Below are positions 1-64,000 of a stretch of DNA of 64,000 nucleotides, piece after piece. The stretch lies in NCBI GenBank assembly GCA_004764695.1, contig SMSO01000031.1, positions 3,076,436 to 3,140,435 on the forward strand, in the 5' to 3' direction. Each line of letters opens with the position of its first letter. Position 1 is the stretch's first letter. The notes beneath the pieces were generated by a model. It was not told the DNA's origin. It saw nothing but the letters and a program-made list of their open reading frames with translations, and ran no database searches. A program made the position numbers and the translations under genes. This DNA comes from Schizochytrium sp. TIO01 (taxonomy: Eukaryota; Protista; Bigyra: Labyrinthulomycetes).

Positions 1-818
1 GTTTTTGCAGTCATGTAATACAACAAGATCGTTCTTTAGGACTTTACAGATGTTTCGACTATCTCTAACTAACAATTAAAATTCAAGTACTCTTACTCTT
101 GAGGTTTAAATCAGTGAAACAGATATTGTCGATCTTGTGTAGAGATCACACCGCTAGGCGTTGAAAGATAGCTATGAGCAATGTAACAATGCGCTGATAT
201 GTTTATGTGCTGCATATTGGCGTTTTTGAGGTGATTGTAACATTCGCAATCATGCGTCATCAGAGAGAGTCGGCATCATCGTTCGTTTCGACTGTCTATG
301 CATGCCGTCAGGTACAAAACTTATCTTCGCATTGGGCCTACTACACCTACATGTATTTAATTGCGAGTTCTGGGCAGAGTCTGTTCCTTCGAACCACTCC
401 CCCTTTTGACTACTACAAAAATTCAGTTCTACCGAAGATTATAAAATCGTGAAGATGCCGACGGGTGTTCATCAGAGAGATATACTGTCCTATCTTCCAT
501 TTATCTGCCTACTTCAATGAAAGTATACTTCACAATATGAGTAAATACAGAGCACGAAGTGAGAGGAAAAAGGAGATCATTTGAACTAAAAAGGTATGAA
601 ATTATTATGTTTGTATGGTGTACGTCTGTCTGTATGCATGCACATGTATTGCCAACTAGCCAGAGCAAGGTGAGACATTCAATGTGAATCGTTTGTGTAA
701 CAAAAGCTTCCCCTGTGAGCATTTTCATCTTCTCCATATTTCATCTCCACCTTTTTATAGAAGATGAGAAATGAACTAGAGTGAGAAAGAGCAGCAGAGG
801 TATGGTACTCTACAAGTC

Positions 819-3077
819 TTACAAGAACTTCTTGCCAGCCTTGGCATAATCCACAGCGATGGGAGCCGGGACAAACTGCTCGCCGTACTGATCAGCCATG
901 CGGTTCATGTCATCGACCCACTTCTGACCAAGGCGATCGAAAATCTTGATGGGGCCACCGCGAGGGATACCAATGCCAGCACCCATGATGGCAGCCATGT
1001 TGGCATCAAGAGGGGATGCGACAACTTCGTCTTGGATACAGTAGAGAGCCTCATTGATGAATGGGTAAGCCACGCGCTTCTGGATCTCCTCCTCAGTGAG
1101 GGTAGGGCCATCACGCTTGAACTTGGCGACGATGCTCTGAGCTTCAGGGTTAATCTCGCGCTTGCCCTTCTTGCCACCAGCGGGGTACTTGTAGAATCCC
1201 TTGCCAGACTTACGTCCAAGCATGCCTGCATCGACGAGAGCCTTCATGAGCTGGGGCTCACCTCCAGACATGCGAACTCCAAGATCAGCAGACATAGTTT
1301 CAGACACATGCATGGCAACATCCATACCGACTTCATCGCAAAGGGTTACAGGTCCCACGGGGTTGCCAAACTTCTTCATGGCCTTATCGACCTCCTCGAA
1401 GCCAGCGCCCTCAGCAAGAAGTGCAGTGGTAGACGCAAGGCTTGTTGCAAGGCAGCGGTTTACGAAGAATCCGGCAACGTCCTTGCAGACCACAACGGTT
1501 TTACCCTGCTTCATTCCAAAGTCAACGGCCTTGGCAATGATCTCCTTGGATGTTCCCTCGTGCGGGATGATCTCCAAGAGCGGCATGCTGGGCACTGGCG
1601 AGAAGTAGTGCATGCCAAGAACGTTCTCGGGGCGCTTGGCACCCTTGGCGATTTCTGCGATAGGGATTGCGGAGGTGTTGGTAGCAATGATGGCGGTCTC
1701 GGGGAGCACGGTCTCAAGCTCTGCGATAACGCGGTGCTTGAGGTTAATCTCCTCTAGAACGGCCTCAATGGCAAGATCCACGGTCTTGAAGTGTACCTTC
1801 CAGTTACTGTCGTTGGTGAGGCCGACAATGCGGGACATGGCTGCGTCGCGCTCGTAGCCGGACATCTTACGCTTCTTGACGCGCTTCTCGAGCTCGCCCT
1901 GAATCTGGCCCAAGCCACGGCTGAGGCCCTTGTCGTTGACATCCTTGAGGACAACATCCATGCCTTTCATGGTGGTGACCTGTGCAATTCCGGCACCCAT
2001 GAGTCCAGCTCCAATTACAGCGAGCTTCTTGACGGGCTCCGAGGGCTTTCCATACTTGTTCTGCTTGAGGGCAGTGCTGCCGAAGAAGATACCGCGAAGG
2101 TTCTCAGAGACCTCAGTCTGTGTAAGCTCTCCGAAGGCTTTGGACTCAGCCTCAAAGCCAGCCTTGGGTCCGTTGTCAGCGCCAGCTCTCACAACGTCAA
2201 GAATCTTCGGAATCGCAGGGTAGAGTCCTCCGGACTGTTTGAGCGCCTGCTTGCTGGCCTGGTCAAAGAGCACCATGCGTCCGAGCGGGTTATCCTCAAG
2301 GATGCGTCCAACAAGGTTCTTCTTCTTGCGTTTCGGCTTGAGCGATCCCTCGGCAATCTCCTTGGCCGCTGCAATGGCTGCTGACCTGAGCGCAAAAGGG
2401 TCGACGACCTCGTCTACAAGCCCCAAGCGCTTGGCCTTGTCAGGCTTGGCAGGTGCACCTGTGAGAATCATCGGGAGGGCATTTTGGATTCCAACTAGCT
2501 GAGGAAGACGCTGGGTTCCGCCAGCTCCAGGGAGAAGTCCAAGTTGCACTTCGGGGAGACCCAGCGAAGTCTTTTTGTTCGATGTGGCGATGCGGTACGT
2601 GCAAGCCATAGCAACCTCGAGGCCACCGCCAAGACAGCTTCCATTGATGGCAGCCACGATGGGCTTCTTGCTAGATGCGAGGCGGTCGCACATGGCCTGG
2701 CCCATCTTGGAAGCGGCCTCAGCGTCAGCTGCAGACTTGATGGCATCGAGTTCCTTGATGTCGGCACCGGCGATAAAGTTGTCCTTTTTGCCGGAGATGA
2801 GAACAGCAGCCTTGATGGAGGAGTCCTGCTCGAGAGTGTCGAGAAGGTCGGAGAACTCAGATTGCATTTTGGTGCTGATTGTGTTCACCTTGGCGTCGGG
2901 GTCGTCGAGTGTCACAACTGCAACGCCGTCAACCTTCTCGAGGGAGAAACGGCCTCCGGTGGCAGCTGCGGACAACATCGCTACACGCTGCTTGGCAAGG
3001 CCAAGAGGTGCAGATGCCGGGTTGACGGCCTTCGCCGAGGCACCGGCCTTACGCGCCGTCATCTTCATAGCGAGCAT
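819..3077 (-). CDS. HADHA: Mitochondrial trifunctional enzyme subunit alpha (enoyl-CoA hydratase / 3-hydroxyacyl-CoA dehydrogenase; FadJ-like)
   Basis: 752-aa intronless ORF. Crotonase motifs FIAGADI, GSCLGGGLE, LGLPEVQLGLLPGAGGTQRLP; Rossmann VIGAGLMGAGIA; dehydrogenase motifs ATNTSAIPI, GMHYFSP, GRKSGKGFY. The first ~40 aa are basic/Ala-rich and acid-free, like a mitochondrial presequence. Confidence 0.95.
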   Translation of the reverse strand: MLAMKMTARKAGASAKAVNPASAPLGLAKQRVAMLSAAATGGRFSLEKVDGVAVVTLDDPDAKVNTISTKMQSEFSDLLDTLEQDSSIKAAVLISGKKDNFIAGADIKELDAIKSAADAEAASKMGQAMCDRLASSKKPIVAAINGSCLGGGLEVAMACTYRIATSNKKTSLGLPEVQLGLLPGAGGTQRLPQLVGIQNALPMILTGAPAKPDKAKRLGLVDEVVDPFALRSAAIAAAKEIAEGSLKPKRKKKNLVGRILEDNPLGRMVLFDQASKQALKQSGGLYPAIPKILDVVRAGADNGPKAGFEAESKAFGELTQTEVSENLRGIFFGSTALKQNKYGKPSEPVKKLAVIGAGLMGAGIAQVTTMKGMDVVLKDVNDKGLSRGLGQIQGELEKRVKKRKMSGYERDAAMSRIVGLTNDSNWKVHFKTVDLAIEAVLEEINLKHRVIAELETVLPETAIIATNTSAIPIAEIAKGAKRPENVLGMHYFSPVPSMPLLEIIPHEGTSKEIIAKAVDFGMKQGKTVVVCKDVAGFFVNRCLATSLASTTALLAEGAGFEEVDKAMKKFGNPVGPVTLCDEVGMDVAMHVSETMSADLGVRMSGGEPQLMKALVDAGMLGRKSGKGFYKYPAGGKKGKREINPEAQSIVAKFKRDGPTLTEEEIQKRVAYPFINEALYCIQDEVVASPLDANMAAIMGAGIGIPRGGPIKIFDRLGQKWVDDMNRMADQYGEQFVPAPIAVDYAKAGKKFL

Positions 3078-5016
3078 CTTGACGAACTGAGCGAGATCTA
3101 AGAATTAGAATCAACGAACTGTTGCTAATCCAGCAGCGTCGATTATCTTCGTTCGAACCCTCGTTCAAGTTATGCCGCAGGTTTAGGGTGTCTGGGTGCC
3201 AAGCCACGGCCGCGAGATGCGATTCGCGATGGCCTTCGACTACCTAGCCTGCCACGGCAGCGATTCGGAAATGCTGCAATGCGAGCGATGATGCTCTTCG
3301 AACAAGCAACAGACACTTACTTACTTGGTCCTTGACGGTCCTTCAAAACTTTAGAACTACTTACTTACCCTCTAAACCCCAACTACAAAAAAGATAGTCA
3401 CTCATCCATTCTACTTTCGTTAGTAAGTAAGTAATGCCAGTACTTACCTACCTACCTACCTGCTAAGCATTACCTACCTAACTCTACCACATACAACACA
3501 AAGAAAGAAACAAAGAAAGAAAGAAATCTTTTGGTAAAAACCTCACGAAAGAAAACCCACGGAAAACCCCATCGAAGGAAGGGAAATGCATTTCTGCGGA
3601 GAGCAAGCACTGTTCGCAGCGAGGTTAGTCCTACAGCCCATCTACGCAGACGCCTCGCTCGTACCTACCTTCGCACAATCCAGCCAAAGCGACAGCGACA
3701 CAGAGAGTCCTCGATTTCTCCCAAGAATGAATGAAGGCTCTTAGCAGCCCCTAAGGCTCTGCTACCTTCTTTCTTTCTCTCTCTCCCTCTCTTTCTTTCT
3801 CTCTCTCTCTTTCAATTCTCCTCTCTTCGCTGAGGAGGAAGGGAGGTACTAAGCGAGCCTAGCTAGGCGCGTAATAGCCTCGAAGATGGCAGTAAGCAGG
3901 AGCGTAAAGAGGATCCTCCCTTTTCAATCTCCCTTTGTTTCCACAAGAGCACTAAAAGTGAGCGCATGAAAGAGAGAGAGAAAGGTGTAATGGAGAGGCC
4001 GCCATTGCGTTTCTCTGGCGCCGCTAGCGAGCCCGTAGAGACTGCTACGCCGGCGGAGGCCTTTTCTGCGCGCAAGCAAAGAAGAAGAAGACAAATCTGC
4101 TTTGTTTATTGGTTGATGTATTGATTGATGTATTGATTGATTGATTGGTTGGTTGGTTGATTCACGATGGTTTCAAGGAAAAGGAAGAGAAATTGCAATT
4201 CTCTTCATTTCATTCCATCATTTGATGGTACTGTGCATCGATGCGTCTATGAATCTATGTGTTTGCATGCCATATACTAGTATATATAGATATAGATATA
4301 TAAAAAGATATATGTATATAGATAGATAATATAAAGATATATATAGATAGATAGAAATAGATATATATATATGTTCGGTATGTTGGAATGTGTTTATTTA
4401 CCGATGGGCAAAAAAGGTGCTGCTCCAGAGGGAGAAGCGATCGCGCAGGCTGGCTGTCTGTGGCGCAGCGAAGGCGGGCCCCTCGCTGCTCTCTCCTCGG
4501 CCTCCGCAGCGGCCTCAGGCGACGGAGAGGTCTGCGGAACTCGGCGACTTATTATTGGGCATCGACGATCTTCTTCTTCGATTCGTCCATCCTACTTCTT
4601 CAACAGTTCGCAACGACGATCCTCTCGTCCTGGCCCACTCCTAGTGGCAGATAACGTTAACCGGTAGGACTCCGGATCCTCGCTCGAGGCCAACTTGGAT
4701 CCTCGCTCGAGTTTGCTCGTTTCCGCTCCAGTCCACTCCAAAGAGTCCACGCACGCACGGCGGGGCTGCGAAGGAGGGCGTGGAGGAGACGGGATCAGGG
4801 AGGGAGGAGCCGCCGCAGAGGCAGCTGGCTGGCGCGGCTGGCGGCTCAGCTGCGCACGGCTGCGAAGAACCGCTGTCTCCGCAATGACGATGACGCTTCC
4901 GCAGTGTAAAGAGAGAAAGAGAGAACAGAGAGAGAAAGAACGCGAAGATTGCCACAAAAAGAACAGAGAGAAAAGGATCCATTGAAGAAAAAGGGAGAAT
5001 CGTTGCTTCGTTATTG

Positions 5017-5182
5017 TGTATGTATGTATGTATGTATGTATGTATGTATGTATGTATGTATGTATGTATGTATGTATGTATGTATGTATGTATGTATGTA
5101 TGTATGTATGTATGTATGTATGTATGTATGTATGTATGTATGTATGTATGTATGTATGTATGTATGTATGTATGTATGTATG
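5017..5182. repeat. (TATG)n microsatellite, ~41 perfect units
   Basis: Directly visible; it generates the spurious MYVC/IHTY ORFs. Confidence 0.98.
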
Positions 5183-5362
5183 GACGATAAGGAAAGAAAG
5201 GAGACGACGATCTTAAGGAGAATTGTAATCTGTGATCTGAAATCTGTGACCTGAGGCGGCAAATGCACGGGGCAAGCAACTTCGGCGAGCACACTTGAAG
5301 TTCTGCGAGTTCCTGTTCGTAGCTGCCTAGCTAAATTATGATCCGCAGAGCGCACAAAAGAC

Positions 5363-5476
5363 ATTTATTTATTTATTTATTCATTTATTTATTTATTTAC
5401 ATTCATTCATTCGTTCATTCGTTCATTCGTTCATTCGTTCATTCGTTCATTCATTCATTCATTCATTCATTCATTT
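5363..5476. repeat. Compound (ATTT)n/(ATTC)n/(GTTC) microsatellite
   Basis: Directly visible tetranucleotide runs. Confidence 0.9.
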
Positions 5477-7867
5477 GGTCAGTTTTCCATGTGGAACTGT
5501 AATAGATATACATATACGTACCGTGTAAAAGGATAAGAATGCAATGCGTGCGTGCGTTTCCTAAGGCTGAGAACCCGACCAGCACAGGGAAAGCCGAGAA
5601 GCAAGCAGCCTGACGCAGGCTCTGCAGGCTCTGCGAAGAAGGTCTCGGCAGTCCTGGCGAGCGCCTCCCAGCTTGCTTGCTTTCTTCCCAGACTACTTGA
5701 GGTGGCGGAGCGCAGAGATCTCAAGGAATCCAAGGCCTTATGAAGAAGGGAAACAATTGATTCGAAGCACATCAATCATTGACTTCATGCTCAAAGGGAA
5801 GAAAGAAAGAGGGGGACACCTCTTTCACTTCCTGCTGGAGTGCTGTGGTTTAGAATATGTGAACGGGTAGGGACTCCGCGGGGCTGTTTACATGGATGGG
5901 TGTAAGGTTGAGGCGATTGCAATGCCAATCGTTGATTGCACTGATTCGATTGAAGTTGCGCTCTCGCGATCTTGGCCATACTTGTCTCTAGGTTTGTTGG
6001 TCCATATCGGGGTCGCGTGGATATAACTTTCCAACAGCTCGATAGTTGTTTACGGCGTGTCTCGGAGGGCTGCTCATTGTCGTTGGCGAATTTGCTTCCT
6101 TTGTTTTCAGTTTGGTATTGAAATGTTGTCATATTTATGATGATTGTGATTTACATACATGCATTTCTAGGTACCTATCTACCTAATAACCACGGTATCT
6201 TATCGTTAGACTCTTGTTGAAGATGGACCCGACAGGAATGTTGATTGGCTCGCGCCCATGCATGAATCACCTGCCCACATGCGCTCAAAATAACAACACG
6301 GACGCAAACGAGAGTGACGTCAAAGGGGCAGTACGGTCGCTGCGATGCTGAAGCACTAAGAGTTGGGTTTAATCTATAAAAATTGGAAAGCTTGTAATTC
6401 CTATGGTGACGACGTAGGGCCAAGGCCCAATCGCGGGATTAAGAACTAATCCGCGACTCAAAGACAATATATAAATCCTGACCTTGAATAGGTAGCGCAA
6501 AAGGATGCCTCTGGCAGCGTGGGTATCACGATCAGCTATGTGTTTGTTTGCATTTGGAACATTGTAAGACCTTGGAGGTTCCTAGCTTGTCGTGGATGGT
6601 ACGACATTCATTACATAATTTTGGAGTGCACGCTGAAGATCACCCATCTAGCGTTTGAAATCCTCTTTTGACTTGGCGAATGACACCCTGGTGTACATAA
6701 AGAAAAGCACGGTCAGTGATGCATTGCTCACGGCCATTGGAACAAACCGCAGCCATAGATGCGCTCAACATCGTCATTTGCGCATATGCATTTGCCCTGA
6801 AGAAACGCCCGAAGGGCAGTTGCTGAGACGCCAAACTTCTGGTTGAAGTACTTTCCTGGCTTGTATTGGAGGTTTGCTTCAGTTGTAGCTTTTGGAGGTT
6901 GGTGGTTGCTTGACCATGCCCTTTTCTACCTAACTAACATCCATTCTTAACAAAGACCTAAAGAACTATAAAATCTATTTACATGGAATATAAACTACTA
7001 TTTGGAGTTATACAAGGCCTAGCATTTTCTCCACTTCTGTAAGCTGCCTTAGCTCATTAATTTGGGCAGAAAATATTTTTTGCCGCTTCAATGTTAGCCT
7101 TGCTTGCAAGTTTTGATCTATTTGGGTAATTTCGTTCGAATTTTCATCTAAACTTATCCAACTAGCTGGATCACTAACGTCCGCAATGCAAATGTGTAAT
7201 TTGAAATAAAGTCTTTGGAGCTGCAAAATCAGAAGAGCGATGACCAAAACAATGAATGATGCATTGAAAGAGAATATGTCTCTAGCATCACTTAAGTGAG
7301 TCGTCAAAATTTGTGGAATTACTGGGCGATTAGATTCATTAGGTACACCTTGCCGTCGTGGATCGGATTCTCCTGTGCAAACATGTTTTTCAGAGCTCCC
7401 TTGTCTATTTGAATGGCGCCAAGAGCAAATGATACAATATAAGCAACTAGTAAACTAGATGACTGACCATGATTTATTATAAATACTATTCTAATTAAGT
7501 AAAGAAAAAGAAAAACACAACAGAAGATTTTTAGTTTTAGAACAAGTCGCTCTTTAAAATTAAAAAATAAAGAAATAAGATATTGGGGCGGAAAACAGAT
7601 CATGCTATGAGAGGAAAGTGATGAGGAACTTTGATCGTTAAATAGATGCCACGCACTATCAACGAATACCAGTGGAAATAGTATAGTTCCCAACAAGTAA
7701 TTGGCTTCGCGAGACTCGCATTTTCGGCGAAGAGCCACGGTGGCAGAATATGACAGTTCAAACAGAATTCACTAACATAAAACCAGTGTATAGGAAATGT
7801 CTCCACAGAAGATACAAAAACAGAAAGCGAAGCAAAGTTACACTGCAAGAGAAGATATCCAATATCC

Positions 7868-10800
7868 TCAGTTCTGTGAGTTAAACTCGATAGTCTTCGA
7901 GACCCACACCAGAGCCCAAATCCATGGCGCATTCATGGCAAACGACGTAAACAACATAGCCCAACCCCATAGCTCCCATCGGCGGATGGCACTGCGTACA
8001 GCAAGACGAATAGCCTCCTGCATGGTATCACCCTTCTCTGTAACCCTCTCAGGATAAACGATGTCACCACGATCATCTACGCTGATTAGCACACTAAAGT
8101 TGCGCACGACGACGTACCGCCAGAGAACACGAACGAGTGCGCGACTTCCCATGACACGAGAGATATTGAGGATGATGAAGACAGCCATTACAGAAATTCC
8201 TGCAAATAAGGTGGCATGTAACCAATACTCGCTCGAACAGGAAGCGTCAAACATAACCGAGCGCAATAAATCCGTATCCGGGCCTTCTGCCTGGCTTTGA
8301 ATCTGATCCTTGCCACGAATTGATGCGCAGCCTTGGACATTTGTACAGTTGTAAATTGCGCTGGAGGACAGTGGGCCAAACACATAGTCAAAGTTAGGCC
8401 TCGACGTACGGTACTGGAAATTCTCGCCGAGCTGAGTATCGATATAGGCCAGATTCAGACACTCTACAAGAGCAGCATTCTGGCTAACGGTAGAATAAAA
8501 TCGTTTGTTCAACTCATTGAAGCGGTCTACCTGAGCATTATATAAGACTGTGTCATCGAAGGATTGTTTGCTGCACTCTACATCCTTTCCAACGTTGATG
8601 TCGTCGGTGCGAGACTGAGCGAGAGCATCGCCGTCGGAGCAGGCAAACTGGAAAACAGCACTATATGCATTACGATAAAGCATTGTACCGTTTGCTTCCC
8701 CAGCTTCAATACCACGCCAGTCAGTCGATGTGCACGAATCAACATATTCGTAGTAAAGTGGACTGTAAGCATACCAAAAACTGGAAAACACAACCGCTAC
8801 TGCAGTCACAGAAAGTAGCGTGATTACAATAGGGTTGAGGATAAGTGCAGCCATTTTTTGCAACGGGGTTTGTTGAGGGCCCCAGCCTGCGCCATAATCC
8901 GACTTAATACGGGCATCACCCGGTGGTGTGGCCAATCCAGTTAGCGACCAGTACTTCTGGATGATTAAAAACGTTTGAAAGATGCGAAAGATAATGTCAA
9001 AGATCAAAATCAAGTCGCTCATTTCCTCAATGCCACCAGAAACTTGAGCAATAATGCTATCATCATAAGCATAAAAATCCCATTCGGAATGGTCTGTTAA
9101 CTTTGCTAGGACATCAGATGACGAGATATTTGCCTCTATAGTCTCAGAGCTCACATCAGAGCTCGCATCTTCCACAGCATCAGCGCTTGACGATGAACTA
9201 AGGCTGCTCAGACCATCAGAAAAAGATGTCATGAAAGCATCTCCGCTTTGACTGAAAGAATCAAGAGTAGCATTAAGGTCGACATTGACATCAGGAGGCT
9301 GGTAATCGTCCGTCCATCCAGCTTCCCAGCCGACTGAGTTCTGGCGAACTGTATCTTGCTCCGACTCAAGGCTGGCCCCTTCGGAAGACAAACCACCCGT
9401 CATGGAAGCAAACATGCTGTCAAACCCATCTGTAACTGCAGAGGTTCCCATCACCCCCGAGAATGAATAGACAGTTGGGTCAAAGTCAGGTGCAGCAGAG
9501 TCTGATTCATCCGGAACAATTCCAACGCTACCAATTGCATCTGTGATGAGACCAAAATTATTGCGAAGGGTTGTGATGGTCTTATTGTACTCCACCATTT
9601 GTGCCTCAGCAGATGCTTTGTAGCTGATTGCCTGGTTTTGAAGGTTCGTAAAAAAAGAGGTCGAGGACGTCGCCATCGACTCAAGCTTTTTAAAGATAGG
9701 TGTACCACTTGAGCAAGTGCCATCTGCAACCATACATTCCTTCAATTCATCAGTAAATCCCATAACATTATCAAAGCTGGCTGACATGTTGTGAACGCTT
9801 CCTGCCATCTTTTGTTGCGTATCTTGGATATCAAGAGTCTTATTTGCAAAGTACTCATCATCATAGCGACGTCGGCGCTCAAGCTGATAAGCAAGATCTT
9901 CAGCAGCCTTTTCGGATGTATCCCGGTATGCAGATGCGGCATTGAGAGAATTGATGGCAGATGCTTCACCAGCAATAATACCATCCATCAATTTGCATTC
10001 TTCTGCTGTAGATGATGTACGAAAATTAGCGTTACTCAAGTCTATGTCGCCTGCGGTTTCCAGCTGATCAAGTCGAGTTTGAGTTATATTGTAGTATGCC
10101 TCTACAAAAGTGATATTTCCTGCAAGCCAGTCAAGTTGGTTTTGGTTGAAGACTTTCCAGGTGTCCCGACGGATATTTTCCTGACGATAGGTTCGATTAA
10201 AGTCCTCTTCACAAATGTCTGCGACATTACTCACATCTTGTGCGTACTGTCCACGAGCCTCAATCGAGGTGGCATATGCAAATGAATTAATGTCCGTCAC
10301 AGTTTGCAGAGCAGGAACTGGAATAAAATTGCTCACAATCCAACGCGCCACGCCATACGATGTAAGCCACAACCAACAAACTGCAATGAGAGCAAGCCAT
10401 ACGCGTTGTGCAATTTTCTTTTCTGCAAGTTGATGACCTGCTGCCATGCCCGCGCCGCGCACGCCGCCCCGTACCTTTGCAACTGCAAATTCACGTTTGG
10501 TTGCTGTGCTAGGCAATGTGCCTGCTTCAACAGTCTCAAGGTCATCCTCATTCGAGGAAGCTCCATCTTCTTCGAAAGCATACTCTGCAGGCTGATCGGG
10601 ATCACGTTGTAAAATCTTTGGTATAAGCGTGCTCCTTCGTGCCCCACGCGTGAACAGCGTGCTCCTGCGACCTGCAAATGTACCTCTTCGATGGCCTCCC
10701 TTTATGCTGGCTCGGCCAGCCACATAATCATCTTCCGCATCCCCATCTATTGCATCAGAGTTTTCTACGTGTGATGTTCTTCGACCGGCAAGTTGGCTCA

Positions 10801-10987
10801 AGCGTCCGCTCAAGCGTCCACTGGCGCGTCCAAGTCTCGCAGAAACCCTAGATACGAAAACCCACGGGGAATGGTCTACCTCCTCCTCAGAAGGCAAAGG
10901 TCCTGACGGCCGAGGTGGAACTGGTCGAGACCTTGGCGGAGGACCTGCAGGCACTGGTGGCGTGGCACCGTCCTGTCTGTGATACAT
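7868..10987 (-). CDS. Uncharacterised five-TM glycoprotein, subtype A copy 1 (A1)
   Basis: Intronless ORF >1000 aa. Start at ATG 10987 (MYHRQ) chosen by comparison with A2; the upstream ATG at 11062 is also possible. Five hydrophobic segments, two large Cys/N-glycosylation-site loops; collinear with 18743-21877 (shared KYWSLTGLATPPGDARI, YPERVTEKGDTMQEAIR). Confidence 0.9.
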   Translation of the reverse strand: MYHRQDGATPPVPAGPPPRSRPVPPRPSGPLPSEEEVDHSPWVFVSRVSARLGRASGRLSGRLSQLAGRRTSHVENSDAIDGDAEDDYVAGRASIKGGHRRGTFAGRRSTLFTRGARRSTLIPKILQRDPDQPAEYAFEEDGASSNEDDLETVEAGTLPSTATKREFAVAKVRGGVRGAGMAAGHQLAEKKIAQRVWLALIAVCWLWLTSYGVARWIVSNFIPVPALQTVTDINSFAYATSIEARGQYAQDVSNVADICEEDFNRTYRQENIRRDTWKVFNQNQLDWLAGNITFVEAYYNITQTRLDQLETAGDIDLSNANFRTSSTAEECKLMDGIIAGEASAINSLNAASAYRDTSEKAAEDLAYQLERRRRYDDEYFANKTLDIQDTQQKMAGSVHNMSASFDNVMGFTDELKECMVADGTCSSGTPIFKKLESMATSSTSFFTNLQNQAISYKASAEAQMVEYNKTITTLRNNFGLITDAIGSVGIVPDESDSAAPDFDPTVYSFSGVMGTSAVTDGFDSMFASMTGGLSSEGASLESEQDTVRQNSVGWEAGWTDDYQPPDVNVDLNATLDSFSQSGDAFMTSFSDGLSSLSSSSSADAVEDASSDVSSETIEANISSSDVLAKLTDHSEWDFYAYDDSIIAQVSGGIEEMSDLILIFDIIFRIFQTFLIIQKYWSLTGLATPPGDARIKSDYGAGWGPQQTPLQKMAALILNPIVITLLSVTAVAVVFSSFWYAYSPLYYEYVDSCTSTDWRGIEAGEANGTMLYRNAYSAVFQFACSDGDALAQSRTDDINVGKDVECSKQSFDDTVLYNAQVDRFNELNKRFYSTVSQNAALVECLNLAYIDTQLGENFQYRTSRPNFDYVFGPLSSSAIYNCTNVQGCASIRGKDQIQSQAEGPDTDLLRSVMFDASCSSEYWLHATLFAGISVMAVFIILNISRVMGSRALVRVLWRYVVVRNFSVLISVDDRGDIVYPERVTEKGDTMQEAIRLAVRSAIRRWELWGWAMLFTSFAMNAPWIWALVWVSKTIEFNSQN

Positions 10988-13900
10988 CGCGTTATCCGAC
11001 TCCACCGAGCTGGCGCCGGACTGTGAACTATTTAGCGTATGTCCTCTAATAAGCTCGCGCATTTCTCCTCCCTCCCTCCTCCAGGGCACAGTGCACAATA
11101 GCTGAGTACTTCTGCTTTTCTATATGGCACCAATTAAAATGTCCTAATGGAATCTCTGCGTGCTCTCGTGTATGTACCAATAGAGCGGGAGAAAGAAAAC
11201 AGAAAAGGAAAGGAAAGAAAACAGAAGTGAGGAGAAAAGAATACAGGAACAGGTGTCTTGCGAGCAGCGCGTGCACACAAAATGAAGGAACTTGAACCTG
11301 AAGGCGATTGATTACTACTTACTATCTGCGTGCTCTTTTCTCAGCTTTGAAAATGTGCAAGTTCTCCACGCCTCGGTGTTGTCGAGAAAGCCTTGAAGCA
11401 GGGTAGAATATCTAGACTCGTGGGCAGGGCTCAGGATTTGGGTGGATTGGCTGGGGGAAATGGGCGATAGCGGTTTGGCAGGCTATGTCCCGAATAACCT
11501 AGGTATGAACACGCACACAATTGGATGTATGGACGCTTATCTCTGAAAAGATGCACTCAGAACAAATAGAACAGAACGCTAGAGGTGGACTTCTGTTCCG
11601 TTCTGTTCGTGTTCTTTCTTCTTTTGGTTGCTCCCCTTCGAGCTTCAGGGTTCTTCGAAGCCGTGTGGTCGCTTCGTAGCTCCCGAAGGAGCCTTCGCAA
11701 CAGACACGCTATGAAAGGTTTGATGCCACACGTCCAACTTCTTCAGAGATCCCTCGCGTGGTTCTCTGAACAATCGCTGCTGCAAAAGGTTGATTGGACA
11801 GCTTGTTAGCAAGGAGGACGATGCAGTGATGGAGGATGTCCTGGATTTGATAGCTACAGTCTCAAGTCGCAAGGGCACCTCCCTCAGCGTATCCTGTAAG
11901 TGCCTATACTCTCGACGGGCTCAAGCACATACGCAGTGCCCCTTGGCAGACTTTGCCTGTCGTGGAGGGACTAGCTAGCCGGATTCTTGCAGGTTTTGAA
12001 GGTCTCTCTCGCCGAGGAAGTCTTGCGCAGAGCAATTGAATCAGCCGGCTCGATCGCCTCTTTTAGTCACGCGCAAGCCTAAACAATTTAGAAAATTAAT
12101 AAAAATTGAATAGGCAGTATTACTCTGAGCTTTACAAGAGACGCCCATGAAAGTATAATGGTCCTACCAAGCTAGCATCGGCAGACCTTTTAAAGCGGTC
12201 TCACGCTTGACATTCTCCATGTTACATATATTGAAGAAGCCTTAGTTAAATTTACCACGGTAGCTGCAACTGCTTATTGGTTGAGAAATTCTTTTGCCTT
12301 CCCCTCAGCTTTATAACTTGATGTTGAAGCCTTCTACTCTACATAACGTTTTTAATTGTCGTTATGTTCATCATCACAATGACAATGGCTGTAGTTTAGC
12401 ACCTAGGCGCGTCCCCCAAGGCCATTAAATGTGATTAATTAGTAAGGTGGTGCTGGAAATCAGCACATACCTCAACCTGGCATCTAAGGATCGCATTTGC
12501 TAAAATGACAATTTGTAGATGCTTGGCTTGGTAAGTCTCAACTGTTTCGATGCCAACCAGTAAACAGTGTTAGAAGCTCTCGAAGGTCATGAATCGTTGC
12601 GCAAAACGAAGATAATAGCAATGGTTGACTGTAATGTAGCATAAAGGTTCGCTCAGCACACGGAAAAGGATTATGGATATTTTAAAGGCTTGATTTGGCG
12701 AAATGAATGCCATTCTGTCACCTTGTACACTCATGTTTGCCTATTGGTGGGGCCAATTCACCCATGATGAACAAATCGCTACCAGCTACTTGAAGTTTTA
12801 AGTTACAGCGAGCGAGGGAATGGAGTACCAGAGGAGCTGGGCGTTCGCCTCCATTTTCCAGCTATCCCAGAACCACACAATAGCGCTGGACTCTCATCTT
12901 CGTCTACATCCGTTGTGGAAGTGCCTTTAGCTGCGCACGCCCTCTTTGCCGTGACCGTGACAGAAATTAACTCAAAGAGATGCGAGCGAGGGAACGGCCT
13001 AATATCAAAAGCGGCGTAAGAATTAGAGTACAAACCTCTTGAAGTTGGTGAACTGAATACTATGGTCAACATACGGCAAAAGCCTTATTCACAACCCTTC
13101 GGCATTGTTCTGGCACATTAAGCCCATTTCCTGTCTCGTCGGCATATAGAAGGCGCACGGCAGGGGGGTGACGGGTATCTTGAAGTACATTTTGGAGAGG
13201 AAAGTTGTGCCAAGGATCTCTCCAGCCATTAAGTAAAGCAGATGTGAGAAGCTTCACATGACATTCTCGCCGACTCTGTTTTCACTAGCCAAAATTTCTT
13301 GCCTCTTCTAACCTGCACAACTAAAACTAAGAGGATGAAGCACTCAAGATATCTGGATGTGCGTACCTACTTTCTCTTGAGTTTCTCTCACCGCTAGCTG
13401 GATAAGATGAGACTTCAATGCCTGAGAGTCTGCGTGAGCATGTTCCTCGCAATGCTCTGTCTGGAAGCCCCCTACGCACATGCACACGCGCTGAGTAAGG
13501 CCATGCCAGAGGCGCCCTTCTCTAGCTGTGCATTGCAAGAGTGATCTTTTGTTCCTAGATGAAAGAGCTACTCTCACAACACCACTGATGAGTTCTCCTC
13601 ACAAAATCTCCAGTGATGCTGAGAGTAAACGGCGCCCATCTCCTATACGCGTGCCCCGCAGCCATTTTAAAGAGGAAATGTGGCCATCATGTCCCAGAAA
13701 GTGTACCGATAAAGTTTTATACTTTCTTTATGTGTACGGCCCCTCTTGAACTTGAAGCATGAAAGAAGATGTCAGAAGGTTTAGTTGAGACTTTGTGGCG
13801 TTCGCTTTCTGGGCTTTGAGCAAGGGCTACGCTTGGCTGCATTCTAAGGGAGCTTGTGGGCGACTGAGGGATAAGAGCCCTTCTTTGCTACGAGTGCTAG

Positions 13901-14870
13901 CGACCATCTCCGTGTACTCGATCAGCTCGCGTGGACATAGTCTAGGTCGCGGCTCTTTCGGCCAGCACTATAGAATAGCTATGTTAAATATTAAGAATGA
14001 AATAGTCACTTTATTTTCTATTTTGAAAAAAGAAAAACACCAAAGAATAAGTATTAGCCGTGACCTATGCATAGCAAGTAGTAAAGAGGCACGTGCATAT
14101 AATTTCATTATCTTAAAAATGATAAAGCAGGTAGTATCCAAATTGTGCACATGATACTCAGAGACCATCATAGAAAGTACCATATGGCGCTGTCTCTGAA
14201 CAAACGAGATGGCCTTCATAGTCATTCCCATGCGCATATCGCAGCACGAGAAGCAATCGAACCACACGCTGTTGTAATGGGTCAGCATTAGGGATCTTTG
14301 GTGCTGCAAAGAGTGCGAAAGAGGGAGTGCAAAAAAGGTAATGTAGTTATTCCGTGTCTTGTAATTTCACGCAAAGTGATATTTTTTTTCACTCGCTCAC
14401 TCGAAAGGAAATAATAGAAATTATCAAGTTAGTGAGCTGCTTAACAATGGAGCAATACAATAATCACACTGCGTGTGCATGACTTATTTGATTGATATAA
14501 CATTTGATGACTTTGCAAACTAGCAATCCTGCTTCTCCACGCAGACGGGTCGTAGCGACGACCCTACCGTGAGGCTTTTGCGCTCGCTGCCTGCGAGCTC
14601 TGCAGGGCTGGCTGACAGGCTAGCTTGCCGACCAACGAGGTATTTGGCTGGTACAGACACCGGACCCAAAGTGGTCCTGACTAAGGTTCGGAGTGAGACA
14701 ACGGGGCCAAAGACTGTTAATAGCGGCCCTCACGACCAAGGGCGTCTCCATTGGTACGACTTCATATCTTTCGACGCGATTACTGACCGTGCTTCCGAAG
14801 AAACAAGTTGATAAGGTAAATCAGCAGAATGTCGCGCATAAGATCGTGGAAAGAGACTTTACAGAGGACT

Positions 14871-17688
14871 ATGGCGCCACCATCTGGACCAGGGCTTGAG
14901 TCATCAACGCCACGGCTATTTTCTCCAAGGCCTCCGTCTGCAGCGCATCCAGATGACTTTCTCGCCACAATTCAGGAAGCAGAGGTCTCTGAAAGCAGAC
15001 CAAATATTTTCCGACGTATGGGGGGTAAGGTTGGGAAACAAATTCGTAAGAAGCATGCATGTGAACGCGCTTTCATGTGCGCCTTAGCGGTGAGTTTATT
15101 GTGGCTCACCTCTCTCGTTGTTGCAAAGGAAGTTACTCATTTGTTCATTCCCGTGCCAACTATGCAAAGTGTAGATGATTCAGTAACCCTCATGACAGAC
15201 AATACTAAAGCTCAGCGCACAGCATATCAAGACTGTGCAACACGTGTTGCAGAGGTTTGTGAGGCAGATTTCAATGCAGATACAACTGCAGAGTCATCTC
15301 GCCTTGCTGCAGTACAAAGCGCAATTGAAGAACACATTGCTTCTATTAAATCTGAAGTTGTATACTGCAGTCAAGCGTACCTGAATGCAACAAACATTTT
15401 CAATGCATACTCGAATTCCAACAGCTATGTATCTTCTACTGGCGCTATTTGTAGCCAATATTCATTCTCTGAATTCCTCTCGAGCGAGACAAACACAGCT
15501 AATGCTGTGCAGGACCTAGAATCTTACAAGGGTGCTTCCGATGCACAAGTGGAAGATCTCAATAATCAGATCGGAGCGCGTGCAGCCTATGACCTGGAGT
15601 TCATGAACAATAAAACAAACGGACTGTTTGCTGAGGTGGGTGCAAGCTTGATGGAGAATTTGACTTCTTCGGATGAATTTTATGCTGCTGTAGAAACCGA
15701 ATACGCTAGCTTTATGGCATGTGTTTCACCAACTTCGAGTTACGTAAAGTCTGATGGCACGACTGCCGTCTGTGGCAGTAGTACCATATTTTATAAAGCA
15801 AACCAGCAAATGGACCAGATGCAAAATACTTACGAATCTCTGCTTGATGAGGCTCGAGCCTACAGAACTGAAATTGAAGCAAAGATGACACGCTACGAGG
15901 AACTTCGCAAACGCGTGGAAAACATCTACCACACTCTTGTTGAAAGTGGGTTTCCGGGTAGCTGGGTTTACCTTTCAGGACTATCGCTCGGGTTTTCAGA
16001 ACACTTGTCAAGCCTTCTTGGTTCTCAATTTGATTCTCTGACAAATCTCGTGGAGGGCCCAGCAGAAATCTATGCAGATATGCAAACCAAATCTGCATTG
16101 TTTCTTGCAAGTGTGACTGGTGAAGGTGGCTCGGTTGATTCGTCAAATGCGCAGTTCGAGGGAAATGTTACCGCGCTTATGATGGAGATCTTTGATGACT
16201 ATAATCCACCGTATGTAAACGAAACCCTATTGGAAGAGCAACAACGCGCCTCGTCGTCTGTTGTTGGTGAAGTGACGCATGAACTTTCCTCTGTGACCTC
16301 TGAGGAAAACGGAACCTCCTCTGTGGAAGAGTTTGTGGATTCCTCTGCTGTCAACATCTCACAAGCAAGCGCTCAACTTCTTGATAAAGCAGACCCTCGC
16401 ACATGGGCTGACTATTACTCGTATCCTGAAGACGTTTTTGCACAGTTCGTTGCTGGTATGGTCAGTGTAAATGATCTTGCATTAGCGTTTGATTATGCTT
16501 ATCGTGTGATTCATTCGCTTATGCTTATTCGCAAATATTGGAACATCTCTGCTATCAACACTCCGCCAGCGGATGTGCGTACCAAGAAGGGCATCGCAGC
16601 GGGTACCTTTGTGGCGCAACAGAACCCGGCGCAGAAGGTCGCGAGCATACTGACCAACCCTATTTTCAACATTTTTCTTGTTCTTTTGTTTCTCGGCCTT
16701 TTTGGTGCGGCTTTCTATGGTACCTACAGCCCCATCTACAATGAGTACACCAACAACTGCGTTGACAAGTGCTATCAGGAGATCCAGAACACCATCGTAG
16801 ATGTCAATGGCGAGAAACGGTACAATACAACTGCCAATGGGACAATGCTTTATCGCAACGCTTTTGCATTAGCGCAGCAATATGCATTCAGCGATGGTGA
16901 TCATATTGCTAATACACAAGTGGATTCATTAGGTGTGACAATGGAACTATCTTGCCGTGATGAGACAGTCGACTCAATTTCTATTCGTCTGAATCAAGAT
17001 GATCGATATGACTATTACACTACGCGCGCAATTGATCTAACTCCCAAGTACGAATACATTCGCGAATGCATCGACACAGCAGGTATAGAGTCTGCAACCT
17101 CATATACGTTTGCTGATGTTATCAAGCAAGATCTTGATCTATGCGTTAAGACCTATGAAACACTCGAGGAGTATCTCACAACCCTGAATCTCCAAGTGAC
17201 TTCTTTACAACGCATCTACAATTGTGATAGCATTGGAGCCTGCAACTTTGACTGCTCTGGTCCCAACGAGGCTGTCCTGCGTGGTGTAACCTTTGAAACT
17301 TCGTGTACCTCGGAATGGTATGCGCATGCACAGCTTCTAACCTTTTTTTGTGCCCTTTTTGGTTTTATTACTATCAACTTGGCACGCGTGATTTTTCCTG
17401 AACGGAATTGTGAAAGTTATGTGGCGACACCTCAGTTCACATAAATTTGCAATGATTGCGTCTTGCCGTGAAGATGGAGCTATCATTTACCCTGAGGAGG
17501 TCACGGAGGAGGGGGAATCATTTCGAAAGGTCATCATCAAACAGCTTCGTGTGGCAATCCGTGAGTTTGAGCGCCGTGGCTGCCTTATTACTCTTTTTGG
17601 AGTTTCATTAATCTTTCCTTGGTTTGCAATTCTCTTCACGCTTAGTGAACACCTTGCCTTTGATTCCGATAAAATCTGTGAGCTTTAA
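14871..17688 (+). CDS. Uncharacterised five-TM glycoprotein, subtype B copy 1 (B1), with a +1 frameshift in the T run at 17392-17396
   Basis: ORF 14829-17444 joined to ORF 17410-17688 aligns end to end with B2. Removing one T from ATTTTTCCTG restores RVIFLNGIVKVMWRH (B2: RIVFLDGIVKVFWRH). Start ATG 14871 (MAPPSGP) or 14829. Confidence 0.88.
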
Positions 17689-18742
17689 ATGGGACACGTG
17701 GCACAATGCATGCTTTTGACTAATCTTTCGGCCTACAGATGAACAGAGATGGAAAGAGCTTCTGTTTCGGGTTCTCATTTCGCCACCCTCCAATTTTCAT
17801 TCAAAACTGTTTATCTTTTTTTCGTTCTGTTGTAATTTTGAATTATTATATATTTTTATCGCTATTAAATTCCCAATTTGATTGGAAAGTCTACAACAAC
17901 TGATGCATCACATGGCATATCCTATTTTGATGTAATCTAGTGAGATTTGAAGGTTTCAAGATGCTTTGAATGCGTTCAAATCAGAGTCAAACGTGAGTTG
18001 GACGAGAAACGGGGTCTACCCTCCTTAGGTGTGGGTTGTACACTATATGCACACTCGGGTCACTCACGACTCATGTATATTTCAATTTTGAAAATATTTT
18101 TATTTTTTTTAAATATGATAAATTTCCTCTTCTTAGATATTATTAGTATTTTTTTAAAAGTATTTTTTCAATTAATTAAAAATTCATGTCAGGAGGAAAA
18201 AAAGAAAGAAAAAAACCTATATATGACATAAATTATACAAAACACATCACTGCATGGAAGGGTTGACAATTGCAAGACTGCCATGATGGAAAGCTTAATC
18301 CTGTTTGCGACAAAGCTTGAGTAGAGCAGATAATGACTAGGAGATACCATGAGTATACTATGATAAGCAGAAGTGTTCATCAGGTTCTTGAAACAGAACT
18401 CGAAGTTGATAAATTTAATCTTGTTTTATTCTTTATTTCCCTGAAACAGATGTAAAATGCTTACGCGTCCCTGCATAAACAGTAAGATATGCCGATACTC
18501 AAAGGGATGGCAGACCTAAAAAGGAGAATCAAGAAAGAAAGGCAATGTGGTAACGAACAATATCATTTAATATGATGATTATTATTTAAAAAACAAAACA
18601 AATACACAAAGAAAAAACGAAATAAGCAACAAAAGAAAAGGGGCAACAAACGGAGGCGAGTAAGAGTGATAGAAAGTTCGATTCCTCGGATACGTAGCTT
18701 CCCAAGCTCACCCAAGAAGTTCGCACGCTATGAGTATAAGGA

Positions 18743-21700
18743 TTATGAAGATGTGTACTGAATAGTCTTGTGGAACCAAGTAAGAGCCCAAATCCAAGGC
18801 ACGTTCATGAGGATGGCAATTGCTAGCAACATTTGACCTTCACGCTCCCATTTCTTGATAGCATCCCTAACAGCAATGCGGATAGCCTCCTGCATAGTAT
18901 CTCCTTTCTCAGTCACACGTTCAGGGTAGATAATATCTCCCCTATCAGTGACGCTAATGTATACGCTGAAGTTACGAACAACAACGCAACGCCATAGAAC
19001 ACGAACAAGCGCACGGCTTCCAATAACACGTGAGATGTTAATGATAATGTACACTCCGATCACGAAGAGCCCGGCAAACAGGTTTGAATGGAACCAATAT
19101 TCAGTCTGGCACGAAGCATCAAAGATTACAGATCGCAATAGTTCCTCATCGGGGCCTTCTGCCTGACTTTGACTTGTGTCCTTGCCGCGAATTGATGCAC
19201 AACCAGATACACTTGTGCAATTATAAATTGCCGTTTCTTCTAGATCGCCAAAATCATAGTAAAAGTGTTTGTCACTAGTTCGTGTGACAAAATCGTACGC
19301 GTTGCTAGTGGCAGCATCAACTGCAGCAAGGTCAATGCACTCGACAAGTGCAGCGTTTTGCACAGTAATATCGGTGTAGTCGGTCATGAGAGTGTCATAT
19401 CGATCTACTTGAGCATTGTATAGAGTTGTATCGTCGAAACTTTGCTTGCTACAGTACGTGTCACGACCAACATTAATCTCGTTGGTGCGACTCGAAGCAA
19501 GAGAGTCTCCATTTGATGCAGCATACTGAAAAGCTACTGAATAAATGTTCCTGTAAAGCATGGTACCACTTGTCACATTATCCTCAACAGCGACATAATC
19601 ATTCTGTACACAAGACTCGACGTATTCATAGTAAAGGCCACTATAAGTATACCAAAAGGCCCAAAGAATGACACCTGCTGCTGTGAGACATAATACAGTG
19701 AGGACAACTGGGTTGAGTAAAATTGCAGCAAGCTTTTGGTACGCTGTTTTCTTTGGTCCCCAGCCTTCTCCATAGTCAGAACCAATACGGGCATCGCCTG
19801 GGGGTGTTGCAAGGCCTGTTAGTGACCAGTACTTGTGAATCAGCATGAAGGTATAAATGACACGAAAGAGAGTATCAAAGATCAGAATAAGCTCGTCCAT
19901 TGTGTTGAAACCACTTTGAACGTTGTTCATGATCGAGCTTGAGTAAGAATAAAAATCCCAGCTTGTATGGTCTGTCAAGGACACAAGAACATCACTGGCA
20001 GTAGTATTGATACTCAAGACAGCAGAATCGACTGTCGCTGACAAGGTAGAGTTGTCATATGTGCTAGATGCAGTTGTAGTAAGAGATGACAATTCATCAC
20101 TGAATGAATCCAAAAAACTATCTGAAAGAGCAGTGAGGTTGTCGAGAGTGCCATTAATGTCCAAGTCAGAATCACCAGGATCACAGTCACTATCCCAATC
20201 ATCGCCCCAGCTTGTTGCTGCAGTACGCATTTGCTCTTGGTAAGCTTCAAAAACGTCACTGGCATTGGCAAAGTTGCTCAATAAACCGCTGTAGTAAGAA
20301 GAAAACCCGCTCGTGACTTCAGATGTAGATGGTACACTATCAATAGAATAGCTCGATGTGTCGAAGTCTGGTACATCGGCATCATCCTCACTTGGGATCG
20401 AACTCGTACCAAATGCTTCCTGAAAAGTAGAGTAATACTTATTAACAGACTCAATTGTCTTCTTATACTCCGCCATTTGCTCAACTGCATCATCGTAGTA
20501 TGTCTCAGCGGCACTCTTTAGACCATCAAAGTACTCCGTACATGTATCAGCCATGTCTGATAGTTTATCAAAGATGCTTGTTGCTGTCGAGCATGTTCCA
20601 TTGTAAGTGATACATTCCTTGAAGTCATTTGCGTAGCTTTTAACATTGTTGAAAACCTTGGTCATGTTCGGAATGGCTGCTGCCATTTTGTCTTTGACAT
20701 CTGTCAGATCTTGTGTCTTATTTGCCAAGTACTCTGCGTCATAAGCTTGCCGTGCATAAATCTGAGATGCAAGGTCCTGAGCGGCATAGGTTGATGTTGA
20801 GACATATCCATTAGCAGCTGTGAGGGCTGCGACAACACTCGCGTTACCAGCTACAATGCCATCAATGAGTTTGCATTCAGAAGCATTTGAGGTCGTACGG
20901 TAACCCCCACCCGATTCTAAATTGATGGTGCCATCCGTGACTAGAGCATCTAGCCAGATTTGTGTTTCGTTATAGACGTCATTGACGTAGGTGATATTGG
21001 TCACCAGGTAGCTTAGGATGTTGTAGTTGTATTCTTTGAGAGCTAGCGTTCGATAGAATTCAGTTCTGTTGGAGGAGTCGAGGTCGGACTCACATTCATC
21101 TGCGACAAGAGCAACATCATTGTAGTATTCATCACGAGTGCTCACTGTCGTATCGTACGCAAAAACATCTACCTCGTAAACCTCTGTCAGCTCCGGGGTT
21201 GGGATGAATGCCAAAACAATTGATCGAGCAACGGCATAAGAAGTTAGCCAAAGAAGGCAAACTGCGATCATAGCAAGCCAGAGGCGCTGGGCAATGCGCT
21301 TGTCTGCTACTTTGTGTGCAGTAGCCATGCCGGCACCTTTCACGCCGCCCTTCACCTTGGCGAGAACAAACGTATTGGTCGTTTTGGTCACTGTGCTGCC
21401 GGCTTCAACAGTTTCCAAATCATCATCATCTGAGGATGCACCATCCTCCTCGAAAGCGTACTCGGGAGGCCGGTCTGGGTCCTTGTGAGGGAGGATATTT
21501 GCTAGTGAAGGTCTACCTCTGGCATCGAGAGACCTTCTGAAGATGCCAGTAAGCGATGGTCTTGACCGCAGGGACCAGACAGTTTTGCGAGGAGGCGGGT
21601 ATGCAGTTGGAGTCTCACCAGGAAGTCCGTGATCATGTGTAGCCGTTGCCAATGCCATTGGTATGGAGTCGCTGTCCTCATCATGGGTGTCTCCATTTGC

Positions 21701-21877
21701 CTGCTCAACCCGGGTCCGTCTGCGAGCTGCCGCAGCTGCAAGACTTGAACTTGCAGCCCCACTAAGCCTTCCGCTGAAGCGACCAAGCCTCGCGGAAACC
21801 CTTGATGCAAATCTCCATGGTGAGTTGTCTACCTCGTCTTCTGATGGTGGTGGTCCTTGAGGAATAGGAGGTGCCAT
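18743..21877 (-). CDS. Uncharacterised five-TM glycoprotein, subtype A copy 2 (A2)
   Basis: 1044-aa intronless ORF, clear paralogue of A1 (EYAFEEDGASS, IAQRxWLA, GTMLYRN, SIRGKD..QSQAEGPD). Confidence 0.92.
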   Translation of the reverse strand: MAPPIPQGPPPSEDEVDNSPWRFASRVSARLGRFSGRLSGAASSSLAAAAARRRTRVEQANGDTHDEDSDSIPMALATATHDHGLPGETPTAYPPPRKTVWSLRSRPSLTGIFRRSLDARGRPSLANILPHKDPDRPPEYAFEEDGASSDDDDLETVEAGSTVTKTTNTFVLAKVKGGVKGAGMATAHKVADKRIAQRLWLAMIAVCLLWLTSYAVARSIVLAFIPTPELTEVYEVDVFAYDTTVSTRDEYYNDVALVADECESDLDSSNRTEFYRTLALKEYNYNILSYLVTNITYVNDVYNETQIWLDALVTDGTINLESGGGYRTTSNASECKLIDGIVAGNASVVAALTAANGYVSTSTYAAQDLASQIYARQAYDAEYLANKTQDLTDVKDKMAAAIPNMTKVFNNVKSYANDFKECITYNGTCSTATSIFDKLSDMADTCTEYFDGLKSAAETYYDDAVEQMAEYKKTIESVNKYYSTFQEAFGTSSIPSEDDADVPDFDTSSYSIDSVPSTSEVTSGFSSYYSGLLSNFANASDVFEAYQEQMRTAATSWGDDWDSDCDPGDSDLDINGTLDNLTALSDSFLDSFSDELSSLTTTASSTYDNSTLSATVDSAVLSINTTASDVLVSLTDHTSWDFYSYSSSIMNNVQSGFNTMDELILIFDTLFRVIYTFMLIHKYWSLTGLATPPGDARIGSDYGEGWGPKKTAYQKLAAILLNPVVLTVLCLTAAGVILWAFWYTYSGLYYEYVESCVQNDYVAVEDNVTSGTMLYRNIYSVAFQYAASNGDSLASSRTNEINVGRDTYCSKQSFDDTTLYNAQVDRYDTLMTDYTDITVQNAALVECIDLAAVDAATSNAYDFVTRTSDKHFYYDFGDLEETAIYNCTSVSGCASIRGKDTSQSQAEGPDEELLRSVIFDASCQTEYWFHSNLFAGLFVIGVYIIINISRVIGSRALVRVLWRCVVVRNFSVYISVTDRGDIIYPERVTEKGDTMQEAIRIAVRDAIKKWEREGQMLLAIAILMNVPWIWALTWFHKTIQYTSS

Positions 21878-24800
21878 TCTCCCTCTTTGTTAATTTTCTT
21901 TATGGCGATCCCACGCCACCTCGAATTTCAAAGAGACAGGTTGGACGTCGAAGCGAGAGAGCTTAGCAGATGTACGCACTGTCCTCACCAAAGAAGGCGA
22001 CGTGAGCAATCTTCACCGAGATAGCAATTCGCGCGTTTTGTATATATGATATATATCAATAAGGGTCTTGTCGCTGGTTTTCTATTTTTGCACGCGCTCG
22101 TTGCCAACGAGTAGATCTTAGGTCCAGACCTCACTTCAGGCCAGCGATACAGAAGCAGCACGCTGCTCTTAAGGGGTAGGGGAGTGAGGAGATCGTCAGC
22201 CTTCTCGGATGCGGCCCCTTGCCGCTCAGCTAAGCGCCGACCGCCTTCTTCGTGTTGTTGTTGTTTCCAAAGGGATCTGCAAGTGCCGATCAGTTCGTGC
22301 ACTCTTCTTGCTCATAAAGACTTTCTCTCTCCTCTTAGAGAATCACTATTGTTACAAAAAGAACTATAAATAGAAAATAAAAAATAAAAGTCATAGGGAC
22401 CTACCCTTTCTAGTAATATTGTTTGCACAAAACTTGTGTTTCTTTTCTCTTTCTCAGGAAATAAGAATATTCTGTAGTACCATTTATATGCTGCGGAAGA
22501 ATAAAACAAAGGCCAATCACTTACCTACCACTATGTTTATATATTGTTCATGATCGCGAGGGAGTGAATCAGCTGTCACACCATATAATAAGGAAAGCCT
22601 TGTTGGTCGACCACCAAAGCTTTTCTGATTCAAGTTGTCTCCTAATTTGTAGCAGTAGGGCAGTGAAAAGTCTTGAATATCTCCTTCAACGTGGACTCTA
22701 TGAGGACAGTGAACAAGAACAAAAAGGAGGAAAGAAAAGGGAGAAATTTTCCCTTCACGAATGTTGATAACTCGTTTAAGGGGTGAGTCTCTGTGCTGGC
22801 AGGGCACACTGAGACTGGGTAGCAAGCAAAAACAAGACCTCGCAGCCAGTATAGTGATAGAATTCAAATTATCAAAAACTATCTACGTCTAGCAGATTAC
22901 AAAGAAAGAAAGAAAGAAAGAAACACTACTATTAATTTTACAAAAGCTTTATTTTTAGTAATTTCTTCGTCCTTCTTTTCTTTAGAAAGAAGGGTTTGCA
23001 GATGGTAGTAAGGCAGTACATAGGTATTAATTTTTCATTTTTCATTTCAATTTTATTGTTGTTATATAGATAAACAAATTCCTAAAAAGGATTTATAAGT
23101 ATAGACAACTTCCTCGAGGCGGCTCAAAGTACCCAACTCAGACGATAAGAAGGAGAACAAGAAATAGTATCGAGTATCGAGAGCGACCGAAATGTAGCGA
23201 TTGCCTTCTTCTTTGGCCACGCGGCTTCGTCTACAAAAGTATGTGATCTGATCTTCGTTTCTGGCTTTCGGTATTTAATTGCCTCACGCTGTACTTTCTT
23301 TCAAGTCACTTTTCCCCATTGAAAGTAAAAGTAAAAGAATAAGTTCAAAGAAGTAGTAGTAATATTCCAAGAAGAACTTTTAAGCGTTAAAAATAAAACA
23401 ATTAAGAAAAATGCAAAACGAGCGCAGCTCCCTGGAACGTGAATCGCCTTTCTCTGCCGGATCGTGAAGCGGTTGCCCTGCTTCTTCTCAAGGAAGGGAG
23501 TCCACTAGGAACCGCCTCGCGCCTATTGGCGTGCGCTCCTCTAATCCTCCCTGCGTGGGACGTGGGAAAGCATGAAAGCCACCCGAAGGATTTCTTGTAA
23601 CTTCTCACAATACTTAGCACCTGCCCACCCTAAACCATAGGACCGGATGTTAATGTGCGCTTCGCTTTTATTTACTTATTTATTTATTTAAATCCTAAAA
23701 TAACAACTCCTTTCGTAAAAAATAAAAAAAATAAAAAAAATCCTTTTCGAGCGAGTTAAACTTAGTTTTCTCACTCTCGCTTAGGATTTTGTGTGAAACA
23801 GCAGTCACCAAGAAAGCTTTCCAGTAAGTGAATCAAAGCGCAGGGCCAGCGCGAGCGTGGGTCCTGATCTGCACTTTTCATTCCCAGGTTAAGTCTGCAA
23901 CACGCATCATATAAATGTCATACTGCTGCCTATGATGAGAGTTGTTAAAGCTGGTCGATTTCACCTTTACTTCTCCATCATTTTATGATGCCATTATTTG
24001 CGAGGTAGCGAGGAGCACCGAGGTTTTGTGTAAAACCAACCCCAAGTGGTAGAACAGGGCAGCCTTGAGGCGACCGCGCTCCCGTTCTGAGCTGGCCGCA
24101 CCACGATCGGCGATCTTTTACCGGCGCCGCTACAGATTATGCGAGGTACCCGCTGTCTGCAAGTTCGAGCTCGTGGCAGGCGTCTCTGCTGGCTCGGACT
24201 CCAGCGCGCTCCTCGCCATATTCACCTCCCGTTCAACTTTGTAGGTACGTGCCTACCTTCTTACTACCCCTTATGATGTGATTTTCTCCTGTCTTTCTAA
24301 ATTTATTGGCCTCTGATTTAGTTTAAAAGGTTTGTGTGTATTTCTTGTTTAACGCTAGTTAAAATAAACTTTTAAACTAAAATAATTAAAGACAAAATTA
24401 AAGAAATATACATAATATAGGCCTCTTCAATTCCCCTCAAAGAATATGGAGGCCCGCACCAGCAACAACGACGAGCGAATGACGCTCGAGCGCTATCAGC
24501 TTGGTTGAGCAGGCCCCGGCCTCTCTCGGCTCTAGGCAGGTACTTGCGACGAAGCACGCACCACAAGGCTTCAGGACAGAGACCGATCGCGAGCTGCAGG
24601 TGCTCACGAGTAAGTCAGGCGCCCGAACTTTGGTCAGCGGCAGATCAGCCAGTGATCGTCTCCTTATGTTCCGCGCGTGCCTGCAGATGTCTGAACTGCC
24701 CCCGATCTCAATCATTTGGCGCTTTTTTTTTTTTTTTTCTTTTTCTTTTTTTTAATTTAATTAATTAAAACTTAGAATATCATGATGATTACGTTGTTAA

Positions 24801-27800
24801 AAAAACAAAATTGTTAAAAAGAAAAGGCAAGCTCAAACTTAATGTTGAATGACTTGTTTAATTAGGAAGCTGGGTACCAACCTTTTATTGGTTTACGTAA
24901 ATTTAGAGATGCAAGACTTAAGGTTGATTTTTCTAGCAAGTTTGTGTGGAGGCGTTTATCACTCAAGATACTAATGCGTCGCAAGATGGGCGTGGCTCTT
25001 CTTTTATGGCACAACCGAAATACTTTTCACAATGCGTGCAGCTGCGATTTAGAATTGCTCAAAGAAGCGAAAAGTAGCCTTCGAGTAAGTTCGGGAAAGC
25101 CCATGAAATGTTGCAATGCTTTGGGCTTGGATAACGCAAACTGTGAAACATCAAATTTGGGGACTTGAGGGATAGTATTTTCGTAGACACCAAATAAAAA
25201 ACACCACGATGCAAAGGAGCTCCAGGCTAGAATCACTCAGAGTGGATGCCAAATGAGCGTGTGCTTCTTCAGGCGCCTCCTTGAGTTGCTAGATATTGTT
25301 TCCTTTTCAAGGTGGCTCCAGTTTTACTACATCTAGTAAAGAAAGTAGTACTCTATTAGTTAGGCCATATAGGTGTATACATATTTGATTTGTCTTACTA
25401 AGTGAAAAAATTAAATTTTTAATTTTAAAGGCTGTGATTATCCCCTTCACCTTTGTCTGGCTCCCAATTTACATCGGCCGAGTCAAGCTGCTCAGCGAGG
25501 GATTCGAGCGTAGCACAGCGTTGGGCGGTGTATACATACCCTACTCGAAGACTCCCTGGTCGCAGCTCTATCTTATAAGGAGCCAAGTCCGTACGAGTTC
25601 GAAGTTCTCTTAGCCTGGGTACCTCAAACGGCATTCCACGCTTCCTTTGTGAAAATTCATGAGTGACTAATCTAAACCTTCTTCAATTTGCATCAGAGCT
25701 TGAATGCCAGTGGCTACAGCCGCGGTGCAGTAGGTACGGGGCAAAAGTAGGACGTTCTTTCGGCTCTTCTGCTCCCGTGCATGCTGCTCAGCTCAGCTTA
25801 TGCACACGAATTTCAAGTTTGGCTATCCGAACGATTTTTTTGGTAGCTTTTAGTGTCATTAGGCGGGAACTTCGAGTTGTGGCGTGATGTCTTCTTCACA
25901 GTTCTACAGTAGCAGTGGCCGAGGCTGCTGGAGCTGGGTAGCATGGAGAGCCTTTAAGCGGGGATCGGCTGTACGCGCGCGACCTCGCGCAGCTCGACCC
26001 CACATGATACCACGAAGCATCTTGAATTTGAGGAAATTGGGCATAATTTTTAAGATGGGATACTATCATCGTTGTAACTATTACTACTACCACCTTCGTG
26101 AAAAATTGAAAAGGAGAAAAGAAGTAGGTAATTTTTTCTTCTTTAAACAAGGTAGATTAGCTGCCTCTACCTACCGAATGGATAGTCTATTTTTTCTATC
26201 ATTTTAAAAACGTTTTATTTGTTTAATTGGTTGTTTATGATATCTCTTTTCAAAGAAAAGCGCTGCTTTGAAAATACTTTTCATCAAAACATACATACGT
26301 AGACGCAATATATAGGTATTACAGTAAGACTCACATCACATTCATGGTAATTTGGGGAGACTGCTAATCTCTGGAAATAGAAAGGGGATCCGCAAATATA
26401 CAAGATTGCTACTGAATGATCTCGCGGTCACGTGCAACGGTGCACACCACTTGCTATAATAAGATAATATGATCTGAGATTGATCACTTCGAAAGGTGTA
26501 AAACAAAGAAGATCGATCACGACACTCAGAGACTTCGCAGTTCATCCAGCTGGGAGACTTAATCGATATCCTAAAGCCATGTTCAACGAATAGTTAATGC
26601 AGCGGCAGGGAGGCTGGGGCTGCTGACTAAGAACATGGCTCGAATTTATACAACTGCAGCTGACCGGTGTTAAACTGGGATGATGGATCGTGCGAGCAGC
26701 TGTCAGAAGCCTTGCACACAACCACACAACCACCATGTTTACCGAGCGGCCGATTGCATCTTTTGACTATGGCCTGCTCAGAACTCCGTCGGCCTGCTTC
26801 AAGGGGAACAAGTCAGCAGCACCGGAGATGAAACGACGAGGTAATAAATTCGTTTGCAACGCTTCCACCCTTCACAGGGATCTGCACACCATCATTAGCA
26901 TCGCCATTAAATCATCTTCGTTCTTGAACATCATAGGTTGCTTGATTGCTTGATTGCTTGAACAATTAGTTTGCAATGATGATCATCAAGATTTCGTGAT
27001 GCGCTCATCCTTTTAGTCACTCAAGCCACCGTGGTGTAGAAATCCCGGCTCCGGTGCTCCTAGGCCGGGGCCAGCAAACTTGAATGTAGCTTTTAGGGCT
27101 GCTATGATAATGTAAACGTTTAATTGACAGCTAGATGCCTTCCTTGGCGCTGAGCAGCGGCCCTCTTCGTGCCTGAATTGTTCACGAACAAGCCGAGACA
27201 AACAGTGAATACCTGGTGATTTTAAAACATAACAAAAGTCATCATAATCTTTTTTCTTCATCGTAATTGCTATCGTTGGAGCCCGTCAGCATCTCGTGTA
27301 CGTACTTTTCAGCTACTCGTAAAGCCTTGAGATGACTTGAACATAATCAGAGGTCTTGTTTGCAATGAGAGTACAATCCCACGAAATCCTGACCGCTGGC
27401 GCGATTGCATGGTGGGCACAGCTAGCTGCCTGAAGTTATTGAGATGGTATTTACCAATAGCACCATTGCCGTTCGTTCGCAAATCACGTAAACAATAACG
27501 CTGCGCTGCTATTCTTAGTGGGTCGCGCATGTAGAGCTGGCAGCTCTATTCAAGCTCCAACATGATCGCTTAAAAGTCGCCAGTGGATAGGAATCTGCAT
27601 AATCTAAGGAATACTTTGTGCTACCTTCTGATTCACAACTTTCGCAACTTGAGACTTAAACCAGCACAGATAGTCTATTCATTGGGGTCCGGCCGGCTTG
27701 AGACCATCCTCCAGCAGGCCGGATCGCTGTTCTTCCGGCCTGCTCCAGAGATTTGGCTAAAGTGGACCTTGAAACTCTCTCATTATTCTGTTTTTTGACG

Positions 27801-28980
27801 CCAGAGCTCGCAAGGCTAGCTTATCCAGTTTACCTTGGGGTTTTCGGGAAGTGGATGGCCCCAGCTGGCAGCTTGATAAAGTAAACCTGGCGTGGAAGTC
27901 CATTCAACTCATCGACTTTCATTGCATGAATCAACAAACAAGCTCACAAAGCCGTCACCTTCAAGTCCTTTCATTTCCTCAAAGTCCTTCTACTTCTGCT
28001 ACCACCTAATCGACTTCCTTGTTCTTCCTCTTTGTCACTTGGAACCGCATCATACATGGTAGGCGGTGTAGTAGGCGTCCAATAGGCCTGCTTACCTGCA
28101 GGTGCTATGTCCTTTTGCTATACAGGCCACTAGCAGTAGTGCGAGTGGTACTGTAAATGCTACGTACACGCTATTCTAAACCATTGTCAATTTGCTAGCA
28201 GTGAGCGAGCGCGCGTGCACACCTTGCACTCTTCTTTTTTGTCGATCTCCAAGAAAGAAAGAAAGCAGCCTTCGGGTTAACCTCAGAACTCGCAACAGGT
28301 GGATCAGAGACTGTTGTGGAATAGACTTGGCCAGAGACTCGCGCTCATGTCCTCAGCTGCAAGAGCAGCCTCACGCACTGAGCGCTAATTTGGCTGTGTC
28401 GAACAGAAGAGCCCGCCATGATGACATTTCCCACGTTTTATTATTTAAGGCAAGTAGCTTTTTCATCTTTTATCTTTCAACTTTCATTTCCCTTTTGAAG
28501 GGTAGAATCATGCATTCATTCCCCAACCTGTCGTCGCATAGAACTAAAGGACAAACCGTAATGATGGCTCTCCAGACAGCCTGCTTAACCTAAGAAATCC
28601 CTCAAGCTCCTGTCCTTGCTGTAACTTTCTCCGACCCGCAAGTCTGAACCTGCCCCCTCTATAAATTCTCTCGATCGCAGTAAACAATTATAATGATGAT
28701 AACAAGGAAGAAATGGAATTCATTTGCCTAAAGAAAAGAAGAAAATAAAAGTTTCTTTTACCGCCAGTGGAATAGCCCAAGAGGCGAGGTAAATCGCACC
28801 AGCTTATGAAGGCAAATCAATTATGCGTCATCGCTCTCTTATACTTATACTGAGGGTAGTCCGCGGGGTACGTAGCGCACGCCGCTTTATGCGTTGGCCT
28901 ATTTCTAAAGATATTCTATTGCACGCTGTCTCCCTCGCTCGGATTGAACTCTGAAAAACATCATCATCTAATTAATAAAA

Positions 28981-29136
<156 letters not shown>

Positions 29137-29952
29137 CTTTTTTATTTCATGCCATTGAGCCGGCCTCTCCAAATTTAACACAGGCCTTCCCTCCTTTATA
29201 TTCGCTTTTGTCCATCATTGCCCGTGTGCAGGGTTTCACTCACCCTTCTATTGCACAGTCTGTGCAATCCAAACAAAACTGTTGAAATTAGTAGTTGCAA
29301 CATACGTGTTCAACAAAGTTCGTTGGCTTCAAGAAGACTGACTGTTTTGCAACTAACTATTTTATGTAGAGATATTTTAAAATTAAAAACTTATTTTGAA
29401 ATAAAATACTGTTTCGAAAACAAATTAAAAATATTATGAATATGATTGAGTGCTTTTCGTTTCCTCTTTGTGTAAATCAGGGAGGCCTCAATTCGCACGC
29501 ACGCTCACTCGCTCGCTGCATGCAAGTCTGTATTCAAGAGGCAGTGAGAACCTCAATCCAATCGCCAGCAAAGCCCCAGCGGCAGTTCTCTCCAAGAAGA
29601 TTGAGGGCGGTGCTTGTGGTCACTAGCGAGGAGCGCCTCCTCTGCCCGTGGCCACTCGGCGATTGCAAACACCACTGCTCAGAAGCTATTTTTGCTATTT
29701 GTGGAGTTTTCACGCAAGAATCCCGTTCGTCTCGTGGCGAGCAAGGGCATCACTACCGTAGCCTGAGTCTTGCTACGAAATCTTGTGGAGAAGTAAACAT
29801 TGACAAGTTCATGCTCATTACAGCTCCGTGAACTTCAAGCTTAAAATCAAAACAGCACGTGCAGCCCATTTATTAGAAGCCTGAGCGAGGCAGTGGTATA
29901 AGGTGCACTGCATAAACTTTGGCTTGGTGTGCCTTCTCTGTAATCCTGCACA

Positions 29953-32835
29953 ATGCCGACGTTTACTCCAAGACCACCATCAGGGCCGATGCCCTCGTAT
30001 AGCGCTGATAAAGAAGAGCCTATCGTTCACAAAAGCAGCCTCAATGATCGGTATGAGGCACGTCCTCCTTCAACTGCGTACCCAGAGTTTGGATTAAATG
30101 GCATCGATGTAAATGCTGAGGAGGATGTTGACCCGGAAAGGAAACTAGGTGCTGTTAAGCGCATGCGCAAAAAGGTTTACAGACAAATTCGAAAAAAACA
30201 TGCATGTGAGCGTGCTTGTATGTGCGCACTTGCCGTAAGTCTTCTGTGGATCACATCTCTCGTTGTTTGTCAAGAGGTTACCCATGCATTTATCTCTACT
30301 CCTACACAAACAAGCGTAGTAGAGTCCTACGAACGTTTGTCTTCTGTGACCCTCTCTCAAAGATCAGCCTACAAAACGTGTGCCACCGAGGCTGCTACTG
30401 ATTGCCGCACGGCCTATACGCGTGATACTGACGCGGAAGATGAGCGAGTCCTCACTGTTCAGAACACTCTGGCAGCTCGTCTGCAAACCATCAAAGCAGA
30501 AGTTCTTGCTTGCTCTATCGCGTTCTTAAATGCAACTGACTGGCTTAATGAGGCTGTTTCTAATGGTAACATTCAAACAATAACCATCAATTCAACCGAC
30601 GGAATCTGTGGCACGACCGACTTTACAACTTTTCTAAATTCGTCTTCGATTTCGGCCCAGTCTATCTCTGACCTCCAAGACTATCAGAACTCCGCGGATG
30701 CAACAATTGATTCACTAAACAGTGCTCTCAACGAGCGCGACAGCTACATGAGTTCTTATTTGTCCAACACAACAAGCGGAACTTTCACTGAAATTACGGA
30801 CGAGCTGCTAGCCAACCTTACAACAGCCGATGATGTGTATGACAAAGTAGATACTTACTATGCATCATTCATGGCGTGTATGTCGCTTACGTCTTCCTAT
30901 ACAACAGACAGTGGAACTACAGTTTCATGTGGTGACTCCATTTTTGCAGCAGCCGTGAGCCAGTTTGAGGAATATGAGAATCAGTATGAATCCCTTCTTG
31001 ACGAGGCCAAAGCATTTCGTACAGAGATTGAAACAAAAATGGCCAACTACGAAGCCCTTTACGAAAAGGTGACATCTGCTTTATCAATTTCAGGTTTGAG
31101 TGGGCTCTACGTTAGTGGCATTAGCCTGGACTTTGATGATGTTTTGGAACAGTACATGACATCCGCTTACAGCTCTCTTAGCAACCTTCTTGATGGCCCA
31201 GAGGAAATTTACTCGGATTTGCTAACTCAAGCAAACGATTTCATGACAAATATCGAATCTGCTGTGCAATCAGTAACCGACGGCAACGATGAAGTAGAGA
31301 GTAATGCCACTTACCTCACGACATACTTTTTTGATGACTATGATCCTCCTGCGATTGATGAGACTCTTTACGATGAGCAAGTCGACTCCTCTTCAAGTGT
31401 AGTCAGTTCTGTGACAGACTCTCTCGACTCCGTCACAACCGAGACGAATGGTACATCAAGCATTGAAGATTACGTGAGTTCAACAGCTCTAAATATATCT
31501 GAAGAAGCTGCAAATCTGCTTGACAAGGCAACACCTCGAACTTGGGAAAGCTTCTTTACGTACCCATCATCAGTTTTCAACCAGTTTTCGAGTGGTATAA
31601 CGAGCGTTAGTAGCCTGGCCCTGGCATTCGATTACGCATATCGTGTCATTCGCTCCCTAATGCTCATCAAAAAGTACTGGAATATTTCAGCGATCAATAC
31701 ACCACCTGCCGATGTGAGAACTAAGGCAGGCATTGAGGCTGGAGTATTCGTAGCTAAGACCAACATGGTACAAAAGGCAGGTAAAATTTTGACCCATCCT
31801 GGTCTTCATATTTTCCTTATCCTTCTTTGGCTTGCACTCTTTTCGGCCGCCTTTTATTCTGCGTATTCTCCAATTTATGAAGAATACGTGAATGGTTGTG
31901 TGGACAAGTGCTACTACCAAATCACAAACACCATCACCAACACTGACGGTACCTATCGTTACAATGCTACACTCGAAGGAACTATGCTCTACCGCAATGC
32001 CTTTGCTATTGCCGATCAATATGCATTCGCTAATGGTGACTATGTTGCTTCCACTGAAGTCGACAGTCTTGGTGTAGAAATGGAGCTTGCTTGCAGTGAT
32101 GCTGTTACAGAGACCATTCAGGTCCAACTCGAGCAGGATGACCAGTTCGAATACTATAATGATCGTGCACTAGATTACATTGACAGCTTTGAGTATTTGC
32201 GTCAATGCGTCGACACAGAAGCATTGAATACGAATTACCCTCAGTCTTATGACTTTGACCCACTAGTGTACGACGCTAGCCTCGCTGAATGTGTGCGCAG
32301 CTTTGATGATCTCGATACTTATCTTGATTCAATTACATTGGACGTCACTAGTAAAGATCGCAATTTCGACTGTGATAATATCGATACCTGTGACTTTGGC
32401 TGCTCTGGCCCAAGTGAAGCGATTCTGCGAGGAGTGAGCTTTGATTCTGCCTGCACTATTGAGTGGTACGGTCATGCTGAATTACTTACTGTGCTATGCG
32501 CAATTTTCGGATATATTACGATTAATATTGCTCGCATTGTGTTTCTAGATGGCATCGTCAAGGTATTTTGGCGTCACTTTAGTGCACATTACTTTGCAAT
32601 CATTGCTTCTTGCCGAGAAGACGGTGCCATTATTTATCCTGAGGAGGTTACTGAGGAGGGCAAATCTTTTCGCCACGTTATCGTAATGCAACTTCGTATT
32701 GCCATTCGTGCTTTTGAACGCCGAGGTTGTTTGTTAACCTTGTTTGGTATTGCTCTAATTATTCCATGGTTTGCAATTCTCATTTCACTCAATCGCCACC
32801 TGGCCTTTGATTCTGATAAAATTTGCAATCTCTAA
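29953..32835 (+). CDS. Uncharacterised five-TM glycoprotein, subtype B copy 2 (B2)
   Basis: 960-aa intronless ORF, clear paralogue of B1 (QIRKKHACERA, LAFDYAYRVI, KYWNISAINTPPADVRTK, HLAFDSDKIC). Confidence 0.92.
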   Translation: MPTFTPRPPSGPMPSYSADKEEPIVHKSSLNDRYEARPPSTAYPEFGLNGIDVNAEEDVDPERKLGAVKRMRKKVYRQIRKKHACERACMCALAVSLLWITSLVVCQEVTHAFISTPTQTSVVESYERLSSVTLSQRSAYKTCATEAATDCRTAYTRDTDAEDERVLTVQNTLAARLQTIKAEVLACSIAFLNATDWLNEAVSNGNIQTITINSTDGICGTTDFTTFLNSSSISAQSISDLQDYQNSADATIDSLNSALNERDSYMSSYLSNTTSGTFTEITDELLANLTTADDVYDKVDTYYASFMACMSLTSSYTTDSGTTVSCGDSIFAAAVSQFEEYENQYESLLDEAKAFRTEIETKMANYEALYEKVTSALSISGLSGLYVSGISLDFDDVLEQYMTSAYSSLSNLLDGPEEIYSDLLTQANDFMTNIESAVQSVTDGNDEVESNATYLTTYFFDDYDPPAIDETLYDEQVDSSSSVVSSVTDSLDSVTTETNGTSSIEDYVSSTALNISEEAANLLDKATPRTWESFFTYPSSVFNQFSSGITSVSSLALAFDYAYRVIRSLMLIKKYWNISAINTPPADVRTKAGIEAGVFVAKTNMVQKAGKILTHPGLHIFLILLWLALFSAAFYSAYSPIYEEYVNGCVDKCYYQITNTITNTDGTYRYNATLEGTMLYRNAFAIADQYAFANGDYVASTEVDSLGVEMELACSDAVTETIQVQLEQDDQFEYYNDRALDYIDSFEYLRQCVDTEALNTNYPQSYDFDPLVYDASLAECVRSFDDLDTYLDSITLDVTSKDRNFDCDNIDTCDFGCSGPSEAILRGVSFDSACTIEWYGHAELLTVLCAIFGYITINIARIVFLDGIVKVFWRHFSAHYFAIIASCREDGAIIYPEEVTEEGKSFRHVIVMQLRIAIRAFERRGCLLTLFGIALIIPWFAILISLNRHLAFDSDKICNL

Positions 32836-33243
32836 AAGTCTGTTGAGCGACAATTATTTCTTCTGTCTTAAAAGACGTGAAGATTTGTAGTCAAGAGTCT
32901 GTATGCACCCATCTGTTGTTCCTTTCTATATTCTTAATTTTTTTTGCTAAATAATTGTTTTGTTTAATTTACTTTATACCTGTTAGTTGATTGGCTCGTA
33001 GCAAGTACAATAACCTCTCGTTGTAAATCAAATATTGAGCTCTTCCTGAATTGCTTCATGTAATTTGTGACGAGCAAAATTCTTCACATCAAAATTAGAA
33101 TTCACACGCGATACGAATTAATATCTTTATCTCAAAGCAAGAAGATCGAATTCTCGAAATATCGTAATTTGCGTAGTTCTTATGTTACCAACACCACCAA
33201 TGTATGCAGGGATTTATGGTACTGCAGAGTCTGCTGTAACTTC

Positions 33244-36200
33244 TCAGGTGAAGGAATGATTCTGACGAGAGTGCAGTAGTAACTTTTCCTCTAACAGAAA
33301 GGTTAAGCGGGGGACCTTATTAAAGGAAAGACCGTGACGCTCTGCAAAACTTTGGGCCAACATTGCAACATCATCTCCTTCACGGACAGAGATTCGCTCC
33401 ATATGTCCCTTACCAATGTTTACATCTAAATGAAAGAGCGGCTGACTCCTATTCTGAGGTGATGTGGCTGCTCGAAGCACGGCCTCTTCATGCAGAGAAG
33501 GTGGTGGACGGCGCCGAGGACGGGATGGTTGACCTGTCTCACTCTCAGACGGTTGTCCCAGATCAAAATCTTGGCGCTGTCGACGAGAATTCTGAATATT
33601 ATGATCAGAAGTAGAGTTAGTGGTTGAAGTTTGGAAATAGGTTTGCTCCATGGACTCAAACGGGTTTTGTGTGTTCATAACTTCTGGCCTGTCTGCAGTA
33701 GTCCCTGATTCCTCTCTCCAAAGACCGTGTGTATGGCCATTTTCACTTTGGTCCAGTGAATGCTGGTTTCCAGCAGCAGCTGCACTCGCAGCATCTCGTG
33801 ATGCCTGCCAGCCTAGCGTTGCATGCAAAAGCTCGCGTTGTCGCTGTGTCAATACAGAAGGGTACATGATTGGAGATGGAAGTTTTTCTGTAGGCTCAAA
33901 GTATGGCGCGGGACGATCTAGATGGTTTGTGCGGATCGTCGGGAGCTGATGCGAGACTGATTGATGTCGAATTTGCTGATACTCGCTTGGCGAAGCATCC
34001 ACGCTGATTTTGGAGTGCTGCTCTTTTTCATCCCCAAAGCTATTGCGCTCTCGCAAATAGCTATTGTTTTCTACCATGCGATCGTCGACGTGTCCGTAGA
34101 ATCGCTCTGGTTGCTCACCTTGATTAGATGTTGGCGAAGGGTGCAAAGAAGTCGGACGCAATGTTGCAGACTCCTGTTGCTGTTGTTCATAATAGAGACG
34201 CAATTGCAAGACGACACGCTCTTCAATTTCTGATGCCTGACGCTCGCGTAGTCCATACGTTTTACGGAATCCAGCAACTAGCTTGCCAGGGTCATCTCCC
34301 TCTCGCACCACCAATTTTCCAATTCGACCAGGTCCGACTTTCACGTGAAGTGTGCCAATAATCGGACCTGAGTTTGAGCGAAAACTCGATCGGGAAAGAT
34401 TGCGTGGCTTACGAAAGCTTTTCTTGGATCCAATGTTCGAAACCTGAGACAAGGCATCGCCCTCACGATTAGAGTGAAAAGGAAGGGGTTGGTTCTCGCT
34501 TCCATGAAATTCAATCATCCGATCGTGAAGCAAGCGTCGAAGCTTCGGTTGCATCGATCGATCTAAACGGTGTTTCAGTACAAAGGCCGATGCCAAAGCT
34601 ACAGGATCATCTCCTCGATGAACTGGAATTGTTCCGATAAGCTTTCCATCCATATTTACATCGACATACATTTCCGGGGCAACAGTTTCACTCGCTGTAC
34701 TCCTAGAGTTTCCTGAAAAGCCACGAGATCTCCTTGGAACCTGTTTCTGGGAAACATCATCTTCATCTCTTTCTGCTTTTCGAGCAAAAGATTGAGTTGA
34801 ACGCTTATGCAAAGTGGTGTCCTCAGGACGAATGAATCGACGCTCTGCAGCAGGTGCGGATACAGTACTTCCTCGTTGCTCACGTGTTCGCTTATCAAAT
34901 TGTGTTTCCGGAGCTCTGCTAAAAAGTTTGTTTCGTTCTGGACTCTTGTTTGTGTAGTCGCCTTTCTTTGCAGAGCTCATAGCATCCGAACCACTGTGTA
35001 GACGAACAGAATCCGTGTGACCTTCCACCCCTTGATTGTGATTTCTAGCATCTTGAAGACTTTTATTTGAATTATCAACAATGGACTGGTTGCTTTGATT
35101 GTTGTGTTGAGATGACTCTTGGACTGAGAGGCCACCGTCATGGTGCAAGCGAATGCCAGAAATACCATTTCCATTTGAGCTTACAAAAGAATTATCAGTC
35201 CCACCTCGAGAGCGCGCCTGCCCATTGATAGACCTTCCACGATTGTTTAGCTGACTTTTGTTTTGATCGGGTGACCGGTGTAGAAGTCGATTGGTGTCAT
35301 TTTCCAAGGCTCCCTTGACGAAGTTGGAGAGTCGACCTACGTCCTCGCGAGCTTTACTGACAGTACTTTCAAGTCCACGAGCACTAGACCACTCATCTGC
35401 TGAAGCTTCAGAGGTAAGTCGAAAGCGTTGGGGTGAAGAGAGTGATGATTCTTGCTGCAAACCAGTTTCAATTGAGTAGGTCCCTTCACCTGGCATCGAC
35501 TTTTCATAGAGACCAGAGTCTACAAGGCCAGAGTTCACATTGAGATTCTGAATATCCCTCACGAGAGCTTCGCGTTCAGTGTCATCCTCACTAGCCATAC
35601 TTTGTACTCCAAATGTAGATTGAGACGCCGAGCGCACTGCTGTTTGCCTTCCTAGAATGGCGCTTATAGTCATGGAGTCCGGCGACTCATTCATTGGGTT
35701 GGCTGTAGATGGCTGGTGGTCAATATGGTTCGTAAGATTTTTTTCTAGCTTATTTTGAGCAAGGCTGTGCGAATTCACAGACGTATTACCACCGTAGCCC
35801 ATGTGCTCTCCACGCATAATATTTCTAGCTCCTTCCTTTTCCGCATTCGCGTCGCCTGGACTAAACTCCTGGTCGAATTCGCAGGTTGAGAGGGGCTGCT
35901 GGCTATGACGGCTTGCTCGTGCAAAACTATCCGTCCGGACCCCCTTCAATCGGTTGATGGGCAAATATCCTTGTTTTTCTGTCAATTGAGTTGCATTTCC
36001 AAGCTCAGAATAAGACTGTCGCTCCACAGATTGTTCATCAACTGGTGAACGGTCTCTATTATCTTCGGCATCAAGGTCCAAAGACGTGGCATGAATCTCG
36101 GCGTTAACCATATGTTGAGCCCGAATACGTAGAAGAGATAACGTTAGGTCTACATTTTCTCCTGTTCGGGCACTCATTTCCATAAACATAACGCCGTGTG

Positions 36201-36855
36201 TCTTGGCAAAATCCTCAATTTCAGCAACATCTACTGCTCGCACAGATGACTGGTCTACTTTGCATCCAACAAGTACTACGAAGGTATCTGGCGCAACGTT
36301 TCTTACCACATCCAGCCAGTACATCGTGGCGCGGTCGTAGCTGTTAAAGTCTGTCACATCATACATAATTAAAGCGCACAGGGCTCCATCTAGCATCCGT
36401 TCGAGTCGATTTTGATCGAGAACTCGCGTTCCACAGTCCCAAAACTGTGCTCTTACACGCGGTTCTTCCTCCTCAAATTCGCTGAGCTCAAAACCAACAT
36501 CCCGGTCCTCAAATTCGGCATAGCTTCCGCCTCTTCTATCGCTACTTGTAGTGCTGTTGTAATCTTCGCCTTCGAAGCCTTGATTATAATTCCTGCCGCG
36601 GATAGATTTGCTGCTGTGATTTGGGTCTTCGAAGTCAACGTCAGACTCATTACTTTTCGCCCGGATTTTGAGCTCGTTATGCCTGGATTGTTTATGTCTT
36701 GGTTCTGCTGGCGGCAAAAGTGCATCCCAGACACGAACATCGCCGCTCTCCAAGTACCTCTCCTCAAAGGCGAGTTCGCTGAAGGCTCGAACTGCACTGG
36801 TCTTGCCTACAGCTTGTTCTCCCAGCACACCAATTTTTAGTCTGTATGTACGCAT
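33244..36855 (-). CDS. Large atypical Rab-like GTPase with disordered linker and three C-terminal PFU-like repeats
   Basis: 1203-aa ORF. G1 GEQAVGKTS, G3 QFWDCG, IMYDVT, G4 LVGCKVD, G5 FMEMSARTG. Three ~52-aa repeats containing a GDD motif. Confidence 0.85.
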   Translation of the reverse strand: MRTYRLKIGVLGEQAVGKTSAVRAFSELAFEERYLESGDVRVWDALLPPAEPRHKQSRHNELKIRAKSNESDVDFEDPNHSSKSIRGRNYNQGFEGEDYNSTTSSDRRGGSYAEFEDRDVGFELSEFEEEEPRVRAQFWDCGTRVLDQNRLERMLDGALCALIMYDVTDFNSYDRATMYWLDVVRNVAPDTFVVLVGCKVDQSSVRAVDVAEIEDFAKTHGVMFMEMSARTGENVDLTLSLLRIRAQHMVNAEIHATSLDLDAEDNRDRSPVDEQSVERQSYSELGNATQLTEKQGYLPINRLKGVRTDSFARASRHSQQPLSTCEFDQEFSPGDANAEKEGARNIMRGEHMGYGGNTSVNSHSLAQNKLEKNLTNHIDHQPSTANPMNESPDSMTISAILGRQTAVRSASQSTFGVQSMASEDDTEREALVRDIQNLNVNSGLVDSGLYEKSMPGEGTYSIETGLQQESSLSSPQRFRLTSEASADEWSSARGLESTVSKAREDVGRLSNFVKGALENDTNRLLHRSPDQNKSQLNNRGRSINGQARSRGGTDNSFVSSNGNGISGIRLHHDGGLSVQESSQHNNQSNQSIVDNSNKSLQDARNHNQGVEGHTDSVRLHSGSDAMSSAKKGDYTNKSPERNKLFSRAPETQFDKRTREQRGSTVSAPAAERRFIRPEDTTLHKRSTQSFARKAERDEDDVSQKQVPRRSRGFSGNSRSTASETVAPEMYVDVNMDGKLIGTIPVHRGDDPVALASAFVLKHRLDRSMQPKLRRLLHDRMIEFHGSENQPLPFHSNREGDALSQVSNIGSKKSFRKPRNLSRSSFRSNSGPIIGTLHVKVGPGRIGKLVVREGDDPGKLVAGFRKTYGLRERQASEIEERVVLQLRLYYEQQQQESATLRPTSLHPSPTSNQGEQPERFYGHVDDRMVENNSYLRERNSFGDEKEQHSKISVDASPSEYQQIRHQSVSHQLPTIRTNHLDRPAPYFEPTEKLPSPIMYPSVLTQRQRELLHATLGWQASRDAASAAAAGNQHSLDQSENGHTHGLWREESGTTADRPEVMNTQNPFESMEQTYFQTSTTNSTSDHNIQNSRRQRQDFDLGQPSESETGQPSRPRRRPPPSLHEEAVLRAATSPQNRSQPLFHLDVNIGKGHMERISVREGDDVAMLAQSFAERHGLSFNKVPRLTFLLEEKLLLHSRQNHSFT

Positions 36856-37813
36856 CGTTACCTCTCAGCACGACCGCACCAACTAGAGAAGCGCCTAACT
36901 CCGAGGTTTGGCTTCTGCTCGAGCTTATTGAACGGATGGATGTACAAACGTTGCAATCAACGTCAATCCTGAGTCAAAGGCCTTGCCAGGGTACACCCTC
37001 GGGGAACGAGCCGTAGACGAAGATCCTTTTACGATCGAGACGTTTAAGGAGAACGTGCTTAGCGCTGGCGAGGCATGAGGTGCGAGATCCTTGCAGCGAT
37101 TGCTTGGCTTGGCTTCCCTTCCTTGACTTCGTCAATCTCTTTTCTTGTGCACGTTTTATCGCATGTTTCTTTTATTGTTTTTAAAATGATTGTTTTCGTG
37201 TATTTATTTACCAAATTGGAAGATGAAACAACATGAGGCAAAAAACAGCTCCCAAATCAAATTTGCTTGGCCACGGTGGCTGCTGATTCAAAGTCCATTT
37301 CCTAAAAGCAAATTCTTGTATTTCTAATGACCATTCTGCTCTGTCGTTGCTTTTGATTAATGCACTAAAGCAAATAAGGATAGCTGCAGTTCATTCTATA
37401 GTATCTCAAAATTTTCTTATTCTGACCAGAGTTTCGGGGCTGGAAAGGCGTTGATGATCTTAAAAAGAAATACCGGCAATATCGGCAACGCCTTGCGCTT
37501 TGAGCATTATTGGTCTATTTCCTTGGAAATGAATATATTATTGCGTTTGTAATCACCAACCGTGAGAGCACATCTAGTAAGAGCACACCTAATGAGAGAC
37601 ATTGAGATTATCATATCATGATAGTGTGTTTACTAGGTGTGCGATTTTTTTTAAAATTTACCAAATGTTCAAGTTATCTTCATTAAAATTAAAGCTGGAA
37701 GGATAGACTCAGATAAGATGTATTAAAAGTCGTTTGTTGATAGAGGAGAAGATGTTGGAGACAGAGCAAACCAGGAAACAGTCTTCGGCGCCAAGGGGTA
37801 GTGAGGCGTTGTT

Positions 37814-37817
<4 letters not shown>

Positions 37818-37847
<30 letters not shown>
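37818..37847. repeat. (AG)n microsatellite
   Basis: Directly visible, ~15 units, upstream of the phosphatase gene. Confidence 0.95.
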
Positions 37848-37851
<4 letters not shown>

Positions 37852-38106
37852 AAAATAGTCAGAGGTAAAGCCGTTTCATTTGGTTAGGAATCGACTCAGG
37901 ACTCAAAGCTTAGGGCAGGTGCAAGAAGGAACTTCGATTCAACCTGTCTCTCTCGAGTTGTTGCTTTTATCTGCAAGGAAATCCTTGAGCTTACAAGCTC
38001 AATTCAACAACATCAAATCGTCACCACACGAGATTAAAACGGGATTTTAGTCTATCTGAAAGAACCCCTTCTTTCCCTCCCTCCTCCGCGCACGCGCACG
38101 AAAATC

Positions 38107-38907
38107 ATGAGTGAAATGGAATCGAGGATTGAAGAGGCTGCCGCGCCGGCCAAGGTGGTGCTTGTTTTTGATTATGACTGGAGCCTAATCAATGAAAACT
38201 CCGACACTTATATTTTCAAGCAGCTCGCACCTGAGATCCATGACTGGCTTCGAGAGCAGTCCAGCTCACGCCCAGGAGACTGGACGGCTGTTGTCGATGA
38301 CTCTCTGCTTAAGATGCAGGTTGAGACTACTGTTGGGATCCCAGAGATCCAGAACTGCCTTGAAAATGTCCCGGTCCTCGATGGCATGCTCGACGCCGTG
38401 CGAGAGGTTGGCGAAAGTGATCTAGGGTCCGTACATATCGTTTCGGATGCTAATGACTTTTTTATTAGAGTTTTTCTTGAGAAGAATGGTCTTGCCGGCC
38501 TGGTAGATTCCGTACAAACCAATCGTGCTTACCATGATGAGGCTGGTCACCTTCGTGTAGCGCCATTTGTAGATCCTGCAGATCCTCACCCTTGTGATCT
38601 CTGCCCCAAGAACCTCTGCAAGGGTGTGGTACTTGATAAACTCGAATTGCTAGCTCCAGATTCCCGAGTTGTCTACGTCGGTGATGGTGGTGGCGACTTC
38701 TGCCCTGGTCTTCGTCTACGCGCCCAAGATTGGCTTTTAGTACGCCAAGATGATGGCTATCCATCTGCATTGGGTCTCTCCAAGCGAATTCGTAAAAATC
38801 AAGAGCACCGCCCTGTGACTGCCCAGCTTCGGACTTGGACTAAGGGCTCTGAGGTGACTCAAATTGTACGCGAGGCACTTGCATTGGCTAGACGTGCTCA
38901 TGTTTAA
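38107..38907 (+). CDS. PHOSPHO1/PHOSPHO2-like HAD phosphatase (phosphoethanolamine/phosphocholine/pyridoxal-phosphate phosphatase family)
   Basis: HAD motif I VFDYDWSLINENSD, motif II IVSDANDFFI, HPCDLCPKNLCKG, motif IV VYVGDGGGDFCP. Confidence 0.93.
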   Translation: MSEMESRIEEAAAPAKVVLVFDYDWSLINENSDTYIFKQLAPEIHDWLREQSSSRPGDWTAVVDDSLLKMQVETTVGIPEIQNCLENVPVLDGMLDAVREVGESDLGSVHIVSDANDFFIRVFLEKNGLAGLVDSVQTNRAYHDEAGHLRVAPFVDPADPHPCDLCPKNLCKGVVLDKLELLAPDSRVVYVGDGGGDFCPGLRLRAQDWLLVRQDDGYPSALGLSKRIRKNQEHRPVTAQLRTWTKGSEVTQIVREALALARRAHV

Positions 38908-41416
38908 GTGACATCTCCTTATCTCTCACACCTTTGTTTCACATCACCACCTCAATTATTAGAAAGATCAAAAACCTGTTGATGTCTGTCAAAAATTGCT
39001 AGTGATTACACGGATGTTGAGAGCAGAATCAAACTAGCTATCGTCGATAACTAAACCAACGTAATGTACATGATTTTATTTGAACCAAGTCTTCCAATTT
39101 CGCTGGAGTCTTTAGCTTGACCTTGCCATGTTTCTACCGCATTTCAAAATCCGTCTCAAGAATTCATACCAACAGAAAATACAGGGCTCCTTGAACAACA
39201 ATTTTCCCATTGCAGAGCAAAGAATTAGCTGGTATCGTATCATACATACTTAAGCTGTTCTTACAACGTTGGCTAGAATATATTAGCACGTCGTGAAAAT
39301 CTTGTCCTCCTAAACACTAGATAGCTTCTTACCTAGCTACTACAACTATCATAAAATAGGCCTAGCAATGCTAATTAAACTCTAGAAATTATTATTATCA
39401 CTCTGGCGATTCTCATAAACCCTTTTCAAGCATGTTAGGCCTACTCGTGCTTGTTTGGTTTGTCTCTCCTCTGGATACCTAGGTACTGCTACCTTGAGAT
39501 CTTGCTCTCAGCTCCTCATCTCCGCCGGCAGGTTGCTTGTTGTCCTAACGGTATATTTGTCCTCTTCCTGATTTTCTGTTTCACCTAACTTCGGCATTGA
39601 AAAGTTCTGCCAAAAGACCAGCTAGGAGGTAAATTACGACGTAGGCTTTACTACTCCCTCCTACTAACCCTCCCTACCTAGCTAGATACCCCCGTTGCTA
39701 TGATCCCCTTGTAGTTTTCAACTTGCGCGAACGAGATTCTCACCATCGTGTCCTCCTCGGTGAATCTCCAAGCCAAGATACTGCCTACCCTGGGTAAGAA
39801 ATAACCACCTTGATGAGTACGAAGACTCGCTCAAACTCGCCAAGACAATCAATCAATCAAACTTTCCGGCTACACCGATGCAGAGATGCAGAACTCCAAC
39901 TAGGATCCTGCCCTCCAACACACACAGCGCCTGCAGCTTCTTCTCCTTCTTCCTGCGCCGGTCGTGACAATCCCGTCTCCCTATGCTTTGCTCCGGCATT
40001 TTCACAGAGAGAGAGGAGTGAACCTTCTTCTCAATTCATTCATCCCGGGCAGCGAGGGAGGCCATCGCGGTCATTCCCAGACAGACAGACAGACTGTCAT
40101 CGCCCTGCGCTGCATCTCGCGCAGTCAGCGACGGTGCGATTCCGCATTGATTGATTTCGCTCCAAGAAGAAGAAAGAACAAGAAGACGAAGAAGACGCAA
40201 ATCGAAATCAAAATCGAAATCGAAGCTCGTTGGTTCTGTTCTTCGACGCCGCCGTTGACGTTTGGGAAGCAGCGAAAGCTTCGAAAGCACTGCTGCGACG
40301 GAGGGAGAGAGAGTTCTTTGCGAGTTTGGGCCCAGGGCGCGAACGAGCCGAGGAACACGAACGGCACGGGTATGCGCGTGCTCCCCTGACAGCCTCGGTC
40401 TCCTTCGTACCCTCCGTCGTCTTCAGTCGGCCTCCATTTTTGAATTGGCGGAGCGGAGTTCAAATTTGGAGAATCCAAAGAAGCGAAACCTCAGAACTTG
40501 AAAAGGTAAGAAAGAGAGAAAGAAAGAGACAAACCAACTTTGAACGCGAGAACTGAAAAAGAGACGGGGCAATCGTCCCATCCCTGCATTCTCTAAACTC
40601 AGGGCCAGTGGTCTTGTGAGAAACTCCACTGCCACTCAAATGAACAGGCCAATGCAGAATTCACTCACAGTCATGCTCCACAGTTATCTAAATTATGAGT
40701 GGCACAACTTTAAGTTTTCGTCAGTGGCCGGTGCAATATTTAGGAAGATATATTCAAATTGGATACGAAGCTTTGGCACTCTACCCTCACAAAATAGTGC
40801 GTCCCCACTGAAAGTCCAAAAGATTGCAATTAGCTGGACTTACTGAGAGGAGGAAAAAACAAAAGAAGAGAAAAAGAACTGCTATTAATGGTTTCATACA
40901 AATAATTATCATAAACAACACATACTTGCAAGTATTCGTAGCAAATTGATTCGCGGCGAATGCACAAGTTGCCCTGGAGAGTACTAGTTAGCTTCTATGT
41001 GCCTTGGTAGTGGTTTTATTGTTAACTCTAAAGGTATTTGTATCTTTCATGAGTAATACCTTGTCTAGTAATATCTTTTTGTTTCGAAAGAAACAGATTA
41101 AAATAGAGGAGATACGTATGAAATAATACAGGCACAGTGGGGAGAAAGATCGTTGGCTTCTTTCTCTTGACCAAAGACGGCATAAACTCAGCAAATCCCA
41201 ATCGATCGATCGGCCGATCGCTCGGTAAAGAACCAACCCCGTCGATCGACACAGCGTCGATCGCGACCACGACTCTTTTGATTGCTAGCCCCGTGCAGTC
41301 CACCGAGAGTTATCTGTTTCAATACTCTCCGACCAGGCAGCGCGAACAACGCCGCCGAAGTTGTTGAGGTTCGAGCGTAGAATTTGATCAAGAAGTCAAG
41401 ATAAATTCTAGCCAAA

Positions 41417-42895
41417 ATGACCTCTGCTGTGGCGACCTTCACCATGGCAGCTCTGCTCGTCATTGCTTTTCTGCAAATGTCAGCTGTTGAGGCAAACAAC
41501 ATTTTTAAGGTGCCTCTTAAGAAGCACCCGCGCAAGTTCCTCTTCGAGTCCGGCATGCCTGAGAATGCCGCTGAGATGCGCCAGGCTGCTTACATGGCCA
41601 AGTTTACTGATGTGAATGGCAAGGAGGAGGGTGACATCCTCGTCCACGATTACATGAATGCTCAGTACAGTATTGACATCACGCTGGGCACCCCTGGCCA
41701 GGCCGTCACAGTCATCCCTGATACCGGTTCTTCTAACCTCTGGGCAGCAAGCAAGAACAAGTTCTTGCAGTTCCACAAGCTTTACAAGAAGGAGAAGTCC
41801 ACTACTTACAAGTACAACGGTACCAAGTTTGAGCTCCACTACGGCTCTGGTGGTGTCACTGGTGTCTTCGTCAACGATGTCTGGCGTGTTGGTCCCTTCA
41901 GTGTGACCGGCAACAGCTTCGGTTCTTGCGATGACATGTCTGGATTTGGCGTAGCGTGGTACATGGCCCATTTTGATGGTATCCTTGGTCTGGGCTTTAG
42001 CGCTTTGCGTCAAGGTGGTGGCCCTGCTCCGTTCCAGCAGCTCATCAACTCTGGCCAGCTCAATGAGAATGTCTTTGCCTTCTACCTCTCTGATACCTCT
42101 GGCTCTGATGGTGAGCTCGTCATTGGTGGTGTTGATAAGAACCACTACGAGGGTGAGTTCCACACTGTCCCCCTCACCTCTGAGACATACTGGGCTGTCG
42201 AGCTCGGTGGCCTTTACGTTGACGGCGAGCTTGTGTCTACCACCAAGAAGGCTATTGTCGACAGTGGTACCTCCCTCCTTGCTGGCCCCACTGAAGAGGT
42301 TGCCAAGATTGCCGACTTGCTTGGTGCCACCGCTCTCCCTGTGGGTGAGTACATGATTGACTGTAACGCCAATGGCCCGGATATTGATGTTGAGTTGAAC
42401 GGCAAGAAGTTCTCGCTCGCGTTTGAGGATTACATCATCAATAGCGGCAAGGGTGCTTGCATCCTCGGCATGATCGGCATTGAGATTGGTGCCCCTGCTG
42501 GCCCTCTCTGGATCCTTGGTGATGTCTTCATGAAGAAGTACTACGTGAAGTTTGACTGGGAGGGCCAGAGCGTTGGTATTGCCAAGCTCAAGGCAACCAA
42601 CGAACTTGAGGGTAAGCCCAAGAAGCCCTGCAAGTACCACAACCACAAGCACGAGCACATTCACTACCACCCTGCTTCGGTCACTGAGAACATGCACGTT
42701 GACCAGCACTACCACCTCTACGAGTCTAACGCCGAGCAGCTCTTCTTCCCGGCCATGGCCTTCCTTGTCAGTTTGGTGGCCTTTGTGTCCCTCCGCCGCT
42801 GCATTCGCGCTCGCCGTCAGTCTGAGGAGGAGCAGGAGTACACGCAGCTTGCTGGAGCTCCGGAGGTTATCTCTGCCAAGACTACTCTCGTGTAA
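41417..42895 (+). CDS. Pepsin/cathepsin D-family (A1) aspartic protease with C-terminal membrane anchor
   Basis: Signal peptide, propeptide (KVPLKK), catalytic DTGSSNLW and DSGTSLL, flap YGSG, FDGILGLGF, WILGDVF. C-terminal hydrophobic segment and short tail. Confidence 0.95.
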   Translation: MTSAVATFTMAALLVIAFLQMSAVEANNIFKVPLKKHPRKFLFESGMPENAAEMRQAAYMAKFTDVNGKEEGDILVHDYMNAQYSIDITLGTPGQAVTVIPDTGSSNLWAASKNKFLQFHKLYKKEKSTTYKYNGTKFELHYGSGGVTGVFVNDVWRVGPFSVTGNSFGSCDDMSGFGVAWYMAHFDGILGLGFSALRQGGGPAPFQQLINSGQLNENVFAFYLSDTSGSDGELVIGGVDKNHYEGEFHTVPLTSETYWAVELGGLYVDGELVSTTKKAIVDSGTSLLAGPTEEVAKIADLLGATALPVGEYMIDCNANGPDIDVELNGKKFSLAFEDYIINSGKGACILGMIGIEIGAPAGPLWILGDVFMKKYYVKFDWEGQSVGIAKLKATNELEGKPKKPCKYHNHKHEHIHYHPASVTENMHVDQHYHLYESNAEQLFFPAMAFLVSLVAFVSLRRCIRARRQSEEEQEYTQLAGAPEVISAKTTLV

Positions 42896-44386
42896 GTAAC
42901 ATTTTTCAGTACATAAGAAATTGTGATGGTATCTCCAGACTATTTTTTCTGTTTTCTTGCTTGTTGATAGCGCTGTATTTGAAGCTAATTAATACAAATG
43001 CCTCATGCCTTGAAAACCTATTCGCCTTAGCTTTTGTATCTGTTCAAACTTTAGTGAAACCTATTCAATAAATTTATAATTAGGTTCTGAAACATCAGTA
43101 GTGCAAAATTTACCGCCGTTTCTATTTTCAAGACTGCGCTGTTCAGTAGAAAGCTTACTGGTATTCAAACTATATCGAGTGCAATTATGTGCATTTATCT
43201 AGATTCAATATCTATATCTCACAGGGATGCACTGATTCGCAAATCCTAAAATGAGTATAACGACGTCTATTTGTCGAGCAGCAAGCTTGCCCCTATGCGA
43301 AAACTGGTGCAGGTGATGAGGGGGTTAAAGCGATGCAGAAGACATAATAAAGTTGATCTATGCTTCTAGGTAGAGAAGAATCTGATAATGTATACTACTG
43401 TACATCCAAGTTTATTTTTATTGAACGTGCAGCACTTTGGGTTAGCTTATCAACGCCAATGTGGGCCATGTTTATTTAATCATGGAGGTCCTATCTCATT
43501 TAAATAAAATGTATCAAGGAGAAGTAAAAAACAATGACTTTAGCTCACAATACTGTCAATCAAGGTGAATCTTTTGAGTTGAGAAAGGGGGAGGGACGAA
43601 GAGGGATGGAAGAGGAAGGAGATAGTGCCTAATTATACAGATCAGCTAGGCTCATAATGAAGAAACCCATCTAATGTATAATCATTTTCTAACATGACAA
43701 AAGAAACCAAGATCTTCAAATTAAGATTAAGCTGACAAGAAGGATATCTGTAAAAAGTATTGTATATCAGCCTACAGACGCTGCTTTTTCGATATAGTTT
43801 AACTAGTTCCAGAATTCCTTCGCAGGATCAAGTTATAGCAAGGCCAAGCATCAAAACTAGAGCACACCAAGACCTTTCTAGCTAGGTGTCTGTAATTTTA
43901 ATTTCCATACAAGAGCTATTTCTACAGCCAACGCATGCATAGTGGATAGGCACTATGTATCGGTCGACCGCCAAAATGAGTGAGCAGAAAAGAAGCATGA
44001 GCAGAACATCAATTAAATCGAAGATCTATCCAGAATAAACATCGAAGCCTGCGTCCACGGACGCGAGTAGCTGGCGTCAGGCGTGATAGAAGTGGCCCGT
44101 GCCTCTGTATGTTAGTTGTTGCACTCCGTGGATGGGGCTCCGTCGTTGTCGCTGACACAGGAGCTGAGAAAAGGAATAAAGTGATTAAGAGCGATACAGC
44201 GATCCCGCGCCAGTACCTTTTGAATTTGAAGTTGAATTTTTTTGCTGGTTGTAGTCGGAGCGTTATATCTTTTGCGCTGCCTCAGGGATCTCTCACGTTG
44301 TCGCTCCTCGAGTCCAAGGTAGAGACACTAATCATCGCGATGGAGGTCAAGATCAGACAGGGCAGCGAGCGATCAGCCTCGCTCGC

Positions 44387-44617
44387 TTAAACGGCAAGGC
44401 GGTGGCCAGACTGGTTCATGACGACGACAGAGGCGACGAAGAACACAGCGTTCTTGAGGAGCTTGATGTTGTTGGCACGCTCCTCGCCGTCGCCGAAGTA
44501 GTCCTTCATGAGGCGCTTGTAGTTGTAGCTGATGAGCTCACCGACAGTGGCGTTCTCATCGGGCACCTCAATGATGTCCACGGTGCTCTCCTTGGCGACG
44601 TCGTTGAAGAGAAACAT
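44387..44617 (-). CDS. TOM5: Small tail-anchored protein resembling plant-type mitochondrial import receptor subunit TOM5
   Basis: 76 aa from ATG 44617 with strong coding-type codon bias. The C-terminus DGEERANNIKLLKNAVFFVASVVVMNQSGHRLAV matches the plant TOM5 pattern as I recall it (D.....N.KLL+...F...VV.M...G....V). Confidence 0.7.
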   Translation of the reverse strand: MFLFNDVAKESTVDIIEVPDENATVGELISYNYKRLMKDYFGDGEERANNIKLLKNAVFFVASVVVMNQSGHRLAV

Positions 44618-45433
44618 CTTGCTACTTGGTACGGAACGATTTACAAGGAACTCTCTGCGCACGCAAATCCAATCGCGTTTGATTGATCGCAGCTTCTCCT
44701 TACTATTCCCCTCTTTCTGCCTGCTTTTCTCTGTTTCTCTCCTTTTATTATTACTTCTTCTATTCCTCCTATTCTGCTATACTTCTATTATACCGAGACC
44801 AGTTCAAGTCAAGTAAAGCCTCCTATAACCCATTGTAGAGCAATTTACAAATCAAGCAAACTTTCTCAATCAACTTCAATCAACTTCAATTTCTTTTTAC
44901 TCTTGTTCTTCTTGAGCCTTCTTGGCCATTTCCATCCAGCCACTCACAAAATTTACCCGATACCTCCGAAGCACCTTGAAGTCAGCAATAATAATAGAGC
45001 TCATAGGAGAGTGTTAGACATATACGGAGGAACTTTGGTTTTGCCGAAACTCCGTGTCTGGCATACTTGAAAGCACTAAGAATAAAGGCGGGATCTGGGA
45101 TTCCAAGGATTGGTATAACAAATGCAGTGCAATGAAGCTGGGATAGACAGAGGTCTGGATGAAAAATGCACAGGGTGTGAATCTAGAATCTCACAATAGC
45201 TTATTTGAAGTCAGCGTTGGATTTGCTCAAAGACGCATATGACAATTGGGAATGTTACGCGACGTGAACTGTATATCCCATAAGGTATCTATCTGACTCG
45301 ATGATACTTTGCGTTTGGAGAAAAACTAAGGAAGATGTGAAATTGATCATCGTAATTTTTAAGTTGGTCTTTTATACAGGGGGGTTTGGGAGTAGATTTA
45401 CCTCCTTTGGAGGAGGAATTGACGGACTGTTGC

Positions 45434-45846
45434 TTAGAGAACCTCGGAAAACTGGAGTCGCTTCTCCACGGTGCGAATGCAAGAAGCAGGCACGTTGACA
45501 GCATCTATAAAATTAAAAACAAGCATTCAAGCAATAGCAAAGTAGACATTAGTAAACCGCATAATCTCAGGTTCGTGAGGCTCGTAAGAGCATCGTATCT
45601 TAAGTAATACTTACCGTCGTGAAAGACAATGTGTTGTCCACTAGCAGTAACAAACGGGGTGAATTTGGGCTTCACGAGGCCAGAGCTCGCGCTTTGAGAA
45701 CCACGGGGGTTAAGGGAAGATGTCTTGAGACGAGGCGGAGTTAAGCTGTACCCGTTTGGGTTCCTTTGCTTAGCCTCGAGTGCAATACGACCGATGCGGC
45801 TCTGGAGCTCATCCGACATTGAAGCAGACGGTTCGATTCCTTCCAT
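45434..45846 (-). CDS. Hypothetical ~100-aa protein, two exons (45846-45615, 45504-45434)
   Basis: ATG in GCCATCATGG context; GTAAGT donor at 45614 and TTTTATAG acceptor at 45505; splicing gives in-frame ...HIVFHDDAVNVPASCIRTVEKRLQFSEVL*. No family recognised. Confidence 0.5.
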
Positions 45847-46950
45847 GATGGCTTGGATATTGAAGTGACTTGACTTAATTTGACTGAAGTGTCCTGATGC
45901 ACCTGAAGCAAAACGATGCTGCCTCAGCAAGCTCGACTGCCTTTACTTCAACGAAGCCAGTATGTCCGAGCTCTAGATACTCCAGCAGCAGCACACGGCA
46001 AGGCTCGCAACTCAATTACTCACAAGCCGTCGAGCAGACAGGCTTCACCGCGCTCACAGGTGAGCAGACGGTCGAGTTGCACTGCAGCAGGCCCTGAAGG
46101 AAGAAACTTGTGGTGGACAAGGACTCCGGAACTTTAGAGGTTTGCTTGGTCGCAAGCTCTGACAGATTCAGGCTAGCCCATCGCAGCCGTTTCACAGAGT
46201 TGGCATGGTACGCACCTGTCCTATGTGTTTTCCCTAGCTACTTGTAAATCCTCTTATATGCGCATCATCGTCCCAAATAATCGAGAAGAAAAGATTCGTA
46301 TCTCAAGGTTTATAGTGTTGGAGGCCACCACCATGCTTGATGTAAACCTCAAGATCCTACACACATGATTTCGCAGATACGCTACGTGTTGTACGGGGTC
46401 AGGAAAGGCGATGCTATAGGGCGAAGAGAACTTTCAACTTGGCAAGTTTATGGTATGGTATGTAAAACAGCTGGAATTGAGGGATGTGCTGGCTATTTAG
46501 ATATTCTCAGCTTCGTCTCTCCAAGCGCACCAGTAACGATGGCAGTTTGCATTTGATAAAGCATATTCGATAGGGTCTGCCTTTAGAATCCGCAAGTGCA
46601 CATGATTTTTCGGATATTATCAGAAACTACAGATGCAGTGAATTCATTTGATGCTGCTTTAGAAGTATTTGCTTTAGGTTGTGAGATGTGCAACAATCAG
46701 TTGAAACAAACGACTGCTTGAAGACCTTACTGTGCCTGGGAAGATCAACGAAATCAAGATAACCTACATTTTTTCTACTTGGTGTTTTACTTGACGTTGT
46801 TCTAAAAACGGCCTAATATAGGTCCTTATTTTCACTTCTGGGAAAAAGTATGGGTCCGTTGATGCCAGGTGATTCACTCTCGTTGCAAACAGTAGAAACC
46901 TATCTCTTCTTTTGCGCTTAGAGCACAAGGAGCAAACGTGATGTTTGCAG

Positions 46951-47758
46951 AGAGTCTTTTGCGATCCCCCAAGGCAAACTTGGCGCCGCCTTCTAACCCA
47001 CGTGTGTTCATGGACATTCGGATTGGGGATGTTCCGGTGGGGCAAATCGTTTTTGAGGTACGTCTCATCCAATCCAGGCGAGGATGACTATAATTTGCAA
47101 GGGCGACAGCTTCGATGTCTAACTGCACTATAATTTTGTATGCGATTCTTTGTGCGTTGGCACCACAAGCTTCGAACACTAATGATACCAACCTTTGTTG
47201 ACGTGAGTAGCTTCGGAGAGATTTAGCAACAATTACCTGCGAAAATTTTGTGAAGTTATGTACAGGGGAAATGGGTCTCTCTGAGTCCGGGTTCGAGCTT
47301 TCTTACAAGGGCTGGTAAGTGCTGCACAAAGCTTTAATATGCCATGTGAGATCCATAAGAGTCATGAGAAACTCGGAAAACTAATGAAAATGGCAAAAAG
47401 TAGTGACTTTCATCGTATCGTTCCTAATGAGGTTTGCCAATGTGGAGATTTTACGAAGAGGGATGGCACGGGAGGGGAGTCTGCATTCGGAAAGAACTTT
47501 GCAGATGAAACATATGCGCTTACGCATGCAGGGCCAGGTGTTCTCTCTATGGTCAACTCAGGACCAGACTCGAATCGGAGCCAGTTCTTCGTTACATTCG
47601 CACGGATGCCAAGTCTGGATAACCAGCATGTTGTTTTTGGATATATCGTTGAGGGGATGGACATCTTACGGCGTATTGAGGGCTGTGGTACAGCAAGTGG
47701 TAAGCCAAAGCAAAGCGTCACAATTAGTGACTGTGGTGTTGTACAGAAATCTTTTTGA
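46951..47758 (+). CDS. Cyclophilin-type PPIase domain, spliced (exons 46951-47057, 47211-47314, 47404-47758); 5' exons unresolved
   Basis: Joined exons read NPRVFMDIRIGDVPVGQIVFE|LRRDLATITCENFVKLCTGE..LSYKGC|DFHRIVP..GDFTKRDGTGGES..HVVFG, with canonical GT-AG boundaries and consistent phases. Confidence 0.88.
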
Positions 47759-48335
47759 AGAAATTATCAATCGAAAAAATGTAAAGGGTAGTAGTAGAAC
47801 CTAGGAGAGTCTTGGTAACCGACTGGGAGACTAAGCGAGCGCCAAAGTTCACTTGGCTGTCGGTCAGCAAGCAGTCTATCCAGGTGAACTTGGAATGCCT
47901 GGTTTTCTTCTATACGTTGAGACTCTGGTTGAAGTACAGGAGGCCTGGAATAACTGTCTGTACATGTGATGCACAGTTTTTTTAATGCATTTCAAGACAA
48001 GCATGTACTGCGAAGTAGGCCTAGAAATTTTATGTAGATTACCAGCAGATTTCCCCAACGAGTGTAAACGAAGAGCTGTAGAAGAGGCAAGCATAAGTAG
48101 GAGAGCACGAAATCAACCTATTCCCATTAGCAGAACATACCGGTGCTACTTCTGCAGATGTCATAGCTTAAGATCTCACCATGGTAGCTTAGAACACAAC
48201 GATGTACCTGATCTTTAAGTTATGAAGATCATTACCCATGTCAGATATGACGAAAAATCGATGTTGATTTGGGTGTTGTAGATGGTACTGAACAAGAAGT
48301 GGTCATTGTGATTGAAGTCTCGTCCAAAGCCGTGC

Positions 48336-48623
48336 TCACTTGCTCTCGGTCTGGGCGGCAGTAGGGAGGTTGCCTTGGTATCCGGAGTCATCGAAGTCCT
48401 TCTTGTTTTGTGCACTGAGGTAAGCTCCGTAGGCGAGGGCCCCGAGCGTGGCGCCTTGAGCGAGCACACGGGCGCGCATCATCCTCTGGGAAAGCACCTT
48501 GTTGCCGTTCTTAAAGCTCACCACACCACCGATGAGCACGCCAGCCGTCACCAAGCAGCCAAGAGGCACGAGCGGCTCGGCGTAGAGCTTGGAAACAATC
48601 TTGTCACGAGATCCCTGGTCCAT
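48336..48623 (-). CDS. HIG1-domain protein (Rcf1/HIGD-like respiratory supercomplex factor)
   Basis: 95 aa: EPLVPLGCLVTAGVL, SQRMMRARVLAQG, two hydrophobic segments. Confidence 0.93.
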   Translation of the reverse strand: MDQGSRDKIVSKLYAEPLVPLGCLVTAGVLIGGVVSFKNGNKVLSQRMMRARVLAQGATLGALAYGAYLSAQNKKDFDDSGYQGNLPTAAQTESK

Positions 48624-49288
48624 GGTTGCTGAAAGCGAGAGCTGCAGAGGTCAAGCTAGTCGATCGGTATATTGATTTCGATTTGATTCTCCGCGATGGT
48701 TGAAGACTGTTTCTTTCTTTGCCTCAGTAGTCGTGATAGCTGACTATGCAACTCTACCGTAGACAATCTATAGTAATCAAAGTCCCTCTTCCTCTGCTTA
48801 TTCCTCTCTGTAGAGTTAAACTAAGTTTCTTCAAGTTCACTTTATAAGAGATCAATCAACAAAACTTGAGCAGGAAATATTCTTTCTATTAAAAGTGAAA
48901 GCTCATCAACTTAAATTAAAGAAGTACGCCGCTTAAAGATGAAGCGAAGCATTCATCTCCAGTTGGATGAGCGAATTCAACTTACATCCCTTGTTGTAAG
49001 ATGCTGCTTTGGGTAGCTCTCGGCCGCCCTTGCCATCGTCAACGCTCCCTCTGCCAAACGTCAGCGGCTGGGACTGCCTGGGGCTGGCCAGTGCAGTTGA
49101 ACAGCCGTCGAGTGTTAGGACTTGCGGCGCGGTGTATCTAATTCATTGCATTGCTCTGCTCTGTCTGTCTCTGATCTGATGGAAAGTTTTTTTTTACACA
49201 GAGAGAGAGAAAGAAAAAAGAGAAAATAAAAAGAGAAAGAGAAAAGCGAAAGAAGCAGAGAAAAGAAAAGAGCAAAACATTGATTGCG

Positions 49289-49399
49289 AGTTAGTTAGTT
49301 AGTTAGTTAGTGAATTATTCACTTAGTTAGTTATTTACTTAGTTAGTTATTTACTTAGTTAGTTATTTACTTAGTTAGTTAGTTATTTAGTTAATTAGT
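49289..49399. repeat. Imperfect (TTAG)n array with a recurring 16-bp unit TTACTTAGTTAGTTAT
   Basis: Directly visible. Confidence 0.9.
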
Positions 49400-49942
49400 T
49401 CGCTGATTGAGAATAGTTGATTTCCACCAATCTCGCTCTGCGCAAACCAAAGCGTGTGGCAAAAGTCCGCAGAGAAGCACTAAAGCAAGCCCGCATCGGG
49501 GCTGGTCCAGCGGGAGTCCAAGGCCTGTTGCGTGTGCGAGAGATCGAAGTTGCCACGGCCTTTAGGCCTCCGAAGAACCGGAGATCTAGCCTCTCATTCA
49601 TTCATTCATTCATTCATTCATTCATCATTGTACAATGTAGAGATGCATATATGTATGTATATACATACATAAATATATAAAAACTAGAAAACCCTCTTTT
49701 GACCAACAACATCGATCGATCAATCGATTCACGACCAAGACAGATGAGCGAATGAATAGTGAGTGCCTAAACCCAAAGCAAGCAAGCTGTCCCTCGACGA
49801 GAGCAATGCGGCGGAGCAGCCGGGTGCGCGGGTCTCCTGGCTCAGAGCCGGCACTCGTTGCTTGCGCTGCTTTTCCCACTCGGAGGTCGAGAACTCGGAC
49901 TTTTCAGGCACGAGGATCCATCCTTTCGGCGCTATACTTTAC

Positions 49943-50080
49943 TTTGATTTGATTTGCTTTGCTTTGATTTGCTTTGCTTTGATTTGCTTTGCTTTGATTT
50001 GCTTTGCTTTGATTTGATTTGATTTGCTTTGCTTTGCTTTGATTTGCTTTGATTTGCTCTGATTTGCTGTGATTTGCTTT
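49943..50080. repeat. (TTTGA/TTTGC)n pentanucleotide microsatellite
   Basis: Directly visible; it produces the ICFAL and ANQSK ORFs. Confidence 0.95.
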
Positions 50081-50699
50081 CTTTCTTAGAGTCCTTCGAG
50101 ACACTCATGTATGTAAGGAGGGCCTCGACCCACTCAGTCAGTGTCCAGGCCATCTCCTTTTCCCCGTCGCTCGTACGATCAAAGTTTAGCCGTATCATTT
50201 CCATTTTGGCCTTGACTTTGCGGTTTGTTACTTTCGTTTCTAGTTTCTATGAAACTAATATGTGCTATGCAACTAACTATCTAGGACAACTCTCATGCCG
50301 AAATGATGACCTGACTAACCATTACTAAGTATAGGGCCAATATAAGAACTTTCTAAACTATCAGGGTTTTCATCATCAGGTAAGAGACTTTTTTTTATCA
50401 GATACAATAGGGTTCGTTATAGGGAGATAGACCGTCGAGCAAAAGAGGACGAGCAAGGCAACGAAGTCCCTACAGAGGCACGCAGGTTCGCCGGCCGCTG
50501 TCCATTCTACCCACGACTGTGATGACTATAAAAAAGAAAGGCGTGGAATCTGGGTGTTTCAATATATTTGGCCTCACACACCCCTAGCGCCGAACGTTCC
50601 GAGACAAGTTTCCCTCGTTCGATTCAAAGGATGTAAGCTAGCAAGCAAGTCCCAAACTGAGAGCGCCTAGGAATACACAGAACGAGCAAACTGGCAAGG

Positions 50700-53593
50700 A
50701 TGGCGGATGGCGCAGCAAGCCAGACGTGGGCTTCTCCACTTCACGATGTCCTCGCCCGCTATGAGAATGCGGAAAGGACCGTGGGAGAACTAAACAAAAA
50801 GATCAAGAAGCTCTATGATTCACTACTCAAGACGGAAGGCATCAGCGAAGAAATAGCCACGCGCTATGAGGAATCCATTGAGCAGGCTGAGCAGCAGCTG
50901 AAAGAGGCACGAGATCAACATAGCTTTTATAAGGTGATGTCACCGATCTCCAATGCCCTGGATACTACATATCGGCAAATCATAACCGACCGGAAGGTAT
51001 TTCTCGATCCCGTGGAAGTCTTCGAGCCAAAAGGCACATTCAAGGAACTTCTCCGTCCCGAAGCCAAGGTTCCGCGAAATCTCGCCTCCAGTCGCACACT
51101 CCCTGATTTCCTTACTCATGGTCTTGAGGAGCGTTTTAGTAACGGTACCCCACTCTTTCAAGATATTGTTGATGGTCGCCACGAATCACCTGTGGGATTT
51201 TACGGCACCTCGGGTGCTGGAAAGACAAGATCAATTTTTGAGATTTTTGCGAGAAGCTATGGACTGTATTTCGTCGCCGCTGATGCCCGTACGCTCAATC
51301 CAGGCAGCTCCGATGTCGAAGTCATTTACAACACACTGGAAAGATTTGTCGAAAAATCTACACAGGTGGAAAATAATAAGATTCTAAGCGTCTACATAAA
51401 CGAATTGATACTCTGCCGACTTCTAGTTTTCTGCGCACTTCGACACGCCCTCAATAGTCTCGGAAAAGAACTTACCTGTGAGCTATGGCTTCGCGTACAG
51501 CTTGCGCCAATACACTACTTCGGACATGATGTCTTTACATCACTCCTCTATAAGTTTGTTTACAGATATTCATTAGGGGTTGGCGGAGTCATTAAATTGA
51601 GTGAAAGTATGACTCATTTAGAGCCCTGCTTAGACCTCGTCTGGCAAAACACCCATCGCTCGATAGGTACTATCAAGTTTAATGTGGCCATGGACGAAGC
51701 AAATGTACTAGCAAGAAAATTTATGGGCTATTTTGTCTCCTCTGAAGACCAAGGGCAGGGACGATCTTTACTGTCACCATTTTTCAAAACGCTCAGGGAG
51801 ATAGTACGTGAACGCAAACTCATATATCACCCCATTTTTTCCGGTACGGGTTTCTCGATCGCCCACATAATAACACAACTTTCCAGTGCGACTGGAAAAG
51901 TGTCCCTCAACGACACCTTGCATTACGATTTTAAGTCACTAGACAAGGATGGCGTTAAAGCCTATCTTGAAAGTATTCTGGACTTGAGCCAATTAGATAA
52001 GAACATTCTTGAGTATACGTGCAGGTGGCTTACAGGAAGACCCAGGTGGACAGTTGCATTCATAGATCTCCTGTTGGAACGAGTTTATGCTGAGAATACC
52101 GACCTCAACACGATGTTCCTCGAGCATATACGACGCTTCGTCACCTTCATGACACAACCGAACGCATTCAGTACTGCATCAACGAATGAACGTGAATCAA
52201 GATTATTCTGGCGCTATGGAGCAAGCTCCACCGCACGGCATACAATCGAGTGGTTCAAAGCCGATACGAATGCCGATAGACTCAACAAAATCAAAGAGGC
52301 ACTCGTGATGCATCTCTTCACAGATCAATCCGCCCCATTATCGGGGGAATTTACGCCGGACCTGGTCAATGTAGGAATGTGCCAAGTCAGCACAGTGACT
52401 CATGGGCGGTCACGAAGAACACCGTCGATATTCATGTCGCGTTTGAGGAACCTCTGATACTCGAGGCGGCACTACATAGCTTTCTTGAGGACAACTCCCT
52501 CCCCACGTTTGTTAAAGACGCAATTTTGACGCGTGAAAGGGACAATACCAAGCCTCCGGCAGTCTATATGGAGTATTATACCGTTCTATGTGCTTTCAAA
52601 AACATGGAGTCTACGCTAGACAATGCAAAGTATGTCATTGGTGGGGAGGATGATGAAGACCCCCGTGAAAGGCCTTTTGAAGAACTTGAAATGCCCACAA
52701 GATCGTCATTTGGAAAATTGGTGCGGAATTGTAGCCAGGACCTTGAGGGGACGTTGGACTGGTTAGAAAACATGAACGAATTCTCCTCGTTGGGCTTGAT
52801 GGATTTCGTCGAGCCCTTTTGTTACCCCTTTAACAATTTTGGTGCTGATGTGATAACGATGATGCATCGTACATCGGTGACGGATCTCACTAGCGATGAA
52901 GCTTTCGTCCCCGTCATGATACAGGTTAAACACCCCAACCCTACTGAAGACGCTACGAGCTTAAACGATCTGAATAGAAAGGCACTACTTAGTGTATTTC
53001 CGGAACTGGTTTTCAGGTCGAAGACCATGTCGGAGGCATATGAGTATAATGGGGCTAAATACAATCTCTTTCACTGGGGCGTCTACAATAAGAAAACATT
53101 AGAAAAAATACTCGATAGATGTCAACAGTTCTTCCGAGTTAGCAAGCTGGACCTGAGCAAGGCCTCTGATCAGCGAAAGAATGAAGTTGAAGCTGAAAAC
53201 CAATACATGTGTAATGGGAATGGTAAGGAGCTCTCATGCACTGAATTCCAAATGGATTTAGATTGGCAATCCCGCCGTCGTCCTGTGATAATGATGGTTT
53301 GTCAGACAGGACCAGGGAGTGATTTTTTGACCTCTTTCTTGCGTCACCCAGGCCACGGCGACGCTGATCCAAGGCAAATTGCAATATCAGATCTTGATAA
53401 CCTTAGTGAAAACATCCAAGCTCTCGATTGCAGCAGCAATCGCTGTGAAGAGGGAATCCATGACATATTTTTGGCCATTGATGGTGTTCATGGTAAACTT
53501 ACAGATATTTTTTGAGGGGACAATCAATTTATCGAATCTGTAAGAGAAGCGACGCAGTATAACAGAGTGGTTAGAAGAAGAAGAAGACGTTAA
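50700..53593 (+). pseudogene. Crinkler (CR)-type effector-like gene: helical header + P-loop NTPase + putative PD-(D/E)xK nuclease; frameshift near 52385-52440 and in-frame TGA at 53513
   Basis: Walker A GTSGAGKT followed by YGLYF..NPGSSD, Walker B FNVAMDEAN, IFSGTG, LTGRPRW. The second frame carries EPLILEAA and FGADVI...PVMIQVK. It could be intact if the lesions are sequence errors. Confidence 0.7.
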
Positions 53594-54819
53594 ATTTAAT
53601 TTGATAACTATTACAATCATGAATCGAAATAAAGCTTGTTGTTTTCGTTAGAATACAAGTCAAATAATAAATGACCTTCTTTGAGCAGCTTACTGGTACG
53701 AAACAGAAACACTCCTTGGACCTTAGTGAGACTAGTTCCGTCGGGGAGGATTTCAGTGCATGGTCTGATTTTGGTGATGAGTTACATGTCGATGATAATG
53801 ATCAAGTGAATGCAAATGTTGGTATGGCAGCGGCAGCGGCAGAAACAGTTTCAATTCAGATTGGGAAAATGGTGATCAATTAAATCCTCCACAGAATTTT
53901 GACCAGCATCCGACATCAGGATCGTCTAAAATACGACGGGTAGATGATGATCAAACAGATCTTACGTGGTATTTTAAGCCACCACCAGGATCGTCCGATT
54001 TAGATTGGGAAGATTGATTGATAGGAGGTACTACTAGGTACCTCCTATTAGGTATTTCTTTTTAAAAGTTCTTCTTTGGGATTGAAAAGGAGAGACCTCT
54101 TGTAGACGAGGAGAACTCTGAGGCTTAAAGAAGGATATGACTCGGAAGAGCGCATTTCTCGGGTCTGCGATGAAGAAGATGATTAACAAACAACCAACCT
54201 GAAGCAAGTTTGGAATTATAAAACCTCTGTGGGAGGACCTTCCGATTGCTCGCACTGAAGAAGATAACCTCATCGAAGACCCAGAAAGATATACGTTCTA
54301 CCTACATACTAGATAGATACATGTCTTGGAGGCGGCTACTCTGTCACGTGAGGATTTTCATCGCCTACCCTTAAAGAGCGCCCTTGCCGCGGTTTGCACA
54401 CAGCACTTTGGTGCAGGAATTACACTGGGCCAAGCAGTAAGACTAAGTAGGTGAAAGCAGGAGATGGCGTGCAATTTTGACGGGGCGTAACTCCGGAGAA
54501 TTGTGGCCAGTGGGCAGGACTGCGCAAGGCCTACTGCTAGGTAGGTACACCGGAGGCCTCAAGAGGATTTCACTGGGCACTTGTAAAAGACGGATCTGCG
54601 GCAGGTAGATGGTTGGTTTATCGGAGCAAAATTGGGCAATTCATTTTAGCTTCAAAAAATGTGAAATTGTCAAGGTCCAAGTATTTGTGTTTCTCTCTAG
54701 AGCTCTCTGAGATGTGGGACTGCAAACAATGAAGAGGAGGGTATGGAAGCTGTAAGTAGAGGCTGTATACAACAAACATAAATACAAAAAAATCATTTAT
54801 GTGGGTATAGGGATAAGTT

Positions 54820-57800
54820 TTACATTCGCTGCGCTTGGGGGAAAAACTTGGGATTGAGAGCTACGGCGTCAGTAGTTCTGGTAATAGACTTGGTAGAAAT
54901 CCTCAGAAAACGCTTCTGACCAGTGTTGTATTTATAAAACGAATCAATCATAGAAGCGTCAACTGTCGCCGGCAAGTGCTTCGCACCTTGCAATTTGCGT
55001 AGGCTGTTAGTATCGCGGTCCACCACGTAGATGCCACGGAATTTAAGCGCCACTTCATTGCGGAATAGAATCACATACTGAGCATTGCGAAATTCTGCAA
55101 GCCCACTCGAAGATCGGTCCTCTAAACCACGAATGATATTGTCACGGCGCTGGACATGATGAGCACCGGCAAGACAGACATGAGTGATGGCATTCATAAT
55201 CAGCTTCAAATTCGACTTGGTGGCAATTTCGATTGTAGGGGCAATCTCAGGAGGAAGTTCACACACACTTGGGGGGTGGGTTCCTCGAGCTGATGTTGCT
55301 CCTCCAGTAAATACTGATGTTTCGTCAAGGCTTTGCCGACGATGCTGTTGAAGCGAAGATGGTTGACCCTCTCCCCTTCGCCCCGAAGAGGTATGCGCTG
55401 AGTCTAAGCTTGAGCGACTTGATGCCTTACCCTGGTCCCAAGCCATAGAATGATGTTGAGGTTCCAAATGCCGTGCACTGCCCCACCCTGCTGGGCTGCT
55501 TTGTCTCTTTCCAGACACAGGTACAACACCAGGAGCCGCAGCCCCACTGAGTGTCGAATGGCCACTTCGAGCACTGTACAGAGGAATATCATGCTGAAAA
55601 GTTTCACCACCCTCATGGGTAAAGTTGTGTTTTTCTGTGACTTCTTCATCAGGCGCTTGTCGTAGCGGCACATACTGCTGCTTTTGCTGAGCATTTGCTC
55701 GTCGCCGCAGCCGCTCTTCATTTTCTGCAAACTTTCGGCGTTTCATCTCTTCAAACTTGCGCTGTCGACGCAAGCGTTCTTCTCTGTTTCCAGCATCGTC
55801 CAAGGGAATTTCAATGCTAAACAATTTTTCCTGAGTGGTTGGTGACAGTTGTGCATCATGATCATTATGCTCCACTTCAGCTAGATGCGGCAGATTATTA
55901 CTGTTATCTATCGCAGGACTGTCATGATTACCAATACTTGTCTCGGAAGGTTGAAGATCTTTTGGTTTCTGATCTTTTGTTCGACAAGCCCGTGATTTCG
56001 ATGACGAGCTTGAAGGAATTGCTTCTTGAATGTCGAAATCCTTTGGGTCTGCAATCCCTTGGCTATTGTGATCACTAGCAAATGTAAACGGGGAATCCAT
56101 GCATGTTGATGCTGGTGGAGCAACGGAAAGACTGCCATCTGAGAGATCTGACCACGAGGTATCAAGTTCTTGAGGTTTCGTTTCCGGTACGTCATGGTTC
56201 TCGTCTACCTGCAGCTCTTCAAGTTCTTGCGAAAGACATTGAGCGATGTGTCTTCGGCGCTCTATAATCAAACGATCTTCAACTTTTCTTTCTTGCATGA
56301 TAGCAACGCGCTGCATCCTTAAACGCTCAAGAATCTCGTCTCTGCCAACCTGTCCTAAGGCGGGGGCACTCCGACTACTCAGGAACCCTGCTCGTGAAGA
56401 TTGCCCTTGATCAGAGTGCCCGCGAGCGCTCTGCACTGACTCAGAGCGCGAAGATCTATCATCCTTTCGTTCTTGGTTATGAACTTGTGAATTAGTTCTT
56501 TTGGAGTAGTGTTGATCAAGTGCTACCTTCCGTTTGGATTCCACCTTTGCTAGCTTCTTTTGTGATGTCTTATTGGTCAACGAAGGAGCACTTTGAGTGT
56601 GTTGCGAAGTCCTCTCAGTTTGTCCAGATGTGACTGTCTTAATAAAAGGCTCATCTGATTGTGAGACTTCAGTTTTTGATAGTTTCTGGGGATCTTGTAA
56701 TGACTTTTCTGTTCCAATTGAGTCATCGTCTCCCCCGTGCTGCGCGTGATCCACATTCTCTTGTGAAGAAGACTTATGGCTATCTATCCCTCCTCGGTTG
56801 AGTGCATTGTCGGTGTTGAATTTTCCAGATGATCTGGGTGAAGAAGTTTCAGCATCATGGAGTCCTGGCGTGTCTCTATCGACATGTCCTGTTGAATTAC
56901 CATAACTGACCGGATTGTCATTATTATCATGATCACTAGAGCTGGCTGTGCTGTCATGAACATGATTATCCTCTGCTCGAATGCTTTTGTGAACATCCAG
57001 GTAGCCATTCGGGTGATTGTTATCATTCATACGGCCCTCAAAAGGGAGGATACCATGAAACCTTGCGTAGTCACCATCACCAAGCTCTCGCGAGTGATTA
57101 AACGATGCATCACGAAGTTTACCCTCAAAACCAGTATCACCTTCGTCTAGTGGACTATCAAGCAGAAATGCTCGTCTCCGTGCTTCACGAGTGTCTAAAT
57201 CTACTTCCGCCTCAGAATTTTCATCATCACTATCATCGCTTAGAACACTTGAAGCTATAGTAGCATCCAGATTCATCTTTTCTTCCCTTGATGATCTATT
57301 AGCCTTATTCTGGAGAGTGTCGATATCTTCGAGGTCTAACTCAATGTCTTCGTTGTATTCCCTCCGTTTTTCTTCATGATACAGCTTCTGATATGCACCA
57401 TCTTCCATTTCCATAGAATTGTTATCTGTGCGATCTTCAAAGTTAGCAAGCTCGGGATAGTTTCGTTCGCGCTTTTTATTGATATCATTAGCATGAGTAA
57501 ATTCTTCTTCTTCTTCTTCTGAGGTTTGATGAAACTTCTCTCTTTGTGTTCGCAATCGTTTCGACTGCTCGTTACGCTCTTTGACTAGACGCTCCCTAAA
57601 GCTTGACTCTTCTTCTTGTCTCCGTTCCAAATCTATCTGTTGTCTTTTGAGTTCTTCTTCGCGCAAAAGACGCCCCTTGCTTAACCCGCTCCTGCTTAAA
57701 ATGTTCTTTCTCGAGGCGCTCTTTCTCGAGGCGCTCTTTCTCAAGGCGTTCTTTCTCAAGACGCTCTTGCTCAAGACGCTCTTGCTCAAGACGCTCTTGC

Positions 57801-60213
57801 TCAAGACGCTCTTGCTCAAGACGCTCTTGCTCAAGACGCTCTTGCTCAAGACGCTCTTGCTCAAGACGCTCTTGCTCAAGACGCTCTTGCTCAAGACGCT
57901 CTTGCTCAAGACGCTCTTGCTCAAGACGCTCCTGCTTAAGACGCTCCTGCTTAAGACGCTCCTGCTTAAGGCGTTCCTTCTCCAGGCGTTCTTTCTCAAG
58001 ACGCTCTTTCTCAAGACGCTCTTTCTCAAGACGCTCCTGCTTAAGACGCTCCTGCTTAAGACGCTCCTGCTTAAGACGTTCCTTCTCAAGGCGTTCTTTC
58101 TCAAGACGCTCTTGCTCGAGACGCTCTTGCTCAAGACGCTCTTGCTCGAGACGCTCTTTCTCAAGACGCTCTTGCTCAAGACGCTCTTGCTCAAGGCGTT
58201 CTTGCTCAAGACGTTCTTGCTCAAGACGTTTTTGCTCAAGGCGCTCCTTCTCAAGGCGCTTTTGTTCAAGTCGCTCTTGCTCAAGACGCTCTTGCTCGAG
58301 ACGTTCTTGCTCAAGACGTTCTTGCTCAAGGCGCTCCTTCTCAAGGCGTTTTTGTTCAAGTCGCTCTTGCTCAAGACGCTCTTGCTCAAGACGCTCTTGC
58401 TCAAGACGTTCTTGCTCAAGTCGCTCTTGCTCAAGACGCTCTTGCTCAAGACGTTCTTTCTCAAGACGCTCTTGCTCAAGACGTTCTTTCTCAAGACGCT
58501 CTTGCTCGAGACGTTTTTGCTCAAGGCGCTTTTGCTCAAGGCGCTCTTGTTCAAGTTGCAGTTGCTCACGGCGCTTTTGTTCAAGACGCTTTTGATCAAG
58601 ACGCTCCTGTACAAGACGCTCCTGTTCAAGACGCTCCTTCTCAAGTCGATCTTTCTCAAGACGATCTTGCTGCTCCGAGTTGCTGTTAAATTTTGCGGCA
58701 TCCTCCTGGATGTGGTTTCTGGATTCCTTTTCGACAGGATGTCGTTCGTGAGATAGTTGGTCTCTTTGTTGTGCCAATTTTCTTGCTCGCTCTTTGTATC
58801 TTTGCTCCAATGCTTTGTGTTGTAACTTCATCTCTGGATCCTCATGTACCCGAGGGCTAAGTAAACTTCCCAGTTCTGCTTTGTTGCGTTCCCCGGCAGT
58901 GGTTCTTTTCATTTTTTGAAGATTTTGGTTTTGAGTGTAAGGTCCCTCCTCACTCGTAAATTGACTCAAGTAACCATTTACATCATCAGATATTGGAGGG
59001 CCTCTCCCTACCAATTCAGGGCTAATAGATTTACCTTGTGCATTATCAAACTGAGCCCGACGTTCGGCTGCTTGAGCCCGTCTTATCCTAGCAGCAATTC
59101 GCTCCTCTCGAGCTTTTCGGGCTGCTAACATAGCATCAGAAGGTCCTTCTGCACCTCCTTGTTCCCGGAGAGCTTCTCGCTCAGAACGCAGTGAAGGCTG
59201 AGGAGGGACAGGAGAACTTGGAGCTGGTAGCTTTTCTTCGTCCTTTTGATTACGCAAATTTGCACTACGGCGTTTTAAAATGAAACCCATGGCGAATGAT
59301 TCATTATCCTCATTCATACCCTCCCGTAATCGTTGCGATATGTGTGCAGAAAGAGCTCGAACGCTTGAGAAGCGAGTAACTCCATGCCTGCCGTCATCTA
59401 ACAGAAATGGCTCGAAAGCAATAGCCTTACGCGTTTTTGGATGATCCGAGGGTAAGTAAACAAGCACTGCATGTGAAGAACTTGTAAACAGCACAGTCAC
59501 AGGTAACAATTTTTGGTACCTGGTGCCTGTAAACCGGTACAGGGTTTCTAATACTGCTTCTTCATTCTGAAATTTGCATTAAGAATAGTATGAATAACCA
59601 TCGTGCATAGTTAGAACGACGAGTGTTGCATAATCTGATGGCATGTGAATTATGAACTTACGTTACAGAGTCGATCACGCACCAAACGCATTGATCTAGA
59701 TTTCTCAGGGCTTGACGATTCAAGATAGTAATCTACTGCAGTCTGAGAACCAAGGAGTGGAAGTTCTTCCAGATTCAAGGCGAGATCTTGCAAAGTCTGA
59801 AATACAGGAATAGATACAAGGTTAGTCAACATGAGGAAACCAATTTCTTTTGTTGCAAAGTCATTCGTGTTCTTCCAAGTACTTACTTTTGCATGAAGAA
59901 CTCCTTTACCACCTAAAATAATAGACGCAGCTTCACAGCACAGGAGGGACTCTTCAGTCGCACTCTCAGTGTGATTTTGTGCCTCCTGAAAATCCAAAGA
60001 TAATTTTCCATTCTTCAGGTTCTGCTTTGTCCTCTCGACTTCGTTGCTAACCAGATTTTCTGATTCATCCAGATCAAACATTGGGCTTTCAAGAGTGCGC
60101 TTAGATTGATGCCCGGATGATGTTTCCTTTAACCAGGAAGCTTGTCTTGGCTTGGGTCTAACAGAGTCTTTGGACTGCTCCAGTGCAGACAGAGATAGGC
60201 GTTCATCCTCCAT
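54820..60213 (-). CDS. CKK-domain (CAMSAP/Patronin-type) protein with long ERLEQ repeat; exons 60213-59662 and 59566-54820, with a frameshift at the C4 run 57673-57676
   Basis: C-terminal [51 protein letters not shown] is a CKK signature. The phase-0 intron 59661-59567 (GTAAGT..TTTCAG) joins the upstream ORFs in frame. Removing one G from CAAGGGGCGT joins the ERLEQ frame to the CKK frame. Confidence 0.85.
57690..58670 (-). repeat. Coding 15-bp tandem repeat (consensus CAAGAGCGTCTTGAG), ~65 copies encoding [15 protein letters not shown]
   Basis: Directly visible; copy number estimated from span/15. Confidence 0.97.
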
Positions 60214-62019
60214 TATAATTACAAGGTACGAGTAAATTGATTGATTCTGAAGTTCTGCAAAGCCCCTGTAAGCTTCTCGTTCTAGCTTGTGACCTGTTGA
60301 ATGTTCCTGCAAGCTCGTGTGCCAGCAGGATTCACCTTGTACTGAGAGATCTTGCGTCTAAACAACAGCACCAAAGTCACAAACTGACAGAGTTTGCAAC
60401 GTTGCCACCCCAGGGCCAAGGGTCGTTCAAGCTCCGAACACCTTTGCCTGGCAGATCCTGCCCTTCTGCAGGGGTTAGGATCCTCTCCGTTGGAGTACTT
60501 GTGCTGATGAGTACCCGAGATGTCTATAGTATATCTAGCAGCCTAGCTACTAGTTCTCCAACTTGTGCTGCACATCCCATTTTCACTTGCAACAGAAAAA
60601 ACAAAACCAAAAAACTGGTAAAAAAAAAAAACAGTAAAAATAAATTTTGAAAATGATCAAACTTAATTTAATTTTATTTTGATATTAAAAATTTTCCGGT
60701 GAGCCGTTGCGGACATGTCAGCGAGCGCTGTAAGCTCGCTGGAGTGTCGCTCGAATTGGATGGCTGTGCAAGTGAGCACCACGCAATCCCAATTCTAGGT
60801 TTCCTACACTTCCTACCAAAATGAGGCGAGTGGAGACGAAGGCTGCAGGCTGCAGCAAAAACTTGATGATGGCAGCAAATCCCAAACCAATGGCCTCCAT
60901 TGGCAAACCAGAAAACATGCATGCTGGTCCGCTTCCGCAGACCGGCTGAGCTGAGCTCATGAGTATTCCTACGCAAGGCATAAAGCCTTGACTTATGGCA
61001 TCTCATTCAGGCCGAGCTATTCTGGGGAAATATATTGTCCCTTGCCCTTGAGCACCTTTGTGCTTGCTGTGATGATTGTAAGTGAATTCTGATAAATATT
61101 GACTGTAGATGTCTCGGTTAGAGGAAGGGGTGAAACGGGTCAGACGAGGCAAGGTCCAGAAAATAAGAGTCGGATAAGGTGAGGATGGAGATCCTGCCTT
61201 TTCAATATTAAACCAGTAAACACCCATTGAGCACTGGAGCCTACGGGCTTTGAGAGCACTGTCTCAAGATACGCTGGGATATAAACTCTTGCCTCGACTG
61301 GCCTGACACGCAAAGGCCTACTCGCGCCTTGTGTCACTAATAGTTGTGGTAAATTCCAAAAATGTTTCATGCTGCGTTATTGCAGCCTGGTACAAGGGTT
61401 TCCGCATATTCCAATCTAAGTACCATGCATGGTGTGTAAAGGATCGCAATTGATGATAAAAAGTTATCTGTCAATCCCCTGAAAGCAGATATGTTGATAA
61501 CATAACCTATCCTCTAAGAAGTTCTGATGCAACTTTTATAGCCTGCATATATTACCATTTGTGAACTAGTTTTGCGAATGCTAATATGAAAGATTGTTTA
61601 TTAGCGTGGAGAAGAGATGACTGGTGATGGAAAATAGTTGGGTGGGTGTTTCTCATTCTTCTTTGGTTCGAATCCAAAATACTAACTTCTGCGCATCACT
61701 TATGTTATTTTAACTACAGATAGTCTAGGTACAATTGAACTGGGCAGATACACTTTAGGTGCTGGATGTGCTCTGATTGGTATTATAAACCTGCACCTTG
61801 TACCATGCAAGCACTCTGTTCAGGAGGTACTCGAAGCTTCTACTTGATACCTATTTTACAACAGCATAGTGTTGTTATCTTGATAGCACTGGTGCATAAC
61901 CAAGAGTGCATATCCCCAGGTATAAGCACTTAGGAAGCTCTCCTCTCCTTCTCAAGTTCTGCCTTCTTCTGAGAATGAGATGGGATGAGACTTTGCCTGG
62001 GGCGGGGCCGGAGGGCTTT

Positions 62020-62312
62020 CGAAAATTCTGTTTTCTATTTTCTTTATTATGTTCCATATCATAGAACCGGGAGGAACTTGATTGTTCTTGTCACTAGTAT
62101 ATTAGAAGTTCTGTATGCTGACAACCCTTAGAAATACTTGTTTTCAACTTCCTTGTGCTATGTTCTATATCATAGAACCGAGAGGAATTTGCTCGTTCTT
62201 GTCGCTGTTACATCACAAGTGCTGTGTATTGATTGCTCTTGAAAAAAATTTCGACTTCTCTTATGCCATATTACATATCACAGAACCGAGAGGAACTGTG
62301 CTCTTCTCATTT
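62020..62312. repeat. Degenerate ~110-bp tandem repeat, ~2.5 copies
   Basis: The core ATATCAYAGAACCGRGAGGAA recurs near 62056, 62167 and 62275, and the spacers also resemble each other. Confidence 0.8.
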
Positions 62313-63383
62313 GATACCATGAGCATATATATATGGCTTGACTTCAGTTTTTGCCTCCGAGTCGAAGTGTTTTTAAATGAAGGCTTGAAAACATACCTAC
62401 GAATCAACTCATGGACTCCGTACTTGATAAAAGATGAAAGCTTCCCTGGTTATTTTAAAGGATAAGGTTTCTTTGGTGATGTCTTCAAGATGAAGCCATG
62501 GTTGCTACTCTAAGAAGCACTTCTCATCTTTTCCTTGTTTTAGACTTATCAAGTTTCCAGTTGCATCGTAGGTCCTTGTCTCGATGAATCACTACATTGC
62601 AATCTTTCTGATTAGGTTATTCTGCGACTGTCTCTTCCACGACAGGATTAGAACTACTAAAACAAATGTACTGATGTATTAAAAAACAGAAAAAGTTCTG
62701 ATATTGAGGCTTTCCCTCGGATGTTCGTTCACATGCGATGTTGAACCAATCGTGACTGTCTGATACAGAAAATTATGCATGTGAAGGAGCTTTGAAAACC
62801 ACGTCGCGTCCGCGTACCAGGTTGCCTTCGAATGGATGATCATAACAAGGTGAAGGGTTGGTGCGACTGGAAAGAAAGAAAAGGATCGACTTGCTACTTT
62901 TACGTCAGCGAGATTTTGACCAGAACCTACCAAAACCTTTCTGTTGTCAATTATCTAGAAGGTGTAAACACTTGCACATCGCATTTCAGGAACGGTGATC
63001 TTTGAAGATGATTTCGGTTCTGTATCAAGAAAGAAATAAACAGACGAAGTAAGGCAACTAGAAGAATATAATTATTGTCGCTCCAATGCTGTAAATTCGG
63101 TTAAACGGAAAAAAAATTAGCGTCTATCTAATGTGGCTGTCTATAGCAATGTAAACTCCTTCTTGAAGGGGAGGTCTTGTATGCCCCTAAGCTTTCATTT
63201 GGACTTGAGGCGTCAGTGATGCGCTCTATGAGGAAGTGCGTACAGTACTCGCTTTTATCTGGGAAAACGTATGGTGCAGTCCGCGTCTTATGTAACTACG
63301 TGCTGAAATGGCTAGTCTCAGAGTAATACCATTGTGAAAACAAAATTTTAGATGTAGATAGATCTTTAAATGCAATTAGATAT

Positions 63384-64000
63384 TTATTGTGAGTTTGACT
63401 TGGAAGCCTGAGAAGCCATGCTCAGGTTATCAGCCTCGATCATTGCACGTGTCGACTCTTTCTCAAGCACCATAGATACAAGGTCTGTGATGCGTCGGTC
63501 CTGCTGTGATTCTGGGACTGCGGCAATTGCATCGAGAGCACGGAGCGCCGAACGAATGTCGTTGTTTGCATGGTTCATCACTGAGCCTTGCGCCTCCTTC
63601 ACAGTCTTGTTCAATGTCTGGGCCAATGGCTCCAACACAGTGTTGATTTCGCTCAAGAGGATGTGTGGAGAACGTTGAGCGATCTGAATAAGAATTTGGT
63701 GGCAAAGCATTTGAACTTCATCGACGTCAGCAAGACCCTTGGCGAGGTGAGGAAGGAGATCAACAATCGGAACCGTTTCAGGGATCGTATCGAGCATTGT
63801 GAGAATGCATGAAAATGACGCTTTGCGTAGGGGTAAACCATCATCCACGACGTGCTTGAAGGGTCCAAGGTCAACAGTGCGCTTCAGTGTAGGGTCAACA
63901 CGCATGTCTTTGAAAAGCGAGGGAACGATTTGCTCTCTGGCAACATCATGGATAACTGCAGTGCGGTGATGAGCAAGTGACGTGAATGCAACAATTGATG
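63384..64000 (-). CDS. CAND1: Cullin-associated NEDD8-dissociated protein 1, 3' end (gene continues beyond the window)
   Basis: TIP120 C-terminal signature RTVDLGPFKHVVDDGLPLRKASF, GLAD..EVQMLC, DIRSALRA. Confidence 0.93.
   Translation of the reverse strand, partial: SIVAFTSLAHHRTAVIHDVAREQIVPSLFKDMRVDPTLKRTVDLGPFKHVVDDGLPLRKASFSCILTMLDTIPETVPIVDLLPHLAKGLADVDEVQMLCHQILIQIAQRSPHILLSEINTVLEPLAQTLNKTVKEAQGSVMNHANNDIRSALRALDAIAAVPESQQDRRITDLVSMVLEKESTRAMIEADNLSMASQASKSNSQ

Follow-up and report, generated by a model that had tools for sequence, protein, structure and literature searches.

Four genes of the labyrinthulomycete Schizochytrium sp. TIO01, here termed A1, B1, A2 and B2, are best explained as real and intact members of an undescribed, widespread family of pentaspan glycoproteins, a reading to which a probability of about 0.7 is assigned. 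They are contained in a stretch of 64,000 nucleotides of contig SMSO01000031.1 that was analysed as a whole (hereafter referred to as the window), and the source assembly comprises 64 Mb in 37 contigs. The original prediction had described four long, intronless genes ordered <-A1 B1-> <-A2 B2->, an arrangement confirmed by the coordinates and strands of the open reading frames (ORFs). No further copies of the family were found in the window by tblastn. The genes, the parts of them discussed below, the spacers between the paired genes and an additional family member from elsewhere in the genome are as follows:

7868..11098, minus strand: A1 gene; ORF of 1076 aa with a TTG start; likely ATG at ~11062, giving 1064 aa as in P0002
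11099..14828, no strand: A1-B1 spacer; 3.7 kb; unique in the genome; no ORF >119 aa
14829..17444, plus strand: B1 gene, main reading-frame piece; 871 aa; ends prematurely owing to one extra base at 17397
17398..17688, plus strand: B1 C-terminal piece in the next frame; 96 codons and a stop (codons 17398-17685)
18743..21877, minus strand: A2 gene; 1044 aa
19892..21226, minus strand: A2 outer loop 1, residues 218-662; long helices, 12 N-X-S/T sites, conserved cysteines, Ser/Thr-rich linker
19079..19666, minus strand: A2 outer loop 2, residues 738-933; GTMLYRN motif, 75-residue helix, six conserved cysteines
21878..29952, no strand: A2-B2 spacer; 8.1 kb; no ORF >133 aa; unique except for one stretch of ~45 bases that is repeated
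29953..32835, plus strand: B2 gene; ORF of 960 aa; the gene-caller ATG lies 12 codons in, giving 948 aa (P0007)
G000:C24:4415316-4417691 (L008:3035-5857): fifth paralogue; 940 aa, same five-pass layout

The likely ATG of A1 was placed by comparison with P0002 and lies 12 codons inside the listed TTG-initiated ORF. The next gene downstream of B2 (33244-36855, minus strand) is an ORF of 1203 aa with a small-GTPase-like segment at its start.

Close paralogy of A1 with A2 and of B1 with B2, as proposed earlier, is upheld by BLASTP, with 52% identity over 1038 aa for the former and 50% over 867 aa for the latter. The two types had also been proposed to be homologous to each other on the strength of five shared motifs, GTMLYRN and IxYPExVTExG among them; A2 and B2 were indeed found to share 27% identity over 950 aa, which corresponds to the full length (E 8e-81), and each of the five motifs occurs exactly once in every one of the four proteins, B1 being taken as P0009. 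The parts most conserved between the duplicates are the cytosolic loops, which carry TPPxDxR and IxYPExVTExG, with identities of 83% (A1/A2) and 81% (B1/B2) in IC2 and of 79% and 71%, respectively, in IC1. Identity is lowest in the distal part of loop 1, at 39% between A1 and A2 and 44% between B1 and B2.

Several residues show little or no variation across 47-107 divergent members of the family, namely Asp668 and Arg672 in TM2, Glu926 and His930 ahead of TM4, Asn947 and Arg950 within TM4 (all in A2 numbering) and at least six loop cysteines. The FD..R..KYW..TPP.D.R motif is conserved across the same members along with the loop cysteines, E...H and N..R. All four window proteins carry the hallmarks of the family, which include a 1+2+2 pentaspan core, FD..R..KYW..TPP.D.R, E...H before TM4 and N..R in TM4.

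In A2, the same five membrane segments emerge from hydropathy and from the structure model (residues 199-217, 663-681, 719-737, 934-952 and 1017-1035), the passes being arranged as 1+2+2. The flanks on the proposed cytosolic side contain 15 Lys and Arg residues in A2 and 17 in B2 as against 2 on the opposite side in each, and this positive-inside count places the N-terminus inside and the C-terminus outside. The inner loops of A2 are ~37 and ~64 aa long and the large outer loops ~445 and ~195 aa; 14 of the 17 N-X-S/T sites of A2 and the conserved loop cysteines fall within the two outer loops, for which glycosylation is predicted. The five-TM glycoprotein layout suggested by the original prediction was thus recovered, with glycosylation as its predicted component.

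The N-tails are disordered and proline-rich, with lengths of ~190 aa in A and ~85 aa in B. At their N-terminus the thraustochytrid proteins have a conserved proline motif of the PPxPSGPxPS type rather than a WW domain. The WW domain occurs in two distant family members, P0059 and P0074, that of P0059 spanning residues 17-43, ahead of TM1, and a ubiquitin-like domain is present in a third distant member.

Modelling of the whole A2 protein with an alignment of 15 sequences gave a poor result (pLDDT 64.5), and a model without the N-tail, built on an alignment of 107 members, reached a pLDDT of 81.5 and a pTM of 0.58. The latter is all-helical, with a helix of 85 residues leaving TM1, a helix of 75 residues running from GTMLYRN, other helices of 40-56 residues and a disordered Ser/Thr-rich linker ahead of TM2. 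An internal duplication relating TM1-loop1-TM2 to TM3-loop2-TM4 was not detected (hhalign probability 0.5%). The A2 positions Cys254 in loop 1 and Cys906 in loop 2 (alignment columns 398 and 1175) are conserved in every B protein and among the basal A proteins and are both replaced together in the four crown A proteins; joint loss is the pattern expected of an inter-loop disulfide, and it suggests that Cys254 and Cys906 form a loop1-loop2 disulfide that was lost in the crown A clade. The conserved outer cysteines are even in number in both A and B, giving no hint of an intermolecular disulfide, and an A-B disulfide made by an unpaired outer cysteine was dropped as a candidate for this reason.

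To define the extent of the family, 15 sequences of the A and B types were combined into a profile, which was searched against 1.84 billion representatives. This search gave 857 matches at E<=1e-3, 597 at E<=1e-10 and 199 at E<=1e-30, most of them full length. Few of the matches have a species name; the nearest of these come from the thraustochytrid Hondaea fermentalgiana, which has four genes in the family, and other named members belong to Rhizochromulina marina, Tribonema minus, Pteridomonas, Thalassiosira and Mallomonas annulata. The family thus has a range wider than the labyrinthulomycetes, the groups represented including diatoms, dictyochophytes, a xanthophyte, a synurophyte and Rhodelphis. 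Full-length members (P0045 and P0049) were observed in two species of Rhodelphis, which are red-algal relatives, and the family reaches beyond the stramenopiles if these transcripts do not derive from prey or a contaminant. One member, P0024 (KAH9255067.1), is filed under the chytrid fungus Batrachochytrium salamandrivorans BASA81; in the tree it clusters with environmental sequences among clades of labyrinthulomycete type, and it may have been mislabelled or stem from contamination.

The original prediction had recognised no known family in these proteins, and a search for a confident match to a characterised family bore this out: Pfam gave no family at E 1e-3 for the four window proteins and no Prominin, Tweety or DC-STAMP hit among 47 diverse members. 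The A/B family is widespread in stramenopiles and appears to be undescribed, with no characterised member. The identifiers of the four Hondaea genes are absent from the supplements of a paper on the zoospore and vegetative proteomes of Aurantiochytrium (PMC12221091). A47522, considered as a candidate A/B gene from that paper, was ruled out, as it appears to be only ~325 aa long.

A genome-wide profile search returned the four window genes and one divergent fifth paralogue, located on another contig. The fifth paralogue is without GTMLYRN and IxYPExVTExG, has no adjoining family member and forms a long branch in the tree.

Phylogenetic analysis of the thraustochytrid members recovered A and B as reciprocally monophyletic groups (100/100). 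Within these, A1 groups with Hondaea 024352 (support 95/96) and B2 with Hondaea 024482 (92/97). Forced window-only clades were rejected both for A1+A2 (p-AU 0.004) and for B1+B2 (p-AU 0.045), and the orthologue pairings A2/024332 and B1/024342 were not rejected. Since A1 groups with its Hondaea counterpart and the window-only clade of A1 and A2 is rejected, the cassette duplication predates this species, and the tree topology indicates that tandem duplication of the A/B unit preceded its split from Hondaea. Each of the more basal thraustochytrid sources has one A and one B. The order of events proposed earlier, in which A and B separated and the cassette was duplicated later, agrees with the reciprocal monophyly of the two types, but the duplication has to be placed before the Hondaea split; likewise, the expected phylogeny (A1,A2),(B1,B2) was obtained for the A and B clades as such but not for the window-only pairs.

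Gene order in the relatives was examined for the linkage of A and B. On metagenome contig L010, which represents a distant relative, a minus-strand B-clade gene (506-3316) lies head-to-head with a plus-strand A-clade gene (from 3440), with a gap of 123 bp, and the same head-to-head arrangement occurs on L012, indicating that the divergent pairing has the same age as the two clades. For three further sources, identical longest-contig figures (45,545; 9,494; 17,902) are given for the A and the B protein, which are thus probably encoded on one contig. In Hondaea, the order of the locus tags gives A, B and A as consecutive genes, but the counterpart of B2 is ~13 genes away from its A partner, and tight linkage is therefore not obligatory. 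The linkage of A and B in relatives expected from the original prediction consequently holds in part. Taken together, A and B are paralogue lineages of long standing that thraustochytrids maintain as a divergent gene pair, with a pairing that is not absolute.

The spacers between the paired genes of the window, at 3.7 kb and 8.1 kb, are not a compact shared promoter. Neither has a match in Pfam or Rfam, no similarity was found between the two, and extra family copies were not found in either. A stretch of ~45 bases in the A2-B2 spacer (window 24718-24778; spacer positions 2841-2901) recurs at 89-94% identity in at least six other places in the genome; it may belong to a small dispersed repeat, or else reflect a low-complexity motif.

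The B1 reading frame is shifted by one extra base at 17397, within the run tttttcc, and the ORF stops at 17444. The piece in the next frame encodes the IIYPEEVTEEG loop and TM5. P0009, a protein of 938 aa from a near-identical public assembly, matches the window B1 at 841 of 842 positions and continues unbroken into the C-terminal part. Contigs from four public runs, each from a different study, were compared over 12500-18499; the extra base is absent in all four, and the main and C-terminal pieces are contiguous in these as in P0009. As the frameshift is missing from every other run, either the assembly is wrong at this point or the sequenced strain alone carries the extra base, the former being probable. 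This probable assembly error at 17397 truncates the annotated B1 protein in this genome. For the analyses described here, the intact B1 was represented by the natural P0009 and the window pieces were left unjoined. The frameshift is also the one feature that would favour reading at least one of the four copies as a decaying pseudogene and the cluster as a relic of duplication. Such an explanation is scarcely credible, considering that the base responsible for it is missing from the other runs, that the 96 codons of B1 downstream of it are open and 78% identical to B2, that every invariant residue is kept in all copies and that orthologues of both duplicates persist in Hondaea.

Two of the runs, X3 and X15, are transcriptome-sized, with contig sets of 26 and 36 million letters, their RNA nature being a guess from size and coverage pattern. 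In X3, one colinear contig without joints spans 14468-17822 at a depth of 39, with flanks that are empty or covered by thin contigs, and an unspliced B1 mRNA of ~3.35 kb is its probable source; in X15, contigs cover 14637-17779 over B1, again with little or nothing on the flanks. Thin X3 contigs (depth 2-4) were also observed at 12500-13959, inside the A1-B1 spacer, where there is no ORF or known RNA family, and these may reflect low-level non-coding transcription or DNA carry-over.

A close resemblance in general architecture is to prominin (CD133), a pentaspan glycoprotein whose two large extracellular loops are glycosylated, largely helical and continue the TM helices, and which is found across eukaryotes including stramenopiles (PMC11405016). 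Prominins are defined by five TMs in a 2+2+1 arrangement, an outside N-terminus and two small inner loops of <25 aa (Bell et al., PMC11405016). The A/B family shares with them the two large outer loops (~445 and ~195 aa), with glycosylation again as predicted, but has its passes arranged as 1+2+2 and its ends reversed, the N-terminus being inside and the C-terminus outside where prominin has its C-terminus inside; its inner loops (~37 and ~64 aa) are longer and highly conserved and its loop 2 (~195 aa) is shorter. Ordinary prominins are present in oomycetes (bioRxiv 10.64898/2026.09.11.750887), so the A/B family does not simply take the place of prominin in stramenopiles. The Prominin family (PF05478) had no match at E<=1 in the four window proteins and none in 47 diverse members, and a six-frame search found it absent from the whole genome.

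TTYH proteins are likewise built of five TMs with an extracellular helical bundle formed by extensions of the TM helices, and are dimeric membrane proteins formerly taken for channels; they differ in having small ectodomains (~120 aa per loop). Neither Tweety (PF04906) nor DC-STAMP (PF07782) had a Pfam match in the four window proteins or in the 47 diverse members. A separate Tweety-like gene (G000:C13:3986101-3989679; L014:724-2148) was noted in the genome; it encodes a membrane protein of 475 aa that scores just below the cut-off of Pfam Tweety (E 1.1e-6, 28 bits) with most of the profile covered, and it has no similarity to the A/B family profile (hhalign probability 3.7%).

Foldseek comparison of both models with the PDB returned nothing at E<=0.001, and solved TTYH or prominin chains were not among the Foldseek or VIA-align matches of either model, the whole models (855-1044 residues) having been used. 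The family profile matched only designed or coiled helical bundles among the PDB sequences, with no TTYH chain at E<=10. Scores obtained with helical hairpins of the chemoreceptor, SMC and SNARE types correspond to a long-helix background, the matches miss the membrane core, and no relationship is implied.

Among the rival explanations, a very remote branch of the prominins and Tweety proteins, with a shifted topology and a role in bending or organising membranes for protrusions or vesicle release, is unlikely. TM1 to TM4 of A and B with their loops run like TM2 to TM5 of prominin, and under this explanation they would correspond to them, the first TM of prominin having been lost and a new C-terminal TM gained. 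The two have in common a string that passes from inside to outside, through a large helical glycosylated loop, back inside, through a small inner loop, outside again and through a second large loop to the inside. Language-model searches with A2 and B2 retrieved the same Prominin- and Tweety-bearing clusters for both, at scores of 0.76-0.84, which are below the level at which they would count as meaningful.

A function in cell-cell or membrane fusion or adhesion, of the Prm1/DC-STAMP kind and employed at one particular stage of life, for example on contact between gametes or zoospores, is very unlikely. Proteins of this kind are also multi-pass and have large cysteine-bearing outer loops, and a fast distal ectodomain (39-44% identity as against ~80% in the inner loops) beside large cysteine-rich outer loops would suit such a function; however, DC-STAMP had no Pfam match in any member tested, and the presence of B1 in transcriptome-sized runs of ordinary culture studies, in which no stage restriction was seen, speaks weakly against it. 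Prm1 forms disulfide-linked dimers, from which A and B differ in their even outer cysteines and the lack of any hint of an intermolecular disulfide. It is highly improbable that the five-pass cores constitute an ion channel or a transporter, as a homo- or hetero-oligomer with charged residues lining the pathway. The invariance of Asp668 and Arg672 and the full or near invariance of Glu926, His930, Asn947 and Arg950 over 47-107 members would fit a channel or transporter, as would the fact that conservation is highest in the TM and inner-loop regions, but these charged residues may be mere structural salt bridges, five TMs joined to a huge helical ectodomain are atypical for a transporter, and comparisons with families and folds gave no similarity to a transporter or channel.

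The preferred reading, in which A1, B1, A2 and B2 are intact genes of a pentaspan glycoprotein family of their own, allows a tentative view of how the proteins may work. They would reside in the plasma membrane or in an endomembrane, facing the cell exterior or the lumen, and present a rigid, disulfide-stapled helical stalk, with the conserved membrane core and cytosolic loops carrying the conserved function. The conserved cytosolic loops and the N-tail could couple this module to trafficking or cortical partners. By analogy, A and B might serve as a structural or organising surface module that works in a broadly prominin- or Tweety-like manner without being detectably related to either, although this assignment is doubtful.

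As A and B have long been retained as neighbours, their co-regulation or co-assembly is plausible, and a putative A-B heteromer may be entertained at odds somewhat below even. Complex prediction for A2 640-1044 with B2 525-960, run without alignments, gave a score of 0.00 with a poorly folded partner and so speaks neither for nor against a heteromer. A stronger version, in which A and B form an obligate heterodimeric surface complex of a new pentaspan superfamily that is a shifted, remote relative of prominin and Tweety and shapes or anchors membrane protrusions, is decidedly improbable; if true, the complex would act on structures characteristic of these protists, such as the ectoplasmic net, flagellar surface structures or shed vesicles, with the cytosolic loops connecting it to the cortex.

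The present analysis thus describes a large and conserved family of predicted membrane glycoproteins that has no name, Pfam model or solved relative, and of which thraustochytrids keep a gene pair of two types. Thraustochytrids and other stramenopiles are of ecological and industrial weight, and the A/B family may bear on how their surfaces are built or used in sensing. As Aurantiochytrium is transformable, the family offers a genetically tractable entry point. It may also serve as a test case for whether the helical-stalk pentaspan design of the prominins and Tweety proteins arose more than once.
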